In this document: piece after piece, positions 1-64,000 of the stretch | Layout: each line of letters opens with the position of its first letter | Position numbering within the stretch: the stretch's first letter is position 1 | From: Thermodesulfobacteriota bacterium | GTDB lineage: Bacteria; Desulfobacterota; BSN033; UBA1163 | Length of the DNA stretch: 64,000 nucleotides | NCBI GenBank assembly: GCA_049513055.1 | Contig: JBEKWN010000001.1 | Span: forward strand, 25,120 to 89,119 | Reading direction: 5' to 3' | Position numbers and translations under genes: made by a program | The notes under the pieces: generated by a model | The model's input: only the letters and a program-made list of their open reading frames with translations | What the model was told of the DNA's origin: nothing | The model's database searches: none

Positions 1-1
1 G

Positions 2-1921
2 TTTGTCGTTGACGATGCCATTGTCGTTCTTGAGAACATCACCCGGTACATGGAAAAGGGGGTACTGCCCCGAGAGGCAGCGTTGATGGGGTCACGGGAG
101 ATCGCCTTCACCGTCCTCTCGATGAGCGCCTCCCTGGTTGCAGTCTTCATCCCCATCCTCTTAATGGGGGGGATGGTAGGCCGTCTGTTTCGCGAGTTTG
201 CTGTAACACTCTCTGTGGCAGTGGCTATCTCGCTGGTTTTATCGCTCACGACAACCCCTATGATGTGCGCCACGCTTCTTAAGCCTGAGAAAACCGATGG
301 ACACGGATTTCTGTATAGAGCGAGTGAGCGGATTTTCAACGGGATGCGTCAGCGCTACGATGTGACTCTCCGCTGGGCACTGCGCCACCCCCGGTTTATG
401 CTCATTCTGACTCTGGTCACGGTCTTAGTCAATGTCGGTCTCTTTATTGTCATTCCGAAAGGCTTCTTCCCGGAGCAAGACACCGGACGCCTCAGCGCTA
501 CCATTCAGGCGGAGCAGGATATATCGTTTCAGGCCATGAAGGATAAGTTTACGCAAGTGGTGGACATTATCAGGAGTGATCCTGAAGTTGATTACGTAGC
601 TGCCTTTACTGGCGGAGGAGGAGGCGGCACCACGACGAATACCGGACGGATGTTCATTACGCTAAAACCGTTTGAGCACCGGAAAGCCACCGCAGGGCAG
701 GTGATCGCGCGGCTGCGAAGGAAGCTCGCCCAAGTGCCGGGTGCGCCGACATATTTTCAGCCAGTGCAGGATTTGCGGATCGGAGGAAGGATAGGCGCTG
801 CATTATATCAATACACACTCCAGGGAGACAACCTGACAGAGCTTAACGCATGGGCTCCGCGTGTGCTTCAGCGGATGCGCAGCTTGCCTCAACTGGTTGA
901 TGTAAGCAGCGATCAACAGAACAAGGGGCTCCAAGCCTCGGTGGTGATCGACCGCAGCACTGCCTCCCGGCTGGGCATCACGCCGCAGCTCATCGATGAC
1001 ACCCTGTACGACGCCTTCGGCCAGCGGCAGGTGTCGATCACTTACACGCTCTTAAACCAATACCACGTGGTGATGGAGGTCGAGCCGAGCTTCTGGCAAC
1101 GCCCCGAAACGCTGCGGAATATTTATGTGAACTCTCCTACCGGGGCCATGGTTCCGCTCAGCGCATTCGCTCGTTTCGAACGAACATCGACTTCACTCGC
1201 AGTGAACCACCAGAGTCAGTTTCCGTCGGTGACGATCTCGTTCAATTTACTGCCAGGAGTCGCGCTCGGGGATGGTGTAAACACAATCAAGACGGCCACG
1301 CAGCAGATGGGGCTCCCTTCCAGTATCCGGTCAAGCTTCTCAGGTACGGCCCAGGCCTTCCAGGCCTCGCTGGCTGACGAACCGCTTTTAATCCTGGCAG
1401 CGCTCGTGACGGTCTACATCGTCCTCGGGGTACTCTATGAGAGCTACATCCACCCGATCACCATCCTGTCCACACTGCCCTCGGCAGGTGTAGGAGCCGT
1501 GCTCGCCCTCTTGGCCTTTCGCACGGAGCTTAGCGTCATCGCCGTGATCGGCATCATTCTTTTAATCGGCATCGTGAAGAAGAACGGCATCATGATGGTC
1601 GATTTTGCACTGGAAGCAGAGCGCAAGGAGGGCAAAAGCCCTGTCGACGCGATCTATCAGGCCAGTCTCCTGCGATTCCGGCCAATTATGATGACAACGA
1701 TGGCGGCGCTGCTCGGGGCGCTTCCTCTGGCGTTGGGCAGAGGGGTGGGTTCTGAGCTTCGCCGGCCGCTCGGCATCTCCATCGTTGGTGGCCTCATTTT
1801 CAGCCAGATGCTCACCCTCTTTACCACGCCGGTCATTTATCTCTACCTTGATCGTTTCAGGCTTTGGCTTAAAGGCAAGAGGGGAGCGCACAAAACGACA
1901 CCTATGATCCGAGAGTATTGA
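2..1921 (+). CDS. Efflux RND transporter permease subunit (HAE1/AcrB-MdtB family), C-terminal part; 5' end truncated by window edge
   Basis: Reading frame is open from window start (FVVDDAIVVLENITRY...), typical RND periplasmic and TM segments, TGA stop 1919-1921; GC-rich. Confidence 0.85.
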   Translation, partial: FVVDDAIVVLENITRYMEKGVLPREAALMGSREIAFTVLSMSASLVAVFIPILLMGGMVGRLFREFAVTLSVAVAISLVLSLTTTPMMCATLLKPEKTDGHGFLYRASERIFNGMRQRYDVTLRWALRHPRFMLILTLVTVLVNVGLFIVIPKGFFPEQDTGRLSATIQAEQDISFQAMKDKFTQVVDIIRSDPEVDYVAAFTGGGGGGTTTNTGRMFITLKPFEHRKATAGQVIARLRRKLAQVPGAPTYFQPVQDLRIGGRIGAALYQYTLQGDNLTELNAWAPRVLQRMRSLPQLVDVSSDQQNKGLQASVVIDRSTASRLGITPQLIDDTLYDAFGQRQVSITYTLLNQYHVVMEVEPSFWQRPETLRNIYVNSPTGAMVPLSAFARFERTSTSLAVNHQSQFPSVTISFNLLPGVALGDGVNTIKTATQQMGLPSSIRSSFSGTAQAFQASLADEPLLILAALVTVYIVLGVLYESYIHPITILSTLPSAGVGAVLALLAFRTELSVIAVIGIILLIGIVKKNGIMMVDFALEAERKEGKSPVDAIYQASLLRFRPIMMTTMAALLGALPLALGRGVGSELRRPLGISIVGGLIFSQMLTLFTTPVIYLYLDRFRLWLKGKRGAHKTTPMIREY

Positions 1922-2000
1922 GGTGACTGCGATGCTTCATTCGTGGAACATATCTATCGAACAAATCCGGGATGGCCACCGAATTGGAAAAGAGGGTTCG

Positions 2001-3482
2001 ATGATCCGCCTAAAAGTAAGTTTTCGTGGGTGGACTTGCCGATCCATGCTTGTGGCACTCGCAGGGGCGCTTACTCTCCTGACCGCTTGTACGGTCGGCC
2101 CGAATTACGTCAGGCCCACAGCCGAGGTACCGGGAGTTTACAAGGAGATGGAGGGCTGGAAGGTGGCACAGCCCAAGGACCATCTCGTCCGGGGAGCATG
2201 GTGGGAGATCTTCAATGATCCTCAGTTGAATGCGTTCGAAGAGCAGGCCAATATCTCGAACCAGAGCGTGATGGTGGCGGAGGCGCAGTTTCGGCAGGCC
2301 CGAGCGCTGGTTCAGGCGGCTCGAGCAGCCTACTTTCCGACGGTCACGGTGGGGGCGTCATTTACACGCTCCCGTAGATCGGCTAATGTTGGCGGAGGAA
2401 CGGGCGCCACCACGGGCGCTACATCTGATTACCTGCTGCTTGCTGACGCGTCCTGGGAACCGGACCTCTGGGGACGGGTTCGCCGCACCGTGGAAGCCAG
2501 CAAGGCAAGCGCCCAGGCGAGTGCAGCAGACCTTGAATCCACCCGCTTGCTGGTTCAAGCCGAACTTGCACAGAACTATTTTCAGCTGCGCACACTCGAT
2601 GCACAGAAGCAGCTCCTGGATACGACAGTCATCGCCTTCCAAAAATCCCTCGAACTGACAAAGAACCGGTATGCGGCAGGCGTGGCCTCCAAAGGAGATG
2701 TGCTCCTGGCCGAAACCCAACTTAAGACCACTCAGGCTCAGGCGATCGACATCGGCGTACTGCGTGCGCAATTGGAGCATGCAATCGCGTTGCTCGTAGG
2801 AAGACAGGCATCTCTCTTTTCCATTCCTGTTGCTCCTCTTGGCCTGGTTCCGCCTACCATACCCGTCGGCATCCCATCAGAACTCCTCGAACGCAGGCCT
2901 GATATCGCTGGCGCCGAGCGGCGGATTGCAGCGGCGAATGCCCAAATCGGAGTGGCGGTGGCCGCCTATTATCCAACCGTCACGCTGAGCGCATCAGGCG
3001 GCTTTGAATCCTCAAATTTATCCAAGTGGTTGACGTGGCCGAGCCGCTTCTGGTCGGTTGGACCAGGGGTCTCGGAGACCGTGTTCGACGGGGGTTTGAG
3101 GCGGGCTCAGACCGCGGCGGCGCGCGCAGCCTACGACGCAAATGTAGCATCCTATCGTGAGACCGTGCTCACCGGATTTCAGGAGGTAGAAGACAACCTG
3201 GCCGCGCTACGCATCCTGGAGGAAGAGGCCAAGGTGCAGGAAGAGGCGGTGAGCGCAGCCCGGCAAGCGTTGACGGTAGCCATCAACCAATATAAAGCGG
3301 GGACGGTTAATTACCTCACTGTCATAGTGGCCCAGGCTGCAGCGCTGAACATCGAAACAAATGAACTTGGCATCCTCGGTCGCCAGATGACTGCCGGCGT
3401 ACTTCTCATAAAAGCTCTTGGCGGTGGCTGGGACGTATCCGCCCTACCTTCAGTCATAGGACCTTGGTGGCCAGTACCATAA
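2001..3482 (+). CDS. RND efflux system outer-membrane lipoprotein, NodT/OprM (TolC-like) family
   Basis: Lipobox LLTAC after basic N-region, TolC-like repeated helical halves, starts within 100 bp of permease stop; alternative starts GTG 1923 / ATG 2046. Confidence 0.85.
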   Translation: MIRLKVSFRGWTCRSMLVALAGALTLLTACTVGPNYVRPTAEVPGVYKEMEGWKVAQPKDHLVRGAWWEIFNDPQLNAFEEQANISNQSVMVAEAQFRQARALVQAARAAYFPTVTVGASFTRSRRSANVGGGTGATTGATSDYLLLADASWEPDLWGRVRRTVEASKASAQASAADLESTRLLVQAELAQNYFQLRTLDAQKQLLDTTVIAFQKSLELTKNRYAAGVASKGDVLLAETQLKTTQAQAIDIGVLRAQLEHAIALLVGRQASLFSIPVAPLGLVPPTIPVGIPSELLERRPDIAGAERRIAAANAQIGVAVAAYYPTVTLSASGGFESSNLSKWLTWPSRFWSVGPGVSETVFDGGLRRAQTAAARAAYDANVASYRETVLTGFQEVEDNLAALRILEEEAKVQEEAVSAARQALTVAINQYKAGTVNYLTVIVAQAAALNIETNELGILGRQMTAGVLLIKALGGGWDVSALPSVIGPWWPVP

Positions 3483-3525
3483 GTATCAGCAGTCTATTGA
3501 GAGATTAGGCTGCCAACGAGCAAGG

Positions 3526-3855
3526 ATGGATCAGTATCGGCGCGAATGCAATATCAAGATGTTGTGGGCACTAGCCCTGCTCGGGATCGCTTATAGTAGT
3601 TTGCTCTTTTACCAGCGGACGCTAACCGATATGAATAACGTAGATGGTATCATCGGTGTGCTGCTCGGTCTTTACATCTGCTCACATCCAGCTGCCAATG
3701 TGGTGGATATGCTTTTCTTCAGGCGAAGTGCTCGAGGTCAGTTTTCATCAAGGCAGTCCGCTATATTGTGGCTGGCGCTAAATATGCTGGTCCTCCTGAT
3801 CGGGTGGATCGTCATTTTTGTCGGGACGACACGATTTGTCAGTAGAGCAGATTAG
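3526..3855 (+). CDS. Small hypothetical membrane protein (about 3 TM helices)
   Basis: ORF with hydrophobic helices; no recognisable family. Confidence 0.35.
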   Translation: MDQYRRECNIKMLWALALLGIAYSSLLFYQRTLTDMNNVDGIIGVLLGLYICSHPAANVVDMLFFRRSARGQFSSRQSAILWLALNMLVLLIGWIVIFVGTTRFVSRAD

Positions 3856-3913
3856 AGCGGTTTCCTTGTGGATATACACCACCAAAAGGATTTGGAAAAT
3901 AAGGAACTACAAA

Positions 3914-4165
3914 ATGAAATTTAATAAATCCCGTCCTGATGGTGCAAATAGCTTGAAGTTGATCTTTCGTGTACTATCCCATAAAAATTATCGTCTCTTC
4001 TTTGGCGGACAAAGTATTTCTCTGATTGGCACCTGGATGCAACAAATTGCCCTGAATTGGCTGGTATACCGGTTGACCGATTCAGCCTTATTATTAGGTG
4101 TTGTTGGCTTCATAAGTCGAATCCCAACAGTCTCCAACCAATACCATAAAGGAGAGTGGGAATAA
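3914..4165 (+). pseudogene. N-terminal fragment of an MFS transporter (EntS-like), truncated after ~75 aa
   Basis: MKFNKSRPDGANSLKLIFRVLSHKNYRLFFGGQSISLIGTWMQQIALNWLVYRL is a typical MFS TM1 region; ORF ends after 84 aa with no further TM segments. Confidence 0.5.
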
Positions 4166-4677
4166 TGGATGTTTTTACTGCCATTAGCCAAAGAAGCAGT
4201 GTGAGAGCATACAAAAATACTGATATCGGAGAGGAGAAACTAAAAAAGATATTGGAAGCAGCAAGGCTTTCGCCTTCTTCGAGCAACCACCAGGAATGAA
4301 AATTTATCGTTGTTAAGAACAAGGAAACAAGGAAAAACCTGGCCAACGCTGCCTTCGGACAGTCTTTTATCGGAGAAGCACCGGTCGTCATTGTCGCTTG
4401 TGCTACGGAATCGAAGTCAATCATGACCTGCGGTCAACCCGCTTATACGGTGGATATATCCATCGCCTGTGCGTTTATGATCCTACAGGCTTATGAACTG
4501 GGCTTGGGAACGTGTTGGATCGGCGCTTTCAAGGAGGATAAGGTTAAGAAAATTCTGAAGATTCCAGAACACGTTCGGGTTCTGGCTATGACTCCGTTGG
4601 GATACCCAAATCAACCACCCTCACAACAGTTCAGAAAGAGCTTGGACCAAATAGTCTGCTTTGAGAAGTATGAATGA
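4165..4677 (+). pseudogene. Nitroreductase-family protein interrupted by in-frame TGA (4297-4299) at the conserved Trp of the NxQxWxF motif
   Basis: Translation [20 protein letters not shown]...[26 protein letters not shown]...CWIGAFKED reads through one TGA in the same frame; TGA is used as a true stop elsewhere in the window. Confidence 0.6.
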
Positions 4678-4928
4678 AAAGGAGACTGGCTTTCCCCTCG
4701 CTTCGTAGGTAAACTCATCAAAAAAAAAATAAATCCATATTCAGCTATCAATGACCAAAAGCAAGGTCAGAAATGGCTCTGCTTTTTTGTGCACATTTCC
4801 ACCAGTAATCGTTAACTTTCAATGTTATTTTGGAATGAAGACTTGAAGGTGAGGGCGCCAATCAAAAGTTAACCTGGTAGGATCTACCAATTCACTTTTA
4901 CCTTTTACATTTTAAAAGGCGAAGTCTT

Positions 4929-5498
4929 TTAGCCTCCTTTTTCCCAATAGAGTAGCTTTTTGATCCTCTCCAACAACGTTGGCCGGACATCGGGATTTTT
5001 TATCCGAGTCACTTTCCTCCAATCCCTCCAATCGCCCAAAAGGTCATAATAGAGACTGGCGCAGGCCCTTTGATAAAATATTTCTGAATTGGGATTCACT
5101 TTCTGGAGGCAGGTTTGAAGTTCTCTAAAAACATGGTCCCTTTCTTCTTCATCCTCGGTGTGAAACATGAGAACTTTGGTAGATTTTGAGGTTTGGCTTG
5201 AACCGAATTTCCCTTTCACATAGTGATCTCCAAGGAAATTTTCTTCATACTCTCTTAAAACTTCCAAACACTCTTCTCGATCCTTCAAAACCGCCACTAC
5301 CTTCCAGCAGTGATAAGCCTCCTTCAATTCAATCTCTTCTTTCCAGGCCTGCAGTTGCTGATAGAGGTTGGTAATACAGGGGACACACCGGCTGTATATA
5401 TTTCCTTTCGTGACCCGCAGTTTCGGATCGCTCTCAAAACTGACCCAATTATCTCTGGAATCCCTCCAGACTCTTTTGTCAAGAAAGATTTTTTTCAT
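4929..5498 (-). CDS. Hypothetical protein with CxxC motif (thiol-oxidoreductase-like?)
   Basis: 189-aa ORF with CVPC motif; family uncertain. Confidence 0.4.
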   Translation of the reverse strand: MKKIFLDKRVWRDSRDNWVSFESDPKLRVTKGNIYSRCVPCITNLYQQLQAWKEEIELKEAYHCWKVVAVLKDREECLEVLREYEENFLGDHYVKGKFGSSQTSKSTKVLMFHTEDEEERDHVFRELQTCLQKVNPNSEIFYQRACASLYYDLLGDWRDWRKVTRIKNPDVRPTLLERIKKLLYWEKGG

Positions 5499-5576
5499 TC
5501 CTCTTATCTTGACCTGACATCTTTTTGTCTTGATCGCATTTATAAATTATCATACCATAACCCAAAATAGAACCCA

Positions 5577-6857
5577 ATGGAGGGAATTGAATTGATACAA
5601 AAAACAATCGTACTTGTATCAACCTTAGATACGAAAGGTTCCGAAGCAGCTTTTTTAAAAGGTCTTATCCAAGCAAGAAGGCATCGGGTCATTCTTTTGG
5701 ACACGAACACTGGGGGTGAGGCCTCCCTTTCTCCTGATATCTCTGCGAGAGAGGTGGCGAAAGCAGCAGGATGGGATATTGAAGAGATCAAGAAGATGAA
5801 GGATACAGAGAAAGCCTCCTCGATTATGATTCAAGGGGCCATCAAAAAAGTCAAAACTCTTTTAGATAAAAAAGAACTCGACGGGATTCTTTCTTTCGGA
5901 GGTGCCTCCAATACCGCGATCGCCACAACGATTATGAAGTCCCTTCCCTTTGGGATCCCCAAAGTCATGCTCTCCAGCACAGCTGCCATGCCTGCTTATG
6001 CCGGAGGATATTTTGGTACCAAAGATATCGCCATGATCCATTCGGTGGTGGACATTGCGGGATTTAATCCACTGGTCAAAGATGTATTGAAGAGGGCTGC
6101 CGGGGCAATCTGTGGAATGGTGGAAATGGGTGAAGGGCTTTCCTTCCTTCCCAGTGTGGCGAGAAAAAAAGATTTGATTGCCTTGACGGAATTCAAATTC
6201 TCAGAAGAATGCTGTTCCCATGTCAGGCGTCTTTTAGAAGAAAAGGGATTTGAAGTGATCCCCTTTCACGCCCAGGGGAGCGGGGACAGGGCGATGGAGG
6301 ATTTAATTGGAGAGGGATTCTTCCAAGGGGTAATGGATATTGTTCCTGCGGGAGTAGGAGAAGAACTCCTGGGAGGAAACCGGGCTGCAGGTCCGAATCG
6401 TTTGGAAAGTGCTGGGGAAAAAGGAAACCCCCAGTTAATTACCCCTTGCGGATTTGATATGCTCAGTTGTGGCCCATTGGAGAGAGGGGATCGCGGAGAT
6501 CCTCTTTGGGTTTCAAAGGATATTAAAAATCGAAAACTCTTCATTCCTGACGCATTCCGGGTTCAAGCCCGCACCAATGCTCAAGAACTGAGGGAGATTG
6601 CAAAAGAAGTGGCCAGAAAATTAAATCGATCAAAAGGACCTGTCACCATTCTCATTCCGTTAAAGGGATGGTCTTCTCTCGACAAGGAAGGAATGCCTCT
6701 CTATGATCCAGAGGCAGATCAGGCTTTCATTCATGAATTAAAGATCCACATCGACCCCAAAATAAAAGTCATTGAGCTCGACCTCCACCTCAATACCCGT
6801 GAATTTGCAGAGGAGGCCGTGAATCAATTTATGAAGCTTTACAAAAGAGAGCCCTGA
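5577..6857 (+). CDS. UPF0261 / Tm-1-like family protein
   Basis: N-terminal TIVLVSTLDTKGSE nucleotide-binding-like motif and overall ~420 aa architecture typical of UPF0261; possible TTG start at 5592 with GGAGGG RBS. Confidence 0.65.
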   Translation: MEGIELIQKTIVLVSTLDTKGSEAAFLKGLIQARRHRVILLDTNTGGEASLSPDISAREVAKAAGWDIEEIKKMKDTEKASSIMIQGAIKKVKTLLDKKELDGILSFGGASNTAIATTIMKSLPFGIPKVMLSSTAAMPAYAGGYFGTKDIAMIHSVVDIAGFNPLVKDVLKRAAGAICGMVEMGEGLSFLPSVARKKDLIALTEFKFSEECCSHVRRLLEEKGFEVIPFHAQGSGDRAMEDLIGEGFFQGVMDIVPAGVGEELLGGNRAAGPNRLESAGEKGNPQLITPCGFDMLSCGPLERGDRGDPLWVSKDIKNRKLFIPDAFRVQARTNAQELREIAKEVARKLNRSKGPVTILIPLKGWSSLDKEGMPLYDPEADQAFIHELKIHIDPKIKVIELDLHLNTREFAEEAVNQFMKLYKREP

Positions 6858-6971
6858 AAAACTACGATAGGCTCTCTTGATTACACCGATTTTAAAAAAT
6901 GATTAAGCAGATTTCCTTTATTTCCAATACATTTCTAATCTGTGTAATCATTTCATAATCTATGTAATCAG

Positions 6972-6997
6972 AGATTTCTGGACTTATTCAGAAATCT
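6972..6997. terminator. Perfect 9-bp-stem hairpin AGATTTCTG-N8-CAGAAATCT between convergent genes (candidate bidirectional terminator); element repeated at 10059-10087
   Basis: Inverted repeat read directly; lies between stop of 5577-6857(+) and stop of LysR(-). Confidence 0.35.
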
Positions 6998-7014
6998 ACA
7001 AGACAAAGAAATCT

Positions 7015-7932
7015 TTATGAAGTGGCCATGGCACTTGGCAGGACCGATTCTTTTTTTAACTCCTTCACCATTTTCAGAAAGGCTTGGCTCGGAGGGGAGA
7101 GAGATTTTTCACCATGGTAAATGATATCGGTAAAGAAAATAATGTTACCCTCTTCAATGGGTATGACTTTTAAGGTCCCCTCCTCCAGTTCCTCCTTGAT
7201 ATCGGGTTCAAACATGAAAGACACCCCTTTGTTCTGCTTCACATAGCCCACAATAAAGTCCAGACTGCTTGCTTCAATAATCACCGATGGCCAGATCCCA
7301 TATTCCTGAAATTTTCTCAGAATGGCCGTTCTGGAACCAGACCCCTTCTCCCTCAAAATTACCGGTTCACCATTCAATTCTCTCAGGGAGATACTCTTTC
7401 GTTGTGAAAACCTATGTTCTGGCGAAGCAACCAGAACAAACTCTACCGTTGAGAAAAAGATGGATTTGATTTTTCGGTCAAGGTTCAGTTGGGAGATAAG
7501 GGCAAGTTCATTCTTCTTCTCAAGGACACTCTTCGCCATATCCTCAGAGTTCCCTTCATCCAAAATCACTTTGATGCGCGGGAATCTCCTTTGAAACTCG
7601 GAGAGCAAGGAAGGCATGATGTAACGAGCATAATTTTTCGTTGTTCCAATTTGAAGCGTTCCTCTCATCAATTTCTTGAAGTCCCTCATTTTCTCATTGG
7701 CATCAGACACGAGATCAAAAATCTTCTCAGCATACTGGTAGAGGAGCTCTCCCGCTTCGGTCAACTGCATTCTTTTCCCTACTTGTTGAATGAGTTTCAA
7801 ATTCAACGACTTTTCCAAGGATTTGACCTGGATGGTGACAGCAGGTTGGGTCACATTCAACTCTTCTGCTGCGCGAGTAAAACTTTTTTTCTTTATAACT
7901 AAATAAAATGCCTCCAGTTGTCTGAGATTCAA
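7015..7932 (-). CDS. LysR-family transcriptional regulator
   Basis: N-terminal HTH MNLRQLEAFYLVIKKKSFTRAAEELNVTQPAVTIQVKSLE, C-terminal substrate-binding domain; TTG start with AGGAGG RBS; divergent from the oxidoreductase operon. Confidence 0.9.
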   Translation of the reverse strand: MNLRQLEAFYLVIKKKSFTRAAEELNVTQPAVTIQVKSLEKSLNLKLIQQVGKRMQLTEAGELLYQYAEKIFDLVSDANEKMRDFKKLMRGTLQIGTTKNYARYIMPSLLSEFQRRFPRIKVILDEGNSEDMAKSVLEKKNELALISQLNLDRKIKSIFFSTVEFVLVASPEHRFSQRKSISLRELNGEPVILREKGSGSRTAILRKFQEYGIWPSVIIEASSLDFIVGYVKQNKGVSFMFEPDIKEELEEGTLKVIPIEEGNIIFFTDIIYHGEKSLSPPSQAFLKMVKELKKESVLPSAMATS

Positions 7933-8319
7933 AAAATCCTCCTAAAAAAATATTGTTTCATCTATGTTGTAATATTAGCGATGTGCTGTAAAATACCATT
8001 TCACTGTCACTCTCTCGGAAGCGGGAGTCCACAATAGGTTGGAAAAACTGGATTCCTGCTTTCCCAAGAATGAAATCTTAAATTTAAGAAAGAAATTTTC
8101 AACAACTGCAGAGGGTAGAATCCCGTTAAGCAGGGCCCTTTAGGCGACTTAAGTCGCCCCTACCCATATTTAGAGTAATAATTTTTACCATTCATCTTCT
8201 ATCTAATATACTTCTCTTGTACTTTGAATTCACAATATTAATGCTTCAAAACCTTTTGAAATATATATGATTTCTGAATTATTATAAGTTTTTTTTATGG
8301 TATTATAAGAATAATTGTA

Positions 8320-8348
8320 TTGACATGTCAATACTGAAAAATATAGTT
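8320..8348 (+). promoter_or_regulatory. Candidate sigma70-type promoter (-35 TTGACA 8320-8325, 17-nt spacer, -10 TATAGT 8343-8348); -35 embedded in 12-bp palindrome TTGACATGTCAA
   Basis: Sequence read directly in the AT-rich LysR/oxidoreductase divergent intergenic region. Confidence 0.3.
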
Positions 8349-8407
8349 TCTAATACACCCTACCTTTTTAACTATGGAAAATCATCAATAGGAAAGGAGA
8401 GAGAGTT

Positions 8408-10024
8408 ATGCCCCAATATGATGGCATTATTATTGGTGGTGGGCCGAATGGACTCACTTTAGGTTGCTACCTTGCCAAAGCAGGGCTAAAGATCCTGATC
8501 CTAGAAAAGAGATACGAAATGGGAGGAGGCCTTTGCTCGGAGATGATTACGATCCCTGGATTTATTCACAATACCCATGCGATCTACCATCCCATGGTGG
8601 ATTATGCACCGGTCTTTCCCGATCTCCAATTGGATCAAACGTATGATCTAAAATATATCCATCCTGAGGTCGTCATGGCCATGCCCTTCTTAGACGGAAG
8701 GAGTCTCTGCATTTACTCTGATGTGGAGAAAACATGCGCTTCATTTGCACAATTTTCTAAAAAAGACGCTGATGCTTATCGAGAGACCTATGAACGCTTC
8801 AAACGCTATACTGATGCCTTTCTCGCACCCGCGACCTATGTGATGGCCAAGCCAGCTTTCGAACAGGTCGTGAAACTCCATTCCAGTCCTCTTGGCCAGG
8901 AAATCAGCGCCCTTTCTGAAAAGAAACCAATCGATATCGTCCATAGCATTTTTGAAAATAATCAAATCAGGACACTAATGCTCTATGCCACCTGTCTGTG
9001 GGGATTGGATTATGATCTGGAGGGGCTGGGTTACCTGGTTCCACTCATGATCAATCGAGCTTCCAACTACCGTCTCTGTGTGGGAGGCTCTCACCATATG
9101 GCAAACCTGATGTCCAAATTCCTTTATAGAAATGGAGGAATGATACTTGGAAGTCAAATCATTAAAAGAATCATTGTGGATAAAGGTGTTGCAAAAGGGG
9201 TTGAATTAGATGATGGAACGGTCTACGAGGCCACTAAGTTTGTTGCCTCAAGCATTGACCACCACCAGACCTTCCTCAAATATATTGGAGAGAAGGATTT
9301 ACCAAAAGATCTTGTCATACGGACAAAGGACTGGAAGTGGGAGAAATGGTCCCTCTTCGATACCCATCTGGCCCTTTTCAATCCACCCCAGTTCACAGCT
9401 GCCTCTTCAAATCCTGACCTCCCAAAGGCTTTTATCTATGTGGTCGGTTTTGAGACAGAGGAGAATCTGATTGAGCATTTCAAGGCTTTGAAAAATGGAG
9501 AGCTTAAATCTTCCGGGTTTAATTGTTGTTTTCCAACATTCTTTGATCCCTCCGAGGCACCTCCGGGAAGGCATACCGGGCTGATCTCAGAACATGCCCC
9601 TTACCGCCTTAAGGACGGAGGCCCTGAGAAATGGTATAAAATCCGTCAGGAACACGCGAAGCAAAACATTAACATACTCAAAAAATATGCTCCTAATATG
9701 ACTGAAGAAAATATCCTCTGGACCTATATCGCCTCCCCACTCGATATCGAAAATAAGTTCTCTGATATGGTTGAAGGATCGATCAAGCAAGGAGGTTATT
9801 TTCCTCTTCAAATGGGATTTCTAAGACCGAACGAATTATGTTCTCAGTACGCGACACCTATTAAAAACCTCTATCTCTGCGGAGCCTGTTGCTTCCCTGG
9901 AGGATTGGTCACTTACGGCCCGGGATATAATGCAGCCAACCGGATTGCAGAAGATCTCGGGATCCAAAAGTGGTGGAAGGAACCGGAGATCGTAACCCAG
10001 GCAAAGGCAAAAGGTCTTTTATGA
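8408..10024 (+). CDS. FAD/NAD(P)-dependent oxidoreductase, phytoene-desaturase (CrtI)/amine-oxidase superfamily (paralog 1)
   Basis: N-terminal dinucleotide-binding motif [31 protein letters not shown], ~540 aa, strong RBS. Confidence 0.8.
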
Positions 10025-10087
10025 GGTTTCTGAAAAACTCTTTATCAGAAACCTCATAGAGATTTCTGGACTTTTTTCAGAAATCTC
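10023..10087 (+). terminator. Two tandem hairpins after the oxidoreductase stop: GAGGTTTCTGA-N11-TCAGAAACCTC and GAGATTTCTG-N9-CAGAAATCTC followed by TTTT, immediately before the next RBS
   Basis: Perfect 11-bp and 10-bp inverted repeats read directly; second followed by T-run. Confidence 0.4.
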
Positions 10088-10104
10088 TTTTCAGGAGGTT
10101 CACC

Positions 10105-10338
10105 ATGAAAGTCAATTCGACAGGTTTGGGCCAGACCACCATGATTGCGTCCTTTACTCAACTCTTTAAAGATCCAGACGGAGGGGAGGCCCTGAAATTA
10201 AAAATCGAGTCTTCAGAACCCATCCACTGGGTCATCACTGCCACCCTGGAAGGAGCGGACCTGAGGAACTTCATCAAGCTCCTCTTAAAACCCTCTATCC
10301 TCTATTACGCCATTTCACTGATGATGAAGAAGAAATAG
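10105..10338 (+). CDS. Small hypothetical protein (77 aa) between the two oxidoreductase paralogs
   Basis: AGGAGG RBS 7 nt upstream of ATG; no family recognised. Confidence 0.4.
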   Translation: MKVNSTGLGQTTMIASFTQLFKDPDGGEALKLKIESSEPIHWVITATLEGADLRNFIKLLLKPSILYYAISLMMKKK

Positions 10339-10353
10339 AAAAGGAGGAAACCC

Positions 10354-12018
10354 ATGCCAGATACAAGTTATGATGCGATTATCGTTGGTGGGGGACACCA
10401 CGGGACGATCATTGCCTGTTATTTACAACATGCAGGCCTTAAAACAGTGATCTTCGAACGTCAACATGAATTAGGAGGAGGTGCCTGTGGGGAAGAGCTT
10501 CCCTTGCCCGGATTTATCCAGAATACATGTGCCCACTTCACCCGATTCTGGACCCATCCTGCCTATACCGATTTCAATCTGAGGGAATATGGCTTGAAAT
10601 ATATTTTCCCAGACCAGAACGAAGGTATGGTTTATCCAGATGGGACCTGTTTTGTCGGGTATTCTGCGTTCCGTGTCGACCCTTTAACGGGGAAAGAAGA
10701 GTACTCCGAGGAAAATGTCAAGAAGACCTACAACGAGATCGCCCGCTTCTCAAAAACGGACGCAGAGACCTATCTCGATCTCCTGGGAAAATATCAGAGA
10801 AAGTGGAGGGCTGCCTTTCGAGAATACCGTTATAGTCCTCCCACACCCTGGGGAGTTAAGAATGCCCTCGAAAAGCTCTGCGATGATCCCGTAGACGGAA
10901 TCGATCCGGTTTATCAATTCATGACAGGTTCCCAGATCGCTATGGACCTTTTTGAAAGTCCTGAACTCCAGTGTCTTTTCATGAGAGCTATTGAAACCTC
11001 CACTGGCTGCTTCCCTGGGGATGTCATTGGTCTCTATGTCTTTGTCCATGTGATCGGGCTCACCCTCTCCTTTGAATCGGCTTCTATTGTCTATGGTGGA
11101 ACTCATACTATCACACACGCCCTCCAGAGAGCCTTCAGTGCCATGGGAGGGGAGTTCTGTGTGGAGACAGAAATAGATAAAGTAATCATTGAGAATGGAA
11201 GGGCCAAAGGGGTCAAACTCTCGAATGGAATAGAAGTCGAAGCAAAACAGGTGGTGATTAGTGATTTAGGAGTTCCCCAGACGATATTCAGGCTTTTGGG
11301 AGAAAATTATGTCACCCCAAAAGTGGCCAGGCGTATAAGAAACATCCGTTATGACCGTGCCCAGATTTACTGGGGAAATATGGCAATGCATGAGCTTCCA
11401 AAATATAAAGCAGCTTCCTTCAATTCAGATATAGGTCTTCAGCCGCGGCTCTATATGGGAGAGAAGGACCCTGAATACCTCTCCTGGAAATATCAGGCAG
11501 ACATCTTCACAAAAGGGTTTCCTGAAAAATGGTACATCCTTGCAGCCCCGGACAGTATCTGGGACAAGACCCGGGCACCGGAAGGGAAACACACCATTCT
11601 ATTAGAAGAATTTGCGCCTCCATTACACCTCTATAACGAGAAACAGTGGCTCAAAATGAAAAAAGAGGTGGAAGATTTGATGTTGAAGCAATGGCAGATC
11701 TACGCTCCCAACATGACTCGTGACAATGTGATCGAGGCCTTTATCACCACGCCTTATGATACAAACATGAGACATCCCGATATGATCGAGGGCGGGTGGG
11801 TAGAAGGAGCCATGATTGCTTCCCAAAACGACCGATTCAGACCTATCCCAGACCTTTCGAGTTATCGTATTCCTTTCCTTAAAAATATGTACATCTGCTC
11901 CTCCAACATGCATTCTGGTGGTGGTATTGCTCGAGGCTCCAGTTATAATTGCTTCAAGGTCATTGTAGAAGACTTCAAGCTGGACAAGATCTGGGAGAAG
12001 AAAGGAAGAACTTATTAA
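10354..12018 (+). CDS. FAD/NAD(P)-dependent oxidoreductase, CrtI/amine-oxidase superfamily (paralog 2)
   Basis: YDAIIVGGGHHGTIIACYLQHAGLKTVIFERQHELGGG dinucleotide-binding motif; same overall architecture as 8408-10024. Confidence 0.8.
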   Translation: MPDTSYDAIIVGGGHHGTIIACYLQHAGLKTVIFERQHELGGGACGEELPLPGFIQNTCAHFTRFWTHPAYTDFNLREYGLKYIFPDQNEGMVYPDGTCFVGYSAFRVDPLTGKEEYSEENVKKTYNEIARFSKTDAETYLDLLGKYQRKWRAAFREYRYSPPTPWGVKNALEKLCDDPVDGIDPVYQFMTGSQIAMDLFESPELQCLFMRAIETSTGCFPGDVIGLYVFVHVIGLTLSFESASIVYGGTHTITHALQRAFSAMGGEFCVETEIDKVIIENGRAKGVKLSNGIEVEAKQVVISDLGVPQTIFRLLGENYVTPKVARRIRNIRYDRAQIYWGNMAMHELPKYKAASFNSDIGLQPRLYMGEKDPEYLSWKYQADIFTKGFPEKWYILAAPDSIWDKTRAPEGKHTILLEEFAPPLHLYNEKQWLKMKKEVEDLMLKQWQIYAPNMTRDNVIEAFITTPYDTNMRHPDMIEGGWVEGAMIASQNDRFRPIPDLSSYRIPFLKNMYICSSNMHSGGGIARGSSYNCFKVIVEDFKLDKIWEKKGRTY

Positions 12019-12031
12019 AGCGAGGAGGAAT

Positions 12032-12785
12032 CATGAGACTCAAAGATAAAGTGGCAATCGTGACAGGGGCCGCCAAGGGCTTGGGAAGGGAATTCTCCAT
12101 TGGTATGGCAAAAGAGGGGGCCAAGATCATGGCAGTTACCCGAAAGGATCTTGCCAATTTGGAGAAGACGGTAAAGGAGATTGAAGCCTCTGGAGGAGTG
12201 GCGAAAGCTTTCCAGGCAGATGTCTCCATCGAAAAGGATGCCATCAAGATCGCTGAGGAAACATTTAGGGTCTTTGGCAGGATCGACATCTTAGTTAATT
12301 GCGCAGCCATCTACGATGGATTGGTTCGAAAATCCTTCACGGAAGTAGATCCCAATGAATGGGACCAGGTGATGGCTGTGAACGTCAAAGGTCCCTGGCT
12401 CTGCTCAAGGGCGGTATTCCCTTATATGAAACAACAAGGAAAAGGGAAGATTGTCAACCTCTCTTCCGAAGTATTTTTCACGGGGTCTCATGGCTTTATT
12501 CACTACGTGTCTTCAAAGGGAGGGGTGATCGGATTGACGCGAGCCCTTGCCATTGAATTAGGCCCTCATAACATTAACATTAATGCCGTAGCCCCGGGAT
12601 TTACGGATACAGAAGCAAGCCGCCATCTCACCGATGTCACCAAATACGATGTCTCTAAAACCCCCTTGAAGCGACTGGAGCAGCCCAATGATCTTCTGGG
12701 AGCGGTCATCTTCCTCGCATCAAATGAAAGCGATTTCATCACTGGTCAGACCATTTTGGTCGATGGCGGGAGGGCCATGCATTAA
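12032..12785 (+). CDS. Short-chain dehydrogenase/reductase (SDR, FabG-like)
   Basis: TGAAKGLG cofactor motif, YxxxK active-site pattern, ~250 aa, GAGGAGG RBS. Confidence 0.85.
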
Positions 12786-13022
12786 TCCTTTTATCCCCCA
12801 TCATGCCTTCGGCATGGTGGCCTTGAATCCAATACGAACACTCAGGCGTTCAGACTTTTTCGATCGTCACTTTCATGGATGCAGCTTTCGCTGTTGAAAA
12901 GTTTTTTCTATTCTATTCTTCACATAGAATTTCTAAATATCTCAGGGAACCTTTTCGTGGGGGATCTTTCCCGGACAAGATTCCTTTGAGTCGGAAAATT
13001 TTTCGATCGGAGGCCTTAAAAC

Positions 13023-15662
13023 ATGCAGGAGATAAATTTCATCTTGAATGGAGCCCCTCGAAGAGTCATCGTTGATCCTCAAAAAAGTTTGCTGAAAGTG
13101 ATTCGAGAAGATCTAAGGTTGACAGGTACTAAGGAAGCATGCTCTGCCGGTCATTGCGGCACCTGTGCTGTGCTAGTGGATGGTGAAGTGGTTCTCGCCT
13201 GTAGATATCCTGTGGCCAAAGTCCAGGGCAAAGAGGTAACGACCATCGAAGGCATTGGCACTCTCAGGAATCCTCATCCACTTCAATTGGCCTTTGCAAA
13301 GACGGGAGCCATTCAGTGTGGCTTTTGCACACCGGGGATGATCGTCCGGACGAAGTCCCTTTTGGATGGAAATCCTAAGCCCAAAAGGGAAGAGATCAAA
13401 AAGGCTATTCAGCCTCATCTTTGTCGTTGTACGGGCTACCAGAAGATCTTTGAGGCTGTAGAACTCGCTGCCTCTTATATGCGAGGGGAAACGAAATCAA
13501 TTGAATTAAAATTAGAAGGAAAGGACACCATTGGCCAACCCGTGACACGAAAGGACGCCCTCGAGAAGGCAACAGGAACCATCCTCTATGCGGGTGACCT
13601 CACTGTGGACGGATGTGCCCATATCAAAGTTCTGAGAAGTCCTCATCACCATGCCAAAATCTTACACATCGACAAGACCGAAGCAGAAACCATACCCGGT
13701 GTGTTAGCCGTGCTCACAGCTGAGGATGTGAAAGGGACCAACATCCTGAAGATGGCTGGAGATGATCAACCCATCTTAGGCGTGGGTAAGGTCCGTTTCA
13801 TCGGTGATCCTGTCGCAGCAGTTGTGGCAACCTCTGAGGAAATTGCTTCTCATGCCATAGAGAAGATCGAGGTGACCTATGAACCCTTAGAACCAATACT
13901 TACCCCAGAGGAGGCATTGAAAGAGGGGGCGATAAGGGTCCATGACGATCGTTCAAACCTCTTTTTTGAACAACCCATCATCCATGGCGACGTTGAAAGG
14001 GGTTTTTCAGAGTCGGAGGTAGCCATTGAGCGAACCTACACAACACAAACCGTTGAACATGCCTACTTAGAAAACGACTCCGGCGTTGCTTTTATCCACG
14101 AAAATGGCCAACTGGTCATCCTATCCCCAAGTCAGAACATTCACGCTCACCGCAAGACCATCGCAGAAGCCCTCGGTCTCAATGTGGAAAAGGTCCGGGT
14201 GATCCAAACTCCCATGGGCGGGGCATTTGGCGGAAAACTGGATGTTTCCGTAGGTGGAATCCTTGGACTGGCTGCCTTGAAGCTTAAAAGGCCGGTGAAG
14301 CTTGCCTATACGAGGAGTGAAACCTTTGCGGCTACCCCAAAACGTCACCCCTTCTTCATGAAGGTGAAAGTGGGGGCCAAAAAAGACGGAACGTTGATGG
14401 CATTAGATTTTGATCTCACAGCAGATGGCGGGGCATATAAGTCTTTTAGCAATAGTGTGACTCAACGAGGCCTTATCCATTCCCAGGGACCTTACCGATT
14501 CACCAATGCCCATGTCTACGGGAAAGCTGTTTATACGAATACAGCTTTCAAAGGTGCGATGAGAGGTTTTGGCGTACCCCAAGTCGCCTTTGCCATTGAG
14601 TCGATCCTTGATGAACTGGCATCGGAACTGAAAATAGATCCCTTAGCCATAAGGGTGAAAAACGGTTTTGTGAAAGGGGATACGACAATCTGCGGCCAGG
14701 TATTAGACCACGCTATTGGTTTTCGGGAGTGTATGGAGACCCTAAAGCCTCTTTATGAGAAAGCATTAAAAGAGGCTAAAAAGAGCACAACGGATGAGAT
14801 CAAAAGGGGAGTGGGTTTAGGAGGGGTTTGGTTCGGTCCGGGCCGAAGCGCCCCAGATCAATCTGAGGCATGGGCAGAACTTTTACCTGATGACACCTTA
14901 CAGGTTTGGATCGGAGCAGCGGACATGGGACAAGGTACGGACACGATGTTCTGGCAAATTGCTACAGACACAATAGGATTTCCCCTGGAGAGAGTCAAAG
15001 TCTGTACAACAGATACTGAGATCACACCGGACGGAAACTTTTCCGCTGGAAGCCGGCAGACCTATGTCTCAGGGAGAGCCGTCCAGATGGCCGTGGAAGA
15101 ATTGAAAAAGGCCATGGATGAAAACGGTGTTAAGACGTATAGCGAGATGAAGGCAAAGGGCTTGCCTACTCTTTATAAAGCAATCAACAAACCTGTGACT
15201 TCGAGGCCTGATCCGAAGACTGGCCAGGGAGTTCCTTGGGAGACCTATTCTTTCGGAATCCAAATGGCTGAAGTGGCTGTGGAAGTAAAAACGGGTAGGG
15301 TGAATGTCCTCAAGATAATCTCTGTCCATGATCTCGGAACTGTGATCAATCGCCTCAATGTAGAGGGCCAACTCCACGGAGGCATCTGTATGGGTCTTGG
15401 ATATGCCCTCATGGAAGAGTTTATTTACAATAAGACCGATAGCTTTGCCAAATTTAAGATACCTAGAGCGAAAGACATGCCTGACATGGAAGTGATCACC
15501 CTCAATATCCCCAGGAAGAAAGGACCCTTTGGTGCTTCCGGCACCGCAGAATATGCAGATGTCCCAACTGCACCGGCTATTGCAAATGCTATCTACAATG
15601 CCTGTGGTGTCCGTATCCGGGATTTACCGATCACTCCCGAGAAGATCAGGCAATCTCTGTAG
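13023..15662 (+). CDS. Molybdopterin aldehyde oxidoreductase of xanthine-dehydrogenase family with fused N-terminal 2x[2Fe-2S] domains, no FAD domain (D. gigas Mop-like)
   Basis: CSAGHCGTCAV plant-type and QCGFCTPG...CRCTGY second 2Fe-2S motifs, MGGAFGGK MoCo-domain motif, C-terminal catalytic Glu region; 879 aa. Confidence 0.85.
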   Translation: MQEINFILNGAPRRVIVDPQKSLLKVIREDLRLTGTKEACSAGHCGTCAVLVDGEVVLACRYPVAKVQGKEVTTIEGIGTLRNPHPLQLAFAKTGAIQCGFCTPGMIVRTKSLLDGNPKPKREEIKKAIQPHLCRCTGYQKIFEAVELAASYMRGETKSIELKLEGKDTIGQPVTRKDALEKATGTILYAGDLTVDGCAHIKVLRSPHHHAKILHIDKTEAETIPGVLAVLTAEDVKGTNILKMAGDDQPILGVGKVRFIGDPVAAVVATSEEIASHAIEKIEVTYEPLEPILTPEEALKEGAIRVHDDRSNLFFEQPIIHGDVERGFSESEVAIERTYTTQTVEHAYLENDSGVAFIHENGQLVILSPSQNIHAHRKTIAEALGLNVEKVRVIQTPMGGAFGGKLDVSVGGILGLAALKLKRPVKLAYTRSETFAATPKRHPFFMKVKVGAKKDGTLMALDFDLTADGGAYKSFSNSVTQRGLIHSQGPYRFTNAHVYGKAVYTNTAFKGAMRGFGVPQVAFAIESILDELASELKIDPLAIRVKNGFVKGDTTICGQVLDHAIGFRECMETLKPLYEKALKEAKKSTTDEIKRGVGLGGVWFGPGRSAPDQSEAWAELLPDDTLQVWIGAADMGQGTDTMFWQIATDTIGFPLERVKVCTTDTEITPDGNFSAGSRQTYVSGRAVQMAVEELKKAMDENGVKTYSEMKAKGLPTLYKAINKPVTSRPDPKTGQGVPWETYSFGIQMAEVAVEVKTGRVNVLKIISVHDLGTVINRLNVEGQLHGGICMGLGYALMEEFIYNKTDSFAKFKIPRAKDMPDMEVITLNIPRKKGPFGASGTAEYADVPTAPAIANAIYNACGVRIRDLPITPEKIRQSL

Positions 15663-16046
15663 CCTCTTTAAGGAGGGGGGGATTTTTGCAACGAAGCCAA
15701 TAGAGGTTTGATCTCTAACAAGATTATCGCTGCAATGATTTGTCGAAGTTAAAATGCAATCCAATAGCTTTCAGTATAGGGTGAATATCGGAAACTTCAT
15801 TGTGAAAATTGAAACTTAAAAAACTACTTGATTTCTTCATTTCCTGTCGGTATAGTTCTGTCTATTCGACAGGTCGTAAGCCATTTTATAACAATTTATT
15901 TTCTTAAATGAAGAGGGTCATGAATATGACCTGGTGAAAGGAGGGGGTGTGTATGGAAGGATAACCTTCATTATCAATACACCAGAGGATGGTGGGGAAT
16001 TGAGAATCTTTCAAGAGGAGTCCAATAAGCATTCAGGAGGTGAAAA

Positions 16047-17732
16047 ATGAAAATTTATGATGTGGTACCAGGATTTGAGTTTGATGAGAAGTATGATTTA
16101 GAGCAATCGCCGGCTTGGTTTCTCGACGCCACCCACTCTGTCCCCCCGTGGACACCCATGTTCGGGTGGTTCTGGATCAATTTCTGCCGACACGGAATGC
16201 AGTATGGCGCTGAGACCCTCTCCCTTCCCACTGTGAAAGGATGGGACTGGCGCTTTAAAGATGGAGGTGGCTATCTAACCCTCCTCATGGTCGATTCCGA
16301 TAAAGAAAAGGCGGAAAGGGAGAAGAAGTTTAGAGAAGCCATTAGGCCCTTTGTGGAGAATTATGATGGTCTTTGGGGTGGTTACGTTAAGGAGATCCTG
16401 AAAAGATATGATAATTTGAAAGTCCTCGACGTCAACACTGCTTCGAATATCAAACTTCTTGAAAACTTCGAGGAGGTCATCGATACTTGTCGAAGAATGT
16501 GGGAAATCCATATGCACATGATGTATGGGACTTATACGCCCTATGTCCTATTTGAGCAACTCTGCATGCAGTTGTTGAACATCGATGATACCCATCCCAC
16601 TTTCCACAAGTTAGTGGCCGGCTTTGACAACGAAAGTTTTCGAGTAGACCGTAGGCTCTGGGAGTTCTCCAAGAAAGCAAAGGATATGGGTCTTGAGAGC
16701 CTCTTCATGGGGACTCCTTCAAAACAGATGAAGGCCAAATTGGGGGAGAGTGATAAAGGAAAGAAATATTTGAAAGAGTTTGATGAATTCCTTGATAAAG
16801 AAGCCGGCTGGAGGATGGAACGAATGGCTGAGATTAATGTCCCCACCTGGCAAGAGGATCCTACCCCAGGTTTTGAAACGGTAAAGATGTATCTTAAGAA
16901 AGGTGGGGATTTCGACTTAGATAAAGACCGTAAGAAGATTGAAAAGGAAAGGAAAGATGCAGAAAAAGAGGTCTTGGCTAAGATCGCTCCCGAGCAGAAG
17001 GGTTGGTTCTCCATGCTGATGAAAGTGGCTCAGAATTGCAGCCGTTTCAGTGAGGAGCACAATCATTATCTCGATCTCTACACCCACGCGTTGATGAGAA
17101 GATCCTGTATGGGATTGGGAAATCGATTCGCTAAATGTGGAGCGATTAACCAACCCGAGGATATTTTCTTCCTCATGCCTGATGAGGTGAGAAAGGCTGG
17201 GATTAATCCTGATAAACTCAATCTCAAACCCATCGTCCAACGTCGACGGAAAGAATGGGAAGAATGGAATCAAAGAGGTAATCCCCCTGCTATCTTTAAA
17301 GAAGGGTTTACTTTGGAGCAGGCGATCGGAGGATTAGTCCAATCTCTTGATCCAATCGCCCTCAAAGTAGTGGTGGGAAGCATGCCCGTACCAAAGCCTG
17401 AACTCAAGGCAGACCTCTTGGGAACCTGCGGATCTTCAGGCATGGCGGAAGGGGTTGCTCGAGTAGTCCTCAGAGATGAAGACCTACCGACCATCCAGAA
17501 AGGAGATATTCTTGTAGCAATGAGCACTTCTCCAGCCTGGACGCCCGTGTTTAGTATGATCAGCGGGGTCGTGGTGGATAGAGGGGCGAGCCTCTCCCAT
17601 GCCGCTATTGTTGGAAGGGAGTATGGAATCCCTGTTGTGATGAATGTGTTTACCGGCACCCAGGTGATCAAGTCAGGTCAAAGGATCCGGGTAGACGGAA
17701 ACTTGGGAGCCGTTTACATCCTGGACAAATAA
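16047..17732 (+). CDS. PEP-utilising enzyme family protein with C-terminal phosphohistidine mobile domain (split pyruvate,water-dikinase-like enzyme, subunit A; phenylphosphate-synthase-alpha-like)
   Basis: C-terminal GASLSHAAIVGREYGIPVV phosphohistidine domain motif; 561 aa; translationally coupled to next gene. Confidence 0.7.
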   Translation: MKIYDVVPGFEFDEKYDLEQSPAWFLDATHSVPPWTPMFGWFWINFCRHGMQYGAETLSLPTVKGWDWRFKDGGGYLTLLMVDSDKEKAEREKKFREAIRPFVENYDGLWGGYVKEILKRYDNLKVLDVNTASNIKLLENFEEVIDTCRRMWEIHMHMMYGTYTPYVLFEQLCMQLLNIDDTHPTFHKLVAGFDNESFRVDRRLWEFSKKAKDMGLESLFMGTPSKQMKAKLGESDKGKKYLKEFDEFLDKEAGWRMERMAEINVPTWQEDPTPGFETVKMYLKKGGDFDLDKDRKKIEKERKDAEKEVLAKIAPEQKGWFSMLMKVAQNCSRFSEEHNHYLDLYTHALMRRSCMGLGNRFAKCGAINQPEDIFFLMPDEVRKAGINPDKLNLKPIVQRRRKEWEEWNQRGNPPAIFKEGFTLEQAIGGLVQSLDPIALKVVVGSMPVPKPELKADLLGTCGSSGMAEGVARVVLRDEDLPTIQKGDILVAMSTSPAWTPVFSMISGVVVDRGASLSHAAIVGREYGIPVVMNVFTGTQVIKSGQRIRVDGNLGAVYILDK

Positions 17733-17733
17733 G

Positions 17734-18789
17734 ATGCCTCCAAGAAAAACGACGCAAAATATCATCTGGTTCAAAGACTGTTCAGGGAAGAACTTTCCTC
17801 AAGTAGGGGGTAAAAATGCAAATTTAGGTGAGATGTTTAAACTCGGCCTCCGAGTCCCACCTGGATTTGCCGTCACCACGTATGCCTTTGACACTTTTAT
17901 AGAGAGAGGGAGGGTTCGAAACGAAATTGTGAGAACCCTCTCTCAAATTCCCTTTGAGGATATCAAAGCCTTGGAGGAAGCAGGTCTTCAGATTCGAGAT
18001 CTTATCGAATCTACCCCCATTCCTAAAAATATTGTTAAAGAGATCAAAGAAGCTTATAAAAAATTAGGCGACCTCTGTGGAGTGGCGGATCTCCCCGTTG
18101 CCGTCCGATCCAGTGCCACTTCCGAAGATCTGAAGACGGCCAGCTTCGCCGGACAGCATGAATCTTACCTCTGGGTTAGAGGTAAAGAGGAAGTGATCCA
18201 ACACATATTGAAATGCTGGGCAAGCCTGTTTACAAATCGTGCCATCGCTTATCGAAATCAGATCGGGTGGCCTCATGATAAAGTGACCATTAGTGTTGGA
18301 GTTCAGAAGATGGTCAATGCCAAATGTGCGGGAGTGATGTTCACGATTGATCCGGTGGTCGGAGATCCAGAGAAGATAGTCATTGAAGGCAATTGGGGAT
18401 TGGGCGAGAGCGTGGTCAAAGGAGAGGTCTCTCCAGACCACTTCCTGGTGGATAAAAAATCGCTCGAGATTTTAGAGAAGATGATCTCTCCGAAAACCCT
18501 CTGCTATGAGTTGGTAGAAGATAAGGTCATCTGTATCGAACCTACCCTCGAAAGGCAGAATGAGCCATGCATCGATGATGAAGCATTGATGGAACTGGTC
18601 CGGCTCGGTAAAATCGCAGAAGCCCATTATCAATCGGCTCAGGATTTGGAGTGGGCCATCGATGTTGATCTCCCCTTCCCTGAGAATGTTTTTCTTGTCC
18701 AGACCCGGCCCGTGACAAGTGCGGGGAAACCAAAACAGAGCAATACGGATATCATTATCGATATGATGTCCTCCCTTTTCAGAAGATAA
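17734..18789 (+). CDS. PEP synthase/pyruvate phosphate dikinase N-terminal ATP-grasp nucleotide-binding domain protein (split enzyme subunit B; phenylphosphate-synthase-beta-like)
   Basis: FPQVGGKNANLGEM motif typical of PPDK_N domain; 351 aa; start 1 nt after previous stop. Confidence 0.7.
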   Translation: MPPRKTTQNIIWFKDCSGKNFPQVGGKNANLGEMFKLGLRVPPGFAVTTYAFDTFIERGRVRNEIVRTLSQIPFEDIKALEEAGLQIRDLIESTPIPKNIVKEIKEAYKKLGDLCGVADLPVAVRSSATSEDLKTASFAGQHESYLWVRGKEEVIQHILKCWASLFTNRAIAYRNQIGWPHDKVTISVGVQKMVNAKCAGVMFTIDPVVGDPEKIVIEGNWGLGESVVKGEVSPDHFLVDKKSLEILEKMISPKTLCYELVEDKVICIEPTLERQNEPCIDDEALMELVRLGKIAEAHYQSAQDLEWAIDVDLPFPENVFLVQTRPVTSAGKPKQSNTDIIIDMMSSLFRR

Positions 18790-18836
18790 GCGGGCTCTTC
18801 TTCCTCTCCGGTCATGAAAGGGAATTGGAGGAACCT

Positions 18837-19157
18837 ATGTATGTCCGAATGACCTTTTTCAAATTAAAAATAGGCAAGATGCAGGAGTTACGCGAGACTT
18901 ACAATAAGGAGGTTGTTTTAGCTCACAAAGGCCATAAGGGAATTCGCTTCGTCCATCTCCTTGAGTCTTTAGACAATAAAGACGAAGGGATTTCTATCAC
19001 CGCATGGGATACCAAGGCAGATGTCGAGGCCTATGAGAAGAGCGGAGACTACGAAAAACTGGTTGCGAAATTCAAGGACATGTATGCCGAGGAACCGTTG
19101 CTTAAATCCTATGAGGTGACCGCCAGCTCTGATCCCATCATCCTTCGTATATTTTAA
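18837..19157 (+). CDS. ABM (antibiotic biosynthesis monooxygenase)/Dabb-fold small protein
   Basis: ~105 aa, alternating beta-alpha pattern; GGAGG RBS before ATG 18837 (ORF track start 18825 is TTG). Confidence 0.45.
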   Translation: MYVRMTFFKLKIGKMQELRETYNKEVVLAHKGHKGIRFVHLLESLDNKDEGISITAWDTKADVEAYEKSGDYEKLVAKFKDMYAEEPLLKSYEVTASSDPIILRIF

Positions 19158-19174
19158 CCCACTGGGAGGGAAAG

Positions 19175-19834
19175 ATGATCTTTTTATTTAATCAACACTG
19201 GGACATTATCCCCGGGAAAGAAGAAGAATACACAAAATTTGCCATCAATCATTACATTCCTACCATGAAAAAGATCGGTATCAATCCGGTAGGAGGATTT
19301 TATGTGGTAGTGGGGGAAGGTCCCGGGGTCATCTCGGTGGGGACAGTGGATTCGTTACAAAAACTCCAAAAGGCCATGGAAACAGAAGAGTATGAGAAGG
19401 TAACGGCTCAGGTCCAGTGTTATGTCTTCAATTATTGTAGCAGAATTCTTAAGCCCACAGGGAGGGTGAAAACAGATAAATATACGATTCAATTAAGGGT
19501 ATGGAAATTTAACCAATATTTTAATATCATCCCTGGGAAAGAGAAAGAATACTCGGAGTTTATCACAAAGGATCATCTCCCGACCATAGAAAAACTGGGT
19601 ATCAAGATGACGGGCGGATGGCAGGTAGTGGTAGGCTCTGGTCCTTATATCGTTGCAGAAGGAACCGCGACAAGTATTGTCGATATTGCCAAGGCCCTTG
19701 AAAGTGAGGAATACAAACGAATCACAAAGATATTGACATCCAAGTATGTGACTGACTATAGCAGCCGCATCCTCGCTCCAACTGGCCGTATCGAACTTCC
19801 TTATCTTCTGGAAAAAATGATGAAGGGATTTTAG
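19175..19834 (+). CDS. Protein made of two tandem ~100-aa ABM/Dabb-like repeats
   Basis: Internal duplication visible: HWDIIPGKEEEYTKF...SRILKPTGR vs YFNIIPGKEKEYSEF...SRILAPTGR. Confidence 0.5.
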   Translation: MIFLFNQHWDIIPGKEEEYTKFAINHYIPTMKKIGINPVGGFYVVVGEGPGVISVGTVDSLQKLQKAMETEEYEKVTAQVQCYVFNYCSRILKPTGRVKTDKYTIQLRVWKFNQYFNIIPGKEKEYSEFITKDHLPTIEKLGIKMTGGWQVVVGSGPYIVAEGTATSIVDIAKALESEEYKRITKILTSKYVTDYSSRILAPTGRIELPYLLEKMMKGF

Positions 19835-19865
19835 AGTTCAGAGTTGAAAATCTAAAGTTGTAGGG

Positions 19866-20462
19866 ATGAAACGGATTTATCAGAAAATTTTTGAGCGGGC
19901 GAAACCCTTCCTCCGTACTCGAAAAAACCTCATTCACACAAAGATTGCCCTCCGGTATGCCTTAAAGCTTCTAAATCACGAAAAAGGGGAAGAAGAAATT
20001 GCTATCCCTGCAATCATTCTTCACGATGTGGGCTGGAAGACCGTCCCTGAAAACTTACACCTGACTGCTTTTGGTCCAAACCCATCTAATCCTAAATTGG
20101 CAAGAGTTCATGAAGTAGAAGGAGCAAAAATAGCTAAAGCCATTTTGGAGAAATTACATTATCCTCCTGCAAACGTAAAAGAGATCTATCAAATCATCCA
20201 AGGACACGATTCAAGAAAAAGACCCATCTCTTGGAATGATCGAATTGTTAAGGATGCGGATAAACTGACCCGTTATTCTCGAAAGGGTATGACCATTGAT
20301 TTGGGTCGGTTCCAGGTTCCAACGGGAATTCATATCAATTTTTTAGAAGGGAAGGTCGAAGAATGGTTCCTCCTCCTCACCTCTCAGAAGTTGGCTAGAG
20401 AAGAAATAAACAGAAGAAGAAAAGAGATGATTGCAGTTGACAAAACCTCTTTGACTTTCTAA
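19866..20462 (+). CDS. HD-domain phosphohydrolase
   Basis: H...HD motif (ILHDVGW) and downstream D; 198 aa. Confidence 0.65.
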   Translation: MKRIYQKIFERAKPFLRTRKNLIHTKIALRYALKLLNHEKGEEEIAIPAIILHDVGWKTVPENLHLTAFGPNPSNPKLARVHEVEGAKIAKAILEKLHYPPANVKEIYQIIQGHDSRKRPISWNDRIVKDADKLTRYSRKGMTIDLGRFQVPTGIHINFLEGKVEEWFLLLTSQKLAREEINRRRKEMIAVDKTSLTF

Positions 20463-20478
20463 AATCGGAACCAATCCA

Positions 20479-20904
20479 ATGAAAAGATTTTTGGTTGAAA
20501 TTTCAAAAGGTAGATTCAAAATTCACGGCCTTGTCCAAGAGTTGGGCCAAGACATCCTGGTTTCCATCTGGGGAGGAATCCGACCTCACATCGGTGCTGT
20601 GGGAATGGCCATCCCGAGATCCAGCTTGAAGAATCAAAAAAAGTGGAGCGCCACCTCTTCCAATTTTACTTTCGTCGGCCATAAAGAGGATACCTTGGTA
20701 AAAAAGATTTCAGAAAGGTTGGCAGCTCGATTGAGAAGAAATGTGGTGGTCACCGCAGGTGTCCACTGGGATGGGATCACTTCCAAAGAGATTAAGATTA
20801 TCCAAAATCTCACACAAAAAATATCAGACCAGATTCAAAAAAAAATCCTGTCTGCTGGCAGGCAGGGGAGAAGACAAAATGAAGACCCTAAAAAAAAGGC
20901 CTGA
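20479..20904 (+). CDS. Hypothetical protein (141 aa)
   Basis: ORF in operon context; family not recognised. Confidence 0.35.
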   Translation: MKRFLVEISKGRFKIHGLVQELGQDILVSIWGGIRPHIGAVGMAIPRSSLKNQKKWSATSSNFTFVGHKEDTLVKKISERLAARLRRNVVVTAGVHWDGITSKEIKIIQNLTQKISDQIQKKILSAGRQGRRQNEDPKKKA

Positions 20905-22228
20905 TTTCTACTGGAATCCGATTGTGGAGACTCTCCCATTGGAAAGATTGAGAGAACTTCAGGCCAGAAAATTTAAAAAAATTCTGGAGTGGGCTTACGA
21001 GAGATCAAAGTTTCATCGAAAGCTTTATCAGGAGGCAGGGCTTGAACCGGGTGATATCAAATCCTATGAAGATATAGCCAAAGTGCCTAAGGTGGAAAAG
21101 TCAATGATGAGAGATATCCAGAGAAAGGATCCCTTCCCTTATGGAGATGCTCTCTGTGTTCCTTTGGAAGAGGTCACGGAATTTCGGCAGACCAGTGGAA
21201 CAACCGGAACTCCAGTCTATCAACCTGATACCTGGCAGGACTGGGAATGGTGGTCTGAATCCTGGGCTTACCTCCTCTATGCACAAGGTTATCGAAAAAC
21301 GGACCGAGTATTCCTTCCCTTCGGATATAATATTTTTGTCGCCTTCTGGGCAGGTCATTATGCGGCTGAAAAGATCGGTTGTGAAGTCGTCCCAGGCGGA
21401 GTCCTCGATACAGAGGCTCGTATTCTTAAAATCCAGGAACTTCGGGCCACCGCCATGATGGCCACCCCGACTTATGTATTAGGAATGGCCGATACCGCTA
21501 AGAAGAAGCTGGGCATTGATCCAGCTCGAGATCTCACCATCAGAAAGATCACCTGCGCAGGCGAGCCAGGTGCAAGCATTCCATCTACCAAGCAGAGAAT
21601 GGAAGAGGCCTGGGGGGCGAAGGTCTATGATCATGTGGGGGCTACAGAGATCGGGGCTTGGGGCTTTGAATGCACGGCCCAACCCGGCGGCCTTCATGTC
21701 AACGAAGCCCTCTTTCTCACTCAGTTAGAGGATATTGAAACAGGAGAGATGATTGAAGAACCGGGGCGAAAGGGGAAGATTGTCATTACCGCCCTTGACC
21801 GGATCGCCCAGCCCTGCATTCGATTCGACTCCAAGGATGTGGCAGAATGGTCGAAAGAACCCTGTCCCTGTGGAAGAACATTCCGCATCATTCAGGGAGG
21901 GGTCGTTGGAAGGGCAGATGACATTACAAAAATCAAAGGTGTTTTGCTCGCTCCTTCAGCCATTGAAGAAGTGGTTCGCTCTATTAAATGGCTGAGTAAT
22001 GAATTTGAGGCGGTGGTCACGAAGAAAGGAGATCTTGACGACATCACACTCAAGATCGAAATTTTACCAGGAGAGGAAAAAAATCGTGAGGCCATCCTCA
22101 CCCAACTGAAGGATCAACTACGATTAAAAACGAACCTGGGTTACAACATCGAAGTTCATCCATTCAATTCCTTGCCTCGTTACGAGGTGAAGGCCAAACG
22201 ATTTAAAGATCTGCGGAAACATGGATAG
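20879..22228 (+). CDS. Phenylacetate-CoA ligase (PaaK)/coenzyme F390 synthetase family adenylate-forming enzyme
   Basis: N-terminal PaaK-type region (YWNPIVETLPLERLRELQ...), AMP-binding core TSGTTGTP; start taken at ATG 20879 rather than upstream ORF-track start. Confidence 0.75.
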   Translation: MKTLKKRPDFYWNPIVETLPLERLRELQARKFKKILEWAYERSKFHRKLYQEAGLEPGDIKSYEDIAKVPKVEKSMMRDIQRKDPFPYGDALCVPLEEVTEFRQTSGTTGTPVYQPDTWQDWEWWSESWAYLLYAQGYRKTDRVFLPFGYNIFVAFWAGHYAAEKIGCEVVPGGVLDTEARILKIQELRATAMMATPTYVLGMADTAKKKLGIDPARDLTIRKITCAGEPGASIPSTKQRMEEAWGAKVYDHVGATEIGAWGFECTAQPGGLHVNEALFLTQLEDIETGEMIEEPGRKGKIVITALDRIAQPCIRFDSKDVAEWSKEPCPCGRTFRIIQGGVVGRADDITKIKGVLLAPSAIEEVVRSIKWLSNEFEAVVTKKGDLDDITLKIEILPGEEKNREAILTQLKDQLRLKTNLGYNIEVHPFNSLPRYEVKAKRFKDLRKHG

Positions 22229-22242
22229 GACATGGGGGAATT

Positions 22243-22422
22243 ATGAACCGAAGAGAAATAAGGAAAATCGATACACGAATCAAAGTGATCAAGAAAGCGG
22301 CTCAAGAACTAAAAGAACTCTCGGCCGGGATACCAGCCATCGACCGGAACACAGTACGAATCCTTGCATCGGTGAAGATGCTGGAGATTAACATCAGTGA
22401 TGTGAAAGATCTAGTCTAAAAG
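22243..22422 (+). CDS. Small hypothetical protein (59 aa)
   Basis: Uninterrupted ORF MNRREIRKIDTRIKVIKKAAQELKELSAGIPAIDRNTVRILASVKMLEINISDVKDLV below ORF-track cutoff. Confidence 0.3.
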
Positions 22423-22483
22423 TGGGTGTCGATCTTTTAAAGGATCGATCTCAAGAAAATCCTTCCCAAAATTTGAACCCCTT

Positions 22484-23458
22484 TTAATAAGTACGTGTCA
22501 CAGTCTTCTTGGAAGTCACAAACCTCCGTACCCTCGCCGCCATCTCTACCAATCCTCCGGGCAGAAGCAAAACCACCAAAATGAAGAGGACTCCGAAGAT
22601 GAAGACATGGAGCTGTGGGAAGGTTCGTACAAACAACTCTTTAAAGATTGCATAAAAGAAGGCCCCAATAATTGGACCCACAATGGTGCCGACTCCTCCC
22701 ACAAAGGTGATGAGAAGGGAATCAAAGGTCCAGATCGGACTAAAGGGGAGGTCATGATAATAACTGACATGGTAAAAGGCGAACGCCCCTCCTGCTAACC
22801 CAGCGAAGAAGGAGCTGATGAACAAGGCAATGATTTTCTGCCTGAAGGTATTCACCCCCGAAGCCTTGGCGGCTTCTTCATCCTCCCGTACAGCCACCAT
22901 GCCTAATCCCAACTTAGAATGACTGATCCAATAGACAACGGCGACAGTGATGGCAGCCAAGATCAAAAAGAGATAATAACGGGGGATCAGGTTGTATGTG
23001 GTGATGTAATCCCCGGGTAGATCCGCTACTGTGGGAAGGACATTGCCAATCGTGATCTTTAATATTTGCCCCAGACCAAGAGTGCCGATGGCGAAATAAA
23101 TTCCTTTTAAGCGGAGAGCAGGATGACCGATGATCAGAGCAAACACCACAGCCACGACCCCTCCGGTTAGAAAGGCCAAAAAGAACGGAGTCCCCTTCAC
23201 CCATAAAACCCGTGTGGTGATTGCTCCTAACCCAAAGAAGGCAGCGTGTCCCAAACTCACCTGTCCTGCATAGCCAGCCAGGATATTCCAACTCTGGGCT
23301 AAGCAAATATATAAGAAGATAAGGATCATTAAATTGATAAGATCATTTCTTTTTGTCAGCAATGGGACGAGGGCGAGAAAGATGGCAATCCCTAAACTTA
23401 AGAAAAGGGTCTTCCGATGGCTGGGCAATGGATCCTCCTTAACCAATGCTTTTACCAA
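22484..23458 (-). CDS. livM: Branched-chain amino acid-type ABC transporter permease (LivM-like)
   Basis: Multi-TM permease, Liv family layout with neighbouring LivH/F/G. Confidence 0.8.
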   Translation of the reverse strand: MVKALVKEDPLPSHRKTLFLSLGIAIFLALVPLLTKRNDLINLMILIFLYICLAQSWNILAGYAGQVSLGHAAFFGLGAITTRVLWVKGTPFFLAFLTGGVVAVVFALIIGHPALRLKGIYFAIGTLGLGQILKITIGNVLPTVADLPGDYITTYNLIPRYYLFLILAAITVAVVYWISHSKLGLGMVAVREDEEAAKASGVNTFRQKIIALFISSFFAGLAGGAFAFYHVSYYHDLPFSPIWTFDSLLITFVGGVGTIVGPIIGAFFYAIFKELFVRTFPQLHVFIFGVLFILVVLLLPGGLVEMAARVRRFVTSKKTVTRTY

Positions 23459-24320
23459 ACAATCCCTGAGGTCTGAACTCTAACACTAAGAGAAAGATTA
23501 CCAGGCCGACGACTTCCATGTAGGGACCGACAAACAATGTACTGACCGACTCAACTGCTCCTAATAGCACCCCGGCCACAAAAGCCCCTCCAATGTTCCC
23601 CAATCCGGCTAACACCACAACGATGAGGGCCTTCAGCGTCCATTCCAGACCCATGGCTGGATGAATGGCATAACCGACGCTCACGATAGTACCAGCCATC
23701 GCCGCCAACGTGGCCCCTAAGGCAAAAGAGATCATAGAGGTCTTCTCGATATTGATCCCCATCAAAGCAGCAGACTCCCAATTCTCCGTGGTCGCCCGGA
23801 TGGCCTTACCGAAATAGGTCTTGGTGAGAAACTGTTGAAGGGCAAGAATGACAATGGTGGCCAGGACCAATCCCGAAAAACGGATAAAGGGAAAACGAAG
23901 TCCTAATAAACTGAACCCCCATCCTGAATAGATGACACTCACACTCCTCTCATCAGCAGTCCAGAGCCGGATGGCAAGATTTTGGAAGACCAGGGAGAGG
24001 CCGAAACCAATGAGCAAAGAATTTTTTATCTTCACCTCTTCATGAAGTTTGGCCAGTGGAGAAAAGAGCCCTTTGTAAAGACCCATTCCTATCAGGAAGA
24101 GAACAAACGCTGACGGAAGTAAGGAGAGAAAAGGATCAATATGATAGAGGGAGAAGAACCAGAAGGTCACATATCCTCCCAGCATCAGCAACTCCCCATG
24201 GGCGACATTCAACATCTTCATCACCCCGAAGACGAGGGAAAGCCCTACAGCTGCCAGCCCATAAAGGCCCCCGACAAAGATGCCGAAAATTAAACTCTGG
24301 GCGAGCACTTGCCAATTCAT
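23439..24320 (-). CDS. livH: Branched-chain amino acid-type ABC transporter permease (LivH-like)
   Basis: ~290 aa, 8-10 TM, operon context. Confidence 0.8.
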   Translation of the reverse strand: MNWQVLAQSLIFGIFVGGLYGLAAVGLSLVFGVMKMLNVAHGELLMLGGYVTFWFFSLYHIDPFLSLLPSAFVLFLIGMGLYKGLFSPLAKLHEEVKIKNSLLIGFGLSLVFQNLAIRLWTADERSVSVIYSGWGFSLLGLRFPFIRFSGLVLATIVILALQQFLTKTYFGKAIRATTENWESAALMGINIEKTSMISFALGATLAAMAGTIVSVGYAIHPAMGLEWTLKALIVVVLAGLGNIGGAFVAGVLLGAVESVSTLFVGPYMEVVGLVIFLLVLEFRPQGLFGKSIG

Positions 24321-24333
24321 GGTTTATGATCCC

Positions 24334-25047
24334 TTAGACCGATTCCGTACCAAGATAAGCCTCTCGGATATGTTGATCGTTAAGCATGTTCCGGCTATCA
24401 CCCTGCTTTACAATTCGTCCGTTCTCGACGACATAAGCACGATTGGCCAATTCCAAGGCCATTCGAACGTTTTGTTCGATCAGAAGAATGGTCACCCCAG
24501 AATGGTTAATCTGCCCGATCACCTCATAAATCACCTTCGACAAAAGAGGGGAGAGCCCCCAAGAGGGTTCGTCAAAGAGGAGAAGTCTCGGTTTGGACAT
24601 CATTCCTCTTCCAATGGCCAGCATCTGTTGCTCCCCTCCACTTAGAGTTCCGGCTGCCTGTTTCTTTCTATTCTTTAAGATAGGAAATAGCTTATAAACC
24701 TGTTCAATAGTTTCTTCCCTACAACTACGGCCTTTGGCTGTAAAGGCTCCCAATTCTAAATTCTCTAAGGTGCTCATTCCGGGAAAGAGTCCCCTTCCCT
24801 CCGGAACCAGGCTGATTCCCATTTCCACCCTTTTATGGATGGGCACCTTTCCCATCGCCAGGCCTTCAAACCTAATCTCTCCGGCAAAAGACCTTAACAG
24901 CCCAGTGATGGTCTTGAGGGTCGTCGTCTTTCCAGCGCCATTGGGGCCTATGAGCGCCACAATCTCTTTCTCTCCGACCTTAAAGGAGATATCCCAGAGT
25001 GCCTGAAGGTCTCCATAGGAGACATTTACCTTTTCTATTTCCAACAT
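24334..25047 (-). CDS. livF: ABC transporter ATP-binding protein (LivF-like)
   Basis: Walker A GPNGAGKTT, signature LSGGEQQ. Confidence 0.9.
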   Translation of the reverse strand: MLEIEKVNVSYGDLQALWDISFKVGEKEIVALIGPNGAGKTTTLKTITGLLRSFAGEIRFEGLAMGKVPIHKRVEMGISLVPEGRGLFPGMSTLENLELGAFTAKGRSCREETIEQVYKLFPILKNRKKQAAGTLSGGEQQMLAIGRGMMSKPRLLLFDEPSWGLSPLLSKVIYEVIGQINHSGVTILLIEQNVRMALELANRAYVVENGRIVKQGDSRNMLNDQHIREAYLGTESV

Positions 25048-25051
25048 AGGA

Positions 25052-25771
25052 TTACTTTCCTAAGTATGCCTCGATGACTTGCTGATTCTTTACCACTTCT
25101 TTTGGAGGACCTTCAGCGATCTTCATTCCCACATTGAGTACCATGACTCGGTCAGAGATTCCTAAAACCGCCTTCATGATATGTTCAACCATAATTACCG
25201 TGATTCCTGAGCCCTTTATCTTTCTTACTAATTCCATCGCAATCTCTGTTTCAGCCGAATTCAAACCAGCCATCAGTTCATCCAACAAGAGCAATTGGGG
25301 ATGTGCGGCTAAAGCCCTCGCCAATTCCAATCTCTTACGCTCAGCCATCGTAAGTTGAGAGGCAAGGACCTCACTCTTATTCCCCAAGCCAACAAAGTTG
25401 AGAATTTCAACCACTTCTTCTTTCGCTTTTCTGATATTGGACGCAGGATCTTTTCCGTAGGCACGGCCCACCATAACATTTTGAAGGGTAGTTAATTGGT
25501 GAAAGGGCTTGACCAGTTGAAAGATACGGGCGATTCCTTGTCTACAAACTTGATGGGGAGGAAGGCCTGTGATATCCTTCTCCATAAAAGTCACTTTCCC
25601 TTTATTGGCTTTCAGGAAACCGGTGATGACATTAAAGAGAGTGGTTTTGCCCGACCCGTTGGGGCCGATGACACCAAATATCTCCCCCTGATGAATCTCA
25701 AAATTCACTTCACAGAGGGCCATCAATCCCCCGAAGGATTTAACTATTTTCTCTACCTGTAAAAGGGACAT
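25052..25771 (-). CDS. livG: ABC transporter ATP-binding protein (LivG-like)
   Basis: Walker A GPNGSGKTT, ABC signature, LivG-type insert. Confidence 0.9.
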   Translation of the reverse strand: MSLLQVEKIVKSFGGLMALCEVNFEIHQGEIFGVIGPNGSGKTTLFNVITGFLKANKGKVTFMEKDITGLPPHQVCRQGIARIFQLVKPFHQLTTLQNVMVGRAYGKDPASNIRKAKEEVVEILNFVGLGNKSEVLASQLTMAERKRLELARALAAHPQLLLLDELMAGLNSAETEIAMELVRKIKGSGITVIMVEHIMKAVLGISDRVMVLNVGMKIAEGPPKEVVKNQQVIEAYLGK

Positions 25772-25895
25772 CTTGGACTGCTTTTCCTTAGATTAAGGAT
25801 GAGTGAGAAAAATATTTTTTATTAACATTGAAGCTCCCCGCCTAAAGAGGGGAGCTTCAATGAAAGATGATCCACTTATCAGTTTCTAATGAGTA

Positions 25896-27119
25896 TTACC
25901 TTTCCGACCATTTAGGCATGGGATAAACTAATGGGGCGGTAACATACTCTTTCGGGAATACGACTTCTTGCTTCCCCTTTTGCCACTGGACGCCGAAGAA
26001 GACAACTACTCCTGTTCCATCGGGTCGAAACTTAAGAGGACCTATAACGGTCATCATATTCACAGCAGCAATGGCGTCGCGAATCTTTTCTCGGTCTAAA
26101 GTGCCTGCCCTTTCAATCGCATTGGCCAACGCCTGGACACAGGCATAGGCCGGACCTGTTATCACATCGGCTGGCCGATTGAACTTCTTCATATGGCTTT
26201 CATTCAGTTCTTTGACTCCTGGTAATTTAAGCCCATAACACCAGCCCGGACCTAAAACAACATAATCGCCGTCTTTTCCCAATGCATTTCCCCACGCCAT
26301 GGGATCAGGTGCTCGGTAGGCAAAATAGAATTTGGGATTGTAATCGAGTTCCTTCAACTGTTTTGTCATGGTAATCCCCTCAGGAGTAGTGGGACCGGTT
26401 AACAGTATCTCTGCCCCGGCTGCCTTGGCTTCCATGATAAGGGGTGAAAAGTCCTTCATCTCTCGAGGTTGGTCTCTATAAAGGGGTTCTCCATAACCAC
26501 GTTTGACAGCTTGCTCCTTCCACATATCACCCAATTCCATTCCAACAGGTGCCTTTTCCATGAAGATGGCTACCTTTTTAGGTCTCTGTGCGGCGGGGAT
26601 GGAATCCAAGATATCAAAGACTGCCTTAGCACAGTCGGGTGATTTGGGGAAGGGAGAAAAGTTGTATTTATATCCCTTCTGGTGGATGCTGTAAAGATAA
26701 CTGGCCACCATAAAAAGCGGAACTTTATTTTTTTCTGCAATGGGAGCCTGAGCCGCGTGCATAGGGCTTGAAAACCCTCCCAAGTAGGCCACCACATCGT
26801 GGGTCGTATAGAGGGCCTCCATTCTGCTCACAGTCAGAGTAAAATTCGATTCATCATCCAAGAGAATAAGTTCTAAAGGAATTTTTTTATTGAATTCTTT
26901 AACAAAGACACCACCCTTTGCATTAATATGTTCTATGGCGATCTCATATCCGGCTTTGCACATGGCTCCTCCCGAACCAAACGGACCTGTCAGGGAACAC
27001 GAAGAGCCAACTTTAATGGTTTTAGGAGCCTCTTTAGCAGGGGCAGCAAAACCCCAGGAAGACAGTCCCGCCACTGTAAATACGCCTACCAGTAAGATCA
27101 CAAACAACTTTTTTTCCAT
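25896..27119 (-). CDS. ABC transporter periplasmic substrate-binding protein, Leu/Ile/Val-binding family (type I PBP); substrate likely an organic acid or aromatic acid
   Basis: Signal peptide, ~400 aa, LivK-family size and position at head of the transporter operon. Confidence 0.8.
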   Translation of the reverse strand: MEKKLFVILLVGVFTVAGLSSWGFAAPAKEAPKTIKVGSSCSLTGPFGSGGAMCKAGYEIAIEHINAKGGVFVKEFNKKIPLELILLDDESNFTLTVSRMEALYTTHDVVAYLGGFSSPMHAAQAPIAEKNKVPLFMVASYLYSIHQKGYKYNFSPFPKSPDCAKAVFDILDSIPAAQRPKKVAIFMEKAPVGMELGDMWKEQAVKRGYGEPLYRDQPREMKDFSPLIMEAKAAGAEILLTGPTTPEGITMTKQLKELDYNPKFYFAYRAPDPMAWGNALGKDGDYVVLGPGWCYGLKLPGVKELNESHMKKFNRPADVITGPAYACVQALANAIERAGTLDREKIRDAIAAVNMMTVIGPLKFRPDGTGVVVFFGVQWQKGKQEVVFPKEYVTAPLVYPMPKWSER

Positions 27120-27397
27120 CGTCGCTCCTCCCTTCTTGTGGTTTTAGAGTATAAGAAAAAAATGATCTTCTTGCCTACCCTATATGGGAAAATACCTCGC
27201 CTCCTTTCCAGCTATGTGTCTGGTTAGACATCATATATTTCCAGATAAATTTTGTCAAACAATTCATAAAAAATCTGTAAATGAAACCCTATTTGAATGG
27301 AGTTAATATCGAAGTGGAGTGGGGATATTGCATGGAACAACTGAGCGATCGTTGTTTTAGATGTCTGCAGTTTAAAAATGAGAGGGATCCAATGGTA

Positions 27398-28603
27398 TTA
27401 AAGTCTTATTCCTCTCGGAACCACGACAATCCCTGAGGCGGTCACCGTGAATCGCTTCGCATCCTCATCCAGATTGTAACCAATCTCCATCCCTGGAGGG
27501 ATCTGAACCTCTTTGTCGATGATCGTCTTCCGGATCTTCGCATTCCTTCCAACATCCACCCCTTCCAGGAGGATAGAATCCTCGATCTCCGCAAAGCTAT
27601 GAACCGTTACATTGGGGGAGAGGATCGATCGCTTGACGTTTCCACCGCTGATAATGCTACCATTTGAAATGATCGAATTGAGAGCTGTCCCCACTCTCCC
27701 CGCTTCGATCCAGACAGTTTTCGCAGGTGGTGAGGTGGGTTGATAGGTCAGGATGGGCCATTGGGGATCGTAGAGATTGAGTTGAGGGGTGACAGAGATC
27801 AAGTCCATGTTCGCCTCATAGTAGGCATCGATCGTTCCCACATCCCTCCAATATCCCGTGCCTCCGCAATCTCCTTGTTTGAAATCGAATGCGAAAATTT
27901 GATCTTTTCCAATCATCATTGGAATGATATCTTTGCCAAAATCGTGGCTCGAGTCAGATCGAGCATCCTCAATCAATCGTCTCACCAACACCTCAGTATT
28001 GAAGACATAGATTCCCATGGAGGCCAGAATTCCTCCAGGGTCTCCAGGAATGGTCTTGGGGTCTTCGGGTTTCTCTTGAAAACCAATCATTCGCCAATCT
28101 CTGTCCACCTCGATTACGCCAAATTCTCTGGAAAGCTTTCGATCCATCCGAATTGCAGCGACCGTCAGATCCGCCCCTCTCTCCAAGTGGAAGGCAATCA
28201 TCTTCCGATAGTCCATTGTATAGATGTGGTCGCCAGAGAGGATTAAGACCAAGTCAGGCCTTTCCACTTGTAAGGTATAAATGTTTTGAAAAATCGCATT
28301 TGCGGTCCCTTGATACCAATGCTCATCAATTCTCTGCTGGGCCGGAACAGCCTCGATGAACTCTCCCAAAGGGGATGAAAGGATGTTCCAACCCAATTGG
28401 ATGTGACGGTGGAGGGAGTTCGATTTATATTGGGTGAGGGCATAGATGCGGCGGATGCCAGAATTGAGGCAGTTGGAGAGGGTGAAGTCAATGATCCGAT
28501 AAATGGCACCGAAAGGCACAGCAGGTTTGGCTCGATCCCGAGTCAGGGGATAGAGCCTTTCCCCTCGGCCCCCTGCTAAGATCATGGCCAGAACTTTCTT
28601 CAC
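27398..28603 (-). CDS. glgC: Glucose-1-phosphate adenylyltransferase
   Basis: MILAGGRGERLYPLTRDRAKPAVPFG N-terminal nucleotidyltransferase motif and C-terminal left-handed beta-helix region. Confidence 0.85.
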   Translation of the reverse strand: MKKVLAMILAGGRGERLYPLTRDRAKPAVPFGAIYRIIDFTLSNCLNSGIRRIYALTQYKSNSLHRHIQLGWNILSSPLGEFIEAVPAQQRIDEHWYQGTANAIFQNIYTLQVERPDLVLILSGDHIYTMDYRKMIAFHLERGADLTVAAIRMDRKLSREFGVIEVDRDWRMIGFQEKPEDPKTIPGDPGGILASMGIYVFNTEVLVRRLIEDARSDSSHDFGKDIIPMMIGKDQIFAFDFKQGDCGGTGYWRDVGTIDAYYEANMDLISVTPQLNLYDPQWPILTYQPTSPPAKTVWIEAGRVGTALNSIISNGSIISGGNVKRSILSPNVTVHSFAEIEDSILLEGVDVGRNAKIRKTIIDKEVQIPPGMEIGYNLDEDAKRFTVTASGIVVVPRGIRL

Positions 28604-28968
28604 TGGGCTTTACCCTTTTCTAAAAGTTCTCGGATCTTCTTTTTTAATTCAGTGAGATCGGCGGACTTCGTCACATAGGCATCGGCTGCCCAACTCATAA
28701 AATCCTGCCGATACCCTGAGTAAGAGGTATTAAGGATGATGGGGATCTTCCTCTCCTTGCTGACAATTCGGCCCAAAGCCTCCATCCCATCCATCACGGG
28801 CATGACAATGTCGAGAATGATCAGATCAGGCTTCCCTGTCTCCATCCGTTGAATGGCTTCTCTTCCATTCCCGGCGGTAAGAACCTCATACCCCTCCGAC
28901 TTCAACTCCTCCTCATATAGGAGTCTCAGGCTCTCTTCATCTTCAACGACCAAAATTTTTTTCTTCAT
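28600..28968 (-). CDS. Single-domain response regulator (CheY-like receiver)
   Basis: ILVVEDEE...DLIILDIVMP receiver motifs; 4-bp overlap with glgC. Confidence 0.8.
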   Translation of the reverse strand: MKKKILVVEDEESLRLLYEEELKSEGYEVLTAGNGREAIQRMETGKPDLIILDIVMPVMDGMEALGRIVSKERKIPIILNTSYSGYRQDFMSWAADAYVTKSADLTELKKKIRELLEKGKAQ

Positions 28969-29064
28969 AGGATTATTATTGATAATCTCTTGGGAAAAAA
29001 CAACTTTTTTTTAAATGGGACCTATCTTTTGGTTCTAAACTCTTTACTACGAATTCTTAACTTT

Positions 29065-29301
29065 TTATCTTCTTTCCACCTTCTTTCTTTGTTCAATGGC
29101 CAGTTTACATTCGGCGCAGATGAACCGGGGGAGAGTATGGGGATAGGTGATTCGTTCCTCTCCGAATCCCCAATCAATAATATCCCTCACCAATAACTCT
29201 TCCTTAAACGCATGCCCCAGGCAGAGTCCCATCCCGCAGACGATGCAAATCGCCACGGCATCCTTATCCACTCCCTGCTTTGCACACACATAACACTTCA
29301 T
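29065..29301 (-). CDS. Small Cys-rich protein (DUF2180-like zinc-ribbon?)
   Basis: MKCYVCAKQ...AICIVCGMGLCLGH...CAEC pattern. Confidence 0.35.
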   Translation of the reverse strand: MKCYVCAKQGVDKDAVAICIVCGMGLCLGHAFKEELLVRDIIDWGFGEERITYPHTLPRFICAECKLAIEQRKKVERR

Positions 29302-29436
29302 GGCGGTTCCTCCTGTTTGATGTAAATAAACCTACAGTTAATTTTTACCATGGAAATGGCTAAAAATCAAAAAAGAGAATAAAACATTCAGGAGAGATAA
29401 AGTGACAACGGAGTCTCATTCAATATATGATTGCTT

Positions 29437-30423
29437 CTATTTCATAAGCGAAAATATTTGAATTCGGCTATTGCCCCGATCTGCTATAAAAACCTCTCCC
29501 TTTTCGTTGATGGACATTTGTGATGGAAAATTAAGGAGTCCTTCGTTCCATCCCGCGCTGAGCTGCCGTCCCAGATAAGACCCATCCTGTCCAAGAATAA
29601 CGATGCCACCTCCGTTTTCGTCCACGAGATAAATGATCCCGCGGCTATCTGTGCTGATATTCGTAGGAAAATCTAAATATTCTCTCAGGCTCCTTGTGAG
29701 TGGGGCGAAGCTATTGGAGTCTTTTGCTGCTGAAAAAACCATGGCTTTGACGCAGTCGACCAACAAGACACTGCCTTTCGGATCAACCGCCAGGTCTGAG
29801 AAGAAACCATACTCTTGAGGGAAAGGGATCTGTTTCTGGTATTTCCCTTCCGGGTTGAGGATGAGGACACGGGCCGAGAATATATCGAGGAGGTAGATGT
29901 TATTATTAGCGTCTATCTTAACGCTCCTGGGAATAAAGGCCGATGGGGCGGGCACCCCTTCAGCGTCCACATAGCCCTTTAAGGCTCCTTCGGGCGTTAG
30001 TCTTACAACACGACGTCTTTTCCCGTCAAGGGCGAAGATCTCTCCCTTGGAGTTGAGTTGAACCCTGATGGGATTGGATAGCTGAGGAATCTTGATCTCG
30101 CTCCCGCCTTTTAAGTTCTTCCCTTCCAAGGTATATCGGAGAAGGCGATCGTTTCCAGTGTCTCCAATGACCAGGACAGATTTGTCATTGCAAGCAACCC
30201 CTTCCGGTTGTTTGATCCCTCCACCTCTGTCATCAAAATAGATAGATTGAAGATACTTAAACTTCACCGTCTCAGCACTGAAAGACTTCAATGGGAGAAA
30301 GAAAATGCTGATTAATAAAATAATTAGGCTGGAATAACGGAATAGTGGAATAATGGAATGTTGGGCCCAATATTCCAATCTTCCAATATTCCAACTTTCC
30401 ACTTTTTTGAACGACTTTTGCAT
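29437..30423 (-). CDS. NHL-repeat beta-propeller protein, secreted
   Basis: Repeated NHL-type blades (e.g. DRGNSRIQIFS, GIIYLVDENGGGIVIL); N-terminal hydrophobic signal. Confidence 0.7.
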   Translation of the reverse strand: MQKSFKKVESWNIGRLEYWAQHSIIPLFRYSSLIILLISIFFLPLKSFSAETVKFKYLQSIYFDDRGGGIKQPEGVACNDKSVLVIGDTGNDRLLRYTLEGKNLKGGSEIKIPQLSNPIRVQLNSKGEIFALDGKRRRVVRLTPEGALKGYVDAEGVPAPSAFIPRSVKIDANNNIYLLDIFSARVLILNPEGKYQKQIPFPQEYGFFSDLAVDPKGSVLLVDCVKAMVFSAAKDSNSFAPLTRSLREYLDFPTNISTDSRGIIYLVDENGGGIVILGQDGSYLGRQLSAGWNEGLLNFPSQMSINEKGEVFIADRGNSRIQIFSLMK

Positions 30424-30429
30424 GTTCCT

Positions 30430-31770
30430 TTACCTCTTGTATTGTTTATGACACTGAACGCAAAGATCCGTAACCGTTGGGAACGGAATCAGATATCGGT
30501 ATCCTGTTCCATGAGACCTATGACAACTCAGACAGTCCATCCTAAGATTCTTATTTCTTGAGTCTGCTACCTTCTCGCCCATCGGATGGCTTGTATGTTT
30601 TAACCAGTCATGGCAGGTTCCACAGAGTTCTATCATTGAGGGTTGCTTCAAAAGGAAGACGCTGTCCGAAGCATGGGAGGTATGACAGGCTTCACAATTT
30701 CCTTCCTGGATAGGATTGTGTGTGAGTGCACCCTTCATTACATTGTCTTTTGCAGCAGCTTTTTCCTGCCTTTCTTTCTCCGCAAGTCTCGTTTGCAACC
30801 CCATCGTGTCTTGATGGCACTTTCCACAAAGGCTTTTCATTTCTCCCATGAGGAGGTTCTTCCGTGGGGAGGCATGAGGTTCATGACAGTTCAAGCAACC
30901 CACTTTGTCTACTAAAGGCCAGTGTATCCTATTTTTGCTAAATGTATCGTTCATCATACTGCTGTGGCATCCCCGGCATAGCTCAAACCCCGCCCTCTTG
31001 GTTTTCAGTGCGTCGGCAGAAGTGGAGGCTTCATGGCACTGACCACACATTTTATTGGCAACCGGCTGATGCACATTATCAAACAATATACCCGCTTTAT
31101 CAGAGCCATGAGCATTGTGGCAGGAGGAACAGTCCGCCTTTGCCACAGGATAATTCATGTGTTGCTTGACAAAGTTTGGCTGGTCTGTCTTATGGCAGGT
31201 CACGCAGAGAACAACCAGATCATTTTTCAGAAGATATTTCGCTTTGGTGGAAGCATGTGGATCATGGCAGTTAATACAGCCTTTCTCTACAGGATTATGC
31301 TTGAATTTTGCTTTTGCAACGGTCTCCCCTATATTCTTGTGACAGTCGAAACAGAGATCATTTCCAGCCTTTAGAAGAACAAATTTGTTATTTGAGGCGT
31401 GGGGATCATGGCACTTTACGCAATTACCTTCCGTCACTACTTTATGACTGCTTTTAGGATTCTTAGGTACAATTCCTTCATGACACTTGTTGCAGATTTT
31501 GTTTGGGTCCGCATCCAGCAACTTTCCATGGGAAGAGGTATGAGGGTTATGGCATTCTGAACATTCCCCTGATTTCACAGGGGTATGGATAAATTGGTTT
31601 TTGAGCTTTTCTTTAAAATTGTCATGACAACTCAGACACAACTTTCCCTTTGCATCAGGTTTCAGTTTGAATTTGTTCTGAGCGTAGGAAAGTGAAAATA
31701 TCAAAAGAGACATGAACAAAATTGGTAAGAAGAGCCACTTCAACCTTAATTTCATAGATAGTCCTTTCAC
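30430..31770 (-). CDS. Multiheme c-type cytochrome, 16 CxxCH motifs
   Basis: 16 CxxCH counted in translation, doubled-CxxCH repeat units (C..CH.PH.S...LC..CH), signal peptide; probable start at internal Met 31755. Confidence 0.85.
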   Translation of the reverse strand: MKGLSMKLRLKWLFLPILFMSLLIFSLSYAQNKFKLKPDAKGKLCLSCHDNFKEKLKNQFIHTPVKSGECSECHNPHTSSHGKLLDADPNKICNKCHEGIVPKNPKSSHKVVTEGNCVKCHDPHASNNKFVLLKAGNDLCFDCHKNIGETVAKAKFKHNPVEKGCINCHDPHASTKAKYLLKNDLVVLCVTCHKTDQPNFVKQHMNYPVAKADCSSCHNAHGSDKAGILFDNVHQPVANKMCGQCHEASTSADALKTKRAGFELCRGCHSSMMNDTFSKNRIHWPLVDKVGCLNCHEPHASPRKNLLMGEMKSLCGKCHQDTMGLQTRLAEKERQEKAAAKDNVMKGALTHNPIQEGNCEACHTSHASDSVFLLKQPSMIELCGTCHDWLKHTSHPMGEKVADSRNKNLRMDCLSCHRSHGTGYRYLIPFPTVTDLCVQCHKQYKR

Positions 31771-31780
31771 TTTACTCTTT

Positions 31781-31804
31781 GCGCTATGCTCTATGCCCTC
31801 TGCG
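31781..31804. repeat. GC-rich 9-bp-periodic short repeat element (GCGCTATGC/TCTATGCCC units), copy 1
   Basis: gcgctatgctctatgccctctgcg in 37-bp gap between the two big cytochrome genes. Confidence 0.6.
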
Positions 31805-31807
31805 TTT

Positions 31808-33799
31808 TTATTTAGTTACAATGTGGCAGTCCTCACAGGATCTTCCCGCAAACGGAGGATGAACGACATCTTTGAAGAACTTCGGATCTTTTGAAGCATG
31901 GGGATCATGGCAATTCCTGCAATTCATGACCGAAGCTTCAATACCGATGTGGGCTTTGTCAAACGTGGCCTTCTTATAATCGTGGCATTCCCCGCAGAGC
32001 GGTTGAATCCGCTGATTCAGTAGGATCGGCTCTGCTGAAAAATGAGGCTTGTGGCACCTCTCGCAGTCTCTTGAGGCTGGTTGATGGGCTTTCTCTTTTT
32101 CCATCCTTACCTTCAGGTCTTTATGGCAAGTGAGACAGAGATCAGGGCTCTTTGCTAAAAGGAGCTTGTCTAATTTTGTCTTGTGAGGACTGTGGCACTT
32201 TGTGCATTCCCCATCGACAACTGGTAAGTGTTTGCTTTTGGCTGTGCCAATCTCTTTGCTCAAATCCGGATGGCAGGATAAACAGAGGGGCCCCTGTTTA
32301 TCGACAATCATCCCTTTCACATTGCTTGCATGAGCATTATGACAGGTGAGGCATTCCCCTTCTGCAAAAGGGTTATGGTTCGTGCCGTTCGTCTCCGCTT
32401 TCATGAGATCACCATGACACGAGGCACACATTTTTGCACCCACAAATCTCAGTATATTCTTCTCATTGGACCCGTGGGAACTATGGCAGGCATCACACTT
32501 AGCGTCCATCACTGGACGATGTGTGTAAGTTTTCAAAAACTTCGCTTCTGCATCCGTATGGCATGCATAACAAACCCGGTCCATCCTTTCCTTGATGATG
32601 TTTTTCATATTCGAGCCATGGGGATTATGGCATGAGTTGCATTCTCCCTCAGAAAAAGGAGGATGAGGCACTTTAGGTTTTACCTCTTTCGTTTTCGTAT
32701 GGCAGGAAAAGCAGAGCTCTTCATTCTTCATGTTCAAAAGATTCTTGTTCTTGGCTGCATGGGGTGGATGGCAGGAAAGGCATCCCTTCGCACTGGTCAC
32801 GGGAGTATGCTTAAATCCCACTTTCTCGCTCTGCTCTTTATGACAATCGAAACAGAGATCATTCATCTTTTTCAGTTCAAGCTTCAGATACTCGGAAGTG
32901 TGTGGGTTGTGGCATGTTAAACACTCCCCTTCTTTAAAGGGGCTATGTTCCACAGTGCCGCCAACTTTCAACTTTGAAGCATCGTGACAATTGTAGCAGA
33001 GCTTACTCCCTGTTTCAGTAGTGCCAAAAGGTTTTGGATCCGAAGCTGGCTTATGGCATGCATCACATTGAGCCAAGACAACAGGGTCATGAGCACTCGT
33101 TTTCAGGAGTTTTGCTTGCAATGAAGAATGTGGATTATGGCAGACGGAACAGATGGCTTGATTCACGGGATAATTGGCGTGAGCTTTTCTAAAGGATGGC
33201 TTGCTGATGTCATGACAGCCAAGACAGAGAGGAGTCTCTGCCTTCACCAAAAGGTCTTTTTGGTCAGAACTGTGGGAGAAATGGCACGTTGTACAACCTT
33301 TTGTCCCCACTTTATGGGCTACCTTCTTTTCATAACCCTCCTTTTTGTGACATTGATAGCAAGCTTCATTACCCTCTGCTTTCAACAAGTGACTGGATTG
33401 AGAAGCATGAGGATTATGGCACTGAATGCATTTTCCTCTTTTTAACGCCGTATGCACATTGGCTTTATTCATCCCAATCTTTTCTTTGCTATGGCATGGA
33501 TAGCAGATTTCATTTCCCTCTTTCTTAAGAAGCAGCTTGGGCACTAAGCCGTGCCGGAGATGGCAATCTTCGCATTTTCTCTCCTTCACTACTACGTGAA
33601 CATCTTTCATTCCCAGATACTTCTCAACAAACTTCTTGTGGCAGTCGAGGCATTCCCTACGGGCAAATTTCTTTCCCGAAGTTGGAGCACCTCCTAACGT
33701 CCTCGTCGCCGGTGCTTGGGCACAGGCATAGAGGATGGCTCCAATCATGATGAGAAAGATGACGAACAGAATGGCTTTGTGCTCTTTTAAGAAAGACAT
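31808..33799 (-). CDS. Multiheme c-type cytochrome, 26 CxxCH motifs, probable lipoprotein/secreted
   Basis: 26 CxxCH counted; regular doubled-CxxCH repeats; N-terminal signal ending AILYAC. Confidence 0.85.
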   Translation of the reverse strand: MSFLKEHKAILFVIFLIMIGAILYACAQAPATRTLGGAPTSGKKFARRECLDCHKKFVEKYLGMKDVHVVVKERKCEDCHLRHGLVPKLLLKKEGNEICYPCHSKEKIGMNKANVHTALKRGKCIQCHNPHASQSSHLLKAEGNEACYQCHKKEGYEKKVAHKVGTKGCTTCHFSHSSDQKDLLVKAETPLCLGCHDISKPSFRKAHANYPVNQAICSVCHNPHSSLQAKLLKTSAHDPVVLAQCDACHKPASDPKPFGTTETGSKLCYNCHDASKLKVGGTVEHSPFKEGECLTCHNPHTSEYLKLELKKMNDLCFDCHKEQSEKVGFKHTPVTSAKGCLSCHPPHAAKNKNLLNMKNEELCFSCHTKTKEVKPKVPHPPFSEGECNSCHNPHGSNMKNIIKERMDRVCYACHTDAEAKFLKTYTHRPVMDAKCDACHSSHGSNEKNILRFVGAKMCASCHGDLMKAETNGTNHNPFAEGECLTCHNAHASNVKGMIVDKQGPLCLSCHPDLSKEIGTAKSKHLPVVDGECTKCHSPHKTKLDKLLLAKSPDLCLTCHKDLKVRMEKEKAHQPASRDCERCHKPHFSAEPILLNQRIQPLCGECHDYKKATFDKAHIGIEASVMNCRNCHDPHASKDPKFFKDVVHPPFAGRSCEDCHIVTK

Positions 33800-33820
33800 A
33801 TATTCACCCTTTTAAACCAG

Positions 33821-33844
33821 GCATAGTGCAGAGCGCATAGGGGA
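33821..33844. repeat. Repeat element copy 2 (GCATAGTGC/GCAGAGCGC units)
   Basis: gcatagtgcagagcgcataggggg just upstream of the 26-heme cytochrome start. Confidence 0.6.
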
Positions 33845-33864
33845 TAGAGTAATTAGCTTTGCCA

Positions 33865-35514
33865 TTAATAGGTCAGGTAAACCTTCACATCCGAAACAGC
33901 TCTCAGTTTCTCTGCCCACTCCTCCACGGCTTTTTTAAGCTTATCATCAAAGACTATTCCGGCAATTTTCTTCTTTGCCTCCTCAAAGGGCTGAGGTTTC
34001 GCAGGAATCACATCCTGTATGGCCAGCGCATAGAAATAACCTTCAACACTTTCATATAACCTAAAATCACCAGGTCTTACCCCTGAAATAGATTTACGAA
34101 CTCCTTCAGGTAAATCTTTCGTAGTGAGAAATTTCCCTTCAAAGTTCAAGATGTCTTTACTATTACTCTTATCGATTTGGCCTTCTGCATTTTCCGTCAG
34201 CCACTGAAAGTCCGTACCTTTCCTGAGTTTCTCGAGCGCCGTTTCGGCAAACTCTCTTTTTGCAAAGACGAGGCTGTTGATCTTCATCATTTCCGGCATG
34301 GTATATTCTTTAATGTGATCATTGTAATACGTTTTAAGCTCCTCCTCCTTAAGCTCGATATCTGGGACGACCACTTTTTGAATAAATGCCCCGAAGATCA
34401 CAGAATTCTCATATTCTTTAACCCTGTTCTTATAGGTTTCCGTTTTGTCGATTCTAAGCCTAAGGGCTTCTTTCCTGAATACCCTTTTGTGCAGCATCTC
34501 GTTTAAGGCAGGAATTTTTCTTTCATTCAAATTTTTGCTTTCTATTGCCCTTTCGACCCCATGATAAAGCTGCTGCCTGAGATTATCGGTCAATTCTCCG
34601 ACCGTGATAGGCTTTTCTCCTTGTATCTCTGCGATGACCCGTTTATCCTCAAGAAGTTTTTGGAACCCTGGTTCCTTGGCCTCAAAGTCGATGTCGTCAA
34701 AAACCTTCTTATTCAATTTCACATACTTCTTGATCAGAGCATCATTATAATTCTCTAAAACTCCTTTCTTTTTCAAAACCAGAGCTTCGCGTTTTGCCAT
34801 TTCCCTGGCCTCTTCGCTTTCAGAATACCGAATGTCTTCAACTTTTAATACGGCAAAACCGGATCCCACGGGGATGATAGGGCTCACGGAGCCCGCCTCC
34901 ATCTTAGAAACTGTTTCAGCAACCTGCGGCAACAAGTCTTTTCGGCTCAAATAGTTACTTTCTTCGCCTCCCTTTGCGGCTCCATCCGAAACGACCTTTC
35001 GGGCCACTTCATCGAAACTCTTGCCTTCCTTGATCTCCTCCTCCATCTTCTTCGCGGAATCTTCCTTTTCGAATATGACGGATTTAATCTTCCATTCTTT
35101 TGCTAACTCCTTATAAATCTTTTCAATCTCTTTTTGGTCAGCCTTCACATCTTTCAACTGCCTTTCCGCCAATAACTCCCTGAGTGTGATGCGAGAGAAT
35201 ACATCTACCATATTTTTCACTTCGGGCAACTCATCAAGGCCGATCTTTCTGGCCTCTTGGATAATGAGTTTTGTATTGATCAAGCGCCTCAACAGTTCAG
35301 ACTCCGTACCTTTTTTCCCCTCGGCAGACTTGCTCCCCTTTAAAGAAGAGACCTCCTGGTTGAACTCCTGCAGAGTAATTGGTTCATCATTAACCATGGC
35401 AACTATTTTTTTGCCTTTCATTAATGGCAATTTCTGCTCCGATGCAAATACAGTTGCTTCGATAAGCAAGAAAATAACTAAGACTATTTTTGGTATCAAA
35501 GAAAGATATTTCAT
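33865..35514 (-). CDS. SurA/PpiD-like periplasmic chaperone with parvulin-type PPIase domain(s)
   Basis: Signal peptide MKYLSLIPKIVLVIFLLIEATVFA, SurA_N-like region, rotamase-like segment (PIIPVGSGFAVLKVED); start moved to internal Met so the intergenic repeat is not translated. Confidence 0.5.
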   Translation of the reverse strand: MKYLSLIPKIVLVIFLLIEATVFASEQKLPLMKGKKIVAMVNDEPITLQEFNQEVSSLKGSKSAEGKKGTESELLRRLINTKLIIQEARKIGLDELPEVKNMVDVFSRITLRELLAERQLKDVKADQKEIEKIYKELAKEWKIKSVIFEKEDSAKKMEEEIKEGKSFDEVARKVVSDGAAKGGEESNYLSRKDLLPQVAETVSKMEAGSVSPIIPVGSGFAVLKVEDIRYSESEEAREMAKREALVLKKKGVLENYNDALIKKYVKLNKKVFDDIDFEAKEPGFQKLLEDKRVIAEIQGEKPITVGELTDNLRQQLYHGVERAIESKNLNERKIPALNEMLHKRVFRKEALRLRIDKTETYKNRVKEYENSVIFGAFIQKVVVPDIELKEEELKTYYNDHIKEYTMPEMMKINSLVFAKREFAETALEKLRKGTDFQWLTENAEGQIDKSNSKDILNFEGKFLTTKDLPEGVRKSISGVRPGDFRLYESVEGYFYALAIQDVIPAKPQPFEEAKKKIAGIVFDDKLKKAVEEWAEKLRAVSDVKVYLTY

Positions 35515-35538
35515 CTCACTCCTTTTTCTATACACCAG

Positions 35539-35561
35539 GCGCTCTGCTCTATGCCCTATGC
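35539..35561. repeat. Repeat element copy 3
   Basis: gcgctctgctctatgccctatgc. Confidence 0.6.
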
Positions 35562-35567
35562 TTTCTA

Positions 35568-36659
35568 TCACTTGGCCATCATTTTCCCTATTGACTGAAC
35601 CATCTGGGAAGCCATGGCATGGGCGGTATTGACCCTCCCCCAGTCAAAAAAGAAGACGCCATCGTCCCCCGTATTATAACTGGTGGAACTCCAGACAACC
35701 TCTCTGCTCTTCCTTTCGATCACCTCTGCGGTAAAATCAACTTTCGGTTTTCCAAAACTGCCTTGGTAATCCTGATAATCGAGCACCTGTCCAGTCACGA
35801 CAAGATCGACATTCAACATTGCAAAAATGGCACCAGCGTCAGCCAGAGAAACCCCTTGATCCATGATAATTCTCAAATTGAGAAGCTGCTGTCTCACAAT
35901 ACCTGGTTCAATCACATCGAACTGTTCGAATTCTTTCAAATGCTTGACAAAATGGAGGGATACGATCTCCGCTCCATATTTCCTCTCGCTCCTGTTGAAA
36001 AAGGGGACAACCGCCACAGTGTATTTCCTCTTCCCTTCTATCACGGGTGAACGGAAAGATATCTTTGGTCGAAATTTCCTTTTCACAGACAGCCCTTTGT
36101 TCTCCTTCTGGCCGGAAAGACTTTCTCTTAGAGAGTCTAGCAAACGGTTCAGAGCCTTTTTTTGAAGCGTCTTAGGGTCTTCGATTAAACCTAAACCAAG
36201 AATACCCGGTGAATCATCGCCGGCCAATCCCACATCGTCGATCCACAGTATGGTAGGATTATCTCCGCTGGAAACGAGCCTCAAGGTCAATGCAATTTTG
36301 GGCGGATTCGTTTCATTATAGAGTTCGAGAGAAGTGATGAGCACGGCTTGACAGTCGATCTCATCCTTGAATTCTTTTGCCGTTATCTTATCGATACCTC
36401 CGGTGTAACGAATGCGATGCTTCGCCATAAATTTCTCGAGAGCATCCTCCTGAAGCACATCGATTCCCCTTGCCTTTAAACCATCCATAAGAGCTCCTCT
36501 TATCTCTTTAAGGGGCGACGCAGTTCCACTAAGGTTCTCCATTGGCAGGACGGCAATGAGGAATCGTTCTCCCATTCCGGGAAGATTTTCTTTCGTCGCC
36601 TCTTTCCCGGTTGCGCATCCGATAAGGAAAAGAAGCCCCGCAAAGAAAACAATTGTCAT
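35568..36659 (-). CDS. Lipoprotein with two LpoB/CsgG/TolB-N-like domains
   Basis: Lipobox LFLIGC; repeated modules FLIAVLPMENLSG... and YTVAVVPFFNRSE...VDLVVTGQV; start taken at MTIVFF to avoid overlap. Confidence 0.5.
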   Translation of the reverse strand: MTIVFFAGLLFLIGCATGKEATKENLPGMGERFLIAVLPMENLSGTASPLKEIRGALMDGLKARGIDVLQEDALEKFMAKHRIRYTGGIDKITAKEFKDEIDCQAVLITSLELYNETNPPKIALTLRLVSSGDNPTILWIDDVGLAGDDSPGILGLGLIEDPKTLQKKALNRLLDSLRESLSGQKENKGLSVKRKFRPKISFRSPVIEGKRKYTVAVVPFFNRSERKYGAEIVSLHFVKHLKEFEQFDVIEPGIVRQQLLNLRIIMDQGVSLADAGAIFAMLNVDLVVTGQVLDYQDYQGSFGKPKVDFTAEVIERKSREVVWSSTSYNTGDDGVFFFDWGRVNTAHAMASQMVQSIGKMMAK

Positions 36660-36660
36660 T

Positions 36661-37233
36661 TTATTTAAAAAGCTTGTTAACGAGATCATTCACAGCCTTG
36701 TCAGTAATGTCATTCATGGGCCTGCCACCCCCACCCAAGAGGCGATCCCAGATGCTGATCCCGCCTTTCGTCGTGGACGCAGTCCATACCACCTTCCCGG
36801 TCGTCCCCTCCATCATCTGGAGACTGACGGATATAATATTTGCAGAACTGGTACCTGACCTCACCTCACCATACTCTTTAACCACCCCCGTTACAACGGC
36901 CTGGGCTTTGATAAGTCCCGACAATTTTACGACCTCTTCTTGAGAAGGAGCAGCAGGATTCTGGATCTCTGCCCTGGCAATCCCTCTTGCAACCTCGCCA
37001 ATGGGGAGTACATATACAGCACCTGTGGATAATAGCTTGTTGATAAAGACATCTCTCACCCGTTCGCCAGCAATATTATCCCTTGTAAAGTTTAGGAAAG
37101 GCATGGCGGCAATGGTCTGTATCGCCCCGAAATCCATGTTTGGATCACGGTATATATTAGTTGTGGCACAAGCTGATACAAAGACGGGAACCAAAAACAA
37201 CAGAATTTTTAATAGACTGAAAGGTTTCTTCAT
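36661..37233 (-). CDS. Lipoprotein with one LpoB/CsgG/TolB-N-like domain
   Basis: Lipobox VFVSAC; IAAMPFLNFT...AQAVVTGVVKEYGE motif resembling previous gene. Confidence 0.5.
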   Translation of the reverse strand: MKKPFSLLKILLFLVPVFVSACATTNIYRDPNMDFGAIQTIAAMPFLNFTRDNIAGERVRDVFINKLLSTGAVYVLPIGEVARGIARAEIQNPAAPSQEEVVKLSGLIKAQAVVTGVVKEYGEVRSGTSSANIISVSLQMMEGTTGKVVWTASTTKGGISIWDRLLGGGGRPMNDITDKAVNDLVNKLFK

Positions 37234-37335
37234 AACCGACAGGACTCCCCCCCTTTTCCCAAAAAAAAATTAGATTGTGTGAAAATCGTCATTGAATTTC
37301 AATATCTAATACTTTTCCTATCTTGTCAATATCGC

Positions 37336-39507
37336 TCATAAAAATATCTTCAAATTAGCACTGAAACCGTTCGAATCCGATTTTTCCAATTTAGACGAAG
37401 TATGGATATACTGATAAGACAGGTCTAAGAAGGAACGGCTCGTTATATTCCATCTCACGCTTGGGGTTATCAGTCTGTTCTTCTGGTTATTTTCGGACAA
37501 TATGCTCTCATTATAGGAAAAATTAAATTGAAGCGTCCCTTCCGGAAAAGGTGACCAGTTGAGCCCGTAATTCTGGGTCGTCTGAATCTTCTGACCTTTT
37601 TGCGCTAATATTTCCCATGAGGTAAAGATATATAACGTTTCAAAAGGACGGTAGGCTACACTCAAGTCTCCCCTCCTTGCAGAAGTAGAAGTAGACGGCA
37701 GACCGCCACCAGATTGGTTTGTCGTTGTATCAGAGTAAATCAGAGTTATTGTCGTGGTTCTGTGGGGAACGATATTTGCGCCGAAATTGATGACGGTGTT
37801 GTTCTGCTTTTGACCTGTCTCTAAGGTCGAAAAATTGTACCCCCCACCGAGATTAATATCGATCCCTTTGTACAATGTTGCATTGTTTTGCAGAAAGATT
37901 GAATTATTCTTTGTTGATTTCCCACCAATCTCTTCTATGCGTCCACTATAGATGAGATTGTGCCGAAGGGTTGTCAACGGAGTGGCAACGATTGAGGCAT
38001 TGTATACGTAGGCCCACCTTTTCTTCCCCTCTTCAGTGCCATCTTCTCTTGCTACTCTCGCGCTCCCTGAAAAGATGGGATTAAACCTGTGATTCACTGA
38101 CAACCCGTTCGAAACAGTGTACGTGGTCTGACCAAGGTCTGTTTTGTCGAGGAAATAAGAGAACTCATAAAAAAGCGTGGGGATATCCAAAATCCTTGTT
38201 CTTGAATCGATGTTAAGAATATGGGTAAGTTTCGTGGTTCTGCCTTTCACCTGTTCCGCAGGCTTCTTTATAAATGCCTGCAACTCTGTGATGAAAATGT
38301 TTGGAAAACTTATTGCCCCGCTGACAAAATTTTGAAGGGGGAGGGTCACCACCTTTATATATCTTGTCGTTACTGGATTTATGAAGTTGATTTCAAAACG
38401 GTTTTGGAATTGTCCGGGAGAAACAGTAACGCCTAAAACTTGCGTCCAATTCAGGTTATCTGAACTTGTCCATACTTGGATATTTGAAAAAAAGAAGGTT
38501 AAAATGTTCGTTGCTGCAGAAAGGTCCCTATCAACCCACAGGAAGAGGCTGTTTACCTGTGTTGAAACCAAAAAATCGAGGCCTACCTGCCTTAGGCTCG
38601 TCGTATCTCCACCAAGAGGAGGAAGTCCAATATTGATGCCGGCGCTTGTAGTGGTATTCCCGTCAATGAGAGCTGGATTGGAATCAAGTGTTATGGGACT
38701 AGCCGTAATATTAATAATAGAAAGCCCTGCAAAAGGAGAAATTTGGGAGCTTACCGTTCCTCCTTTGCCTGTTGCAGTGGTATTGGTTTCTTCATAAGTG
38801 ATGTTGTAACTCCCGTTAAAAGAAACCCGGTTGTTAAAAAACATATCCGAGTAAGTAATTCTTCCGGTGTTCAGGTAATCTTTCGTGTCCACTCCGTTCA
38901 ATTTGTCTTTTGTATCGGTATACGTACCTTGATATCTGACATCGAGGTTCTTATACGTATATCTGGCGCTCAATAAACCATAGTCAGTGGTGGTATCCTG
39001 AATACTATGTTTTTCATCAAAGAGATTAGTTCGGGTAAGCCGCACATCGATGACCGGAAGTCCCTCGGGCCTCCAGCCTAAAATGACATTGTAGTCCTCA
39101 TTCACAGTAGTAACACCGGGGGAACCTGAAGTTTTCACTGTTTCCTGCCTTCTGTCATAACCGATTCCAGCCGTATAGAGGGGGGTGTTGAGCGTAAGGT
39201 TGATATAGGGACGCAGGTCGGTCGTATCCGATTTCGTTCTCATTCCATCAGTTTTGTCCCAGGAAATATTCTTTTCAACAACGACGCCAGCATCCAATCT
39301 CAAATTAGGAAAGATGTTTGTGTTTACCGTAAGGGTCACTCGAGGATTGAAATTATTCGTTACTGTTTTGGTAGTCACCCCCGTCGCATCTGTTGTCTTC
39401 GTAGATAAAAAATTATAGTTTAACTCTAAGAGGCCGCTTACGCCTTGAAGGAGTCCCTGTGCACTCGCCATGCCCGGTAACAACACCAAGACCAGCAAGA
39501 TAAGCAT
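37336..39507 (-). CDS. Predicted large outer-membrane beta-barrel protein (~720 aa)
   Basis: Signal peptide MLILLVLVLLPGMASA, Thr/Asn/Ser/Tyr-rich alternating amphipathic strands throughout, no TM helices; start moved from 39540 to Met at 39507. Confidence 0.45.
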   Translation of the reverse strand: MLILLVLVLLPGMASAQGLLQGVSGLLELNYNFLSTKTTDATGVTTKTVTNNFNPRVTLTVNTNIFPNLRLDAGVVVEKNISWDKTDGMRTKSDTTDLRPYINLTLNTPLYTAGIGYDRRQETVKTSGSPGVTTVNEDYNVILGWRPEGLPVIDVRLTRTNLFDEKHSIQDTTTDYGLLSARYTYKNLDVRYQGTYTDTKDKLNGVDTKDYLNTGRITYSDMFFNNRVSFNGSYNITYEETNTTATGKGGTVSSQISPFAGLSIINITASPITLDSNPALIDGNTTTSAGINIGLPPLGGDTTSLRQVGLDFLVSTQVNSLFLWVDRDLSAATNILTFFFSNIQVWTSSDNLNWTQVLGVTVSPGQFQNRFEINFINPVTTRYIKVVTLPLQNFVSGAISFPNIFITELQAFIKKPAEQVKGRTTKLTHILNIDSRTRILDIPTLFYEFSYFLDKTDLGQTTYTVSNGLSVNHRFNPIFSGSARVAREDGTEEGKKRWAYVYNASIVATPLTTLRHNLIYSGRIEEIGGKSTKNNSIFLQNNATLYKGIDINLGGGYNFSTLETGQKQNNTVINFGANIVPHRTTTITLIYSDTTTNQSGGGLPSTSTSARRGDLSVAYRPFETLYIFTSWEILAQKGQKIQTTQNYGLNWSPFPEGTLQFNFSYNESILSENNQKNRLITPSVRWNITSRSFLDLSYQYIHTSSKLEKSDSNGFSANLKIFL

Positions 39508-39508
39508 G

Positions 39509-39525
39509 GCGCATAGCGCAGAGCG
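39509..39525. repeat. Repeat element copy 4
   Basis: gcgcatagcgcagagcg immediately 5' of the chosen start of the beta-barrel gene. Confidence 0.55.
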
Positions 39526-39648
39526 TAGATCGTATTTCATCCAGAAAGCCCTTATAGCTATGTGACTTGGTAGAAAAAGTGGAATAGGATGCTTCGGATT
39601 GAACGCCTAACCAAATTTAACCGCTTTGAGTTATTCAAATTTTTCTCA

Positions 39649-39679
39649 CGCTATGCGCTAAGCGCTCTGCGCTATGCGT
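39649..39679. repeat. Repeat element copy 5
   Basis: cgctatgcgctaagcgctctgcgctatgcg abutting the stop of 39681-41099(-). Confidence 0.6.
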
Positions 39680-39680
39680 G

Positions 39681-41099
39681 TTACCGTTCTCCCATCATCG
39701 TCACCCAGTACGGGCTCTCCCCCACATCGACGATGAAAACCATCTTTTTACTGATAAGATTGGAACCCATTAAAGTTTTCATTCCAGGATTTATCATGAC
39801 AAGGTTATTCTCTTGGCCATCGATGGTCATATAGCTTATGCCTCCACCCGTATTGATAAAATCCACAGGGACGAATGAAAAAGGGTTATACGCCTCCACC
39901 ACCGTATCGTTTTTTCTCCCGAGATAGACGAGATCCGTGTTCGTTTCGACCTTTATAGACTCCATCCCCATCCTTACTTGAAACCTTCTTGCCACCGAGA
40001 GAGAAAGAGGATCTATAGCACTCACGTAAGAAGACCACTCATGAATGACATAAATTTTATCACCGTTTCTGTTAAACTGACCTCTCAAAGGACTTGGATC
40101 TGTCCCTATGGTAGCCAAAAGCATTTTGTTCGGAATATCGATAACAGAGACAGTGCTGGCCATGGTATTGAAGACATAAGCTCTCCTCCCTGTAGAATCT
40201 ATCAAGACCGAATTCGGCCCGTTTCCAACCTTGAGTCTGTTCACCTCTATTAGAGAACTGGTATCGATGAAACTCACGGTATTCGACCCTGGATTCACGG
40301 TAAGAAGAAGTCTGTTATCAGGGGTAAGGGCAAGCTCCTGAGGATGATCTCCGGTATTCAGGCGAATCCTGTCGATAACGTCTTCTGCAACCACGTCCAC
40401 AATAGCAATTGCGTCATCTCCTGAGAGTGCCACATAGCCTCTCCTCAATTTTTGGTCGAGGGCCATTCCCATGGGTTTTCTCCCGGTTGCGATGATGGCC
40501 ACGGCGAGCCCCGCCTGTTTGTCAAAAACTGTGATATTGCTGGAACCGGGGTTAGTAACGTATCCTGCAAGATTTGAAAGAGGCTTGCCAGGAATAGACA
40601 TGGAGAATACAGGACTGAAGCTGAAGCCACCTTTTATTGATTCAGGATATTTAAACCTCGCTGAAATAAGGTACGCCTTCTTTCTTGCCACATTAAATGA
40701 AAAGTCAATTTTTACCGGCTCTTCAGGAGATCGAAGGGTAGCTTCTCCCTCTTCCACTTTTAAGACAGCACTTTGAACCAGAAATGAAAGTCCACTATAT
40801 GAGCCTTGAGGCAGCCTGCCTGAAGCAAGAAGTCGCTGCCTTTTCATATCAGGGCCTTTCAACTGGTGCAGGGAAACATCAAGCGCGAATTCCCGACCAT
40901 CGCTGCTTACGGCAAAAACTTTCTCAAGGGTGAATCTGAGCCTGTCTGCCTCTTGAGGGAGAGGTTGGATATAAAGGTAGATTTCTCCTTCTTCTTCAAG
41001 GGGTGGCCTCACTGTTGAGATTGCTGCTTGGCAACCCACGATTACGAAAAGAACGCAGAGGGCATAGAGTATAGCGCATAGCGTTTTCTTAAAGGTCAT
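39681..41099 (-). CDS. YVTN-family beta-propeller lipoprotein
   Basis: Lipobox VIVGCQAA; YVTN-type repeats (GYVTNPGSSNITVFD, YVALSGDDAIAIVDV etc.). Confidence 0.6.
   Translation of the reverse strand: MTFKKTLCAILYALCVLFVIVGCQAAISTVRPPLEEEGEIYLYIQPLPQEADRLRFTLEKVFAVSSDGREFALDVSLHQLKGPDMKRQRLLASGRLPQGSYSGLSFLVQSAVLKVEEGEATLRSPEEPVKIDFSFNVARKKAYLISARFKYPESIKGGFSFSPVFSMSIPGKPLSNLAGYVTNPGSSNITVFDKQAGLAVAIIATGRKPMGMALDQKLRRGYVALSGDDAIAIVDVVAEDVIDRIRLNTGDHPQELALTPDNRLLLTVNPGSNTVSFIDTSSLIEVNRLKVGNGPNSVLIDSTGRRAYVFNTMASTVSVIDIPNKMLLATIGTDPSPLRGQFNRNGDKIYVIHEWSSYVSAIDPLSLSVARRFQVRMGMESIKVETNTDLVYLGRKNDTVVEAYNPFSFVPVDFINTGGGISYMTIDGQENNLVMINPGMKTLMGSNLISKKMVFIVDVGESPYWVTMMGER
41055..41083. repeat. Repeat element copy 6, overlapping codons of the signal peptide of 39681-41099
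   Basis: gcagagggcatagagtatagcgcatagcg. Confidence 0.55.
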
Positions 41100-41289
41100 T
41101 TTACAGCACCTCCATCTGTTGATAAACTCCCTTTGGTGGAACCAGCCAGATTTTGCGAGAAACCGAACCCTAAGACTATTAAATCTTATAACTCTTCCAA
41201 ATTCAACTACAAAAAAAGAGGGCTGACATTTTTGCCAGCCCTCTTGGCATTCTACGTCGAGACAGGATATCTCGACATTTCAGCACGCA

Positions 41290-42612
41290 TTAGTCTTTTA
41301 CGTGGCACTTGTTGCAGAGAGACCTCTGAAATGTCGCGTACATGCTCGGAGGCCTACCATACATTGCCGCCGGATACTCGGTTTTATTATATATGCTAGT
41401 TGCAGTAGCTGAGACAGGATAGGCACTACTTTCGGTAATAAATTCAAAGTCGTTGTCCCATCTGGTCATGTGGTCAAATCCGGTTGCATGCGCCCTGTGG
41501 CAGGAGAGGCACATCACGTTTTCAGATCCTCCATTTGGTCCCCCTATCACTGAGCCATCGCTCACTGCGTGCTTAGCGAGAGCTACCCGGTCCGAAGTAT
41601 GCTCCTCATAAGGCACCATTGAGGTGTATGAGTTAGCTGACGTACCGCTCAGGTCGCCCGACTTTACATACATGTTGTAGTTAGTGTATGCATCCACTAT
41701 ACTACCCTTCAACACGGCGGCGTTACTTGCCGGGTGAATCAAATTTGAACTTAAGCTATCGTTGTGAATTGCTGTATGGCAATTCGTACACCATTCTGAC
41801 ATGCCCTGACCATAAGCAACCCTGGTATCAGTGGAGGTCTCTTGCCTGTTGTACGAGCTGGGCGCCACAGCAAAAGGCGGATCGTAATTAAAGGCAGGAC
41901 CACCAGCATAAGACTTCGGCAAATAGCTTTTACCACCCAGCAGTCGGTATACACCCACGGTATCTGTTCCGGTTGGTATAGCGCCAGTAGAACCGGACCC
42001 TATAATAGGACCGGGAGTCGATCCTGCTCCGCCCCGGTATACGAGCGTACCACTGGCGTTTATTCTGGCGGATGGATGCGGATCGTGACAACTGATGCAG
42101 CTAAGGTTGTTTGCTGAGTAAGTACCGCCAGGGGCGGTGTGTAGCGTACTATCTGGTAATGCCAACCCCGAAAAATCTGTGGCGACAACGTTATGGCCGT
42201 GTCTCTCGCCGAGAACTGCTGCCGTATGCATATCACTCGTAGCGGTGTAAGTAAATGTCAGCCAAGCGAAGTCTCCACCCGGAGTATAGTTAGCAGGAAC
42301 CTGTGTCCCTTGTTTGGCGTCGCTGGTAAACACGTGGTAGCTGCTAGCACTGGCCGCCTTGCTTGCGTGGCAGAACAGACAGGTGGAACTCTGGTCAGTT
42401 CCTATGAGAAGGGACTGATTACCCGTGTATTGAGCAGCCTTCCCACTTAACCCTTTCTGTGCAGCCTTTACACCTCCAACGGAGTTGTGCATGGTATGGC
42501 ATCCATCGCATGTTGCAACGCCGCCTTCATGGAAGGCATATGCCATTCCGCTTAAACCAATAGTTACCAGGGCTGCAGCCATGATAACCAAACTTAACTT
42601 CACTGCTTTCAT
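41290..42612 (-). CDS. OmcS-family hexaheme c-type cytochrome (homolog of the Geobacter nanowire-forming cytochrome OmcS)
   Basis: Signal peptide then FHEGGVATCDGCHTMHNS; 6 CxxCH; matches OmcS across length including RVAYGQGMSEWCTNCHT, CLSCHRAHATGFD and C-terminal QRSLCNKCHVKD. Confidence 0.85.
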   Translation of the reverse strand: MKAVKLSLVIMAAALVTIGLSGMAYAFHEGGVATCDGCHTMHNSVGGVKAAQKGLSGKAAQYTGNQSLLIGTDQSSTCLFCHASKAASASSYHVFTSDAKQGTQVPANYTPGGDFAWLTFTYTATSDMHTAAVLGERHGHNVVATDFSGLALPDSTLHTAPGGTYSANNLSCISCHDPHPSARINASGTLVYRGGAGSTPGPIIGSGSTGAIPTGTDTVGVYRLLGGKSYLPKSYAGGPAFNYDPPFAVAPSSYNRQETSTDTRVAYGQGMSEWCTNCHTAIHNDSLSSNLIHPASNAAVLKGSIVDAYTNYNMYVKSGDLSGTSANSYTSMVPYEEHTSDRVALAKHAVSDGSVIGGPNGGSENVMCLSCHRAHATGFDHMTRWDNDFEFITESSAYPVSATATSIYNKTEYPAAMYGRPPSMYATFQRSLCNKCHVKD

Positions 42613-42774
42613 TTCATCCTCCTAATTAGTTTTTTGATTTTTTGTTTTTACTTTCTTTACGTTACCTTTTACTGCTTACTTATAACTATTCTTGATTGCC
42701 CTTCAACCACCTCCTCCACCATTTTCTATTTTCCCCCGCATAACAACCCCCCTATTAATCCAACTACGCAAAAC

Positions 42775-42812
42775 GCATAGGGCATAGCGCAGAGCGCAGA
42801 GCGCAGAGCGCC
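42775..42812. repeat. Repeat element copy 7 (includes GCAGAGCGC x3)
   Basis: gcatagggcatagcgcagagcgcagagcgcagagcgcc between OmcS-like gene and NHL gene. Confidence 0.6.
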
Positions 42813-42834
42813 TAGCCCTTTTTATAAAAAGGAA

Positions 42835-43806
42835 TCAGTCGTACTTCACCTGGAAAACGCTGACTCCTCTCCTTGCACTCTGGCTCACGTAAATCCTTCC
42901 CATATTATCTACGGTTAATTCCATGGGTGCGATCAAATTACCGGGCCCATATCCGCGGTAGCCAAATTCTTTTAGGAACTTGAAATCCTTATCAAAGACC
43001 ATGACCACGCTTCTTAATGTGTCAGTCAGATACAAATATCCTTTATCATCAGATGCAATGCCTCCAACGATATTAAATTTCCCCGGAGCGCTTCCCCTTT
43101 GGCCAAAAGATACTATTTTGCGATCAGGGGAGAGTTTGAAAGCTTGAAAAATCGTAGGAATAGTAAAAAAGATATTTCCTTCCTTATCCACATTGAAGCC
43201 TACGATGCCCGTATCGGCCCTTTTCTTTTCATCAAAATGGAGAAGAGCAGCCAGGTCGTAGCCATCCAGATAAGCACCGCTCATATCGGTCACTGCAACC
43301 CTCATCTGACCTTTGTCGATCAGATAGAGGCGACCTTCTCTATAAATGATGCTGCTTGGCGAGATCCTGGAGAAATCGGAAGGAAGATTTTGTGGTTCGA
43401 ATCTCGATATAACCTCTCCCCTGTAATTGCAGCGGATAATCGAATAACTTTTTCCTTTTACATCATGTTTGTAAGAGAGCAGAAGAATGTTTCCATCCTT
43501 ATCAACGGCGAGGTGAGCTATATTAATATTTCCAAGGTCGCTGTCCTCGCCGAAATTGTAAATTTCCATTCCATTTTCATTAAATATCCTCACAGACCGG
43601 TCCGACCCGTCGCACACATACACCTCGTTCGTTTCCTTATCAAGAGCAAGTTCTACCCAGCTGTAAGGTATTGCACCCGTAAAGCTTGAGAGGTTGTAAA
43701 GATATGATGCCTTTACGGGTTGTCCCTCTACAATTCCGGAAGAAAGAACCAAAAAAGCAATTGCGATTAGGATCAATAACTGTTTTGCCGGGTATCTCAT
43801 ATTCAT
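42835..43806 (-). CDS. NHL-repeat beta-propeller protein, secreted
   Basis: Signal peptide; NHL-like blades (YVCDGSDRSVRIFN, YLYLTDTLRSVVMVFD, GRIYVSQSARRGVSVFQV). Confidence 0.65.
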   Translation of the reverse strand: MNMRYPAKQLLILIAIAFLVLSSGIVEGQPVKASYLYNLSSFTGAIPYSWVELALDKETNEVYVCDGSDRSVRIFNENGMEIYNFGEDSDLGNINIAHLAVDKDGNILLLSYKHDVKGKSYSIIRCNYRGEVISRFEPQNLPSDFSRISPSSIIYREGRLYLIDKGQMRVAVTDMSGAYLDGYDLAALLHFDEKKRADTGIVGFNVDKEGNIFFTIPTIFQAFKLSPDRKIVSFGQRGSAPGKFNIVGGIASDDKGYLYLTDTLRSVVMVFDKDFKFLKEFGYRGYGPGNLIAPMELTVDNMGRIYVSQSARRGVSVFQVKYD

Positions 43807-44031
43807 AACTCTTTGCTATTTCTATAGAGCAAGCCCCATGCCAAAACTCTTCGAATCGTTGCCGCAAAAACCTTTTAAAAATAGAAGAGAAAAGCTTTTA
43901 AATTCAATATATTAGATGAGGCAAAAAAAGGGGTACGAAGCTATTGATTTGTAGTCCATGTGAAAGTAGGTGCTTATTAGCGTAATATCCCGCACCTCTG
44001 TGGATTCTCCCACAATGATATTGTTAAAACC

Positions 44032-44060
44032 GCAAAGTGCAGAGCCCATGGGGCATAGCG
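44032..44060. repeat. Repeat element copy 8
   Basis: gcaaagtgcagagcccatggggcatagcg. Confidence 0.5.
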
Positions 44061-44210
44061 AAATTCTTAAAGCTAAGAGCGTGGAAGGAATTAGAATTCA
44101 ATTAAGAATGTGGAGTTTTAGAGAAAAAACGAGATATGAATCTTAGCGAACGAGGGGATTGCGAGATATAGCTTTTGAGATTTTAGATTCTAAAGTTTTA
44201 AAGTTTGAAC

Positions 44211-44238
44211 TCTATGCTCTATGCCCTATGCGCTATGA
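44211..44238. repeat. Repeat element copy 9
   Basis: tctatgctctatgccctatgcgctatga just 3' of the response-regulator gene. Confidence 0.6.
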
Positions 44239-44249
44239 GGTTCTTGGGA

Positions 44250-45626
44250 TTACGATTCAAGAATAGCGAACTTCTGCATTCGGTACCGGAGGGCGTCCCG
44301 ACTGATGTCTAAAAGTTTGGCGGCTTTGGTTTGATTGCCGTTGGTTATCTTAAGTGCCTGCCTCACCAGGGCTTCTTCTACTTTTTCCATCGAAATTCCT
44401 TCTGGTGGAATTCGAATGCCTTCGATCACTCCCCCCCGTTTCGATGCTTGGCCAAGAATCTCTATGGGCAGATGCTCCATGAGGAGAGTATCTTCTTCAA
44501 TAAGGATCATTGCCCTTTCAATCACATTTTTCAATTCTCGTACATTACCTGGCCAATTATAATTCCTGAGGAAGTCCTCTACTCCTTTTGAAATTTTTTT
44601 GACATTCTTATGGAATTCCTCGTTATATTTTTGCATGAAGTATTTCGTCAGGGGAAGAATATCACTCGGCCTCTCACGAAGGGGAGGAATTCTAATTGAG
44701 GCGACATTAATCCTGTAAAAAAGGTCTTCCCGGAATTTGCCTTCCTCCTTTAATTTAAGCAGATCCTTGTTGGTTGCCGTTACAATTCTTACATCCACTT
44801 GAATATCTTTTAACCCACCCATTCTACGAAAAGTCTTTTGCTCTACCAATCTCAAGATTTTTCCTTGTAGGTTCAGGTTCATGTCCCCGATCTCATCCAA
44901 AAACAACGTCCCTCTATCTGCTATTTCAAGAAGTCCCTTTTTCACTTCTTTGGCATCAGTGAAGGCTCCCTTCTCGTGACCGCAAAGTTCATTCTCCAGC
45001 ATCTGTTCCGGGAAGTTGGCACAATTGACTGTAATAAAGGGCATATTCTGCCTTTTACTCCGCTCATGGGTGAGGTGAGCGATCACTTCTTTTCCTGTAC
45101 CACTTTCCCCTTGAATCAGCACTGTTGCCGTTTCACTTTGGGCAATCTTTTCAGAAATCTGAAGAACTCTTCCCATCTCCTGACTCACTGCGATAATGTT
45201 ATCAAAACCATACCAATTTCTCTTTTCCCTTCTGAGATGTCTGACCTCCCTCTTGAGTTGCGAGGCTTCCAATGCCTTCTGGATGGATAAGTGAACCTTA
45301 CTAAAGTCAAAAGGTTTGGTGATATAGTCAAAGGCTCCTAATCTCATTGCTTTAACCACCTTCTCAACCTCGTCAAACGCGGTGATCATGATAGGAATAA
45401 TACCCTCATCTATCTTAAGTGCTTTCTCAAGGACTTCATAGCCATCCATCCCGGGCAGTTTGATATCGAGAAGAGCTAAATCCGGTGCTCCCTCCTTCAC
45501 TTTTTCCAGTGCCTCCTCACCCGTTTCCGCAAGGAGAACTTCGTAACCCTCCTTCTCCAAATTTTGTTGGAGGGTCCACCGGATCAAATATTCATCATCA
45601 ACCACTAAGATTCTGGCTTCAGACAT
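44250..45626 (-). CDS. Sigma-54-dependent Fis-family response regulator (NtrC-like)
   Basis: Receiver domain, AAA+ sigma54-interaction domain (GESGTGKE, GAFTDA), C-terminal HTH. Confidence 0.9.
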   Translation of the reverse strand: MSEARILVVDDEYLIRWTLQQNLEKEGYEVLLAETGEEALEKVKEGAPDLALLDIKLPGMDGYEVLEKALKIDEGIIPIMITAFDEVEKVVKAMRLGAFDYITKPFDFSKVHLSIQKALEASQLKREVRHLRREKRNWYGFDNIIAVSQEMGRVLQISEKIAQSETATVLIQGESGTGKEVIAHLTHERSKRQNMPFITVNCANFPEQMLENELCGHEKGAFTDAKEVKKGLLEIADRGTLFLDEIGDMNLNLQGKILRLVEQKTFRRMGGLKDIQVDVRIVTATNKDLLKLKEEGKFREDLFYRINVASIRIPPLRERPSDILPLTKYFMQKYNEEFHKNVKKISKGVEDFLRNYNWPGNVRELKNVIERAMILIEEDTLLMEHLPIEILGQASKRGGVIEGIRIPPEGISMEKVEEALVRQALKITNGNQTKAAKLLDISRDALRYRMQKFAILES

Positions 45627-45689
45627 TGTTTACACCAAAATCCGTGACCGTGTTGCGTGTCGCGTGCCCGGACACGGAAACGATTTTTA

Positions 45690-47198
45690 TTAATTGATGG
45701 CCGGGAGGGTAATGATAAATTTCGTTCCCACATTGACCTGGCTTTCCACCTCTATCTTTCCGCCTTGTTGTTCCACGATATTTTTGGTGATGGATAAGCC
45801 CAAACCGGTCCCATCCGAACGGGTTGAGAAGAAGGGATTGAAAATCTTAGGTAAGTTTTCTCCTGTGATCCCAACACCTGTATCCTCAAAGACGATCTGG
45901 ACTTCTTGAACCTCTTTCCCATCGTCTTTCCTCTGAGGAAGTGCAACCGTCGAGACGGTGAACGTTCCACCTTTGGGCATTGCCTTCTGGGCATTGAGGA
46001 TGATATTTAAAAAGGCCTGCTCCATAGAACTTGGATCGATCATCGTCTTAGGAAGGGATGAAACAAATCTCTTTTCAATTTTAAAATCCTCCGACCTTCC
46101 GCGTTGTGTCATAAAGAAAGATAGAACTTTATCGACCAGTTGATTGATATCTATCGGCAAATAATTTTTGGGAACAGGCTTAGCAAAGTTAAGTAGATCC
46201 TTTACAAGTCGTTCCAGCTTGTAAATCTGTTTTTGAATCTCATCGGTTACTTGTGTTCGAGGATCCTCTTTGGGGAATCCCTCCGCCATGATTTGAATAG
46301 CTCCTTGAATGCCTGCCAAAGGATTCCTAATCTCATGAGCGATTCCAGAAGCCAGCTCGCCAATAGAGGCCATTCGATCAGCCCTCTGAATCAGTTCCTG
46401 ATGATATTGCTCCGCCTCTTGCTTCGCCAAATTGAGCTTCTCGATCATGATGTTGAGATTCTCAGCCAGACGTCCCATTTCATCTCTGCTCTTAACATTC
46501 ACTCTAACACTTAAATCGCCCTCTTCCGCTTTTTTCATCGTCTCGGTCAACTTCTTGATCGGGACATTGATGAATCTCAAAAAGAGGAAACCCAGTACAA
46601 AGGATAAGAATGCAATGGTAATGATGGCAAGGATAATCGAGTGGATCTGGACTTTGTAAATCATGTCGTGCATCTCTCTCATGGATTCGGCCACAACCAG
46701 TACCCCGATCACCTGGTTCTTTTTATCATGGCATTGAAAACATTCCGGTCTGTTTTGGATCGGATTGACGTAATAATAAACGGCCTCATGGACTATTTTC
46801 CCGGCATTATTCTGCAAAACCTCCTCTTTTTCAAAATATCTATTTTTCAAATAGAAGTCTACATTTTCAACTTTCTTATTTAACTCTCCTTCATAGGTGG
46901 TTGCCATGATGGTCCCATCCGGTCGGAAGACATGGATCTTCCAGATTCCTTTGTAAGTTGCGAAGTTCTGCAGGACCCGATGGATTTCAAAATGTCTTCC
47001 TTTTTCCATCGCCCGGATGACATTTTTTTCGATAAATTCCGAAACAATTTTTGCTTTCTCCTGGGTCAGTCTTTCGATACTGCCTTCGTGAAGCGCTGTA
47101 TTCCAATAGACATTAAAGGAAATGGCAAAGATCAAGATGAGACTGGTGACCAAGACGACCTTAAAGAATAAAGAGGTTTTTCTTAGGATGGACCACAT
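45690..47198 (-). CDS. Sensor histidine kinase with periplasmic sensor domain carrying a CxxCH heme-c motif
   Basis: Two TM helices flanking ~150-aa periplasmic domain containing ECFQCHD; HisKA (ELASGIAHEIRNPL) and HATPase_c motifs. Confidence 0.85.
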   Translation of the reverse strand: MWSILRKTSLFFKVVLVTSLILIFAISFNVYWNTALHEGSIERLTQEKAKIVSEFIEKNVIRAMEKGRHFEIHRVLQNFATYKGIWKIHVFRPDGTIMATTYEGELNKKVENVDFYLKNRYFEKEEVLQNNAGKIVHEAVYYYVNPIQNRPECFQCHDKKNQVIGVLVVAESMREMHDMIYKVQIHSIILAIITIAFLSFVLGFLFLRFINVPIKKLTETMKKAEEGDLSVRVNVKSRDEMGRLAENLNIMIEKLNLAKQEAEQYHQELIQRADRMASIGELASGIAHEIRNPLAGIQGAIQIMAEGFPKEDPRTQVTDEIQKQIYKLERLVKDLLNFAKPVPKNYLPIDINQLVDKVLSFFMTQRGRSEDFKIEKRFVSSLPKTMIDPSSMEQAFLNIILNAQKAMPKGGTFTVSTVALPQRKDDGKEVQEVQIVFEDTGVGITGENLPKIFNPFFSTRSDGTGLGLSITKNIVEQQGGKIEVESQVNVGTKFIITLPAIN

Positions 47199-47383
47199 CG
47201 ACTATCCCAAAAACTTAATGATTATTCAAAAATACCCAAATATAATATTTAGAAGGGATACTAACAATTTATACCTTTTTGTTCTCCAAAAATCAATAAT
47301 AGCATCCCCCGAAGTTATGTTTCGAGAAAATGCTCTAAGGTGTCGAAATTTAATAAAGTAGAGGGATATTTTGCTTTTTTGTC

Positions 47384-47677
47384 CTATGAAGAGTCTTTCG
47401 AGGAAATAATTGGACGAAGATCAGTTTTAGAAGCAGAATAAAGTTTAAAAACCTTACAAGTTTTACAATCCTTTTTGATGCCAAGCAGGATCTCACATTT
47501 CGTATAAGCAATCTCCCAACAGGGCCTGTCCCGATAGAGGTAGGCAGGGCAATCAACATAAACATATTTGGAACAATCTAAGATAATCCAGCATGGTTTT
47601 TTCCCTTCCCAAAAATCTGACAATCTTATTTCCCCCGATATGCACCCCCATTTTAGTTCAATCTCTAAGAAAAGCAA
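47384..47677 (-). CDS. Small Cys-rich hypothetical protein (8 Cys in 97 aa) upstream of the sensor kinase
   Basis: ORF only; Cys spacing CWIILDC...CPAY...CWEIAYTKC...CKTCK; no family recognised. Confidence 0.3.
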   Translation of the reverse strand: MLFLEIELKWGCISGEIRLSDFWEGKKPCWIILDCSKYVYVDCPAYLYRDRPCWEIAYTKCEILLGIKKDCKTCKVFKLYSASKTDLRPIISSKDSS

Positions 47678-47787
47678 TATAAAAGATTAACCCTTGATCT
47701 GTTGAAGATTTTTCAAGGCGATAAAGAAGTCAAAGAAAGTTTATGATGTGTAGGGAAATGAATTTTCGGAACTACGAATTAATATTT

Positions 47788-48246
47788 TTAGGGATAACTC
47801 CTTTTGTCTTCTTCAATTATTGCAGTCACTTCTCGGGTAGTACTGTACTTCCCAAAGGTCTCCCTCGCTTGCCCCTTACCCAGATAAGGCCGCTGAATTT
47901 TAATCCAGTGCTTCGAAGTCATGATGTCGGCTGCGTTGTCGAAGATAAAATAAGCTTCCTTGATCTCCTGTCCAGAAAAGAGTTTTATAGCTCTTCCTGC
48001 TCTACCTGGAATCCTATATTCTCTCGCAATGCCGCTATAAAAAGCAACGACACTCTCAAAGGGATCACTGGTCGTAAAAACGATTTCTTTTGAAGCCTTT
48101 GAGATATTACTCCCTGGCTCTGGCTGTTTTACCTCGTAAACACCGTCCACCTTGGCTCCAGGGTAAACCTGAAATGATCTCGCAGAGGCGACTACTGGCA
48201 AAGTTAGCAACATCGTAAAGGCTAAAATGCATATTCCTTTCTTCAT
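47788..48246 (-). CDS. Secreted hypothetical protein
   Basis: Signal peptide MKKGICILAFTMLLTLPVVASA; 152 aa. Confidence 0.4.
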   Translation of the reverse strand: MKKGICILAFTMLLTLPVVASARSFQVYPGAKVDGVYEVKQPEPGSNISKASKEIVFTTSDPFESVVAFYSGIAREYRIPGRAGRAIKLFSGQEIKEAYFIFDNAADIMTSKHWIKIQRPYLGKGQARETFGKYSTTREVTAIIEEDKRSYP

Positions 48247-48814
48247 CTCTAGCCTCCGTCTTATCTCTCAAGCTTATTTTGACCCGACCATGACACTTCG
48301 TCAAGACTCTAAGCTTTTTTGGCCATATGGCTTAGGAGCGTTCCCCCAGTATTGCACGGAATAAGCAATCGGGATTGCGTAAATTTACTCACTTATCTGT
48401 GGGAAATTCCATAATTTAAGGATTTTGATTTTTCTCCAAATCCTCAAAAATGAAGGAAAAGTTTGATTACCTTTAGAAATTAATGGGTTACTGTTTAGAT
48501 TTTAAATATATATTGGCTGCTGTTTAAGGTATACATTTTGCTTGTAAGATGGTGTCAAATCTTAACTGGGTGGCTCAAATCGAGGCGCTTAACCGTGATT
48601 CCTGGAAAATTTGTCAACTTCGTTGCCAGGTTAGAGAACTTTAAGAAAAAGGAATAAAGAAGGTAACCCACGATGTTGATGTATGAGGTGTTTTACAGGG
48701 ATTATAGAAACAGACAGACGGAGAAAATAGCTATATTGGTTGAAAGGAGAAGGGATCCGAGTAGACAAAATGGGTTAAAGTGGGCGAGAAGAATGTTTGA
48801 AAAAATGATCGGGG

Positions 48815-49504
48815 ATGCCCACTGTCTTTTCGTTATGCCCAGGGAGGAGAACATCAACATTGGATAAAATCGTAACGCGTTTAGTTGTTATAGTCCTTCT
48901 GTCTTTGGCTCTTAGCAGTTCTATATTTGCCACGAGTTCATCTCCGGTCATAGGTGGAAAACTTCCTATCATCAGCCTTCCAATCCCTAAAAATTCATAT
49001 GAAAAAATCTATTTAGGACTTTCAGGGGAGGGTTTTTTTAAAATTTCCCAAATCAAGGCTAAAGGTGTGCTGATTAAGATTTTTAACCTTTATTGCCCTA
49101 TCTGCCAAAGTACCGCATCAGCCATGGCGGAAATATATCATCGAATTGAAAATAATCCGGATCTCAAAAATAAAATAAAATTGATCGGTATTGGGGCAGG
49201 GAATAATCTTTTAGAAATAGAGTTCTTTAAGCAGAACTATAATATCCCCTTTCCGATCTTCCCGGATGAAAATTTTAAAATTCACCAGGCCTTAGGAGAA
49301 GTCAGAACTCCATTTTTTATCGCCCTCAAAATGGAGAAAGATGGCTCTCATGAGATTGTTCACACCCATCTGGGTGGGCTCACTAACGCAAGGGCATTTT
49401 TAGATTTAATGGTTGAGGCTTATGGAATTAAACAAGAGGATTTGCTGATAAAAGAAGCTATCTCATCACCCAAAGAGTCTCGATCAGATAATGAATTGAA
49501 ATAA
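48815..49504 (+). CDS. Thioredoxin-fold thiol-disulfide oxidoreductase (TlpA/ResA-like), membrane-anchored
   Basis: N-terminal TM anchor, CPIC active-site motif; start uncertain (ATG 48815 or TTG 48857). Confidence 0.6.
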   Translation: MPTVFSLCPGRRTSTLDKIVTRLVVIVLLSLALSSSIFATSSSPVIGGKLPIISLPIPKNSYEKIYLGLSGEGFFKISQIKAKGVLIKIFNLYCPICQSTASAMAEIYHRIENNPDLKNKIKLIGIGAGNNLLEIEFFKQNYNIPFPIFPDENFKIHQALGEVRTPFFIALKMEKDGSHEIVHTHLGGLTNARAFLDLMVEAYGIKQEDLLIKEAISSPKESRSDNELK

Positions 49505-49890
49505 TGGCCATTCGAAGGAGCGCAGGCATTCAATCTTATAAGATCTTAATCGCTGATGATGAATTTTTGATCCGGTGGTCCCTCACTCAGGCCCTATCTC
49601 AGGAGGGTTACGATGTCATTTCGGTTGAGGATGGAAGGAAGGCCGTCGAGGCCGCCCAAGCACAGCACTTTGACTTCATCATCACAGACCTGATCATGCC
49701 AGAATTGGATGGATGGAAAGTATTGGAAATGACCAGGCAGACTCAGTCTCCACCTCGGGTCATCATCATTACTGCCAGAGGAAGTGAGGATACCGGAGGG
49801 ATAGCTAAAACGAAAGGGGCCTGGGCTTATGTCGAGAAACCCTACATCATTGATAAAATCAAAGAGATTTTAAACTCCTCCACCTTTTAA
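49504..49890 (+). CDS. Single-domain response regulator (CheY-like receiver)
   Basis: ILIADDE...FIITDLIMPELDG motifs; start overlaps previous stop (ATAATGG). Confidence 0.8.
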   Translation: MAIRRSAGIQSYKILIADDEFLIRWSLTQALSQEGYDVISVEDGRKAVEAAQAQHFDFIITDLIMPELDGWKVLEMTRQTQSPPRVIIITARGSEDTGGIAKTKGAWAYVEKPYIIDKIKEILNSSTF

Positions 49891-50073
49891 CCATCTCCTC
49901 AAAATTTTCCTGTCGACGTCCACAGAAAACCTAAATCCTTACATGAGGGGTTGGAAATCATCTTCCATTTGATTAATCCGTCTGTTTAAGATAAAATTTT
50001 AAAGATAAAAGGAGAATCTTAGATGAAAAAAGAGACTGTTATCCTGATCGTTGTCATTGCATAAAAGACGGCC

Positions 50074-50574
50074 ATGGTCCAGAAACCCCAAATGGCTCCA
50101 CCAGGTGCCCCAGTACCGGCCTCTCCCGGTCGTGATTCTATTGAAGTTGCTTCTAAGATCCAAACTTTGAAGGAGATCGTCAAAAAAGACCCTAAAAACC
50201 TTCCGGCCTGGGTGGAATTAGGAAACCTTTATTTCGATACGGACCAACCCAAAGAGGCTATTGATGCTTACAGCCATTATCTTGCCGTCAAACCTGATAA
50301 CCCGGATGTCAGGACAGATATGGGGATCATGTATAGAAAATTAGGGCAATTTGATAAAGCCCTCGAAGAGTTCAGAAAGGCAGCCCAAAACGATCCAAAG
50401 CATGTCAACAGTCGATATAATATTGGCCTTGTCCTCCTTCATGACAAACAGGATATTAAGGACGCTATCAAGGCATGGGAAGAATATTTAAAAGTAGATC
50501 CTAATAGTGAAAGAGCCCAGCGAATAAGAGCCCAGATCGAGAAGATGAAAGCAATGCCTGCACCAACCAAATAA
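50074..50574 (+). CDS. TPR-repeat protein; an in-frame TAA (50062-50064) separates it from an upstream signal-anchor-like mini-ORF with strong RBS
   Basis: Three or more TPR units (AWVELGNLYFDTDQPKEAIDAY...); same frame as ATG 50023. Confidence 0.65.
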   Translation: MVQKPQMAPPGAPVPASPGRDSIEVASKIQTLKEIVKKDPKNLPAWVELGNLYFDTDQPKEAIDAYSHYLAVKPDNPDVRTDMGIMYRKLGQFDKALEEFRKAAQNDPKHVNSRYNIGLVLLHDKQDIKDAIKAWEEYLKVDPNSERAQRIRAQIEKMKAMPAPTK

Positions 50575-50610
50575 GCTGAATGCTCAAAGCTGAAAGCAAT
50601 AAAATAATAA

Positions 50611-50640
50611 CGCTATGCTCTATGCACTTTGCGCTCTGCG
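50611..50640. repeat. Repeat element copy 10
   Basis: cgctatgctctatgcactttgcgctctgcg downstream of TPR gene. Confidence 0.6.
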
Positions 50641-50652
50641 GTTATAGGGGCC

Positions 50653-50808
50653 ATGAAAGAAGAAAAAGAAGACGAACTCCAAGAAGCAAAAGAGTTGTTT
50701 AAGGAAGGTTTAAAAAAGATCTTCCAGGCTACTAAAAAGGTTTCTGAGAAGGTTATGGAAGGCTTTCGAGAAGGATATGCCAAAGATGTCACCAAAAAAG
50801 AAAAATAA
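50653..50808 (+). CDS. Possible small Lys/Glu-rich protein (51 aa)
   Basis: Uninterrupted short ORF MKEEKEDELQEAKELFKEGLKKIFQATKKV...; below ORF-track cutoff; weak. Confidence 0.2.
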   Translation: MKEEKEDELQEAKELFKEGLKKIFQATKKVSEKVMEGFREGYAKDVTKKEK

Positions 50809-50896
50809 TTATGAGTTCGCTTCGCTCACAGGCTTAGGTTAAGGTTCAGGTTAAGATTTTTTTATCAACCTTAACCTTAGTCTTAACCTTGTCCTT

Positions 50897-52354
50897 TCAG
50901 CCTTTCATCACTCCCACTTGAACATTTCTGAACCTTGCTGGCGCGGTCCCATGCCCCACATGAGCCACTTGCCCAGGCTCTCCCTTTCCACAATTTGGCG
51001 TTCCCCACATTTTCCAGTGATCTTGATTTCCAATGGCATCACAAGAATTCCAAAACTTTGGAGTAATCCCTGTATAAGTGGGATTCTTGACCATCTCACC
51101 AAGTTTGCCACCTTTAATCTCCCAGCCAATCTCAGTTCCAAATTGGAAATTGATCCTCTTGTCATCGATCGACCAACTTCGGTTGGTCGTTAAGAAAAGC
51201 CCTTCCTCCGTATCAGCGATCATTTGTTCTAATGTCCACTCCCCGGGTTCCAGATTGATGTTGGTCATCCGGATCAGGGGAATTCGATTCCAGCCATCTG
51301 CTCTCATCGTCCCATTGCTTTCTTTCCCCAGATGGTGGGCCGTCTCCCTCGATGTTAAAAGGTTGACCAAGATCCCGTGAGAGATAATGGGGACTCTTTG
51401 AGCTTTCATCCCTTCATCATCATAACCGAAAGTTCCCAATCCACCGGGATAGGTAGCATCGGCAACGATATTCACCAATTCTGAACCATATTTAAAATGA
51501 CCCACCATCTCCGGTTTCAAGAAACTGGTGCCGGCATAACTGGCCTCGGTCCCGAGAATTCGATCGAGTTCAATGGGATGGCCAATGGATTCATGAATCT
51601 GAAGGGCCAACTGTGAACTATCCAATATCAGTGTAGCGGTTTTTGAAGGACAGGGTTTTGCCGTAAGGAGTTGCCAAGCTTCCTCAGCCACCCTCTCTGC
51701 CTGATCCTGAAGGGCTAATTTTTCAATCCACTCATAACCCTGAGTGGCAAAATTCCCCCGAAAAGAGTTGGGATAGGATCGGACCTGGACCTCGCTTCCC
51801 TCAATGGCTGTGGCTGAAATGCCTGTCCCGCACTCCACAATCTCCTGCTCGATATAAGAACCTTCAGTGGAAGCAAATGTCTTCTCTGTTTTATAAGAAC
51901 CCAAAAAGGCTTCTGAAATCCTCACCTTCTTATTTCTACGTATGATCTCATCGGCTTTAAGGAGAAGATTAAGTTTTGTTTCAGGAGCCACATCAAATGG
52001 ATCAATAGCAATTGTGGTTTTATATCTATCTACTACAGGAGAAATGGATTGGAAAACGATCTCTTTCCCTCTGACCTTTGAACTGGCTTTGGCAATTTTT
52101 AATGCCTTGCCAAAAACTGTCTCCATCTCCCTCTTAGTCACTTTTGAGCTGCAGGCAAATCCCCAGGCACCTTGGAAAAGGACTCTGATCCCGAAGCCGA
52201 AATCCTCATCATGGATCAAAGCCTCCACTTTCCCATTCTTCACCTCGATCTCTTCATCCTGGCGGTGAACGTTTCGAATATCGGCGTACTCCACACCTTT
52301 CAATTTTGCGAGATCGAGAATATTTTGGATAAGATCCTTCATCGCTATCTCCAT
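50897..52354 (-). CDS. tldD: TldD-family metalloprotease
   Basis: HESIGHPIE (HExxxH) motif, ~485 aa, paired with PmbA/TldE-like gene. Confidence 0.85.
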   Translation of the reverse strand: MEIAMKDLIQNILDLAKLKGVEYADIRNVHRQDEEIEVKNGKVEALIHDEDFGFGIRVLFQGAWGFACSSKVTKREMETVFGKALKIAKASSKVRGKEIVFQSISPVVDRYKTTIAIDPFDVAPETKLNLLLKADEIIRRNKKVRISEAFLGSYKTEKTFASTEGSYIEQEIVECGTGISATAIEGSEVQVRSYPNSFRGNFATQGYEWIEKLALQDQAERVAEEAWQLLTAKPCPSKTATLILDSSQLALQIHESIGHPIELDRILGTEASYAGTSFLKPEMVGHFKYGSELVNIVADATYPGGLGTFGYDDEGMKAQRVPIISHGILVNLLTSRETAHHLGKESNGTMRADGWNRIPLIRMTNINLEPGEWTLEQMIADTEEGLFLTTNRSWSIDDKRINFQFGTEIGWEIKGGKLGEMVKNPTYTGITPKFWNSCDAIGNQDHWKMWGTPNCGKGEPGQVAHVGHGTAPARFRNVQVGVMKG

Positions 52355-52450
52355 ATCAAAATGAAACTCGTAGGGGCGGCTCTCTGCGGCCGCCTGCTTC
52401 GGGAGCCCACAGAGGGGCTCCCCTACACTCTTTATGTGGAAACAAGCTTT

Positions 52451-53806
52451 CTACAGCGACGAGACTCCTGAGAAATTGAATCCATCTATTTTGACAGCAG
52501 GAACGACGGTACCTGTGATAAAACGCCTTGAGTAGACCGTTCCTTCAGAGCAAATTCTTCGATTCTTGGATATGGCGGTCACTTGAGAAAGAGCCCTTAG
52601 AATAGATTCTGTAAACCTAAGATTCTTGATCGGCCTTTTGATCTCCCCTCCTTCAATCAAAAAAGTCCCATCCCGGGTCATCCCAGTGATGACGGCTTTC
52701 ATCGGTTCCACTACATTGGTATAATGGAATCGGGTCACATAAATTCCTTTTCGAACAGACTTGACCATCTCCTCCAGGGAGGATTCCCCTTCCTTCATAA
52801 AAAGGTTGATGGGAATGGGACCTGCCGTATTGGGTGCGATCAAGGCATGCCCGGTGGAGTTCTTCCCTTCTCGTCCGGCTGTGAAGGAGTCATAAGTGAC
52901 CTCTTTTGCCACCCCTCTGTCAAAAAAGGTGACCCATTTCTTCGGAATGCCTTCGAAGTCGAAAGGAACTTTCAATCCTTCTGGGTCAAGACCGTCATCG
53001 TAAATTGTCACCTTTTCATTCACCATTTTTTCCCCAAACCGATTAGAGAAAAAACTTCGTCCTTCTTGTACAGCCAGGGCATGAAAACCCAAATAGCCCA
53101 GAAAGGACAAGAGTTCACTCACTGCATAAGGTTCTAAAATAACCTCATACTCTCCTGGTTCAATCTGAATCGGTTCTTCCCCGGATGTCTTTCTGATCGC
53201 CTCTTGGGTTAAAGAATCAACATCTAATTGATCAGGGTCCCTTGCGACGAAACTCGCATAACCCGAACTCTTCTCATTTTCTACAATCAGATGGAGAAAC
53301 AGATCAGAAAATTTCTGATAAGCTTCCACTCCGAGTGAATTGACCACTGCTAATTCCACCTCTCCATTCGAAAAGGCGCCAGAGACTTTGAGTTCTCTTC
53401 CCCTTACAGAGGTTAAGATGCCTTTGATCATCTTCGCCTTCCGAATTGGGGTGAGGCGGCTAATATTTTCAGAAAAGGTCTCGATCTCGGGAATGGGTTT
53501 CGGCCCTGGCAAAGAAATAAATTCATCGTTTGGTTGTTGAACCCTGGCAAGAGAAATTGCTTTCCGAAGAGATCTTTTTACTGAAGACGGCAGAAAAATA
53601 TTGGTGGTGACCACCGCAATCTTTCTCCCCAAAACCACTCGGAGGATGAGCGTCTGGTTTCTCTCGGCCACATGTTGGTGAATGGCAGAGTCGGCAAAAC
53701 GGGTGAGGGAAGAATCTTCTGTCAAGAGGATTGCTTCTGTCTGATCCGCAGGGGACTCTTGAACCACGTTTTTTAATAAACGGAGGGCAGATTCCTTTTC
53801 GATCAT
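52451..53806 (-). CDS. TldE/PmbA-family protein (partner of TldD)
   Basis: ~450 aa TldD/PmbA fold without HExxxH; adjacent to tldD. Confidence 0.75.
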   Translation of the reverse strand: MIEKESALRLLKNVVQESPADQTEAILLTEDSSLTRFADSAIHQHVAERNQTLILRVVLGRKIAVVTTNIFLPSSVKRSLRKAISLARVQQPNDEFISLPGPKPIPEIETFSENISRLTPIRKAKMIKGILTSVRGRELKVSGAFSNGEVELAVVNSLGVEAYQKFSDLFLHLIVENEKSSGYASFVARDPDQLDVDSLTQEAIRKTSGEEPIQIEPGEYEVILEPYAVSELLSFLGYLGFHALAVQEGRSFFSNRFGEKMVNEKVTIYDDGLDPEGLKVPFDFEGIPKKWVTFFDRGVAKEVTYDSFTAGREGKNSTGHALIAPNTAGPIPINLFMKEGESSLEEMVKSVRKGIYVTRFHYTNVVEPMKAVITGMTRDGTFLIEGGEIKRPIKNLRFTESILRALSQVTAISKNRRICSEGTVYSRRFITGTVVPAVKIDGFNFSGVSSL

Positions 53807-53810
53807 CTGA

Positions 53811-54200
53811 TCACCCCTCTCTCCTCTTCCGATAATCTAAAACAGCCGCATGGATGGCTTTCTCTGCCAGGATGGAGCAATGGACCTTGGTCGGTGGAAG
53901 TCCACCGAGGGCTTCGGCGATCACCTGATCTGAAATCATAAGAACCTCTTCAATCGTTTTTCCTTTGATCATCTCTGTAGTGATGCTCGAAGAAGCGATG
54001 GCAGCCCCACACCCAAAGGTCAGAAACGTCGCATCGATGATCCGATCCGTATCCACTTTGATAAAGAGCCGCATGGTATCACCACAGGCAGGATTCTGAG
54101 CTTCTCCGACTCCATCGGGGTTCTCCATCTCGCCCATATTCCTCGGATGCCTCAAATGGTCAATCACAACCTTGCCATAAGAACCTATTTCTTCGCCCAT
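53811..54200 (-). CDS. IscU/NifU-N-like Fe-S cluster scaffold protein
   Basis: YGKVVIDHLRHPRNMGEMENPDGVGEAQNPACGDTMRLFIKV matches IscU N-terminal signature; start taken at internal Met (upstream ORF extension overlaps next gene). Confidence 0.7.
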   Translation of the reverse strand: MGEEIGSYGKVVIDHLRHPRNMGEMENPDGVGEAQNPACGDTMRLFIKVDTDRIIDATFLTFGCGAAIASSSITTEMIKGKTIEEVLMISDQVIAEALGGLPPTKVHCSILAEKAIHAAVLDYRKRREG

Positions 54201-54202
54201 CC

Positions 54203-55387
54203 TTAACCACCTAAAACCTTCCGGGCAAATTCTTTTCCCAATTGAATCGCACTTTTCAATTCTTCGGGATCTGGAACAAATTGAACAGGAAGTTCCTTTT
54301 CCCAAATCTCGAATTTCTCCTGCTCGAGAGCCTTTCTCATCTCCTTGATCGCTCCTCCACCCCATCCATGCGATCCAAAGAGGCCGAAGATTTTCCCTTT
54401 CGGTTTCAGTCCCTTCATATAGGTTAGAAAATCTCCCATCGTGGGAAACATCCCGTTATTCAAAGTGGGGGATCCCAAAAGGATACCCTTTGCTTCCAAC
54501 ATCTCATCGATGATGTCGCTCCGATGATTGGATCGAAGATGAAGAAGCCTTGCCTCGGCTCCCTCCTCAATCAAGCCTTTGAGGATAGCCTTGGCAATGC
54601 TCTCCGTACTTCCCCACATCGTATCATAGATGACGAGTATTTTATTCCCGACCTTCCCCTGACTCCAATCCACATAGGCCTGAATGATTCGGCTGGGATC
54701 CTTTCTCCAGATAAGACCATGGCTGGGTGCAATCATACCGATGGGGATTCCCATCTTTACCACTTCGTCGACTTTTTTCAAAATGAGTGGCGCCAGAGGC
54801 CAGAGGATATTGGCATAATATTTTGCAGCGTGTTTCATTATCACATCCCCTACCTCATCTTCAAATCTTTGAGAAGAGGCAATATGCTGGCCAAAAGCAT
54901 CATTCGGCAAAAGAAGCTGATCTTCTTTGATATAGGTGAACATGCTATCCGGCCAGTGAAGCATTGGAGCCTCCACAAAGGTGAGGGTCCGATGACCGAT
55001 GGAAAATGTTTCTCCACTCTTCACGATCTTAAATTTCAGCGATTTCTTATAATGTTTTGTCAGACCCTTCTGGCCCCTCTCAGAGGTGATCACAATAGGG
55101 TTTCCAATCCGTTCGACAATCTGAGTGAGCGAACCGGAGTGGTCCATCTCCACGTGGTTCGAAACAACCACATCAATTTTTGACGGATCGATGATCTCTG
55201 ATATGCGTCCTAACATCTCGAGATAGAACGGAGCCTTTACCGTATCCACAAGAACATTTTTCTCATCCAATATCAAATAGGCATTATAAGTTGTCCCATA
55301 AGGAGTGGAATAGCCGTGGAAGTCTCTTATATTCCAATCAATCGCTCCAACCCAATAAATACCTTTTTTCAACTCCACCTTCTCCAT
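54203..55387 (-). CDS. Flavodiiron protein (rubredoxin:oxygen/NO oxidoreductase type; metallo-beta-lactamase + flavodoxin domains)
   Basis: HVEMDHSG di-iron site motif in beta-lactamase-like domain, C-terminal flavodoxin-like domain, ~394 aa. Confidence 0.85.
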   Translation of the reverse strand: MEKVELKKGIYWVGAIDWNIRDFHGYSTPYGTTYNAYLILDEKNVLVDTVKAPFYLEMLGRISEIIDPSKIDVVVSNHVEMDHSGSLTQIVERIGNPIVITSERGQKGLTKHYKKSLKFKIVKSGETFSIGHRTLTFVEAPMLHWPDSMFTYIKEDQLLLPNDAFGQHIASSQRFEDEVGDVIMKHAAKYYANILWPLAPLILKKVDEVVKMGIPIGMIAPSHGLIWRKDPSRIIQAYVDWSQGKVGNKILVIYDTMWGSTESIAKAILKGLIEEGAEARLLHLRSNHRSDIIDEMLEAKGILLGSPTLNNGMFPTMGDFLTYMKGLKPKGKIFGLFGSHGWGGGAIKEMRKALEQEKFEIWEKELPVQFVPDPEELKSAIQLGKEFARKVLGG

Positions 55388-55690
55388 CTGAACCCTCCAT
55401 TTTCTCTAAAAGTTTTATATCTCTAATAAATAATGAATTTTCAGACAAAAATCAATGAAGATCAGCTTTTAAACCAAAAATGAAGGCCATTCAAACCAGA
55501 AGGTTTGGGGGGCCTTTTAAGAAGTAATCCTTATAGAGGGGGTATTATTTTTTTAGCATGAATTCAAAGATAACATTTTCTTTTTATTTCAATAAATTAT
55601 GGACTGTATTTTTTATGACCCTATTGTATTAAATCCACACTAAAATTATAGTCCGGAGTTCGTAGTGAAAAATTAAAACTAAAATTTCCT

Positions 55691-55729
55691 TCACCCCACC
55701 CTCTCCCCCAAGGGGAGAGGGTGGGGTGA
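55691..55729 (-). terminator. Rho-independent terminator: 18-bp perfect stem (TCACCCCACCCTCTCCCC / GGGGAGAGGGTGGGGTGA), 3-nt loop, T-rich tail on minus strand
   Basis: Inverted repeat read directly, 15 bp downstream of stop of 55744-56484(-). Confidence 0.6.
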
Positions 55730-55743
55730 AAAGGCGAACTTTT

Positions 55744-56484
55744 CTATCTCGGCCGCCCCACTGCTCCAAGATAGACAGAAATTTCGTTCCTTCCATCCAC
55801 ACCAATTACACGGTCTACCTCTTCATCAAAGAAGGCACCCACCGTGCAGCAACCAAGGTTCAATGCTGTAGCAGCTAAATATAAAGTCTGACCGATATGT
55901 CCCACATCCATGTAGATGTAACGATAAGCTCTCTCCCGATATTTCCACTTCGATCGTTCAACAATGGCCGTCCAGACAAAAACGCACGAAGCCTCTTCGA
56001 GCATCTCCTGACCCAATCCAGCTTGACAAAGCTCAGGACCCAAATGACCTTCCTTCAAAAGAATGAGTTGGGCCCCTTTCACATTGTAATGATAGAGTCC
56101 TGGTGGAATTTCTTCAACTCGGTTCACCACAAGATAAGTCTCAATCGGGTAAAGGGCACCGGCAGAGGGCGAAGCCCTGAATTCAAATCCCAATGCCCTC
56201 AAAGTGATCCCTTGGGTAGCCCAGATCAATTGGGAAAGTTCAGGGAAGGTAATAGACTGGTTAGAAAATTCCCTGATGGATCGCCTTTGAGCGATCGTCT
56301 CCCAAAGGGATTTTCCACCCTTTTGTTCAAGAGGACGAATGGGAAAATGTTTTAATGCATAAGCAAATTCTTTATAGGGAGAAGGTTGATGTGCCCAATC
56401 GAGCCCACCTTGCGGCATTGCCTCTCTTCGATATTTCGTCTCTTGATGATACAGGTCACCGATCCCTTCTCTTCTTCGATCCAT
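55744..56484 (-). CDS. SagB/ThcOx-type dehydrogenase (nitroreductase superfamily)
   Basis: ~246 aa; Tyr/Gly-rich nitroreductase-fold segments (SAGALYPIETYLV, VGHIGQTLYLAATALNLGCCTVGAF). Confidence 0.65.
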   Translation of the reverse strand: MDRRREGIGDLYHQETKYRREAMPQGGLDWAHQPSPYKEFAYALKHFPIRPLEQKGGKSLWETIAQRRSIREFSNQSITFPELSQLIWATQGITLRALGFEFRASPSAGALYPIETYLVVNRVEEIPPGLYHYNVKGAQLILLKEGHLGPELCQAGLGQEMLEEASCVFVWTAIVERSKWKYRERAYRYIYMDVGHIGQTLYLAATALNLGCCTVGAFFDEEVDRVIGVDGRNEISVYLGAVGRPR

Positions 56485-56647
56485 GGAGCACCTCCTTAAA
56501 ATCTAATTAATAAAAATCGGCTTAAAAAGCAATGAATATCTATGTGTCAAAAAAAAGGCCTGAAAATCATCATCAAAAGCTTTACAAATAACCAACGACG
56601 CACTAACATAGTAGAAAAGTTTTATTGGATGGGGGGAATAGGTATCC

Positions 56648-57754
56648 GTGGAAGAGAACGAAGGCAAACCAAACAACTGGAGAAAAAAGATCGTTGCTTT
56701 TATAATATTTCCCCTCCTGATTGTTATTGGAGCGGTGGTGCTCTTTTTTTATAGAGAATATAAAGCAACCCACATCTCAACCGATGATGCTTTTGTCGAT
56801 GGGAGAATCCACGTCATTGCTTCGAAGATCCCGGGAACCGTTAAAGTTCTTTATGTCAACGACAATCAGTCCGTAAAGAAAAACGATTCTATTCTTGAGA
56901 TCGATCCGGCGGATTATGATGTCCGAGTTAAGGATACCCAGGCTGGGCTTGAGACCGAGAAGGAAAGACTATCTGAAATCCGGAACAGAGTGGAAACCGT
57001 TAAAAAGCAACTGACTGAGATCATGGCTTCACTAGAAGCGGCCCGGGCTAACCTCGAACTCCAGAAGGCCAATCTCGACTTGGCAAAAGTAGACTATCAA
57101 AGGGCTGAATCCCTTTTTAAAAAAGAGGTGATTCCAAAACAACAATATGACAGCGCAAAAACCAGGTATGAGGTGGCTGTTGCTCAGGTGAAGGCCACAC
57201 AGGATCAGGTCAAACAAGTTGAGGCATCTCTTGAAACGCAGAAGTCACTGATCAAACAGACAGAATCAGGTCTACCTACGCAGGAGGCCCAGGTTCGGCA
57301 GAGAGAGGCTGTCTTGAAAGGGGCAGAACTGAATCTGAGTTATACAAAGATTTATTCACCGACGGACGGTTACATCACAAAGCGAACGGTGGAGATTGGG
57401 AATCAGATTCAAGCCGGCCAGCCCCTCATGGCCGTTGTTCCTCTTTCTCAGAAAGATATCTGGATCACTGCTAACTATAAAGAGACTCAACTGGAGAGGG
57501 TAAAACCTGGACAGAAGGTAGAAATAAAGGTGGACACCTTTCCGGGAAAGAAATTCTACGGAAGAGTGGAGAGCCTCATGTCAGGTACAGGTGCTGTTTT
57601 CTCCCTCTTACCACCCGAGAATGCAACAGGAAACTATGTCAAGATAGTCCAGCGAATACCCATCAAAATTATTCTTGATCAAGGCACAGATCCTTCCCAT
57701 AACTTAAGGATCGGGATGTCTGTGGTTCCCACGGTTTTGGTTAATTCCAAATGA
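56648..57754 (+). CDS. HlyD-family membrane fusion protein (EmrA-like)
   Basis: N-terminal TM anchor, long coiled-coil, C-terminal beta-barrel domain; GTG start. Confidence 0.85.
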   Translation: MEENEGKPNNWRKKIVAFIIFPLLIVIGAVVLFFYREYKATHISTDDAFVDGRIHVIASKIPGTVKVLYVNDNQSVKKNDSILEIDPADYDVRVKDTQAGLETEKERLSEIRNRVETVKKQLTEIMASLEAARANLELQKANLDLAKVDYQRAESLFKKEVIPKQQYDSAKTRYEVAVAQVKATQDQVKQVEASLETQKSLIKQTESGLPTQEAQVRQREAVLKGAELNLSYTKIYSPTDGYITKRTVEIGNQIQAGQPLMAVVPLSQKDIWITANYKETQLERVKPGQKVEIKVDTFPGKKFYGRVESLMSGTGAVFSLLPPENATGNYVKIVQRIPIKIILDQGTDPSHNLRIGMSVVPTVLVNSK

Positions 57755-57761
57755 GACGTAA

Positions 57762-59417
57762 GTGGGTATGAACAGGTGGATTGTTGCCATCACAGTCATG
57801 CTTCCTACCCTCATCGAGATCGTGGACACATCGGTCGTCAACGTCTCTCTCGATCATATCCGCGGAAGCCTCTCCGCAGGGATTGATGAATCCACCTGGA
57901 CGATTACCTCTTATCTTGTATCCAACGCCATTATCATCCCTATCACCGGATGGCTGAGCAGGCTCTTTGGAAGAAAACATTATCTCATCTTCTCTATCTC
58001 CCTTTTTACATTCAGTTCCTTTATGTGCGGCTCTTCATGGAATCTCCAGAGCCTTGTATTTTTCAGAGTCCTCCAAGGTTTGGGGGGCGGCGCCCTTCAG
58101 CCCATCTCTCAGGCCATTCTTCTGGAAACATTTCCCCCCCATCAGCATGGGATGGCCATGGCGATCTTCGGCGTCGGCATCATGTTCGGACCCATTATTG
58201 GCCCGCTACTTGGAGGATGGGTTACAGACAACTGGTCCTGGAACTGGATATTCTACATCAACGTCCCCATAGGAATCATCTCAATCCTGATGACCCTGTT
58301 TTTTATCATCGACCCCCCTTACATGCAGCGAATAAAAATGAAGATTGATTACTGGGGGCTTTTATTTTTAGTGATTGGCCTGGGATGTCTTCAGATCGTC
58401 CTTGACAAAGGAGAGAGGGAAGACTGGTTTTCATCCGGCTTCATCACCTGGATGAGCTATATCTCTATCTCCTCTTTGATCATGTTTATCCTGGTAGAGT
58501 TTTTTGCAGAGAATCCTATCGTTAATCTGCGGACTTTTAAAAACCTTTCATTCAGCACAGGAAATATCATCATGTTTTTCGTTTTCTTCAACCTCTTTGG
58601 GAGCATTGTACTGTTGCCCATTTTCCTCCAGACGTTAATGGGATATACGTCCTTCCTGGCAGGCCTGGCGCTCGGCCCCGGTGGCATTGCCACAATGATC
58701 GCCATGCCCATAGCAGGGAAACTTATAACAAAGATCAATCCAAAGGTGATCCTTGCCTTTGGCATTGCTGTGGCTGGTTATTCAGTCCATATGATGGGAC
58801 AGTTTAATCTTAATGTTGATTTCAATACCGTCTTTTGGCCAAGAGTCGTACTGGGTGTGGGTATGGGTTTTCTCTTTATCCCCCTTACAACGATGACTAT
58901 GTCAAGCATAAGAAAGGAAGAGATGGGAAATGCAACGGGGATATTCAACCTTTTGAGAAACCTTGGAGGTAGCTTTGGCGTTGCCTTTATTACAACCATG
59001 CTTGCCAGAAGGGCTCAGTTTCATCAGGTCCACCTCGTAGAACATCTCACCCCTTTCGATAGAAACTTCCAGATTGCTCTTCCCAATATCTCTCAGATAT
59101 TGCAGGGCAGATGGTTTATCCCTTCCCTTTCTGACCAGGGAAGCTTAGGTGTGATCTATGGTGAGGTGATAAGGCAGGCATCCATGTTGTCATTCAATGA
59201 TGCGAAGCACACGGTCCTGGTCCAGGAATGCATTAATCAGAAAACAACTACAAAAATAACATACTCAAAGAAAAGGAGTGGTGACGGAAACAGTGCGTTT
59301 ACCAAGAGGGCAGGCCATTTGGCCTGCCCTCTTTTATTGTGGGTGCTCATTCCTTTTCCTCTTTTGATAAATAGTCACAAAGGAGCCAAAATTTGGCACA
59401 AAATTGCAATTCATTGA
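57762..59417 (+). CDS. MFS transporter, DHA2 family (EmrB/QacA-like, 14 TMS)
   Basis: Characteristic N-terminus MGMNRWIVAITVMLPTLIEIVDTSVVNVSL and 14 hydrophobic segments. Confidence 0.85.
   Translation: MGMNRWIVAITVMLPTLIEIVDTSVVNVSLDHIRGSLSAGIDESTWTITSYLVSNAIIIPITGWLSRLFGRKHYLIFSISLFTFSSFMCGSSWNLQSLVFFRVLQGLGGGALQPISQAILLETFPPHQHGMAMAIFGVGIMFGPIIGPLLGGWVTDNWSWNWIFYINVPIGIISILMTLFFIIDPPYMQRIKMKIDYWGLLFLVIGLGCLQIVLDKGEREDWFSSGFITWMSYISISSLIMFILVEFFAENPIVNLRTFKNLSFSTGNIIMFFVFFNLFGSIVLLPIFLQTLMGYTSFLAGLALGPGGIATMIAMPIAGKLITKINPKVILAFGIAVAGYSVHMMGQFNLNVDFNTVFWPRVVLGVGMGFLFIPLTTMTMSSIRKEEMGNATGIFNLLRNLGGSFGVAFITTMLARRAQFHQVHLVEHLTPFDRNFQIALPNISQILQGRWFIPSLSDQGSLGVIYGEVIRQASMLSFNDAKHTVLVQECINQKTTTKITYSKKRSGDGNSAFTKRAGHLACPLLLWVLIPFPLLINSHKGAKIWHKIAIH

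Positions 59418-64000: not shown

Follow-up and report, generated by a model that had tools for sequence, protein, structure and literature searches.

A Conserved Gene Array of Uncultured Anaerobes as a Candidate Oxygen-independent, Phosphorylation-initiated Route of Methyl Oxidation on Phenolic Compounds

Introduction

What chemistry is carried out by an operon in which two CrtI-family flavoproteins stand beside a molybdenum aldehyde oxidoreductase, a split enzyme resembling PEP synthase, and an HD hydrolase? The operon diverges from a LysR-family regulator in the window, the whole stretch of 64,000 nucleotides that was analyzed, and its features are collected in Table 1. A first-pass annotation had described it as a LysR-controlled redox/catabolic island that it did not recognize as a known pathway. 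All of the genes named there are present at the positions and on the strands tabulated, and its interpretation stands in part, with revision needed on what the flavoproteins do and on whether the PaaK-like ligase or Liv transporter belongs to the unit. The evidence described below puts at about even odds the favored proposal, in which the unit would phosphorylate a phenolic compound and then oxidize a benzylic or allylic methyl group on it without O2, as the anaerobic equivalent of the aerobic Cre pathway; p-cresol or another methylphenol would be the most likely substrate. No description of such an oxygen-free route through a phosphate tag was found in the searchable literature, and it is most likely previously undescribed.

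Table 1. Features of the array and its flanks in window coordinates
Feature	Position	Strand	Basis
UPF0261 (Tm-1-like ATP-binding) protein	5577..6857	+	Pfam UPF0261, UPF0261_C
LysR-family regulator, divergent from operon	7015..7932	-	Pfam HTH_1, LysR_substrate
Divergent control region	7933..8407	.	sigma-70-like consensus matches only
FAD1, CrtI/CrtO-family flavoprotein, His flavinylation motif GFIHNTHA (His-57)	8408..10024	+	Pfam/NCBIfam
Conserved 77-aa Cys-free protein, candidate third subunit	10105..10338	+	gene call in public assemblies
FAD2, paralogous CrtI/CrtO-family flavoprotein, GFIQNTCAH, Cys-59 replacing flavinylated His	10354..12018	+	
SDR alcohol dehydrogenase, CreG-like	12033..12785	+	Pfam adh_short
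Mop-type Mo aldehyde oxidoreductase, 2x[2Fe-2S] and Mo domains, without FAD domain	13023..15662	+	Pfam
Spacer, possible internal terminator and promoter	15663..16046	.	alignment with L008
PpsA', substrate-binding and phosphohistidine swivel component of two-component dikinase	16047..17732	+	Pfam PEP-utilizers, Rph_4th
PpsB', ATP-grasp component of dikinase	17734..18789	+	Pfam PPDK_N, 362 bits
ABM-fold protein	18837..19157	+	Pfam ABM
Tandem NIPSNAP-like (dimeric alpha+beta barrel) protein	19175..19834	+	weak Pfam NIPSNAP match
HD-domain phosphohydrolase, CreD-like	19866..20462	+	Pfam HD
LpdD/PF21758-family protein (prenyl-FMN chaperone family)	20479..20904	+	Pfam PF21758
PaaK-family acyl-CoA ligase	20879..22228	+	Pfam AMP-binding, AMP-binding_C_2
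Liv-type ABC transporter: 2 permeases, 2 ATPases, binding protein	22484..27119	-	Pfam; convergent

Conservation of the Array

The 80 best related loci were retrieved with a FAD2 profile, and the 42 having at least 8 kb downstream are referred to as full loci. The core unit, positions 8408-20462, is conserved, its recurring members being FAD1, the small ORF, FAD2, the SDR, the two-component dikinase, the ABM/NIPSNAP-like proteins, and the HD hydrolase, with the LysR gene opposite them. The dikinase components PpsA' and PpsB' occur in 41 and 39 of the full loci, respectively, the SDR in 39, and an aldehyde oxidoreductase, either Mop or a tungsten enzyme (W-AOR), in 38, with each type found in 20 and both together in two. 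A phosphatase of the HD or DUF89 type is present in 35 of the 42 (HD in 33, DUF89 in 14). The relatives belong to the Thermodesulfobacteriota, Bacillota, Chloroflexota, and Actinomycetota and every one is a MAG, the array being kept in anaerobes that are uncultured and span at least four phyla. Linkage of the genes across the 42 loci is far above chance, and the recurrence of the core upholds the earlier view of a LysR-associated catabolic array as opposed to a chance neighborhood. The array also matches no characterized pathway gene for gene. The term island finds no support in composition, as the GC content of the array (0.43-0.48) is that of the rest of the window, differing only at bases 1-4000 (0.56).

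The downstream genes are lineage-specific additions. The PaaK-like ligase, which scores 239 bits against TIGR02155 and lies under the cut-off of 646, occurs in five of the 42 full loci. The Liv transporter has, beyond the window's own contigs (L001 and L002), only weak permease and ATPase matches of 28-40% identity in one other locus (L020), and in the closest relative, L008, the operon stops at the HD gene. By this distribution neither the ligase, listed earlier within the array, nor the transporter, described as following it, belongs to the conserved unit. The LpdD-family gene, overlooked in the first-pass annotation, was found among the related loci only in L009.

The Flavoprotein Pair

FAD1 and FAD2 are adjacent paralogues with 28% identity over their full length. 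A similar arrangement of adjacent paralogous COG1233/CrtI-family subunits is found in CtmAB of Castellaniella defragrans and in the delta24 steroid desaturase (delta24-SD) of Sterolibacterium denitrificans, with intra-pair identities of 27% (CtmA/CtmB) and 26% (alpha/beta). The best NCBIfam match of the flavoproteins is to the CrtO/CrtI family (CrtO ketolase), and the top folds for the AF2 model of FAD1 (pLDDT 85) are the carotenoid desaturases 4REP and 4DGK, placed above amine oxidases. The N-terminal motif of FAD1 agrees with the covalent flavin motif G-F-L/R-x-N/S-T/L-H-A of CtmAB and delta24-SD (PMC11061730), and PGF[LIVM]HNTHA-type motifs occur in 90 of 120 FAD1 homologues; the comparison with CtmA and CtmB is drawn from this motif and from the pairing.

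There are also differences from CtmAB. Both CtmA and CtmB carry the His, whereas FAD2 has Cys-59 in its place, which counts against the proposed route; Cys-59 and His-61 are invariant in four sequences from three phyla, and GF[LIV]QN[PT]CA is present in every FAD2 orthologue examined. The two genes are separated by the conserved 77-aa ORF, whose product is 37-98% identical across nearly all related loci, always lies between the FAD1 and FAD2 genes, and gave no match in Pfam or NCBIfam; this ORF was not picked up in the first reading of the sequence. The window also lacks a CtmEF-like ferredoxin or reductase, a further point against the proposal, and the pair is linked instead to a dikinase and a phosphatase.

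CtmAB performs the water-dependent hydroxylation of an allylic methyl group. The pairing of FAD1 and FAD2, their place in the CrtI/CrtO branch, and the covalent flavin motif of FAD1 make it more likely that they perform the first C-H oxidation, from methyl to alcohol, as a putative hydroxylase. The two proteins had been read as separately acting amine or alcohol oxidases that supply an aldehyde, which Mop would oxidize to the acid and the PaaK-like ligase convert to the CoA ester, with Liv taking up an aromatic acid or amine. FAD2 does have a weak Pfam Amino_oxidase match, amine oxidases share the fold, and SDR, Mop, and PaaK genes are all present. This scheme is nevertheless improbable, with CrtI-type desaturases ahead of amine oxidases in both fold and family, the paralogues obligately paired and accompanied by a third small ORF, PaaK and Liv not conserved with the unit, and the nearly universal dikinase and phosphatase given no explanation.

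Dikinase and Phosphohydrolase

PpsA' shares its architecture with RPH and PpsA, and its Ser-His catalytic motif is the one seen in PpsA and CreH. The predicted catalytic residue is His-518 in GASLSHAAIVGRE, and residues 232-560 have rifampicin phosphotransferase as their best PDB match. Identity among the PpsA' proteins of this operon type is 52-70%, compared with 25-29% to PpsA, CreH-like, and HpeH-like proteins; the known phenol, cresol, and hydroxyacetophenone kinases share 43-47% mutual identity. At 25-29% identity to the phenol-type kinases, the substrate-binding domain of PpsA' lends phenol no support. PpsB' shares 49% identity with the Azoarcus KH32C protein in the PpsB position (PEP/pyruvate-binding gene, ppc locus) and 41% with a Rhodococcus CreI-like protein.

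A tblastn search with the HD protein against 72,556 plasmids gave only two records (30-41% identity), both in Rhodococcus Cre-type clusters, where the genes run IclR-P450-CreI-CreH-SDR-ferredoxin-reductase-HD-ALDH in an arrangement mirroring creJ...creC. The HD protein of these clusters was assigned as CreD from gene order and the function table of PMC7764795, a basis that weakens the case for the proposed route. The aerobic Cre pathway for 4-cresol in Corynebacterium glutamicum is composed of the dikinase CreHI, the P450 system CreJEF, the alcohol dehydrogenase CreG, the aldehyde dehydrogenase CreC, and the phosphohydrolase CreD (PMC7764795). Kinase and phosphatase in a single operon imply a transient phosphate tag, as experiments have established in the Cre pathway of 4-cresol and the Hpe pathway of acetovanillone (PMC12167813; PMC9618137; PMC7764795; PMC9549646). 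The split enzyme and the HD hydrolase, whose presence had been recorded correctly and left unexplained, are the most informative pair of the array and, judged by homology, probably represent a phenol-type two-component dikinase and a CreD-like phosphohydrolase. An ABM gene is found beside the dikinase in 25 of the full loci and a NIPSNAP-like gene in 29, and a PDB sequence search with the NIPSNAP-like protein gave no match. These two proteins and the 77-aa protein are conserved yet have no part in the proposed route, which counts against it.

An isoprenoid or terpenoid substrate, which we consider unlikely, would give the same proteins other roles. The flavoprotein pair would act as CtmAB does on limonene, hydroxylating an allylic methyl group that belongs to a terpenoid or to a sterol-like side chain, the SDR and Mop or AOR would continue to the acid, and the dikinase and phosphatase-like proteins would convert a tertiary alcohol to an allylic alkene by phosphate elimination, by analogy with anaerobic cholesterol side-chain degradation. 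The sole characterized enzymes related through the flavoprotein motif have limonene and stigmastadienone as substrates, the Ctm/Geo pathway has the same subsequent sequence of alcohol, aldehyde, acid, and CoA ester, the sterol pathway goes through a phosphoester intermediate with its lyase still unidentified, and the divergent substrate domain of PpsA' allows a nonphenolic substrate. However, HD proteins are phosphohydrolases, not lyases, and the only plasmid relatives of this one are in cresol-type Cre clusters. The substrates of the known two-component dikinases are phenols, and that of RPH is rifampicin; the gene sets adjoining the relatives are phenol-type and not terpene- or steroid-type; and the sterol-pathway enzymes come from other families, being DMSO-reductase-type molybdenum enzymes and an unrelated phosphotransferase-family kinase.

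Alcohol and Aldehyde Oxidation

Over its full length the SDR shares 44% identity with its counterparts in the two Rhodococcus Cre-type clusters, placed 6th and 9th among 2,326 matching plasmid records (top 0.4%). Mop scores 824 bits against NF045668, under the cut-off of 1100, and in the PDB it is matched best, with 584 bits, by the aldehyde oxidoreductases of Desulfovibrio desulfuricans and D. gigas, compared with 342 bits for XDH or 4-hydroxybenzoyl-CoA reductase. In the relatives the position of Mop varies or W-AOR substitutes for it, and this interchange of molybdenum and tungsten enzymes argues for an aldehyde intermediate. With the SDR nearly always present, the sequence from alcohol through aldehyde to acid is very likely, and this element of the earlier scheme is retained.

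The dikinase and the molybdenum enzyme could alternatively hydroxylate the ring of a hydroxy-N-heteroaromatic or phenolic compound, as proposed for the 3-hydroxypyridine dehydrogenase HpdA, with the flavoproteins and SDR acting later. HpdA activity genetically requires a PEP-utilizing protein and a dikinase (bioRxiv 10.1101/2020.01.08.898148), Mop is directly upstream of PpsA' in the window, and genes for a PpsA-like protein, an ABM protein, and XDH-family enzymes are linked on a T. roseum megaplasmid. We regard this as the least probable of the explanations, as Mop is of the aldehyde oxidoreductase type rather than the hydroxylase type, which has FAD and SRPBCC subunits, W-AOR stands in for it in half of the relatives, its position is variable, and the SDR and phosphatase are left with no role.

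Proposed Pathway

The phosphorylation-initiated oxidation of a methylphenol would proceed in the following order, which we infer. PpsA'B' would use ATP (yielding AMP and Pi, through phospho-His-518) to form an aryl phosphate, and a complex of FAD1, the 77-aa protein, and FAD2 would transfer a hydride from the methyl group to the covalent flavin, with addition of water giving the benzyl alcohol phosphate. The SDR would oxidize this to the aldehyde and Mop, or W-AOR in other lineages, would form the phospho-hydroxybenzoate. The phosphate would then be removed by the CreD-like HD hydrolase and/or, in relatives, by the DUF89 phosphatase, and in this lineage the PaaK-like ligase may then form a CoA thioester for a benzoyl-CoA route.

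Cre is the best match in logic. The clusters of C. glutamicum and the Rhodococcus plasmids (L091 and L092) likewise combine a two-component dikinase, an SDR, an HD phosphohydrolase, and an aldehyde-oxidizing step in one operon, and the HD, SDR, and dikinase proteins of the window are homologous to Cre-cluster proteins. Unlike in Cre, the P450, ferredoxin, and reductase are missing in the window, the CrtI-family pair replacing the O2-dependent P450. Further differences are the molybdenum or tungsten aldehyde oxidoreductase in place of an NAD-dependent ALDH, the LysR in place of an IclR regulator, the low identity of the kinase substrate subunit (25-29%), and the hosts, which are strict anaerobes. 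The PpsABC and phenylphosphate carboxylase system of anaerobic phenol degradation shares the split dikinase architecture, with the PpsB' identity given above, and a phenol-type gene set (ppsAB-UbiD-ligase-CBS) lies directly upstream of the unit in five of the 42 full loci, with UbiD and ligase genes in seven, a phenolic setting that favors the proposal. The unit itself contains neither a UbiD-type carboxylase nor a CBS-domain PpsC, PpsA' is 25-27% identical to PpsA, and the phosphate would be hydrolyzed off and not spent on carboxylation. The Hpe system for hydroxyacetophenones (HpeHI kinase, HpeCBA carboxylase, HpeD phosphatase) has a dikinase tag and a dedicated phosphatase after side-chain modification, but it is aerobic and actinobacterial, its side-chain chemistry is a biotin-dependent carboxylation, and its phosphatase is of the NagD/HAD and not the HD type.

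Several points weigh against the proposal. Strict anaerobes have ATP-free cresol routes (PCMH, fumarate addition), and conversion of ATP to AMP on cresol is costly. Genes for 4-hydroxybenzoyl-CoA reductase and the benzoyl-CoA pathway are absent from the window, and no cultured organism of known physiology is among the best 80 loci.

Regulation and Flanking Genes

The LysR gene is retained at this place, divergent from the operon, in 44 of 60 loci. In the Thermincola locus it is replaced by a XylR_N/V4R/GAF/HTH_30 regulator, and XylR_N/V4R regulators are of a type that senses aromatics, which likewise speaks for a phenolic setting. The divergent control region contains near-consensus sigma-70-like sites at 8320-8347 (+; 11/12) and 8331-8302 (-; 12/12). 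In the closest relatives an ARMT1/DUF89 phosphatase gene, ARMT1-like by Pfam in L008 and L046, is found at the place of the spacer between Mop and PpsA', which in the window has a terminator-like site at 15663-15681 and a promoter-like site at 15828-15856. The UPF0261 gene upstream of the regulator, the third gene that had been overlooked, has homologues in 29 of 60 related loci, and in the Desulfomonilaceae-type loci it sits within the adjoining phenol-type gene set.

Organization of the Gene Array

The window comes from a metagenomic contig assigned to an uncultured member of the Thermodesulfobacteriota. ORF listing and family scans place all of the genes named in the first-pass annotation at the positions collected in the table. 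About 25 public contigs carry identical proteins, for which the NCBI and JGI names are generic only. The array had also been described as an island, a term left without compositional support because its GC composition is typical of the window, in which bases 1-4000 alone are GC-rich. By consensus matching only, the spacer between LysR and FAD1 contains strong promoter-like sites in divergent orientation, the Mop gene is followed by a hairpin resembling a terminator, and PpsA' is preceded by a promoter-like site. This pattern hints at two putative transcription units, one from FAD1 to Mop and a second from PpsA' to the PaaK-like ligase.

Features of the array and of the GC-rich start of the window
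Feature	Position	Strand	Basis or remark
AcrB-type RND pump fragment	50-1921		within GC-rich start
Outer-membrane efflux protein	1923-3482		within GC-rich start
UPF0261 gene			upstream of array; overlooked in first-pass annotation
LysR regulator	7015-7932	minus	ORF listing and family scans
FAD1, CrtI-family flavoprotein	8408-10024		family scans
Conserved 77-aa ORF	10105-10338		between FAD1 and FAD2 genes; overlooked in first-pass annotation
FAD2, CrtI-family flavoprotein	10354-12018		family scans
SDR	12033-12785		family scans
Mop-type molybdenum enzyme	13023-15662		family scans
PpsA' (dikinase component A)	16047-17732		Pfam Rph_4th and PEP-utilizers
PpsB' (ATP-grasp component)	17734-18789		PPDK_N, 362 bits
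ABM protein	18837-19157		family scans
Tandem NIPSNAP-like protein	19175-19834		family scans
HD protein	19866-20462		family scans
LpdD-family gene	20479-20904		overlooked in first-pass annotation
PaaK-like ligase	20879-22228		family scans
Liv-type ABC system	22484-27119		convergent

Conservation across Related Genomes

The best 80 loci retrieved with a FAD2 profile from species-representative genomes all belong to MAGs, with no isolate genome among them. The hosts are Thermodesulfobacteriota (Syntrophaceae-like, Desulfomonilaceae, Desulfobacterales, and Desulfarculales), Bacillota (including Thermincola and Desulfosporosinus), Chloroflexota, and Actinomycetota. Comparison of the window proteins by tblastn together with de novo ORF clustering in the 60 loci of at least 12 kb defines a conserved unit composed of a divergent LysR gene on the minus strand followed by FAD1, the small ORF, FAD2, SDR, PpsA', PpsB', NIPSNAP-like/ABM, and HD genes. 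Genes were counted in the 42 loci having 8 kb or more of sequence downstream of FAD2, where PpsA' is present in 41, PpsB' and the SDR in 39 each, the HD protein in 33, the NIPSNAP-like protein in 29, and the ABM protein in 25. The Mop enzyme and a tungsten aldehyde oxidoreductase (W-AOR, AFOR_N/AFOR_C) are each found in 20 loci, and one or the other in 38. Linkage is clearly kept in the relatives. The PaaK-like ligase and the Liv system do not belong to the conserved unit, the ligase being present in 5/42 loci only and the Liv system giving weak matches only, at a single other locus. The LpdD-like gene is likewise outside the unit, with one occurrence besides the window, and in the closest relative (L008) the HD gene is the last of the operon.

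A gene for an ARMT1/DUF89 "damage-control phosphatase" occurs in 14/42 loci (HD or DUF89, 35/42) and lies between Mop and PpsA' in the closest relatives L008, L009, L012, L014, L018, and L020. The DUF89 region of L008 (15475-16335) corresponds in the window to a spacer of only 384 bp (15663-16046), so this second phosphatase was lost or never gained in the lineage of the window.

A phenol-type set of ppsAB, UbiD, ligase, and CBS genes is located immediately upstream in Desulfomonilaceae-type loci. In Thermincola, LysR is replaced by an XylR_N/V4R-type regulator, a type that senses aromatics. The operon abounds in metagenomes from peat, groundwater, and sediment, the FAD1 cluster at 90% identity alone having 516 members.

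The Flavoprotein Pair

FAD1 and FAD2 are paralogues sharing 28% identity over their full length, and their genes adjoin in 60/60 loci analyzed. The top curated-family match of both is the CrtO ketolase/CrtI family, and the nearest folds to a confident AF2 model of FAD1 (pLDDT 85) are the carotenoid desaturases 4REP and 4DGK, with amine oxidases behind. A layout of two such paralogues has been characterized only in the limonene dehydrogenase CtmAB, which hydroxylates an allylic methyl group in a water-dependent reaction, and in Δ24 steroid desaturase; the subunits are 27 and 26% identical, respectively, and in both enzymes each subunit binds flavin covalently on the His of a G-F-L/R-x-N/S-T/L-H-A motif (PMC4109377, PMC11061730). 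Between the two enzymes, the desaturase α/β subunits and CtmA/CtmB are 34-38% identical, and CtmB is reported to share 41% identity with a protein from the sulfate reducer NaphS2. FAD1 and FAD2 resemble these systems as adjacent CrtI/COG1233 paralogues of low identity, and FAD1 has the flavinylation motif as GFIHNTHA (mostly GFLHNTHA in orthologues). In contrast to CtmA, CtmB, and both desaturase subunits, FAD2 reads GFIQNTCAH, with Cys-59 where the flavin-linked His stands, a replacement that is invariant in FAD2 orthologues. Cys-59 could form a cysteinyl-flavin link, or FAD2 could be a non-covalent subunit. A second difference is that CtmAB is associated with the ferredoxin and reductase CtmEF, whereas no gene for a CtmEF-like ferredoxin or ferredoxin reductase is found within 5577-27119.

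A tblastn search of plasmids for flavoprotein relatives gives matches of at most 31% identity whose annotation is uninformative. Strain BzS1 has a benzene-linked flavoprotein (PMC13416013), which is a member of the glycolate-oxidase/VAO family without relation to the pair. The anaerobic sterol side-chain pathway does not correspond gene for gene, as its molybdenum enzymes fall within the DMSO-reductase family and the kinase it uses is a phosphotransferase that resembles known ones but little.

The Two-component Dikinase

PpsA' is composed of a substrate-binding domain of the rifampicin phosphotransferase (RPH) type and a C-terminal phosphohistidine swivel domain (Pfam Rph_4th and PEP-utilizers), with residues 232-560 matched by the RPH structures 5HV1 and 5FBS. 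The catalytic-motif stretch GASLSHAAIVGRE contains His-518, the family motif near the C terminus being GG.(T)S/C-H-AA-I/V, and as in PpsA and CreH a Ser precedes the catalytic His. The separate ATP-grasp component PpsB', encoded beside PpsA', is 41-49% identical to CreI-like and PpsB proteins. This architecture is that of the two-component phenol kinases PpsAB, CreHI, and HpeHI (PMC12167813). PpsA' is nevertheless only 25-29% identical to Azoarcus PpsA and the Rhodococcus CreH-like and HpeH-like proteins, compared with 43-47% among these three, and so falls outside the phenolic-kinase clade (~45% pairwise identity of A components) in a clade of its own with 52-70% identity within the operon type. 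The canonical phenol pathway is rejected as an identity for the unit, which is without a UbiD carboxylase and has a PpsA' far from PpsA.

The B component has a different pattern. PpsB' shares 49% identity with the protein in the PpsB position of the Azoarcus ppc locus and only 41-43% with the B subunits that this operon has in other lineages; in L011, L014, and L016, PpsA' is 48-85% identical, yet the B subunits only 44-46%. This pattern suggests that the ATP-grasp subunit was replaced.

In the Chloroflexi MAG locus L007 (JACQYF010000176, 6623-9136), an 837-aa ORF fuses the N-terminal 434 residues of a protein homologous to PpsA' (60% identity) with domains 2-3 of an AOR, without the swivel His domain and without AFOR_N. 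This ORF is either a chimera produced by deletion or an artefact of assembly.

The Molybdenum Enzyme, the PaaK-like Ligase, and the LpdD-like Gene

By Pfam, Mop combines two [2Fe-2S] domains with Mo-cofactor domains in one polypeptide that lacks an FAD domain. Its nearest relatives are the Desulfovibrio aldehyde oxidoreductases, matched over the full length (PDB code 1DGJ, 584 bits; 1SIJ, 582 bits), and it scores below the NCBIfam equivalog NF045668 (824 bits, cut-off 1100). The PaaK-like ligase is also below its equivalog TIGR02155 (239 bits, cut-off 646) and by sequence is assigned as a family member only. The start of its gene is overlapped by 26 nt by the gene of the LpdD/PF21758 family, the prenylated-FMN chaperone of UbiD decarboxylases; no UbiD or UbiX is seen in the annotated part of the window.

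An aerobic cluster on the Thermomicrobium roseum megaplasmid (NC_011961, 50300-69907) has UPF0261, a PEP-hydrolase-family protein, PpsB-like and ABM proteins, a PpsA-like protein that shares 28% identity with PpsA', and Mo/FeS subunits of the XDH family. It is a further uncharacterized pairing of a dikinase and a molybdenum enzyme.

Similarity to the Aerobic 4-Cresol Pathway

A tblastn search of 72,556 plasmids with the HD protein gives two matches only, both in Rhodococcus clusters of the type of the aerobic 4-cresol (Cre) pathway, whose HD genes encode proteins 30-41% identical (E 2e-15 to 5e-23). Both clusters contain IclR, P450, a PEP/pyruvate-binding protein, a PEP-utilizing enzyme, SDR, a 2Fe-2S ferredoxin, an FAD reductase, HD, and an aldehyde dehydrogenase, in an order that parallels creJ-I-H-G-F-E-D-C of Corynebacterium glutamicum. 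There, 4-cresol is phosphorylated by CreHI, hydroxylated at the methyl group by the P450 system CreJEF, and then oxidized to the acid by CreG and CreC (PMC7764795, PMC12167813, PMC9549646); CreD is listed as a phosphohydrolase (PMC7764795). The window SDR and PpsB' are 44 and 41% identical to the Rhodococcus proteins, and of the 2,326 plasmid records that match the window SDR, those of the Cre-cluster SDRs stand 6th and 9th. The unit resembles Cre in its predicted CreD-type HD phosphohydrolase and differs in having no P450, ferredoxin, or reductase (CreJEF). As to the alcohol dehydrogenase CreG and the NAD-dependent aldehyde dehydrogenase CreC, an SDR homologue is present and an ALDH-family gene is not, Mop occupying its place. 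A search of a 5.8-billion-protein set with the HD protein yields close relatives only, at 69% identity or more. A plasmid match in Rhodococcus JS3073 was set aside; its dikinase genes have neither an HD nor an SDR homologue nearby.

These similarities bear on other readings of the unit. The first-pass annotation proposed that the flavoenzymes and SDR act first, followed by Mop and then the PaaK-like ligase; the interchange of Mop with W-AOR and the CreD-like HD protein argue against this scheme, which is very improbable. The same two observations count against a molybdenum hydroxylase assisted by the dikinase, as for 3-hydroxypyridine, which we regard as very improbable. A route for isoprenoids or terpenoids that proceeds by elimination of phosphate is unlikely, and the phenol-type neighbors and the Cre homologies argue against it.

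Proposed Pathway

A kinase and a phosphatase within one operon are intelligible only if the phosphate tags an intermediate transiently, as has been shown for Cre and Hpe, the latter a hydroxyacetophenone pathway. This logic, the Cre-like functions, and the phenolic context lead us to propose a methylphenol route. The dikinase would convert the methylphenol to its aryl phosphate, which a CtmAB-like flavoprotein complex would hydroxylate to a benzyl alcohol phosphate; this would be oxidized via the aldehyde to phospho-hydroxybenzoate, which would be dephosphorylated to hydroxybenzoate and, in the lineage of the window, then converted to the CoA ester. We infer the order of the steps, the substrate, and the hydroxylase activity, all three. 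In this model the conserved unit would cover every Cre function, with the two O2- or NAD-linked steps filled by anaerobe-type enzymes, the flavoprotein complex taking the place of the P450 and the Mo/W aldehyde oxidoreductase that of the aldehyde dehydrogenase. The need for an aldehyde-oxidizing enzyme points to a methyl group, whose hydroxylation gives a primary alcohol, and away from a benzylic carbon of an ethyl or longer chain. The allylic methyl group of a propenylphenol of the isoeugenol type would fit as well.

A further-reaching reading, possible but falling short of probable, is a previously unrecognized ATP-dependent anaerobic pathway for methylphenols (cresols or lignin- and peat-derived methyl- or propenylphenols), spread widely among uncultured members of the Thermodesulfobacteriota, Bacillota, Chloroflexota, and Actinomycetota, in which a new O2-independent C-H hydroxylase formed by FAD1, the 77-aa protein, and FAD2, one subunit possibly with a Cys-linked flavin, acts on aryl-phosphate esters together with a deep-branching dikinase and a CreD-like phosphatase. 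Counting against the methylphenol model are the kinase substrate domain, very divergent from those of known phenol kinases, the Cys variant of FAD2, the lack of an evident electron-transfer partner, the 77-aa, ABM, and NIPSNAP-like proteins being without a role, and the high ATP cost for strict anaerobes.

Two routes are known for the activation of the cresol methyl group without O2, the flavocytochrome p-cresol methylhydroxylase and fumarate addition. Anaerobic routes of this activation are also described in PMC4148979. Every component family of the unit is known, as is the phosphate-tag logic from aerobes; the combination as an O2-free pathway appears to be undescribed, and no description of the operon was found in open-access literature on limonene dehydrogenase CtmAB, CreHI, cresyl phosphate intermediates, and phenylphosphate synthase. 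If the model is true, the operon would provide a third anaerobic route at the cresol methyl group, ATP-dependent and flavin-based, with a new O2-free C-H oxidation; the limonene dehydrogenase family would extend to aromatic, phosphate-tagged substrates, and the strategy of protecting with phosphate, oxidizing, and deprotecting seen in aerobic Cre and Hpe would also occur in strict anaerobes. As the operon is abundant yet generically named, a functional assignment would improve the reading of carbon cycling and contaminant fate from many MAGs. The hydroxylase is also a possible source of a catalyst for O2-free benzylic hydroxylation.

Other Features of the Window

The GC content is 0.55-0.56 over bases 1-4000 and falls to 0.43 directly after. 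An Rfam scan of the window gives no match, and the GC-rich start is thus not rRNA; it could represent a horizontal acquisition or an assembly junction. Large multihaem cytochromes with 8-12 paired CXXCH motifs are encoded at 29437-33799 and 41290-43806, accompanied by NHL-repeat and β-propeller proteins, a peptidyl-prolyl isomerase, and a sigma-54 two-component system, and this region looks like an extracellular electron-transfer module.

Follow-up and report, generated by a model that had tools for sequence, protein, structure and literature searches.

A predicted two-component dikinase distinct from phenylphosphate synthase and its conserved gene neighbourhood in Thermodesulfobacteriota

The closest described systems to the locus studied here are the two-component dikinases PpsAB (phenylphosphate synthase), CreHI and HpeHI/AcvAB, together with rifampin phosphotransferase (RPH). 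The mechanism has been described for PpsAB, HpeHI and RPH (PMC12167813). CreHI and HpeHI/AcvAB are characterised examples that function without a UbiD carboxylase (PMC12167813, PMC9618137), and CreH belongs to the PpsA/HpeH subfamily with about 45% mutual identity (PMC12167813). Our literature search returned no paper on the gene module reported below, and no biochemical, transcriptomic or proteomic link between it and any substrate. In the window (the whole 64-kb stretch of DNA that was analysed), the two dikinase genes are adjacent and lie where the original prediction had put them:

16047..17732, + strand: DikA (ORF1), large dikinase subunit, 561 aa, 64.3 kDa
17734..18789, + strand: DikB (ORF2), stand-alone ATP-grasp (ATP-binding) subunit, 'type II', 351 aa, 39.3 kDa

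The original prediction had placed a swivel motif in the first ORF and GGKNANLGE in the second, and our Pfam scans confirmed both: PF00391 (PEP-utilizers) covers DikA residues 483-554 (E 4.7e-22) and PF01326 (PPDK_N) covers DikB residues 23-337 (E 3.6e-108), with GGKNANLGE at residues 25-33. The segment GASLSHAAIVGREYG (DikA residues 513-527) includes the catalytic His518, which is invariant across 26 members of the DikA clade. With V510 and A514, the swivel motif of this clade deviates from the published T/SxxGGxxxH consensus, which counts against the function proposed below. Residues ~1-440 of DikA form an RPH-like helical substrate-binding domain, the swivel domain being C-terminal, and PF27448 (Rph_4th) was assigned to the protein in the precomputed Pfam call. 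A PDB search with DikA recovered RPH (5hv1/5fbs, E 3e-25), which was also the sole full-length Foldseek match to its AF2 model (E 4.5e-15, TM ~0.5), while the PDB match for DikB was HpeI (9goj, E 4.5e-63). Judged by these homologies, DikA and DikB are predicted to make up a two-component dikinase for small molecules, akin to PpsAB, CreHI and HpeHI. The dikA gene is preceded, 6 nt upstream, by a strong ribosome-binding site (AGGAGG), and the junction of the two genes reads TAA-G-ATG. Translational coupling had been claimed for them; the 1-nt gap is compatible with it, but is no proof of it. Here the ATP-grasp gene comes second, whereas fused enzymes have this part first, and the two-gene layout was found in 73/80 related loci. 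The reversed, PpsA/PpsB-like arrangement holds, and the split does not stem from an assembly or frameshift artefact.

The pair had originally been labelled a split PEP-synthase-like enzyme, which proved to be a misnomer. Neither ORF1, ORF2 nor their vicinity contains a PEP/pyruvate-binding TIM-barrel domain in Pfam and NCBIfam scans, and therefore the pair is not a split PEP synthase; in its place the N-terminal 440 residues of DikA are RPH-like. The best NCBIfam matches of ORF2 are PEP synthase models (369 bits), many homologues carry the database name 'pyruvate, water dikinase', and ORF2 shares 37% identity with the N-domain of E. coli PEP synthase. However, the two ORFs score 78 and 361 on TIGR01418 against a cutoff of 739.75, the domain order is reversed, Leu stands where the regulatory Thr is expected, and the split is kept in at least 73 loci. 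The reading of the pair as a PEP-forming synthase, either degenerate or split in recent times, is effectively refuted. The split is of old date and conserved, and the DikA clade was monophyletic and apart from PpsA/HpeH in 100/100 bootstraps; the recent gene split within pyruvate,water dikinases that was named as refuting the original prediction is thus not what was seen.

DikA was 27% identical to Azoarcus PpsA over its full length. It scored 164 bits on NF006152 (cutoff 723; PpsA 1300) and 244 bits on NF006153, the PpsA/HpeH subfamily model (cutoff 578; PpsA 809, HpeH 784). Its clade is tight and comprises 207 stretches of species-representative genomes, mostly of Thermodesulfobacteriota; Syntrophorhabdus aromaticivorans UI and Georgfuchsia toluolica are the only two cultured carriers known. 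We therefore regard DikA, from sequence comparison, as defining a widespread, uncharacterised clade within the phenol-kinase family, distinct from PpsA/HpeH/CreH. Pfam scans and called genes showed no UbiD, UbiX or CBS-type PpsC encoded within the 64-kb window, in agreement with the original prediction, and among 80 related loci a UbiD/Ppc homologue occurred in 1 and UbiX in 0. As the dikinase is uncoupled from a UbiD carboxylase, it would act on a substrate different from that of phenylphosphate synthase, as had been proposed; the carboxyl substrate suggested as one option was without specific support. CreHI and HpeHI/AcvAB likewise work without this carboxylase, so its absence is not unusual.

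It is very unlikely that the pair, though divergent, is a true phenylphosphate synthase, converting phenol to phenylphosphate with its carboxylase gene elsewhere in the genome. The ppsA-ppsB gene order is matched, DikB is 49% identical to Azoarcus PpsB, some of its relatives are annotated as phenylphosphate synthase beta, and phenol is degraded by both cultured carriers, strain UI and Georgfuchsia. However, its low identity, its scores far below both cutoffs and its separate clade put DikA out as an orthologue of the large subunit, the CBS-type PpsC and (in 79 of 80 loci) UbiD/Ppc are missing, and the genes for alcohol and aldehyde oxidation, conserved as described below, have no part in phenol carboxylation. 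Furthermore, the PpsB-like type II subunit occurs only in the sub-clade whose DikA proteins share 89% identity or more with that of the window, and it is in this lineage alone that the ATP-grasp subunit was recently replaced.

The informative part of the locus, overlooked in the original prediction, is a conserved module in which the dikinase is accompanied by a CtmAB-like flavoenzyme, an SDR, an aldehyde oxidoreductase, a 219-aa partner and a phosphatase:

7015..7932, - strand: LysR-type regulator, divergently transcribed, HTH_1 and LysR_substrate domains; in 32/42 loci
8408..10024, + strand: FAD1, CtmAB/delta24-SD-type flavoprotein subunit, 538 aa
10105..10338, + strand: small protein between FAD1 and FAD2, 77 aa, called gene
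10354..12018, + strand: FAD2, constant and presumably catalytic flavoprotein of the CtmAB-like/phytoene-desaturase-like family, 554 aa
12033..12785, + strand: SDR, putative alcohol dehydrogenase, 250 aa (Pfam adh_short_C2, 1.5e-59)
13023..15662, + strand: molybdopterin aldehyde oxidoreductase, MOP type, fused 2Fe-2S domains, 879 aa (NF045668, 824 bits)
18849..19157, + strand: ABM-family small alpha+beta-barrel protein (PF03992); in 25/42 loci
19175..19834, + strand: tandem dimeric alpha+beta-barrel protein, 219 aa, 25 kDa, near-constant partner downstream of DikB
19866..20462, + strand: HD-domain phosphohydrolase (PF01966), candidate for phosphate removal
20479..20904, + strand: LpdD-like/PAC_bac small protein, lineage-specific accessory (PF21758, 2.4e-34); in 3/80 loci
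20879..22228, + strand: PaaK-like aryl-carboxylate-CoA ligase, accessory (TIGR02155, 239 bits, below cutoff)

Module genes were counted in 42 loci with full flanks, and wider presence or absence in the 80 related loci. DikB was present in 40 of the 42, the 219-aa protein and FAD2 in 39 each, the SDR in 38, a MOP or AFOR enzyme in 37, and an HD or ARMT1-like protein in 36, with neither phosphatase candidate in the other 6. The PaaK-like ligase occurs in 13/80 loci, strain UI among them. Promoter-like sites were located at 8256-8347, in the region of the LysR-type regulator and FAD1. FAD1 and FAD2 share 28% identity. In FAD1 the sequence GFIHNTHA (residues 51-58) matches the covalent-flavin consensus (PMC11061730), and FAD2, as a point against the likeness, has Cys at the position expected for the flavinylated His. 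FAD2 is 57% identical to its Georgfuchsia orthologue, matches NCBIfam CrtO (1.9e-45) and has a weak full-length PDB match to CrtI/CrtD. By raw homology FAD1 was found in 38/42 loci, and after cross-hits to FAD2 were resolved true FAD1 remained in 30; the 77-aa protein occurs only alongside it (24/30 loci with FAD1, 0/12 without). FAD2 is partnered by either FAD1 or ETF/EMO (29 versus 9 of 42 loci), and since these two are alternatives an oxidative direction is indicated. The 219-aa protein (AF2 pLDDT 91) has two ferredoxin-like repeats, and Foldseek related it to ABM-like 'putative monooxygenases' and to the coproheme decarboxylase fold; comparison with the CBS-type PpsC gave no similarity. 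It may be a third component, or else may act enzymatically on the phosphorylated intermediate.

The aldehyde enzyme varied across loci: 24 had MOP only, 34 had tungsten AFOR only and 1 had both, while Georgfuchsia carries a NAD-type Aldedh instead. The aldehyde step is thus apparently served by three non-homologous, interchangeable enzymes of Mo, W and NAD type. This bears on a quite unlikely alternative, in which the dikinase would phosphorylate a hydroxylated (hetero)aromatic for a Mo hydroxylase. In Ensifer adhaerens HP1, PEP-utilising and PPDK_N-like proteins are tied genetically to a Mo enzyme acting on a hydroxylated aromatic and are essential to the activity of the 3-hydroxypyridine dehydrogenase HpdA (bioRxiv 10.1101/2020.01.08.898148); the Mo enzyme of the window lies immediately upstream of DikA, and a Thermomicrobium homologue adjoins an XDH-family enzyme. 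However, in most clade loci AFOR or a NAD-dependent aldehyde dehydrogenase replaces the Mo enzyme, which argues for aldehyde oxidation rather than ring hydroxylation and makes a specific Mo-hydroxylase partnership unlikely, and the enzyme of the window is itself closest to MOP-type aldehyde oxidoreductases in NCBIfam.

The substrate of the pair is not pyruvate, and plain phenol is improbable too. We tentatively suggest, as a real possibility that falls somewhat short of being probable, that the dikinase temporarily tags a cresol-like alkylphenol at its hydroxyl with a phosphate 'handle' during anaerobic, Cre-like side-chain oxidation. By homology, DikB would bind ATP, and the swivel domain of DikA would take the beta-phosphate onto His518 with release of AMP and Pi. 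It would then move to its own RPH-like helical domain, where the phosphate would pass to the hydroxyl of the bound small molecule, here an alkyl-substituted phenol. Independently of O2, the CtmAB-type flavoenzyme would hydroxylate or desaturate an allylic or benzylic carbon, the electrons being taken up by FAD1 or by ETF and quinone, and the side chain would go from methyl to alcohol (flavoenzyme), aldehyde (SDR) and acid (aldehyde oxidoreductase). The phosphate would be taken off afterwards, for which the HD and DUF89 proteins are candidate phosphatases by sequence, and an aryl-CoA ligase is sometimes present. The domain architecture, the catalytic His, the separateness of the clade and the statistics of the neighbourhood were observed directly, whereas the phospho-transfer chemistry is inferred from the homologues, and the step order and substrate are our inference as well. 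Kinase and phosphatase in one operon would parallel CreHI/CreD and HpeHI/HpeD (PMC9618137).

Benzylic hydride abstraction should be harder once the ring oxygen carries a phosphate ester, and phosphorylating first is therefore chemically awkward for a CtmAB-type cationic mechanism. Oxidation of a methyl on an aryl phosphate would be sidestepped if the dikinase acted last, phosphorylating the phenolic hydroxyl of a hydroxy-aryl acid or CoA ester as a leaving group for reductive dehydroxylation, an alternative to the Mo-dependent 4-hydroxybenzoyl-CoA reductase. The hosts are strict anaerobes and need the para-hydroxyl gone before ring reduction, and some loci have a CoA ligase. However, this scheme is purely speculative and without precedent, the module conserves no reductase candidate, and the conserved phosphatase would counteract such a role; we consider it highly improbable.

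The cultured carriers give some indication of the substrate. The growth substrates of Georgfuchsia G5G6 are limited to toluene, ethylbenzene, phenol, p-/m-cresol, benzaldehyde and 4-hydroxybenzoate, and do not include cholesterol (PMC9290046). Its module adjoins a gene for a XylR/V4R sigma-54 regulator. This class typically detects aromatic effectors. S. aromaticivorans UI reportedly also uses p-cresol. Against the cresol reading, both cultured carriers possibly have alternative cresol routes. RPH, the sole full-length structural relative of DikA, targets an aliphatic hydroxyl, and so the superfamily is not limited to phenols. An ATP-dependent dehydration, in favour of which this counts, is unlikely. 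Here the dikinase would phosphorylate a tertiary or secondary aliphatic alcohol, terpenoid- or isoprenoid-like, phosphate elimination (perhaps by the 219-aa or the ABM barrel protein) would give an alkene, and the CtmAB-like enzyme would hydroxylate an allylic methyl on the way to the acid. The model is anaerobic cholesterol side-chain activation, where in Sterolibacterium phosphorylation and loss of the phosphate by elimination come first, and allylic hydroxylation, oxidation of the alcohol and the aldehyde, and CoA ligation follow (PMC7411048). Characterised CtmAB-family enzymes do have terpenes and sterols as substrates, on which they act at allylic positions (PMC4109377, PMC11061730), and the otherwise unexplained alpha+beta-barrel proteins could be lyases. 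However, the main nucleotide product of the steroid kinase is ADP, and this enzyme is not a known dikinase (PMC7411048), and all characterised two-component relatives target phenolic hydroxyls (PMC12167813). Furthermore, a phosphatase (HD/DUF89, 36/42 loci) would be superfluous if the phosphate were eliminated, and the confinement of Georgfuchsia to monoaromatics and the regulator beside its module both speak against a terpenoid substrate.

Among the known systems, RPH has three functional domains and a His phospho-relay in common with the dikinase, and no other solved structure matches DikA over its full length (5HV1, 5FBS). However, RPH is made as one chain with an N-terminal ATP-grasp domain, is ~18% identical to DikA, and serves antibiotic resistance on a large macrocycle. 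PpsABC of Thauera, Aromatoleum and Azoarcus (reference, the Azoarcus sp. KH32C plasmid) also comes from anaerobic aromatic degraders and has the large subunit first and the ATP-grasp subunit second; the alignment matches the catalytic His and has Ser in the position before it. It differs in that DikA is ~50 residues shorter than PpsA, in that the third protein is CBS-domain PpsC and not a tandem alpha+beta-barrel, and in its linkage to PpcABCD/UbiD/UbiX, which is replaced here by genes for a flavoenzyme, an alcohol dehydrogenase, an aldehyde oxidoreductase and a phosphatase. The hydroxyphenylethanone kinases HpeHI/AcvAB (9GOJ is HpeI) are likewise two-component, with RPH-like folds, a near-C-terminal His and no regulatory Thr, and the Hpe pathway removes the phosphate later by the dedicated phosphatase HpeD. 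However, the HpeH orthologue falls well within NF006153, Hpe phosphorylation is coupled to a biotin carboxylase not conserved here, and the Hpe pathway belongs to aerobic organisms, namely Actinobacteria and sphingomonads. For the neighbouring genes, the CtmAB/GeoA/GeoB/GeoC limonene pathway and the sterol delta24-desaturase offer a paralogous flavoprotein pair of ~540-565 aa (~27% mutual identity) with an N-terminal covalent-flavin motif, followed by alcohol dehydrogenase, aldehyde dehydrogenase and CoA ligase, the likeness of FAD1/FAD2 to CtmA/CtmB being judged from family features and the motif (PMC11061730, PMC4109377). The limonene pathway has no kinase or phosphatase, and uses the CtmEF ferredoxin system in place of FAD1 or ETF/EMO. 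By analogy, the closest functional counterpart of the whole module is the Cre pathway of Corynebacterium glutamicum for 4-cresol. In both, a two-component dikinase, methyl-alcohol-aldehyde-acid oxidation and a phosphohydrolase are clustered, so that phosphate would serve as a handle for a time only. The Cre pathway is reportedly aerobic, with methyl oxidation by the P450 CreJEF, whereas the candidate hydroxylase here is an O2-independent CtmAB-like flavoenzyme with Mo/W enzymes at the aldehyde step, and DikA lies outside the PpsA/HpeH subfamily in which CreH is placed by its published identity. If the proposed alkylphenol function is true, the module would do without oxygen what the Cre pathway does in Corynebacterium.

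The stop codon of the first ORF (TAA) was separated from the ATG of the second by a 1-base gap, and an AGGAGG ribosome-binding site was present 6 nt 5' of ORF1.

16047-17732, + strand: ORF1 (DikA), large dikinase subunit, 561 aa, 64.3 kDa
17734-18789, + strand: ORF2 (DikB), stand-alone ATP-grasp subunit, 351 aa, 39.3 kDa

Both ORFs were confirmed at the positions and with the sizes of the original prediction, and the phosphohistidine and ATP-grasp motifs which it had quoted were found in ORF1 and ORF2, respectively: GASLSHAAIVGREYG covers residues 513-527 of ORF1 and includes His518, and GGKNANLGE covers residues 25-33 of ORF2. Pfam scans placed the PEP-utilizers mobile domain (PF00391) at residues 483-554 of ORF1 (E 4.7e-22) and PPDK_N (PF01326) at residues 23-337 of ORF2 (E 3.6e-108), and a precomputed annotation also assigned ORF1 to PF27448, 'Rph_4th'. 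Residues 1-440 of ORF1 were similar to rifampin phosphotransferase (RPH), and residues 232-560 aligned to the rifampin-binding and swivel part of that enzyme (PDB 5hv1/5fbs, E 3e-25). The AlphaFold2 model of ORF1, built from 26 members of its clade (the DikA relatives that are separate from PpsA and HpeH), reached a pTM of 0.75, with a pLDDT of about 85 for the N-domain and a poorly modelled swivel domain. RPH was its only full-length structural relative (Foldseek E 4.5e-15, TM about 0.5), as was also reported for HpeH (PMC12167813). [quoted passage not shown] His518, near the C-terminus of the 561 residues, was invariant in the clade and aligned with the catalytic His of PpsA. A candidate ligand pocket of ORF1 is bordered by Trp, His and Cys residues that do not vary in the clade (W24, H30, W35, W41, W43, C47, H49, H155, H338, H340, H347).

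The two proteins had been described as a split PEP-synthase-like enzyme, and this part of the description did not hold. In PEP synthase, the ATP-grasp domain, the swivel domain and the TIM barrel follow one another in a single chain, whereas here there were two chains in reversed order. No PEP/pyruvate-binding TIM barrel (PF02896) turned up when ORF1, ORF2 and their neighbours were scanned with Pfam and NCBIfam. Against a cutoff of 739.75 bits for the PEP synthase model TIGR01418, ORF1 scored 78 and ORF2 361. The regulatory Thr two positions before the His (GGxT[S/C]H) was replaced by Leu in ORF1 (G513-A-S-L516-S-H518). The missing PF02896, the reversed domain order and the Leu for Thr effectively ruled out a split PEP synthase, whose probability we consider vanishingly small, and the RPH-like residues 1-440 of ORF1 told against it as well.

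Two-component small-molecule dikinases in the sense of Dexter et al. (2025) comprise HpeHI, CreHI and PpsAB. Like them, ORF2 is a separate ATP-grasp component, and ORF1 combines an RPH-like substrate domain with a swivel whose catalytic His lies within some 50 residues of the C-terminus. The swivel departed from the consensus T/S-x-x-G-G-x-x-x-H: PpsA has T-D-V-G-G-V-M-S-H, and the clade reads V510-D-R-G513-A514-S-L-S-H518, which keeps the His and the first Gly and has Val for T/S and Ala for the second Gly. The lack of a TIM barrel, the RPH-like ORF1 and the HpeI-like ORF2 together argue, on grounds of homology, that the pair is a two-component small-molecule dikinase. Known substrates of such enzymes are phenol (PpsAB), 4-cresol (CreHI), and 4-hydroxyacetophenone and acetovanillone (HpeHI/AcvAB); the ATP-grasp component presents ATP, the swivel His of the large component is pyrophosphorylated, the gamma-phosphate is lost and the beta-phosphate is transferred to the phenolic hydroxyl, giving AMP and Pi (PMC12167813). 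ORF1 and ORF2 would use the same phospho-His relay through His518 with formation of AMP and Pi. Thus, the pair very probably acts as a dikinase that forms AMP and Pi and transfers phosphate to a hydroxyl of a small molecule distinct from pyruvate.

The predicted parallel with PpsA/PpsB of phenylphosphate synthase was borne out for the subunit order, since the His-bearing alpha subunit precedes the ATP-grasp beta subunit both here and in the phenol cluster on the plasmid of Azoarcus sp. KH32C (locus L009), which encodes ppsA, ppsB, ppsC (CBS), ppcBDAG, UbiD and UbiX. ORF1 was 27% identical to Azoarcus PpsA over its full length, and ORF2 49% identical to PpsB. With the PpsA equivalog model NF006152 (cutoff 723 bits), PpsA scored 1300 and ORF1 164. 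The PpsA/HpeH/CreH subfamily is defined by NF006153, with about 45% mutual identity; against its cutoff of 578, PpsA scored 809, the HpeH orthologue 784, a 631-aa protein of an anaerobe (L093) 802 and ORF1 244. The HpeHI orthologue is carried on a Rhodococcus plasmid, and its small subunit is near-identical to PDB 9GOJ. In a neighbour-joining tree of 117 sequences, which answered the call for a phylogeny against PpsA, the window clade was recovered as monophyletic and as distinct from the PpsA/HpeH clade, with 100/100 bootstraps for each. Judged by profiles and tree, ORF1 is not orthologous to PpsA and falls outside the characterised PpsA/HpeH/CreH subfamily.

As had been predicted, annotation of the whole 64 kb window gave no UbiD, UbiX or PpcABCD, and no CBS-type PpsC was encoded in it. 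Among 80 related loci, UbiD/Ppc occurred in 1, UbiX in 0 and a PpsC-like match, about 7 kb away, in 5. A genuine phenylphosphate synthase, which the subunit layout and the PpsB-like ORF2 would recall, is therefore very unlikely. The absence of PpsC was right as far as a CBS protein is concerned, yet an unrelated 25-kDa protein of 219 aa (19175-19834) nearly always comes after DikB. Its AlphaFold2 model was a tandem dimeric alpha+beta-barrel (pLDDT 91), resembling in Foldseek searches ABM-like 'putative monooxygenases' and the coproheme decarboxylase/chlorite dismutase fold, a generic ABM/DABB fold. We rejected it as a PpsC analogue by sequence, for it has no similarity to CBS-type PpsC, and no similarity was found to a 205-aa protein of Thermomicrobium. 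From the model, it may assist the dikinase as an accessory subunit or itself be an enzyme that converts the phospho-intermediate.

At least two types of DikB protein could be distinguished; each was monophyletic in 200/200 bootstraps, and they were exclusive sisters in 0/200. Type II, to which the window belongs (350-351 aa), shared 47-52% identity with PpsB and with the partner of the PpsA-subfamily protein in L093, versus only 40-44% with type I. It was confined to the DikA sub-clade with at least 89% identity to the window, where it follows DikA after 1 nt. Two loci with DikA at 84-85% (L018 and L019) and nearly all the remaining loci had type I, and another two (L026 and L038) a third B type. 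The DikA-DikB spacer was longer in the type I loci examined, for example 8 nt in L019 and about 90-190 nt in L005/L008. These relationships indicate that the window lineage recently swapped its ATP-grasp partner for a member of the PpsB-like group, which explains why a PpsB-like ORF2 ('phenylphosphate synthase beta') stands beside a non-PpsA-like ORF1 and shows that the ATP-grasp module is exchangeable. Furthermore, a DUF89/ARMT1-like gene that lies between the molybdenum aldehyde oxidoreductase (MOP) gene and DikA in L019 was absent from the type II lineage, and in its place the window has a 385-nt non-coding gap 5' of ORF1 (15663-16046). A terminator-like hairpin (15663-15681) stands at the start of this gap, and over 304 nt of the gap conservation with L017 is 80%. 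Two matches of 11-12 residues (E 0.12) were unconvincing as an ARMT1-like remnant, and an Rfam search of the leader gave no match to a riboswitch or other RNA element. Consensus scans for promoters and terminators yielded counts near those of shuffled sequence, with a modest excess for promoters (30 vs 20.1 ± 3.9) and none for terminators (18 vs 16.6 ± 4.4), and thus weak hints at most.

The species-representative genome set contained 207 stretches with DikA homologues of 64-99% identity. The carriers, more than 200 genomes at species level, were nearly all MAGs of strictly anaerobic Thermodesulfobacteriota (Syntrophorhabdus, Desulfomonilaceae, Syntrophales, Desulfobacterales and Desulfatiglandales) from soils, peat, sediments, groundwater, lakes and digesters. 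Two were cultured: Syntrophorhabdus aromaticivorans UI, with two clade copies and a 37%-identical paralogue (L021, L083), and a betaproteobacterium, Georgfuchsia toluolica G5G6, with a DikA that was 64% identical (L096). The UI locus spans 2.590-2.612 Mb of NZ_KI867150.1, and that of G5G6 spans 1.210-1.231 Mb of CAJQUM010000001.1. In UI, the module of L021 holds only one DikB together with the second DikA-like paralogue (6965-8680, 571 aa), and the orphan clade copy of L083 had only a UPF0261 homologue and no other module genes within 10 kb. One further locus (L091, 8766-11050) has two stand-alone PPDK_N genes in tandem, of 355 and 349 aa; the product of the latter is 73% identical to ORF2, and a large dikinase subunit was absent within 10 kb. 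When ORF1 was searched exhaustively against 1.84 billion cluster representatives, 808 clusters of stand-alone large subunits of about 550-570 aa fell below E 1e-30, with 50% identity for the best, and PpsA-like proteins (about 610 aa) appeared only near the tail of the match list. The best plasmid homologue of ORF1, at 28% identity, was on the Thermomicrobium roseum plasmid NC_011961.1 (L010), in a cluster with cyclase, FAH, ABM, UPF0261 and PEP-hydrolase genes and a three-subunit XDH-family Mo enzyme; this is another uncharacterised dikinase context. UPF0261, a Tm-1-like ATP-binding protein, recurs beside three different two-component dikinase clades: at 5577-6857 of the window and in 20/42 full-flank loci of its clade, at 445-1683 of L010, and at 8963-10231 and 16684-17901 of L093, where the copies adjoin the PpsA-subfamily pair.

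The neighbourhood was counted by tblastn of window and reference proteins against the 80 loci, of which 42 had at least 9 kb on both sides (the full-flank set).

Occurrence of neighbours in the 42 full-flank loci
DikB (17734-18789 in the window): 40/42
219-aa protein (19175-19834): 39/42
FAD2, flavoprotein (10354-12018): 39/42
FAD1, flavoprotein (8408-10024): 38/42 by raw homology, 30/42 after resolving FAD2 cross-matches
SDR (12033-12785): 38/42
Aldehyde oxidoreductase, MOP (13023-15662 in the window) or tungsten AFOR: 37/42
HD (19866-20462 in the window) or DUF89/ARMT1-like phosphohydrolase: 36/42
LysR regulator: 32/42
ABM protein (18849-19157): 25/42
UbiD/Ppc: 1/42
UbiX: 0/42

The aldehyde slot was filled by the molybdenum MOP in 24 loci and by the tungsten AFOR in 34, with both in only 1; a close relative (L092, DikA 94% identical to the window) had AFOR at a different position, and Georgfuchsia an NAD-type aldehyde dehydrogenase. 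Three non-homologous enzymes in one slot argue that aldehyde oxidation is intrinsic to the pathway. A dikinase that serves as helper for a Mo hydroxylase has a precedent in 3-hydroxypyridine, and we regard this as improbable here. Two neighbours were rejected as parts of the module because they were lineage-specific: an ABC transporter (at most 6/80 loci) and an LpdD-like gene (3/80). The latter (PF21758, 20479-20904), a small protein without UbiD nearby, overlaps the start of the PaaK-like ligase gene by 26 nt; its family is usually associated with UbiD-type decarboxylases. Directly 3' of the ligase gene, an ORF of 58-59 aa was seen both in the window (22243-22419) and in Syntrophorhabdus (L006, 13839-14018). 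Elsewhere in the window, GC was 0.55-0.56 over AcrB/OEP efflux genes (1-4000) vs 0.43-0.48 in the rest, which may reflect horizontal acquisition or a join made in the assembly. On the minus strand, a run of genes at 29437-43806 codes for multihaem cytochromes, for beta-propeller proteins of the NHL and YNCE kinds and for large proteins without domain matches, and may be an extracellular electron-transfer locus; genes of a sigma-54 two-component system (44250-47198) lie next to it. Look-up of the protein at 57762-59417 found no database record.

FAD1 (538 aa) and FAD2 (554 aa) are paralogues with 28% identity and CrtO/CrtI-family similarity. Their likeness to CtmA/CtmB was judged from published sizes, family and motif. 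CtmAB and the delta24-sterol desaturase have paired paralogous subunits of ~540-565 aa with ~26-27% identity, which FAD1/FAD2 fit (PMC4109377, PMC11061730); CtmA (CDM25290) has 565 aa and CtmB (CDM25289) 549 aa, with 27% identity, and their pathway continues with an alcohol dehydrogenase, an aldehyde dehydrogenase and a CoA ligase (PMC4109377). Both subunits of these enzymes carry the N-terminal covalent-flavin consensus G-F-L/R-x-N/S-T/L-H-A (PMC11061730). It was matched by GFIHNTHA of FAD1; FAD2 has Cys at the His position (GFIQNTCAH), and Georgfuchsia FAD2 keeps the His (GFRQNPHAH). The plasmid matches of FAD2 in tblastn were 26-28% identical and bore no annotation more specific than 'FAD-dependent oxidoreductase'. 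FAD1, accompanied by a small partner protein of 77-140 aa, and an ETF with an EMO-like membrane oxidoreductase were alternatives: FAD1+FAD2 without ETF occurred in 29 full-flank loci, FAD2 only with ETF/EMO in 9, both in 1 and neither in 3. This alternation suggests that FAD2 is the constant catalytic unit, passing electrons towards quinone and hence working in the oxidative direction. That the phosphate serves as leaving group in a reductive dehydroxylation appears very unlikely. In another rival, which has a steroid precedent (PMC7411048), an aliphatic alcohol would be dehydrated at the expense of ATP and the product then hydroxylated at an allylic position; we hold it to be unlikely, although less so than the other alternatives. 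All these rivals account for the full set of conserved neighbours less well than does a phosphate handle on an alkylphenol. Two reports of benzene activation, the BzS1 flavoprotein (PMC13416013) and the ORM2 cluster (PMC13101534), were compared and set aside as unrelated: one concerns a VAO/PCMH-type flavoprotein, and neither has Pps-like genes.

Under the alkylphenol reading, the new-clade dikinase would phosphorylate the phenolic hydroxyl, the CtmAB-type flavoenzyme would use water to hydroxylate the methyl group, the SDR and the Mo, W or NAD aldehyde oxidoreductase would complete the oxidation to a phospho-aryl acid, and the HD or DUF89 candidate phosphatase would then take the phosphate off. 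A caveat is that methyl oxidation of an aryl phosphate is less favourable under a cationic mechanism. The substrates of strain UI are phenol, p-cresol, 4-hydroxybenzoate, isophthalate and benzoate. For Georgfuchsia G5G6, growth is limited to toluene, ethylbenzene, phenol, p-/m-cresol, benzaldehyde and 4-hydroxybenzoate (PMC9290046). Of the substrates shared by the two strains, only cresol has both a hydroxyl and an oxidisable methyl, and a cresol-type alkylphenol is thus our tentative candidate for the dikinase substrate. The Georgfuchsia module also adjoins a XylR/V4R-type sigma-54 regulator, a class that typically senses aromatic effectors. Since both strains are cultured, the hypothesis is directly testable.

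The clade is widespread and sits within a coherent catabolic module, and many of its genes are now called 'PEP-utilizing enzyme' or 'pyruvate, water dikinase'; if our reading is true, these would gain a function, and the 'PEP-utilizing' mis-annotation inflates the apparent gluconeogenic capacity in MAG-based metabolic reconstructions. An anaerobic alkylphenol route would also be a new activation strategy for anaerobic aromatic degradation and could supply missing enzymes for anaerobic m-cresol methyl oxidation. The swappable parts (Mo/W/NAD, FAD1/ETF, HD/DUF89 and two ATP-grasp types) make a clear case of non-orthologous displacement in one pathway.

The kind of enzyme is already known; the clade, its third partner and the module are new to the searchable literature, in which no description of the module was found. 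It was only in 2022-2025 that phenolic two-component dikinases came to be seen as a subfamily, with four characterised systems, and the present clade lies outside it. In the Cre pathway of Du et al. 2016, the phosphate reportedly serves as a transient handle through side-chain oxidation and is then removed. The Hpe pathway follows a kinase-then-phosphatase logic as well (PMC9618137), and the Cre genes are not mentioned in PMC13101518. By analogy, the combination of kinase, phosphatase, C-H-oxidising flavoenzyme and alcohol/aldehyde oxidation has about an even chance of reflecting Cre-pathway logic. It is possible, if rather doubtful at present, that the module represents a third anaerobic strategy for cresols and alkylphenols, besides p-cresol methylhydroxylase and fumarate addition.

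Follow-up and report, generated by a model that had tools for sequence, protein, structure and literature searches.

What could be the role of two adjacent genes whose products carry 26 and 16 CxxCH heme-binding motifs, and which GenBank labels merely "cytochrome c3 family protein"? There is continuing debate over the way in which electrons of the inner membrane reach cytochrome filaments outside the cell; diffusing periplasmic triheme cytochromes are the answer given in the present literature. Both genes lie on the minus strand of the window, the whole 64,000-nt stretch of DNA that was analysed, which comes from an uncultured member of the Thermodesulfobacteriota: a 26-heme c-type cytochrome of the OscI (GSU2495) type (31808..33799, 663 aa), followed by a 16-heme c-type cytochrome of the OscJ (GSU2494) type (30430..31770, an ORF of 446 aa). 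For the latter, an ATG at 31755 with an AAAGGA Shine-Dalgarno-like sequence, giving 441 aa, is a more likely start than the GTG at 31770; GenBank MGA2314798.1 holds the protein in its 441-aa form. Exact regular-expression searches returned 26 and 16 CxxCH motifs, in agreement with the counts of an earlier sequence-only reading of this DNA, and no CxxxCH, CxxxxCH or CxxCK variants in either cytochrome. All 32 cysteines of the 16-heme protein fall inside motifs, as do 52 of the 53 in the 26-heme protein, the last one being Cys26 of a lipobox. A chance origin of the motifs is excluded, because composition-matched shuffles contained on average 0.16-0.32 of them and never more than 4. A miscount through frameshifts, which the earlier reading had named as one observation that would overturn it, did not come to light: at least 24 independent contigs carry an identical 26-heme protein and intact orthologues keep the motif counts, which rules out that the ORFs are frameshift artefacts or pseudogenes. 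A mis-split 42-heme gene is likewise ruled out by the TAA stop, the 52-nt spacer, the separate ribosome-binding site and signal peptide, and the recurrence of the split in about 26 genomes.

The doubled-CXXCH architecture proposed from the letters alone, for which an HMM search had been suggested as the check, was recovered with curated models. With a score higher than the curated cut-off and repeats of ~41 residues, each holding two CxxCH, as the criterion, Pfam Paired_CXXCH_1 (PF09699, cut-off 20.6) matched 13 stretches of the 26-heme protein (E=1.7e-140, 457 bits) and 8 of the 16-heme protein (E=1.7e-87, 287 bits), and TIGR01905 scored 437 and 273 bits, respectively, against a cut-off of 25.2. 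The repeat itself had been misjudged: the doubled unit spans about 48 aa, not ~30, with a heme spacing of 24.2 aa (24-26 aa per heme overall), and the proposed consensus C..CH.PH.S....LL...LC..CH, taken literally, has no match. A relaxed form, C..CH..H-15-C..CH, fits 10 of the 13 pairs in the 26-heme protein, the mature apoprotein of which has a mass of 70.7 kDa (about 87 kDa with hemes); the last four hemes of the 16-heme protein are irregularly spaced, which gives this part the look of a cytochrome c3-type module. Outside the motifs, exactly 26 histidines are invariant in the 26-heme family, one per heme, and the 16-heme family has 14 invariant histidines plus 2 conserved at 88%. A conserved second histidine per heme fits bis-His ligation in both proteins. 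Beyond the Cys and His columns, an alignment of 24 26-heme homologues has no conserved stretch of 7-10 residues.

The AlphaFold model of the 26-heme protein (pLDDT 90.8) has a sole match in the PDB, MtrA, with probability 1.00 and a target-normalised TM of 0.63 over all 265 residues; MtrA (6R2Q_A) is also the nearest solved relative by sequence (E=4e-20 and 4e-17 for the two cytochromes). MtrA arranges ten bis-His hemes across 80 Å (PMC7198977). The MtrA/DmsE/PioA decaheme family (TIGR03508; 6R2Q chain A) thus shares with the pair the doubled-CXXCH units and bis-His ligation, but has 10 hemes as against 16 and 26. Membership in it was rejected, the 16-heme protein scoring 169.2 bits, below the cut-off of 192.2, and the 313.5 bits of the 26-heme protein, which has 26 hemes and not ten, being the sum of six partial stretches. 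The resemblance in fold is real, and we place both proteins outside the decaheme family, as proteins that would work like MtrA. HmcA of Desulfovibrio and the c7-polymer "nanowire" cytochromes of the GSU1996 type likewise hold many bis-His c-type hemes per chain, but are built from a different repeat unit. HmcA nominally equals the smaller protein with its 16 hemes, and the hexadecaheme model (NF045713) gave 53.1 and 61.5 bits against a required 400. The c7 triheme "nanowire_3heme" domain (TIGR04257) was rejected with 23 bits against 40 for the 16-heme protein and no match for the 26-heme protein, and NrfB/NrfH membership was rejected on curated cut-offs.

Covalent attachment of c-type hemes happens outside the cytoplasm, and both proteins carry N-terminal export signals, as had been claimed from the sequence. 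The 16-heme protein starts with an ordinary Sec signal peptide that ends in SYA/QN and has no lipobox. The N-terminus of the 26-heme protein is a hydrophobic stretch ending in a lipobox, ILYA/C at Cys26, that passes a PROSITE-type rule (a PS51257-type pattern that asks for [LVI..][..][AGS]C between residues 15 and 40, preceded by hydrophobic residues free of charge); the earlier suggestion that this protein may be lipidated (AILYAC) therefore stands as a prediction from sequence. Both qualify as c-type cytochromes with predicted export to the periplasm and predicted heme loading. Among 28 syntenic 26-heme orthologues, a lipobox occurs in 5, all of them in the source clade (the five closest orthologues), and the other 23, Geobacter and Geomonas included, have plain signal-peptidase I sites. 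Of 26 more distant homologues with 26 hemes, 17 have one, as do 6 of 66 42-heme homologues (see below); the lipobox is not a feature of the 26-heme family as a whole.

MtrC and OmcA are lipoprotein cytochromes exposed at the outside of the outer membrane, and a lipidated 26-heme protein might likewise sit there as a cell-surface or extracellular wire, acting as a surface reductase or filament anchor. The lipobox of the source clade and of the more distant homologues would suit such a placement, as would weak Pfam matches to MtrC/MtrF domains II/IV. We nevertheless consider it highly improbable, given the signal-peptidase I sites of most syntenic orthologues, cultured Geobacter and Geomonas among them, and a fold that matches the periplasm-facing MtrA and not MtrC. 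In addition, GSU2495 (oscI) and GSU2494 (oscJ) of Geobacter sulfurreducens are both predicted to be periplasmic, according to PMC13194489, which cites Shen et al. 2025.

The two genes belong to a minus-strand cluster that opens with an NHL/six-bladed beta-propeller of 323 aa (42835..43806; domain search and synteny) and an OmcS-family hexaheme cytochrome of 440 aa (41290..42612), which has six CxxCH, aligns over its full length with PDB 6EF8 (phmmer E=1.1e-106) and keeps the CHTMH N-terminal motif. Directly 3' of this gene lies a strong terminator-like hairpin with a 13-bp stem and a T-run (41216..41245, minus strand). Exactly eight genes follow the OmcS homologue. The first encodes a YncE-like beta-propeller lipoprotein of 472 aa in the OscD position (39681..41099; Pfam YNCE, lipobox, synteny) and the second an outer-membrane beta-barrel of 734 aa in the OscE position (37336..39540), with about 26-28 strands and, at roughly 260-430, an inserted domain of ~160 residues that resembles discoidin domains in appearance. 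Next come two lipoproteins assigned by synteny and lipobox: one of 190 aa, LpoB/GNA1162-like in a domain search (OscF position, 36661..37233), and one of 373 aa (OscG position, 35568..36689) that matched no Pfam family and is related in its C-terminal half to its LpoB-like neighbour. A SurA-like, PpiC-type peptidyl-prolyl isomerase (OscH position, 33865..35571, true start probably about 35514; Pfam Rotamase_2 and SurA_N_2) precedes the 26-heme and 16-heme genes. The last gene, in the GSU2493 position, encodes an NHL-repeat beta-propeller of 328 aa (29437..30423; Pfam NHL E=6e-15) and begins 6 nt past the end of the 16-heme gene. A search of the whole window against Rfam returned no RNA family.

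This arrangement is that of the G. sulfurreducens "omcS companion" (osc) block, eight genes (GSU2500-GSU2493) that follow the hexaheme gene GSU2501 and include GSU2495 with 26 hemes and ~70 kDa (bioRxiv 10.1101/2025.11.06.686851; PMC2996986). The two loci share the adjacent pair of giant cytochromes, the 26 motifs and the mass of the larger protein, and the block of propeller, barrel, two lipoproteins, prolyl isomerase, two cytochromes and NHL protein after an OmcS-like hexaheme; OscD is described with 473 aligned residues in PMC13194489, close to the 472 aa of the YncE-like propeller. From Geobacter sp. AOG1, Geomonas and published descriptions, we infer that the pair corresponds to OscI/OscJ, within a conserved cluster for conductive OmcS-type protein filaments, a known kind of system. 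Gene order in Geobacter sp. AOG1 and three Geomonas species is as at the source locus, with orthologues only about 57% identical to the proteins described here. The loci differ in the N-terminus of the 26-heme protein (a lipobox in the source clade versus a signal-peptidase I site in Geobacter and Geomonas) and in the upstream hexaheme genes, one here versus omcS, omcT and GSU2501 in G. sulfurreducens. Apart from the osc cluster, no machinery dedicated to OmcS-type filaments is known to us. No conserved omcS neighbours are described by Portela et al. 2024, and the literature outside the primary osc paper (Shen et al. 2025) yielded no experiment on OscI/OscJ function and no assigned role.

A genome scan for relatives, seeded with the single 26-heme protein, found the order OmcS-like, YncE, barrel, two lipoproteins, PPIase, 26-heme, 16-heme and NHL kept in about 30 genomes of Thermodesulfobacteriota (including Geobacter and Geomonas), Nitrospirota and Ca. 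Schekmanbacteria. Intact orthologues in about 26-28 genomes hold 26 and 16 motifs, so that the counts are fixed across phyla. The PPIase gene stands directly upstream of the 26-heme gene in every locus, versions that are split (L029) or fused (L048) included, and the NHL gene follows the 16-heme gene in about 28. These four genes are the tightest conserved unit and form an autonomous module.

Both this tight conservation and the link of the osc block to nanowire maturation and secretion (bioRxiv 10.1101/2025.11.06.686851 and PMC13194489) could be taken to mean that the cytochromes are biogenesis factors. Alongside the NHL propeller and the SurA-like isomerase, they would then act on the OmcS-type subunits, chaperoning or templating them or keeping them reduced while these are exported and polymerise. 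We find this very unlikely: an MtrA-type chain of bis-His hemes is an electron-transfer architecture, Pfam and curated HMM searches found no chaperone-like domain in the cytochromes, and the adjoining isomerase may equally serve the folding of the proline-containing repeat cytochromes themselves.

Elsewhere the two proteins occur as one. All 71 homologues with exactly 42 hemes, from Zixibacteria/GN15/FCB-group MAGs and annotated "cytochrome c3 family protein", are collinear fusions of a 26-heme part and a mature 16-heme part (30-37% identity), joined at the place where the 16-heme signal peptide would be; they are single polypeptides, mostly without a lipobox, in contrast to the two separate proteins of the source locus. 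Osc-like genes accompany the fusion in two of three contexts, one of which has PPIase, 42-heme and NHL genes in an osc-like cluster; within 10 kb of one Zixibacteria fusion, none was found. The cross-phylum fixity of the 26/16 counts, the 71 collinear fusions and the match to MtrA as the only structure are new here.

The Zixibacteria fusion that lacks osc neighbours is what might be expected of a periplasmic electron reservoir, buffer (capacitor) or general shuttle wired to no specific outer-membrane partner, in which 42 hemes would store charge or equalise the redox potential of the periplasm. The very high heme density, the periplasmic location predicted in Geobacter and the frameshift of oscJ in a long-term anode-evolved G. 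sulfurreducens line (PMC13194489), from which it follows that oscJ is dispensable, at least there, would also be in keeping with it. Storage would, however, tolerate variable heme numbers, so the strict conservation of the counts argues against such a role; exact numbers and order beside PPIase, NHL and filament genes kept across phyla point instead to a specific structural role, and we hold a reservoir to be distinctly unlikely.

A specific role could also be that of a strict MtrAB-type porin-cytochrome conduit, in which one of the rods, the 16-heme protein being the likeliest candidate, passes through the 734-aa barrel in the way MtrA passes through MtrB and hands electrons directly to the OmcS-like cytochrome outside; the osc "secretion channel" would then be, or also be, an electron conduit. 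The cytochromes are MtrA-like in sequence and fold, the barrel of about 26-28 strands has MtrB as its top Foldseek match, and a porin-cytochrome complex has three components (PMC7198977), namely a barrel, an MtrA-like cytochrome and an extracellular cytochrome. Moreover, the 16-heme module is C-terminal in the fusions, and in MtrA it is the C-terminus that faces outward. The resemblance of the barrel to MtrB is generic only, and by sequence there is no mtrB-type gene in the neighbourhood. We regard such a conduit as unlikely.

The fixed counts, the Rosetta-stone fusion (26+16=42), the MtrA-like fold and the PPIase-26-16-NHL module together suggest a single long periplasmic heme cable, and we think it probable, with appreciable reservation, that the OscI/OscJ-type pair is an MtrA-type cable of this sort serving the OmcS-type filament system. 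Both proteins would be exported to the periplasm, the 26-heme protein with an N-terminal lipid anchor in the source lineage, and would fold as MtrA-type rods, that is, closely packed bis-His heme chains with minimal polypeptide. Acting as one unit, effectively a 42-heme cable, they would bridge the periplasm for respiratory electrons on their way to the components in the outer membrane (the 734-aa barrel and the lipoproteins), from which electrons would pass to the OmcS-type filament encoded upstream. The direction of flow, the partners, the localisation and the link to filament charging are thus proposed from fold and gene context, which are consistent with the earlier suggestion of long-range periplasmic or outer-surface electron transfer. 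Extrapolation from the 80 Å of ten-heme MtrA would give straight rods of ~220 Å and ~130 Å. A stricter form, a rigid, end-to-end 42-heme cable of ~35 nm that spans the entire periplasm, plugs into the barrel/lipoprotein complex and directly feeds the base of the filament, is possible but doubtful; if true, it would hard-wire the inner membrane to the nanowire, either in place of diffusing triheme carriers or in addition to them, and the exact numbers of 26, 16 and 42 hemes kept across phyla would be the mark of a length tuned to how wide the cell envelope is. Against a cable of either form stand the dispensability of oscJ in the evolved line, the Zixibacteria fusion without nearby osc genes, and the report that the periplasmic triheme cytochromes PpcA-E reduce OmcS filaments directly (PMC10954620), which means that a dedicated cable is not required.

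The source locus is no new kind of system, and the comparative results give testable constraints on OscI/OscJ. As a metagenome marker of filament-type extracellular electron transfer, the 26+16 pair with its neighbouring SurA-like isomerase and NHL propeller is also far more specific than OmcS-like hexahemes alone.

The cluster also differs from G. sulfurreducens osc in its regulatory surroundings, a sigma-54 promoter with an adjoining heme-sensor kinase and activator. A -24/-12 element of the sigma-54 type, TGGCATGGGGCTTGC (43829..43843, minus strand), lies 23 nt upstream of the gene that opens the cluster and recurs at the equivalent place in four other loci (L012, L029, L034 and L037); the background frequency is 1 per ~100 kb. 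Sigma-54-like sites across the window number 48 versus 43.5 expected, which is no excess over chance; what carries weight is solely the conserved position of the one site that precedes the cluster. On the same strand, domain searches identified a sigma-54-dependent response regulator with receiver, AAA+ and Fis-type HTH domains (44250..45626) and a histidine kinase (45690..47198), putatively a redox sensor based on heme, the periplasmic sensor domain of which has one CxxCH.

Two adjacent minus-strand ORFs, at 31808-33799 (663 aa) and 30430-31770 (446 aa), had been read from the sequence alone as c-type cytochromes with 26 and 16 CxxCH motifs. Both ORFs are present at these positions, and a regular-expression count returned exactly 26 and 16 motifs and no variant heme motif in either protein. 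All cysteines of the 16-heme protein lie inside CxxCH motifs, and the single cysteine outside them in the 26-heme protein is located in its signal peptide; shuffling the residues of the 26-heme and 16-heme proteins yielded on average 0.3 and 0.2 motifs, respectively, with a maximum of 4. The Pfam model Paired_CXXCH_1 matched 13 stretches of the 26-heme protein (E=1.7e-140) and 8 of the 16-heme protein (E=1.7e-87), which bears out the proposed doubled-CXXCH architecture, and a TIGR01905 search was concordant for both. The suggested unit of ~30 aa has to be revised, as we measured 24.2 residues per heme or ~48 per doubled unit; the literal consensus offered for it has zero matches, and a relaxed form fits 10 of the 13 units. 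Assignment of either protein to the decaheme family proper, to HmcA or to the c7-polymer family was rejected, the curated cut-offs not being reached.

A frameshift artefact can be ruled out for the motif counts: independent assemblies contain at least 24 contigs on which the identical 26-heme protein is predicted, GenBank lists the 16-heme protein as MGA2314798.1 in a Thermodesulfobacteriota MAG, and the numbers are unchanged in intact orthologues from other genomes. The two genes are separate, with a TAA stop, a 52-nt spacer and a signal peptide for each product. For the 16-heme gene the most likely start codon is ATG 31755, giving 441 aa, since it is preceded by an AAAGGA ribosome-binding site and used in the GenBank annotation. 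The polypeptide is minimal, at 24.5 (26-heme) and 26 (16-heme) residues per heme, and the mature apoproteins have masses of 70.7 and 46.4 kDa.

Export of both proteins is predicted, as had been proposed. The 16-heme protein carries an ordinary signal peptide ending SYA|QN; in the larger protein, MSFLKEHKAILFVIFLIMIGAILYA|C satisfies a PROSITE-type lipobox rule at Cys26, in agreement with the suggestion that it may be lipidated. This lipobox is common to the five closest orthologues and to 17 of 26 more distant 26-heme homologues, and the Geobacter, Geomonas and most Nitrospirota orthologues have AxA cleavage sites instead, so that the predicted lipid anchoring is lineage-specific rather than a family character. 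A lipid anchor is what display of the 26-heme protein on the cell surface might draw upon; we regard such display as very improbable, and the Geobacter sulfurreducens counterparts discussed below are both predicted to be periplasmic (PMC13194489).

The pair lies inside a run of minus-strand genes, upstream being towards higher coordinates. The first cluster gene encodes an NHL propeller (42835-43806) and is followed by an OmcS-family hexaheme cytochrome (41290-42612), a YncE-like propeller lipoprotein of 472 aa (39681-41099), a 734-aa predicted outer-membrane beta-barrel without a Pfam family (37336-39540), an LpoB/GNA1162-like lipoprotein (36661-37233), a second lipoprotein (35568-36689), a SurA-like prolyl isomerase (33865-35571), the 26-heme and 16-heme genes and a second NHL propeller (29437-30423). 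The hexaheme, named only 'cytochrome C' in GenBank, is a full-length OmcS homologue (phmmer against 6EF8, E=1.1e-106) with an N-terminal FH.GGVA.C.GCHTMH segment. Its mature N-terminus, FHEGGVATCDGCHTMH, retains the His equivalent to OmcS His16, which serves as the inter-subunit heme ligand in the filament. The second lipoprotein is related, in its C-terminal half, to the LpoB-like one, which suggests an internal duplication within putative channel components. In the barrel, an all-beta domain (residues about 260-430) is inserted behind approximately strand 11, probably on the extracellular side; precomputed Pfam F5/8-type-C (discoidin) matches in a few barrel homologues suggest a surface ligand-binding module.

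Upstream of the cluster lie genes for a sigma-54-dependent response regulator (44250-45626, minus strand) and for a histidine kinase (45690-47198, minus strand) whose periplasmic sensor domain contains one CxxCH (…RPECFQCHDKK…) and which may control the cluster as a redox sensor with a c-type heme. A sigma-54 -24/-12 element, TGGCATGGGGCTTGC, of the form TGGCAY-N5-TTGC, closely precedes the first cluster gene (43829-43843, minus strand). Four other genomes have this element in the corresponding position (at L012:131 and, in L029, L034 and L037, in the divergent intergenic region), the background frequency being one per about 100 kb; the Geomonas loci lack it. The OmcS-like gene is immediately followed by a strong terminator-like hairpin (41216-41245, minus strand; a 13-bp stem with 7 GC pairs, then TTTTTGT), with no comparable site further down the cluster, a pattern suggesting that the subunit gene is highly expressed and that transcription partly reads through into the accessory genes. 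The cluster is followed at 28600-29301 (minus strand) by genes for a Cys-rich DUF2180 protein of 78 aa and a free-standing response-regulator receiver; their counterparts in the closest MAGs (L005-L009, L033) are 82-100% identical, and more distant loci have neither at the corresponding position.

A scan of one genome per species yielded 40 loci, and all cluster proteins of the window were searched against them. The conserved order is OmcS-like, YncE, barrel, two lipoproteins, isomerase, 26-heme, 16-heme and NHL. The core formed by the last four genes is kept in about 30 of the 40 loci, including Geobacter sp. AOG1, three Geomonas species, a Ca. Schekmanbacteria MAG and many Thermodesulfobacteriota and Nitrospirota MAGs; roughly 20 of these have the full order, the rest being truncated or rearranged. 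Intact orthologues have 26 and 16 hemes throughout, even in a Desulfuromonadales cluster of only 33% identity, the exceptions being MAG genes that are truncated or carry a frameshift, and two loci that have 25. At L029, and judging by strand also at L034 and L037, the cluster is divided into divergently transcribed modules, NHL-OmcS-YncE-barrel-lipoproteins and isomerase-26-16-NHL, marking the latter as the tightest unit.

This arrangement corresponds to a described Geobacter system. According to a 2025 preprint, all Geobacter genomes in which an OmcS-like hexaheme of the GSU2501 type occurs carry the eight-gene block GSU2500-GSU2493 downstream of it, and GSU2495 is a protein of ~70 kDa with 26 hemes (bioRxiv 10.1101/2025.11.06.686851); 26 motifs were also noted in GSU2495 and its G. 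bemidjiensis orthologue (PMC2996986). GSU2495 and GSU2494 are named oscI and oscJ in a 2026 Geobacter evolution paper, which counts them among the genes of the 'osc (omcS companion)' operon described by Shen et al. 2025 and, in its account of that study, attributes folding to OscH, secretion to OscE/F/G and filament morphology to OscD (PMC13194489). The expression observations in the accessible literature concern gsu2495 alone, which declines along with omcS during Pd(II) reduction and reportedly rises in an omcB mutant on Fe(III) oxide. In the window, exactly eight genes follow the hexaheme, their domain types match, the YncE-like propeller has 472 aa as against the 473 residues over which OscD is described (PMC13194489), and the 26-heme apoprotein is close in mass to GSU2495. 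Because these features agree, we are highly confident that the pair is the OscI/OscJ-type pair of an osc cluster, the GSU proteins being compared by description; it adds one more example to a widespread system that was named recently, and is not a new kind. The accessible literature, which excludes Shen et al. 2025, assigns no role to OscI or OscJ. Their place beside the isomerase would suit a role in biogenesis, which we consider quite improbable.

That the two cytochromes act together is suggested by single-chain homologues. The best 120 homologues retrieved with the 26-heme protein include 26 with exactly 26 motifs and 71 with exactly 42. Each of the 71 is a fusion whose residues about 28-670 match the 26-heme protein from end to end, and whose residues about 682-1057 align with the 16-heme protein from residue ~40, past its signal peptide. 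At L048 the order is isomerase, 42-heme fusion and NHL, then hexahemes of the OmcS type and three proteins (724, 187 and 350 aa) that are related to the window lipoproteins; in L047 a cytochrome, a 554-aa protein, an LpoB-like lipoprotein, an NHL propeller and hexahemes come after the fusion. Such Rosetta-stone fusions are good evidence that the window pair functions as one 42-heme unit.

In an alignment of the 26-heme protein with 23 homologues (32-54% identity), the 26 CxxCH motifs and exactly 26 other His are invariant, and beyond these only G84, L138, L184, L355, P574, P649 and F650; among 16-heme orthologues (n=26), 14 non-motif His are invariant and two more 88% conserved. Each heme is thereby provided with one distal His, the signature of bis-His hemes. 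Their sole significant solved sequence relative is 6R2Q chain A (E=4e-20 and 4e-17), the decaheme MtrA (PMC7198977); the fold search names the entry 'Structure of the Mtr complex', and the label 'Cystathionine beta-synthase' given to 6R2Q_A in the PDB sequence table appears wrong. An AlphaFold2 model of the 26-heme protein from a 56-sequence alignment (mean pLDDT 90.8, pTM 0.70) matched MtrA alone in the whole PDB, with probability 1.00 and a TM-score of 0.63 normalised to MtrA, over all 265 residues at 30% identity. MtrA holds ten bis-His hemes at edge distances of 3.9-6.5 Å over a total span of 80 Å (PMC7198977); by linear extrapolation, rods of roughly 220 Å (26 hemes) and 130 Å (16 hemes) may be inferred. 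Given this relationship and the barrel in the cluster, a strict MtrAB-like threaded conduit comes to mind, which we judge unlikely.

The best-supported reading overall, and one we hold to be probable, is that the 26-heme and 16-heme proteins would together form an MtrA-type periplasmic heme cable, through which electrons might travel toward the barrel/lipoprotein complex and the OmcS-type filament; for the conduit role of this particular pair we see even chances. Against the cable stand the ability of PpcA-E to reduce OmcS directly (PMC10954620), a frameshift in oscJ in an anode-evolved strain (PMC13194489), and the Zixibacteria fusion (L045), which has no such osc-like neighbours within 10 kb. 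The many hemes might alternatively serve as a periplasmic capacitor, a distinctly unlikely explanation in our estimate. The sequence-only observation was correct, and its interpretation as long-range electron transfer essentially right. The fixed 26, 16 and 42 heme numbers, the fusion, the autonomous four-gene module and the MtrA fold make the idea of a putative cable that would span the periplasm and serve cytochrome nanowires concretely testable.

Compared with L005, the closest MAG, 29065-43806 shows mosaic divergence: the 26-heme, 16-heme, NHL and DUF2180 proteins are 84-100% identical, whereas identity is only 50-68% for the OmcS-like, NHL, barrel and YncE proteins, a contrast indicating much faster evolution or recombination in that half of the cluster which putatively faces outward. 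A tandem heptamer, (GCATAGR)n, for example GGCATAGAGCATAG, occurs in 12 copies within 2 mismatches, against 0.28 expected, mostly in the intergenic spacers of the cluster and in both orientations. It was located at 31784 (the 26-heme/16-heme spacer), 33820, 35542-35562, 42774-42794, 44212-44232 and 50613, and is restricted to the closest MAGs (L005-L009, L033); two of the 12 matches (33725, 41061) are coding coincidences, both encoding the signal-peptide segment AILYA. It may be a REP-like element or an RNA structure. Finally, positions 1-4000 have 55-56% GC, against 40-48% in the rest of the window, and code for the C-terminal portion of an RND pump of the AcrB type as well as for an outer-membrane efflux protein; this segment may have been horizontally acquired.

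Follow-up and report, generated by a model that had tools for sequence, protein, structure and literature searches.

The window analysed here, a stretch of 64,000 nucleotides from a Thermodesulfobacteriota contig, carries genes for a histidine kinase/NtrC-type pair, an NHL-repeat protein, a YncE-like lipoprotein, a 734-aa outer-membrane protein, a 363-aa lipoprotein, a SurA-like protein and two cytochromes, one a 663-aa multihaem protein and the other of 441 aa. An earlier, sequence-only reading had described ten short elements here as one dispersed family, present in both orientations, with a 9-bp period. We scanned the window for three consecutive CT[A/C]TGCN units matching at least 15 of 18 specified bases and recovered exactly ten arrays, at the places and in both orientations described, versus 0.22 in shuffled sequence. 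All ten lie between 31.7 and 50.6 kb. The concentration at the cytochrome locus was thus confirmed, as was the emptiness of the first part of the window: no arrays were found in 1–31.7 kb, nor in 50.7–64 kb or in an additional 16.5 kb of contig flanks (10 kb plus 6.5 kb). Every array in the 80.5 kb of the source genome surveyed in total falls within 19 kb, and intergenic DNA holds ten arrays in 2993 bp inside the cluster versus none in 4889 bp outside.

The period is seven, not nine. TRF returned period 7 for seven arrays, and the three "9-bp units" of the sequence-only reading (4, 5 and 9 occurrences versus 0.10, 0.52 and 0.17 expected) are overlapping windows on one heptamer array. The unit is a degenerate heptanucleotide, CTMTGCN (complement NGCAKAG), with five constant positions and two variable ones (positions 3 and 7), repeated three to seven times per array, with a mode of four in the window and its relatives. 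A triple tandem had been reported at 42790–42812; it is present, but as a perfect run of heptamers, (GCAGAGC)3 at 42789–42811, with successive matches 7 nt apart at 42789, 42796 and 42803. Searching the window with Rfam 15 gave no match at the gathering score; at E<=1, the region from 29.0 to 51.5 kb gave two chance microRNA matches, both on a hexamer hairpin described below.

With the genes of the cluster on the minus strand, arrays that read CTMTGCN on the plus strand are purine-rich in mRNA sense (R form) and those that read it on the minus strand are pyrimidine-rich (Y form). The array at 44212–44239 (plus strand, R) begins ~10 nt past the stop codon of the NtrC-type regulator gene (44250), and its partner at 44031–44058 (minus, Y) lies ~150 nt downstream of it but still upstream of the NHL-repeat gene's sigma-54 promoter. 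The longest array, 42767–42815 (minus, Y; seven units, including the perfect triplet), follows the NHL stop codon (42835) by ~20 nt. The array at 41047–41081 (minus, Y) falls within the signal-peptide codons of the YncE-like lipoprotein gene (39681–41099), where it encodes ..TLCAILYALCVLF.. ahead of the lipobox Cys; 39651–39678 (plus, R) begins 3 nt past the stop codon of the same gene (39681), and 39503–39530 (minus, Y) lies within codons 4–13 of the 734-aa outer-membrane protein gene (start 39540). Further along, 35528–35569 (plus, R) abuts the stop codon of the 363-aa lipoprotein gene (35568) and lies ~14 nt ahead of the SurA-like gene start, 33820–33847 (minus, Y) sits 18 nt past the SurA-like stop and 21 nt ahead of the start of the 663-aa multihaem cytochrome, and 31770–31804 (plus, R) occupies the gap from that cytochrome's stop (31808) to the ribosome-binding site of the 441-aa cytochrome (start 31755). 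The outlier, 50613–50640 (plus), lies 39 nt past the stop codon of a TPR gene (50574), between that gene and a convergent TldD gene. The contact with gene starts and signal peptides noted earlier is borne out, except that signal-peptide codons contain two arrays rather than one.

The sequence-only reading overlooked that the copies fall into two complementary sets, which together make up inverted repeats positioned consistently with respect to stop and start codons. Every array supplies a single arm of such a repeat at a gene boundary: in mRNA, a purine-rich (NGCAKAG)n begins a few bases past the upstream stop codon, and a complementary (CUMUGCN)n follows, either ahead of the next gene or within its first codons. 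R arrays in the window and in its relatives begin a median of 6 nt past the stop codon (n=21, all <=35 nt), and in unrelated genomes 17 of 29 array-to-stop distances, tallied by hand, were <=15 nt. Of 26 Y arms, 12 reach into the opening ~45 nt of the gene that follows, those in the window's two signal peptides among them, and eight lie 150–240 nt upstream of the next start, one of these upstream of a promoter. The arms of a gap in the window and relatives come in the order R, Y, RY or RYY, never YR; several gaps hold one arm only. Most arrays sit inside transcription units rather than upstream of promoters.

The two forms also differ in coding potential. With A or C at the third position, the Y form is free of stop codons in all frames and encodes Leu, Cys, Ala, Tyr and Met; the two partly array-encoded signal peptides (39503–39530 and 41047–41081) are a clear case of repeat DNA taken into coding sequence. 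The R form presents UAG or GAG every 7 nt. In the CTATGCN version, UAG in the 5' arm and AUG in the 3' arm occur in all three reading frames; on a rather unlikely reading, it could serve as a frame-independent stop-hairpin-start cassette, also seeding new signal peptides.

The sequence-only reading held that the elements form no strong hairpins. This is correct for single arrays, which together with their flanks fold no better than shuffles (z-scores from -1.7 to +2.2), but not for 39651–39678 and 39503–39530, which are predicted to pair over about 16–19 bp around the start of the outer-membrane protein gene, enclosing its ribosome-binding site and AUG. Besides this pair (39503/39651), the window has one other close pair, 44031/44212. 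Arms of close pairs match unit for unit, and the loop between R and Y arms ranges from ~10 to >300 nt, reaching ~490 nt in one relative. Pairing in the window shows no partner preference: any R arm pairs about equally with any Y arm (-28 to -58 kcal/mol), and neighboring arms are not the best-pairing partners. R precedes Y in 28/28 close pairs in genomes and in 59/62 in viral contigs (87/90 in total), and the purine-rich arm is 5' in 24/27 pairs built from other unit families. Stems between co-directional genes carry mismatches of 14 sense G.U, 14 antisense G.U and 49 transversion type; this spectrum contains no RNA wobble signature and thus gives no sign of selection on an RNA helix. The hairpins lack the T-run of intrinsic (Rho-independent) terminators, the T fraction past the 3' arm being 0.16–0.35 versus a background of 0.20 (79 pairs). 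The one canonical terminator of the locus (41245–41216) is not an array.

These placements could suggest a coupling of translation through long-range mRNA stems formed by the arrays, with a terminating ribosome melting the R arm and so freeing the Y arm over the next initiation region. The predicted stem around the outer-membrane protein start, the position of R arms 3–6 nt from stop codons and the frequent overlap of Y arms with the first 45 nt of the next reading frame would all fit, as would phage contigs in which the longest downstream ORFs begin inside the Y arm. We nevertheless consider such coupling distinctly improbable, given the eight Y arms 150–240 nt from the next start (one of them upstream of the promoter), the many gaps with a single arm, the lack of partner specificity and wobble bias, and the occurrence of the same hairpins at convergent and divergent gene pairs.

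We compared orthologous loci. At 78–94% protein identity, the gaps that hold arrays are the same, but the units and their numbers differ. Arrays change by gain or loss of whole units, even between near-identical strains: the (GCAGAGC)3 of 42789–42811 has two units rather than three in metagenome contig L004. At 45–50% identity most orthologues lack arrays, as do the most distant orthologous cytochrome loci. Array conservation is not higher than that of other intergenic DNA. Four relatives (L127, L128, L129 and L132) have an R arm ahead of the Y array matching 33820–33847. In the gap between the YncE-like and outer-membrane protein genes, three relatives (L130, L132 and L143) have both arms built from another family, of octamers, indicating that complementarity is kept while the sequence is replaced. 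In L133 and L134 a terminator and a presumed promoter lie in the gap enclosed by the two arms, which thus need not share one transcript. Loops in relatives also contain inserted genes and a GC-rich palindrome.

This variability raises the question of whether the arrays are the ends of a small non-autonomous, MITE- or REP-like mobile element, whose terminal inverted repeats would string together several heptamer sites to be bound by a transposase, or by a REP-associated tyrosine transposase, with its gene at another place in the genome. The single fixed polarity of the arms, the presence, absence and family switching within one gap, the cargo of the relatives' loops and the occurrence of arrays in phages are compatible with such an element, and so are two inverted copies, 31781–31804 and 41058–41081, that are 23/24 identical across 9.3 kb. 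In Geobacter metallireducens, moreover, insertion sequences lie at a fixed distance from similar sites (PMC2700814). Against this, target-site duplications and a conserved core between the arms are absent, nearly every copy differs in unit number and order, unlike copy-and-paste elements, the resident ribosome-binding site and start codon fall within the loop of the YncE–outer-membrane protein pair, and there is no transposase gene in the 80.5 kb surveyed. A mobile element is, in our view, quite unlikely.

The same heptamer occurs far beyond this lineage. We found CTMTGCN in genomes of 42–68% G+C, forming strong hairpins beside housekeeping genes in many phyla; the flanked genes include those for thiolase, GTP cyclohydrolase, seryl-tRNA synthetase and glycogen phosphorylase, other housekeeping genes and phage structural genes. 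In these unrelated genomes the predicted hairpins reach -23 to -100 kcal/mol, with arms that agree even at the variable positions. Microcoleus and Nostoc contain near-perfect runs of CTATGCC. Contigs of Mu-like phages carry one such hairpin between most genes, a density that argues for tolerance or usefulness in compact genomes. The architecture also recurs with other units close by. An octamer pair at 30330–30405, consisting of inverted arrays of TTGGAATA and its complement (-31 kcal/mol), lies between the 441-aa cytochrome gene and an NHL gene. A second array of the TTGGAATA family, at 63912–63947, has its inverted partner just past the window end, in the gap that separates the E1-beta gene from the E2 gene in a 2-oxoacid dehydrogenase operon. 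A hairpin of hexamer arrays (AGGTTA/AACCTT) at 50836–50890 (-27.8 kcal/mol) directly follows the TldD stop codon.

These occurrences bear on the link to cytochrome function implied by the sequence-only reading, which they do not support: with the same arrays flanking housekeeping and phage genes elsewhere and the most distant orthologous cytochrome loci lacking them, the arrays are not a cytochrome-specific regulatory code. They could still be locus-specific sites for a trans-acting factor that co-regulates the cytochrome and outer-membrane gene cluster, for example the NtrC-type sigma-54 activator encoded alongside, a nucleoid protein of the kind conjectured for Geobacter, or a HutP-like oligomeric RNA-binding protein reading (U/G)AG every 7 nt. 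All ten arrays lie in 19 kb of the 80.5 kb surveyed, the cluster adjoins the histidine kinase/NtrC-type pair and contains a conserved sigma-54 -24/-12 element (43828–43843), and tandem units with five fixed positions resemble sites for multimers; the R form, with UAG or GAG every 7 nt, may be comparable to the (NAG-spacer)n RNA-binding sites of ring-shaped HutP/TRAP-type proteins, which need three or more such triplets at a fixed spacing. However, a direct-repeat binding site does not require complementary arms, most arrays lie within transcription units instead of upstream of promoters, and a better activator site exists in the palindrome TGTGG-N6-CCACA at 43999–44014, which lies upstream of the sigma-54 promoter by ~155 bp and shows conservation across relatives. 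Together with the arrays beside unrelated genes elsewhere and the mostly array-free orthologous loci at 45% identity, this makes a dedicated trans-acting factor unlikely.

Alternatively, the arrays may be functionless by-products, slippage-prone repeats and quasi-palindromes that arise and persist where they do no harm, in gene gaps and signal-peptide cores. Unit number varies between strains, the arrays are conserved no better than the rest of the intergenic DNA, mismatch types are distributed at random and distant orthologous loci work without arrays; the study of a Xanthomonas heptamer likewise found no regulatory role (PMC4692102). Neutral slippage does not, however, predict the purine-first polarity of 87/90 close pairs or array starts 3–18 nt past stop codons, and it sits uneasily with retention in the same gaps across relatives at 78–94% identity, with one heptamer shared by genomes of 42–68% G+C, and with its abundance in compact Mu-like phage genomes. 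We regard it as a rather unlikely account of the arrays.

We instead favor, at about an even chance, the reading that the arrays are hairpin elements of a generic kind, which sit at gene boundaries, are maintained as DNA and probably act as transcript punctuation. Slippage plus arm-to-arm copying would both generate the arrays and keep them alike at the DNA level; once transcribed, paired arms may form punctuation stems that delimit, stabilize or couple adjacent cistrons. Generic punctuation does not by itself explain why one 19-kb stretch should hold every array found in 80.5 kb, and the concentration at the cytochrome locus probably reflects local spread among adjacent gene gaps in this lineage. 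A more speculative and rather unlikely possibility is that hairpins built from a few recurrent heptamers, whose 5' arm is always the purine-rich one on either strand, constitute a gene-boundary module common to bacteria at large and to phages. A single conserved machinery working in a 7-nt register would recognize or produce it; this might be a factor for transcription or RNA processing, or an unrecognized mobile-element enzyme. For annotation, the message is that the arrays carry nothing specific on cytochrome regulation. The locus is, rather, a compact natural series, in which the same gaps in close relatives differ in unit, number, arm spacing or family, or are empty; combined with the purine-first polarity and the density in Mu-like phages, it offers testable questions on repeat origin and operon punctuation.

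Several known systems resemble these arrays. REP elements of Escherichia coli lie between operon genes or past the last gene, often a few bases from stop codons. Like REP/BIME sequences of enterobacteria and pseudomonads, the arrays are extragenic, form inverted pairs and potential RNA stem-loops, and vary between strains. Each REP, however, has the form of an imperfect palindrome, carries a conserved GTAG-type head and is served by a cognate transposase, whereas the arrays consist of tandem units; single arrays are not self-folding palindromes (z-scores as above), and the called genes of the 80.5 kb include no REP-associated tyrosine transposase. REPs are not known from phage genomes, whereas heptamer arrays are dense in Mu-like phage contigs. 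Nor do the arrays match MITEs, as copies differ in unit number and order and no core is shared between arms.

Closer parallels are found among tandem repeats. Among the long simple-sequence repeats of many prokaryotic genomes, heptameric ones are the most frequent (Mrázek 2007, as cited in PMC4679880). Cyanobacterial STRR and the TAACTGA arrays of Beggiatoaceae are, like the arrays here, heptanucleotide tandem arrays in gene gaps, many per genome and common to distant phyla, but are mostly long, near-perfect direct repeats, whereas those here are short, degenerate and in inverted pairs (PMC4679880). TAACTGA arrays lie just upstream of start codons, with one inverted pair reported (PMC4679880). 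The paired tandem repeats of G. metallireducens, "putative global regulator binding sites" of classes 1–3 (Aklujkar et al. 2009, PMC2700814), come from the same broad lineage (Desulfobacterota/Thermodesulfobacteriota) and share 3–5 tandem units of 7–9 nt, pairs on opposite strands at variable distance between genes within operons, and mobile DNA inserted alongside. Their consensus sequences (GTTGCTYN, TCTCCGTS and MTYCTGA) differ from CTMTGCN, and binding by IHF/HU, a guess in that paper, gains no support from the present arrays.

The nearest match is to Xanthomonas GGGAATC, or (GGGANTN)n, repeats (Rehm et al. 2015, PMC4692102), which lie ~28 nt from the upstream ORF, are about 90% intergenic, and mark places where transcripts start or end more often than at controls. 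Those repeats differ from ours in unit, host phylum and chromosome-wide distribution, our copies all lying in one 19-kb locus of the 80.5 kb read; CTMTGCN has no G-runs and hence no quadruplex potential, and its arms are often far apart, some within coding starts. Both are nonetheless heptamers with five conserved and two variable positions and a mode of four units, located close to or overlapping the upstream ORF's stop codon and distant from the next ORF, frequently in "convergent" inverted pairs with the purine-rich arm first, and varying in repeat length between related species while the single or paired type is kept (PMC4692102). We conclude that the arrays are a further example of intergenic heptameric simple-sequence repeats in inverted pairs, a little-studied class with earlier reports from other bacteria.

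The sequence-only reading had described a GC-rich repeat family with a 9-bp period, assembled from three separate units. The three 9-mers in question are far more frequent in the window than expected (4, 5, and 9 matches, compared with 0.10, 0.52, and 0.17), but their tandem matches start at 42789, 42796, and 42803, giving a 7-base period, and Tandem Repeats Finder independently gave period 7 for seven of the ten arrays in the window, ruling out a 9-bp periodicity. Read directly, each copy repeats a degenerate heptamer, CT[A/C]TGCN (CTMTGCN), on which the three supposed units are overlapping windows. Thus, the observation was real but mis-measured, and the true period is 7. Scanning for three consecutive CT[A/C]TGCN units with at least 15 of the 18 specified bases found exactly ten arrays of 3–7 units each, compared with 0.22 in shuffles. 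Both orientations occur, as first described: the CTMTGCN form is on the plus strand at 31770–31804, 35528–35569, 39651–39678, 44212–44239, and 50613–50640, and on the minus strand at 33820–33847, 39503–39530, 41047–41081, 42767–42815, and 44031–44058. The identity and anatomy of the arrays are well supported. The window also holds arrays of other units, including a hexamer example at 50836–50890, an octamer example at 63912–63947, and an inverted octamer example of the TTGGAATA family, which forms a hairpin at 30330–30405. This hairpin falls inside the first ~30 codons (roughly 7–31) of the longest open reading frame (ORF) of an NHL-repeat gene (29437–30423), the true start of which is probably downstream.

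All ten arrays lie within 31.7–50.6 kb. Intergenic DNA inside that stretch carries ten in 2993 bp, versus none in 4889 bp outside it, and no array occurs in the adjoining contig sequence past the window ends (10 kb and 6.5 kb), such that the reported concentration at this locus is real over the 80.5 kb surveyed. The sequences at 31781–31804 and 41058–41081 are inverted copies, identical at 23 of 24 positions and 9.3 kb apart, which suggests that arrays may have spread locally among adjacent gene gaps. The local clustering is only partly accounted for.

The arrays occupy a minus-strand gene cluster and its surroundings; in order, this cluster encodes a histidine kinase, an NtrC-type activator, an NHL-repeat protein, a 440-aa multihaem cytochrome, a YncE-like lipoprotein, a 734-aa outer-membrane protein, two lipoproteins, a SurA-like chaperone, 663-aa and 441-aa multihaem cytochromes, and a second NHL protein. 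None of the transcription signals recognised in this cluster falls within an array. The NHL gene start is preceded, at 22 nt, by a sigma-54 -24/-12 element (TGGCATGGGGCTTGCT, minus strand, 43828–43843), and a perfect palindrome (TGTGGATTCTCCCACA, TGTGG-N6-CCACA, 43999–44014), a likely activator site, lies ~155 bp upstream of that element. Because both are conserved in relatives, they are probably the promoter and enhancer used by the adjacent NtrC-type activator. A sigma-70-like TTGACA-17-GATATT site (minus strand, 37329–37301), conserved in most relatives of 78–94% identity, lies upstream of the LpoB-like lipoprotein gene, and there is a canonical terminator at 41245–41216. These locations exclude the arrays as sigma-54 or sigma-70 promoters and, together with the lack of a T-run after the arms, as terminators; as the activator's enhancer, the palindrome is a better candidate than any array. 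The gap with the sigma-70-like site is the sole longer gap of the cluster without an array, in the window and in close relatives alike.

Sequence identical to this region is found on ~100-kb contigs from several peat and wetland metagenomes, and NCBI lists its proteins under a Thermodesulfobacteriota MAG (protein MGA2314803.1, locus tag ABSG71_00280). One metagenome strain has two GCAGAGC units at 42789–42811, compared with three in the window. At 50062/50063, the window is without 60 bp that four metagenome contigs (L001–L004) have; through this deletion a stop arises and a 203-aa TPR (CcmH/CycH-like) protein loses its N-terminal membrane anchor (..VVIAFLVGFIAGATVAILKG..), which shortens the ORF to 166 aa (gene at 50074–50574). 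The difference reflects either strain variation or an error in the assembly. Positions 1–4000, which carry RND efflux genes, are 55–56% G+C, compared with 40–48% (mostly 43–47%) elsewhere in the window.

In the mRNA sense, each array is either purine-rich, (NGCAKAG)n, or pyrimidine-rich, (CUMUGCN)n, hereafter R and Y. R forms come directly after the stops of the genes for the NtrC-type activator, the YncE-like protein, a lipoprotein, and the 663-aa cytochrome. Further downstream are the Y forms, which precede the NHL gene, the 440-aa cytochrome gene, and the ribosome-binding site (RBS) of the 663-aa cytochrome or, in the genes of the YncE-like lipoprotein and the outer-membrane protein, occupy signal-peptide codons, bearing out the earlier placement of copies near starts and in signal peptides. 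We recovered 24 related loci with the outer-membrane protein as probe. Across the window and these relatives, R arrays begin a median of 6 nt past the stop (n = 21; all within 35 nt), and 12 of 26 Y arrays fall in the first 45 nt of the next ORF, the others lying 22–27 nt (6) or 150–240 nt (8) upstream of it. The modal length is four units, and the order within one gene gap is R, Y, RY, or RYY, but never YR. By eye, YncE-like orthologues with a signal-peptide array, which supplies residues such as LCAILYALC, have the lipobox Cys after 22–23 residues, versus 17–18 in those without one.

In relatives at 78–94% identity, the same gene gaps are occupied by arrays, with other unit variants, unit numbers, and arm spacings; a gap with one arm in the window often has both there. 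Two arrays are present at a locus of 50% identity (L144), and none at three orthologous loci of 45% identity (L138, L139, and L141), where gene junctions are tight. Stronger conservation of the arrays than of other intergenic DNA was not seen. In the gap between the YncE-like and outer-membrane protein genes of relatives L130, L132, and L143, both arms belong to a different octamer family (R, GGRTTCAAG-like; Y, CTYGAAYC), both arms having been exchanged at once. Other purine-rich heptamer runs, (GCTGAAA)n and (GGCGTAA)n, lie beside CTMTGCN arrays in the same gaps of L128, L129, L133, and L144 and at 50590–50612 of the window, so this lineage has several unit families. Loops between arms in relatives contain inserted material, in the same YncE-like/outer-membrane protein gap of L127, L128, and L133, in the gap between the SurA-like and 663-aa cytochrome genes of L132, and at L132 8449–9261 and L125 3067–4072. 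Judged by eye, small ORFs in the L132 insert (809 nt) are similar to a GIY-YIG nuclease and a four-helix-bundle protein, and the translated L125 insert (963 nt) looks TPR-like. A GC-rich palindrome, CCCTCACCC..CTCTCCCC..GGGGAGAG..GGGTGAGGG, recurs in these loops. The 440-aa cytochrome (41290–42612) shares only 44–61% identity with its counterparts in relatives, compared with mostly 82–94% for flanking genes, and is either fast-evolving or replaced.

The repeats had also been said not to form strong hairpins. This holds for single arrays, which in the window fold no better than shuffles, excluding a local hairpin at each array, but not for 39651–39678 (R) with 39503–39530 (Y), a pair predicted to form a ~16–19-bp stem enclosing the RBS and AUG of the outer-membrane protein gene. 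Within the window, every R arm is able to pair with every Y arm, at -28 to -58 kcal/mol; the best partners are not neighbours, which excludes partner-specific pairing there. The window matched no known RNA family in Rfam 15 at gathering score.

The same heptamer is widespread. An exact-pattern scan with one genome per species found at least 119 loci, and the matches listed include Nitrospirota, Desulfobacterota-type 'Deltaproteobacteria', Syntrophobacteria, Omnitrophota, Acidobacteriota, Planctomycetota, Saprospiraceae, Calditrichia, Kiritimatiellae, Gemmatimonadota, Clostridia, and cyanobacteria. Many listed loci are close inverted pairs, folding at -23 to -100 kcal/mol, whose arms agree at variable positions too; among these matches, R precedes Y in 28/28 close pairs, on either strand. 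The implied link to cytochromes did not extend to other genomes: arrays at the loci examined adjoin ordinary housekeeping genes, with cytochromes at just one of ~10 (L046, a Rieske/cytochrome b/multihaem operon). An independent scan of viral contigs found 59 R-then-Y pairs and 3 Y-then-R pairs. Mu-like phage contigs of 67–68% G+C have a CTMTGCN-type hairpin between most genes, one of them with 16 arrays in 14 kb. On three IMG/VR contigs encoding Mu Gp36, Mu portal, Mu F, and capsid proteins (L188, L190, and L211), the hairpins between most genes are CTMTGCG arrays, and the longest downstream ORFs begin inside the 3' arm. Finally, a family-free search for any tandem array of 6–10-nt units with an inverted partner returned period 7 in most cases, with the purine-rich arm 5' in 35/35 CTMTGCN-family pairs and in 24/27 pairs of other families. 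A rule placing stop codons first fits the CTMTGCN family (23 versus 3) but not the other families (8 versus 13), and is rejected as the reason for the polarity.

Selection on a paired RNA should leave wobble pairs, and no such signature was found: mismatches in stems between co-directional genes comprise 14 sense G.U, 14 antisense G.U, and 49 transversions, as expected at random. This spectrum, the missing T-run after the 3' arm, and the presence, in relatives L133 and L134, of a terminator within the gap bracketed by the two arms point to a DNA-level process, unit slippage and copying between arms, that makes and equalises the arms, and speak against an RNA stem having been selected base by base. 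The symmetry of the polarity on both strands, the closeness of stops, the density of arrays in compact phage genomes, and the finding that transcript starts and ends are commoner at Xanthomonas heptamer repeats than at controls (PMC4692102) suggest that tolerance or use of the arrays, both its sites and its manner, is shaped by transcription or translation. Most likely, the arrays would arise and be kept at the DNA level, with a punctuating effect on transcripts; that such punctuation is their function is possible but, in our judgment, somewhat improbable. We conclude that each element is one half of an inverted repeat of heptamer arrays, located at a gene boundary, and not a code specific to cytochromes.

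Because their architecture matches three published descriptions and the searchable literature yielded no CTMTGCN unit, with nothing relevant for its dimer sequences, we assign the arrays to a known kind of repeat without established function, with a unit new to that literature. Cyanobacterial STRR and Beggiatoaceae TAACTGA are likewise heptamer repeats (PMC4679880). The paired sites of G. metallireducens, guessed to bind IHF/HU, consist of 3–5 tandem units of 7–9 nt; the two sites of a pair are on opposite strands and variably spaced, and insertion sequences occur close by (PMC2700814). The Xanthomonas (GGGANTN)n repeats, for which no function was found, have five fixed and two variable positions, a mode of four units, and ~90% intergenic placement, lying a mean of 28 nt from the upstream ORF versus 160 nt from the next, and each genome has 70–75 convergent pairs (PMC4692102).
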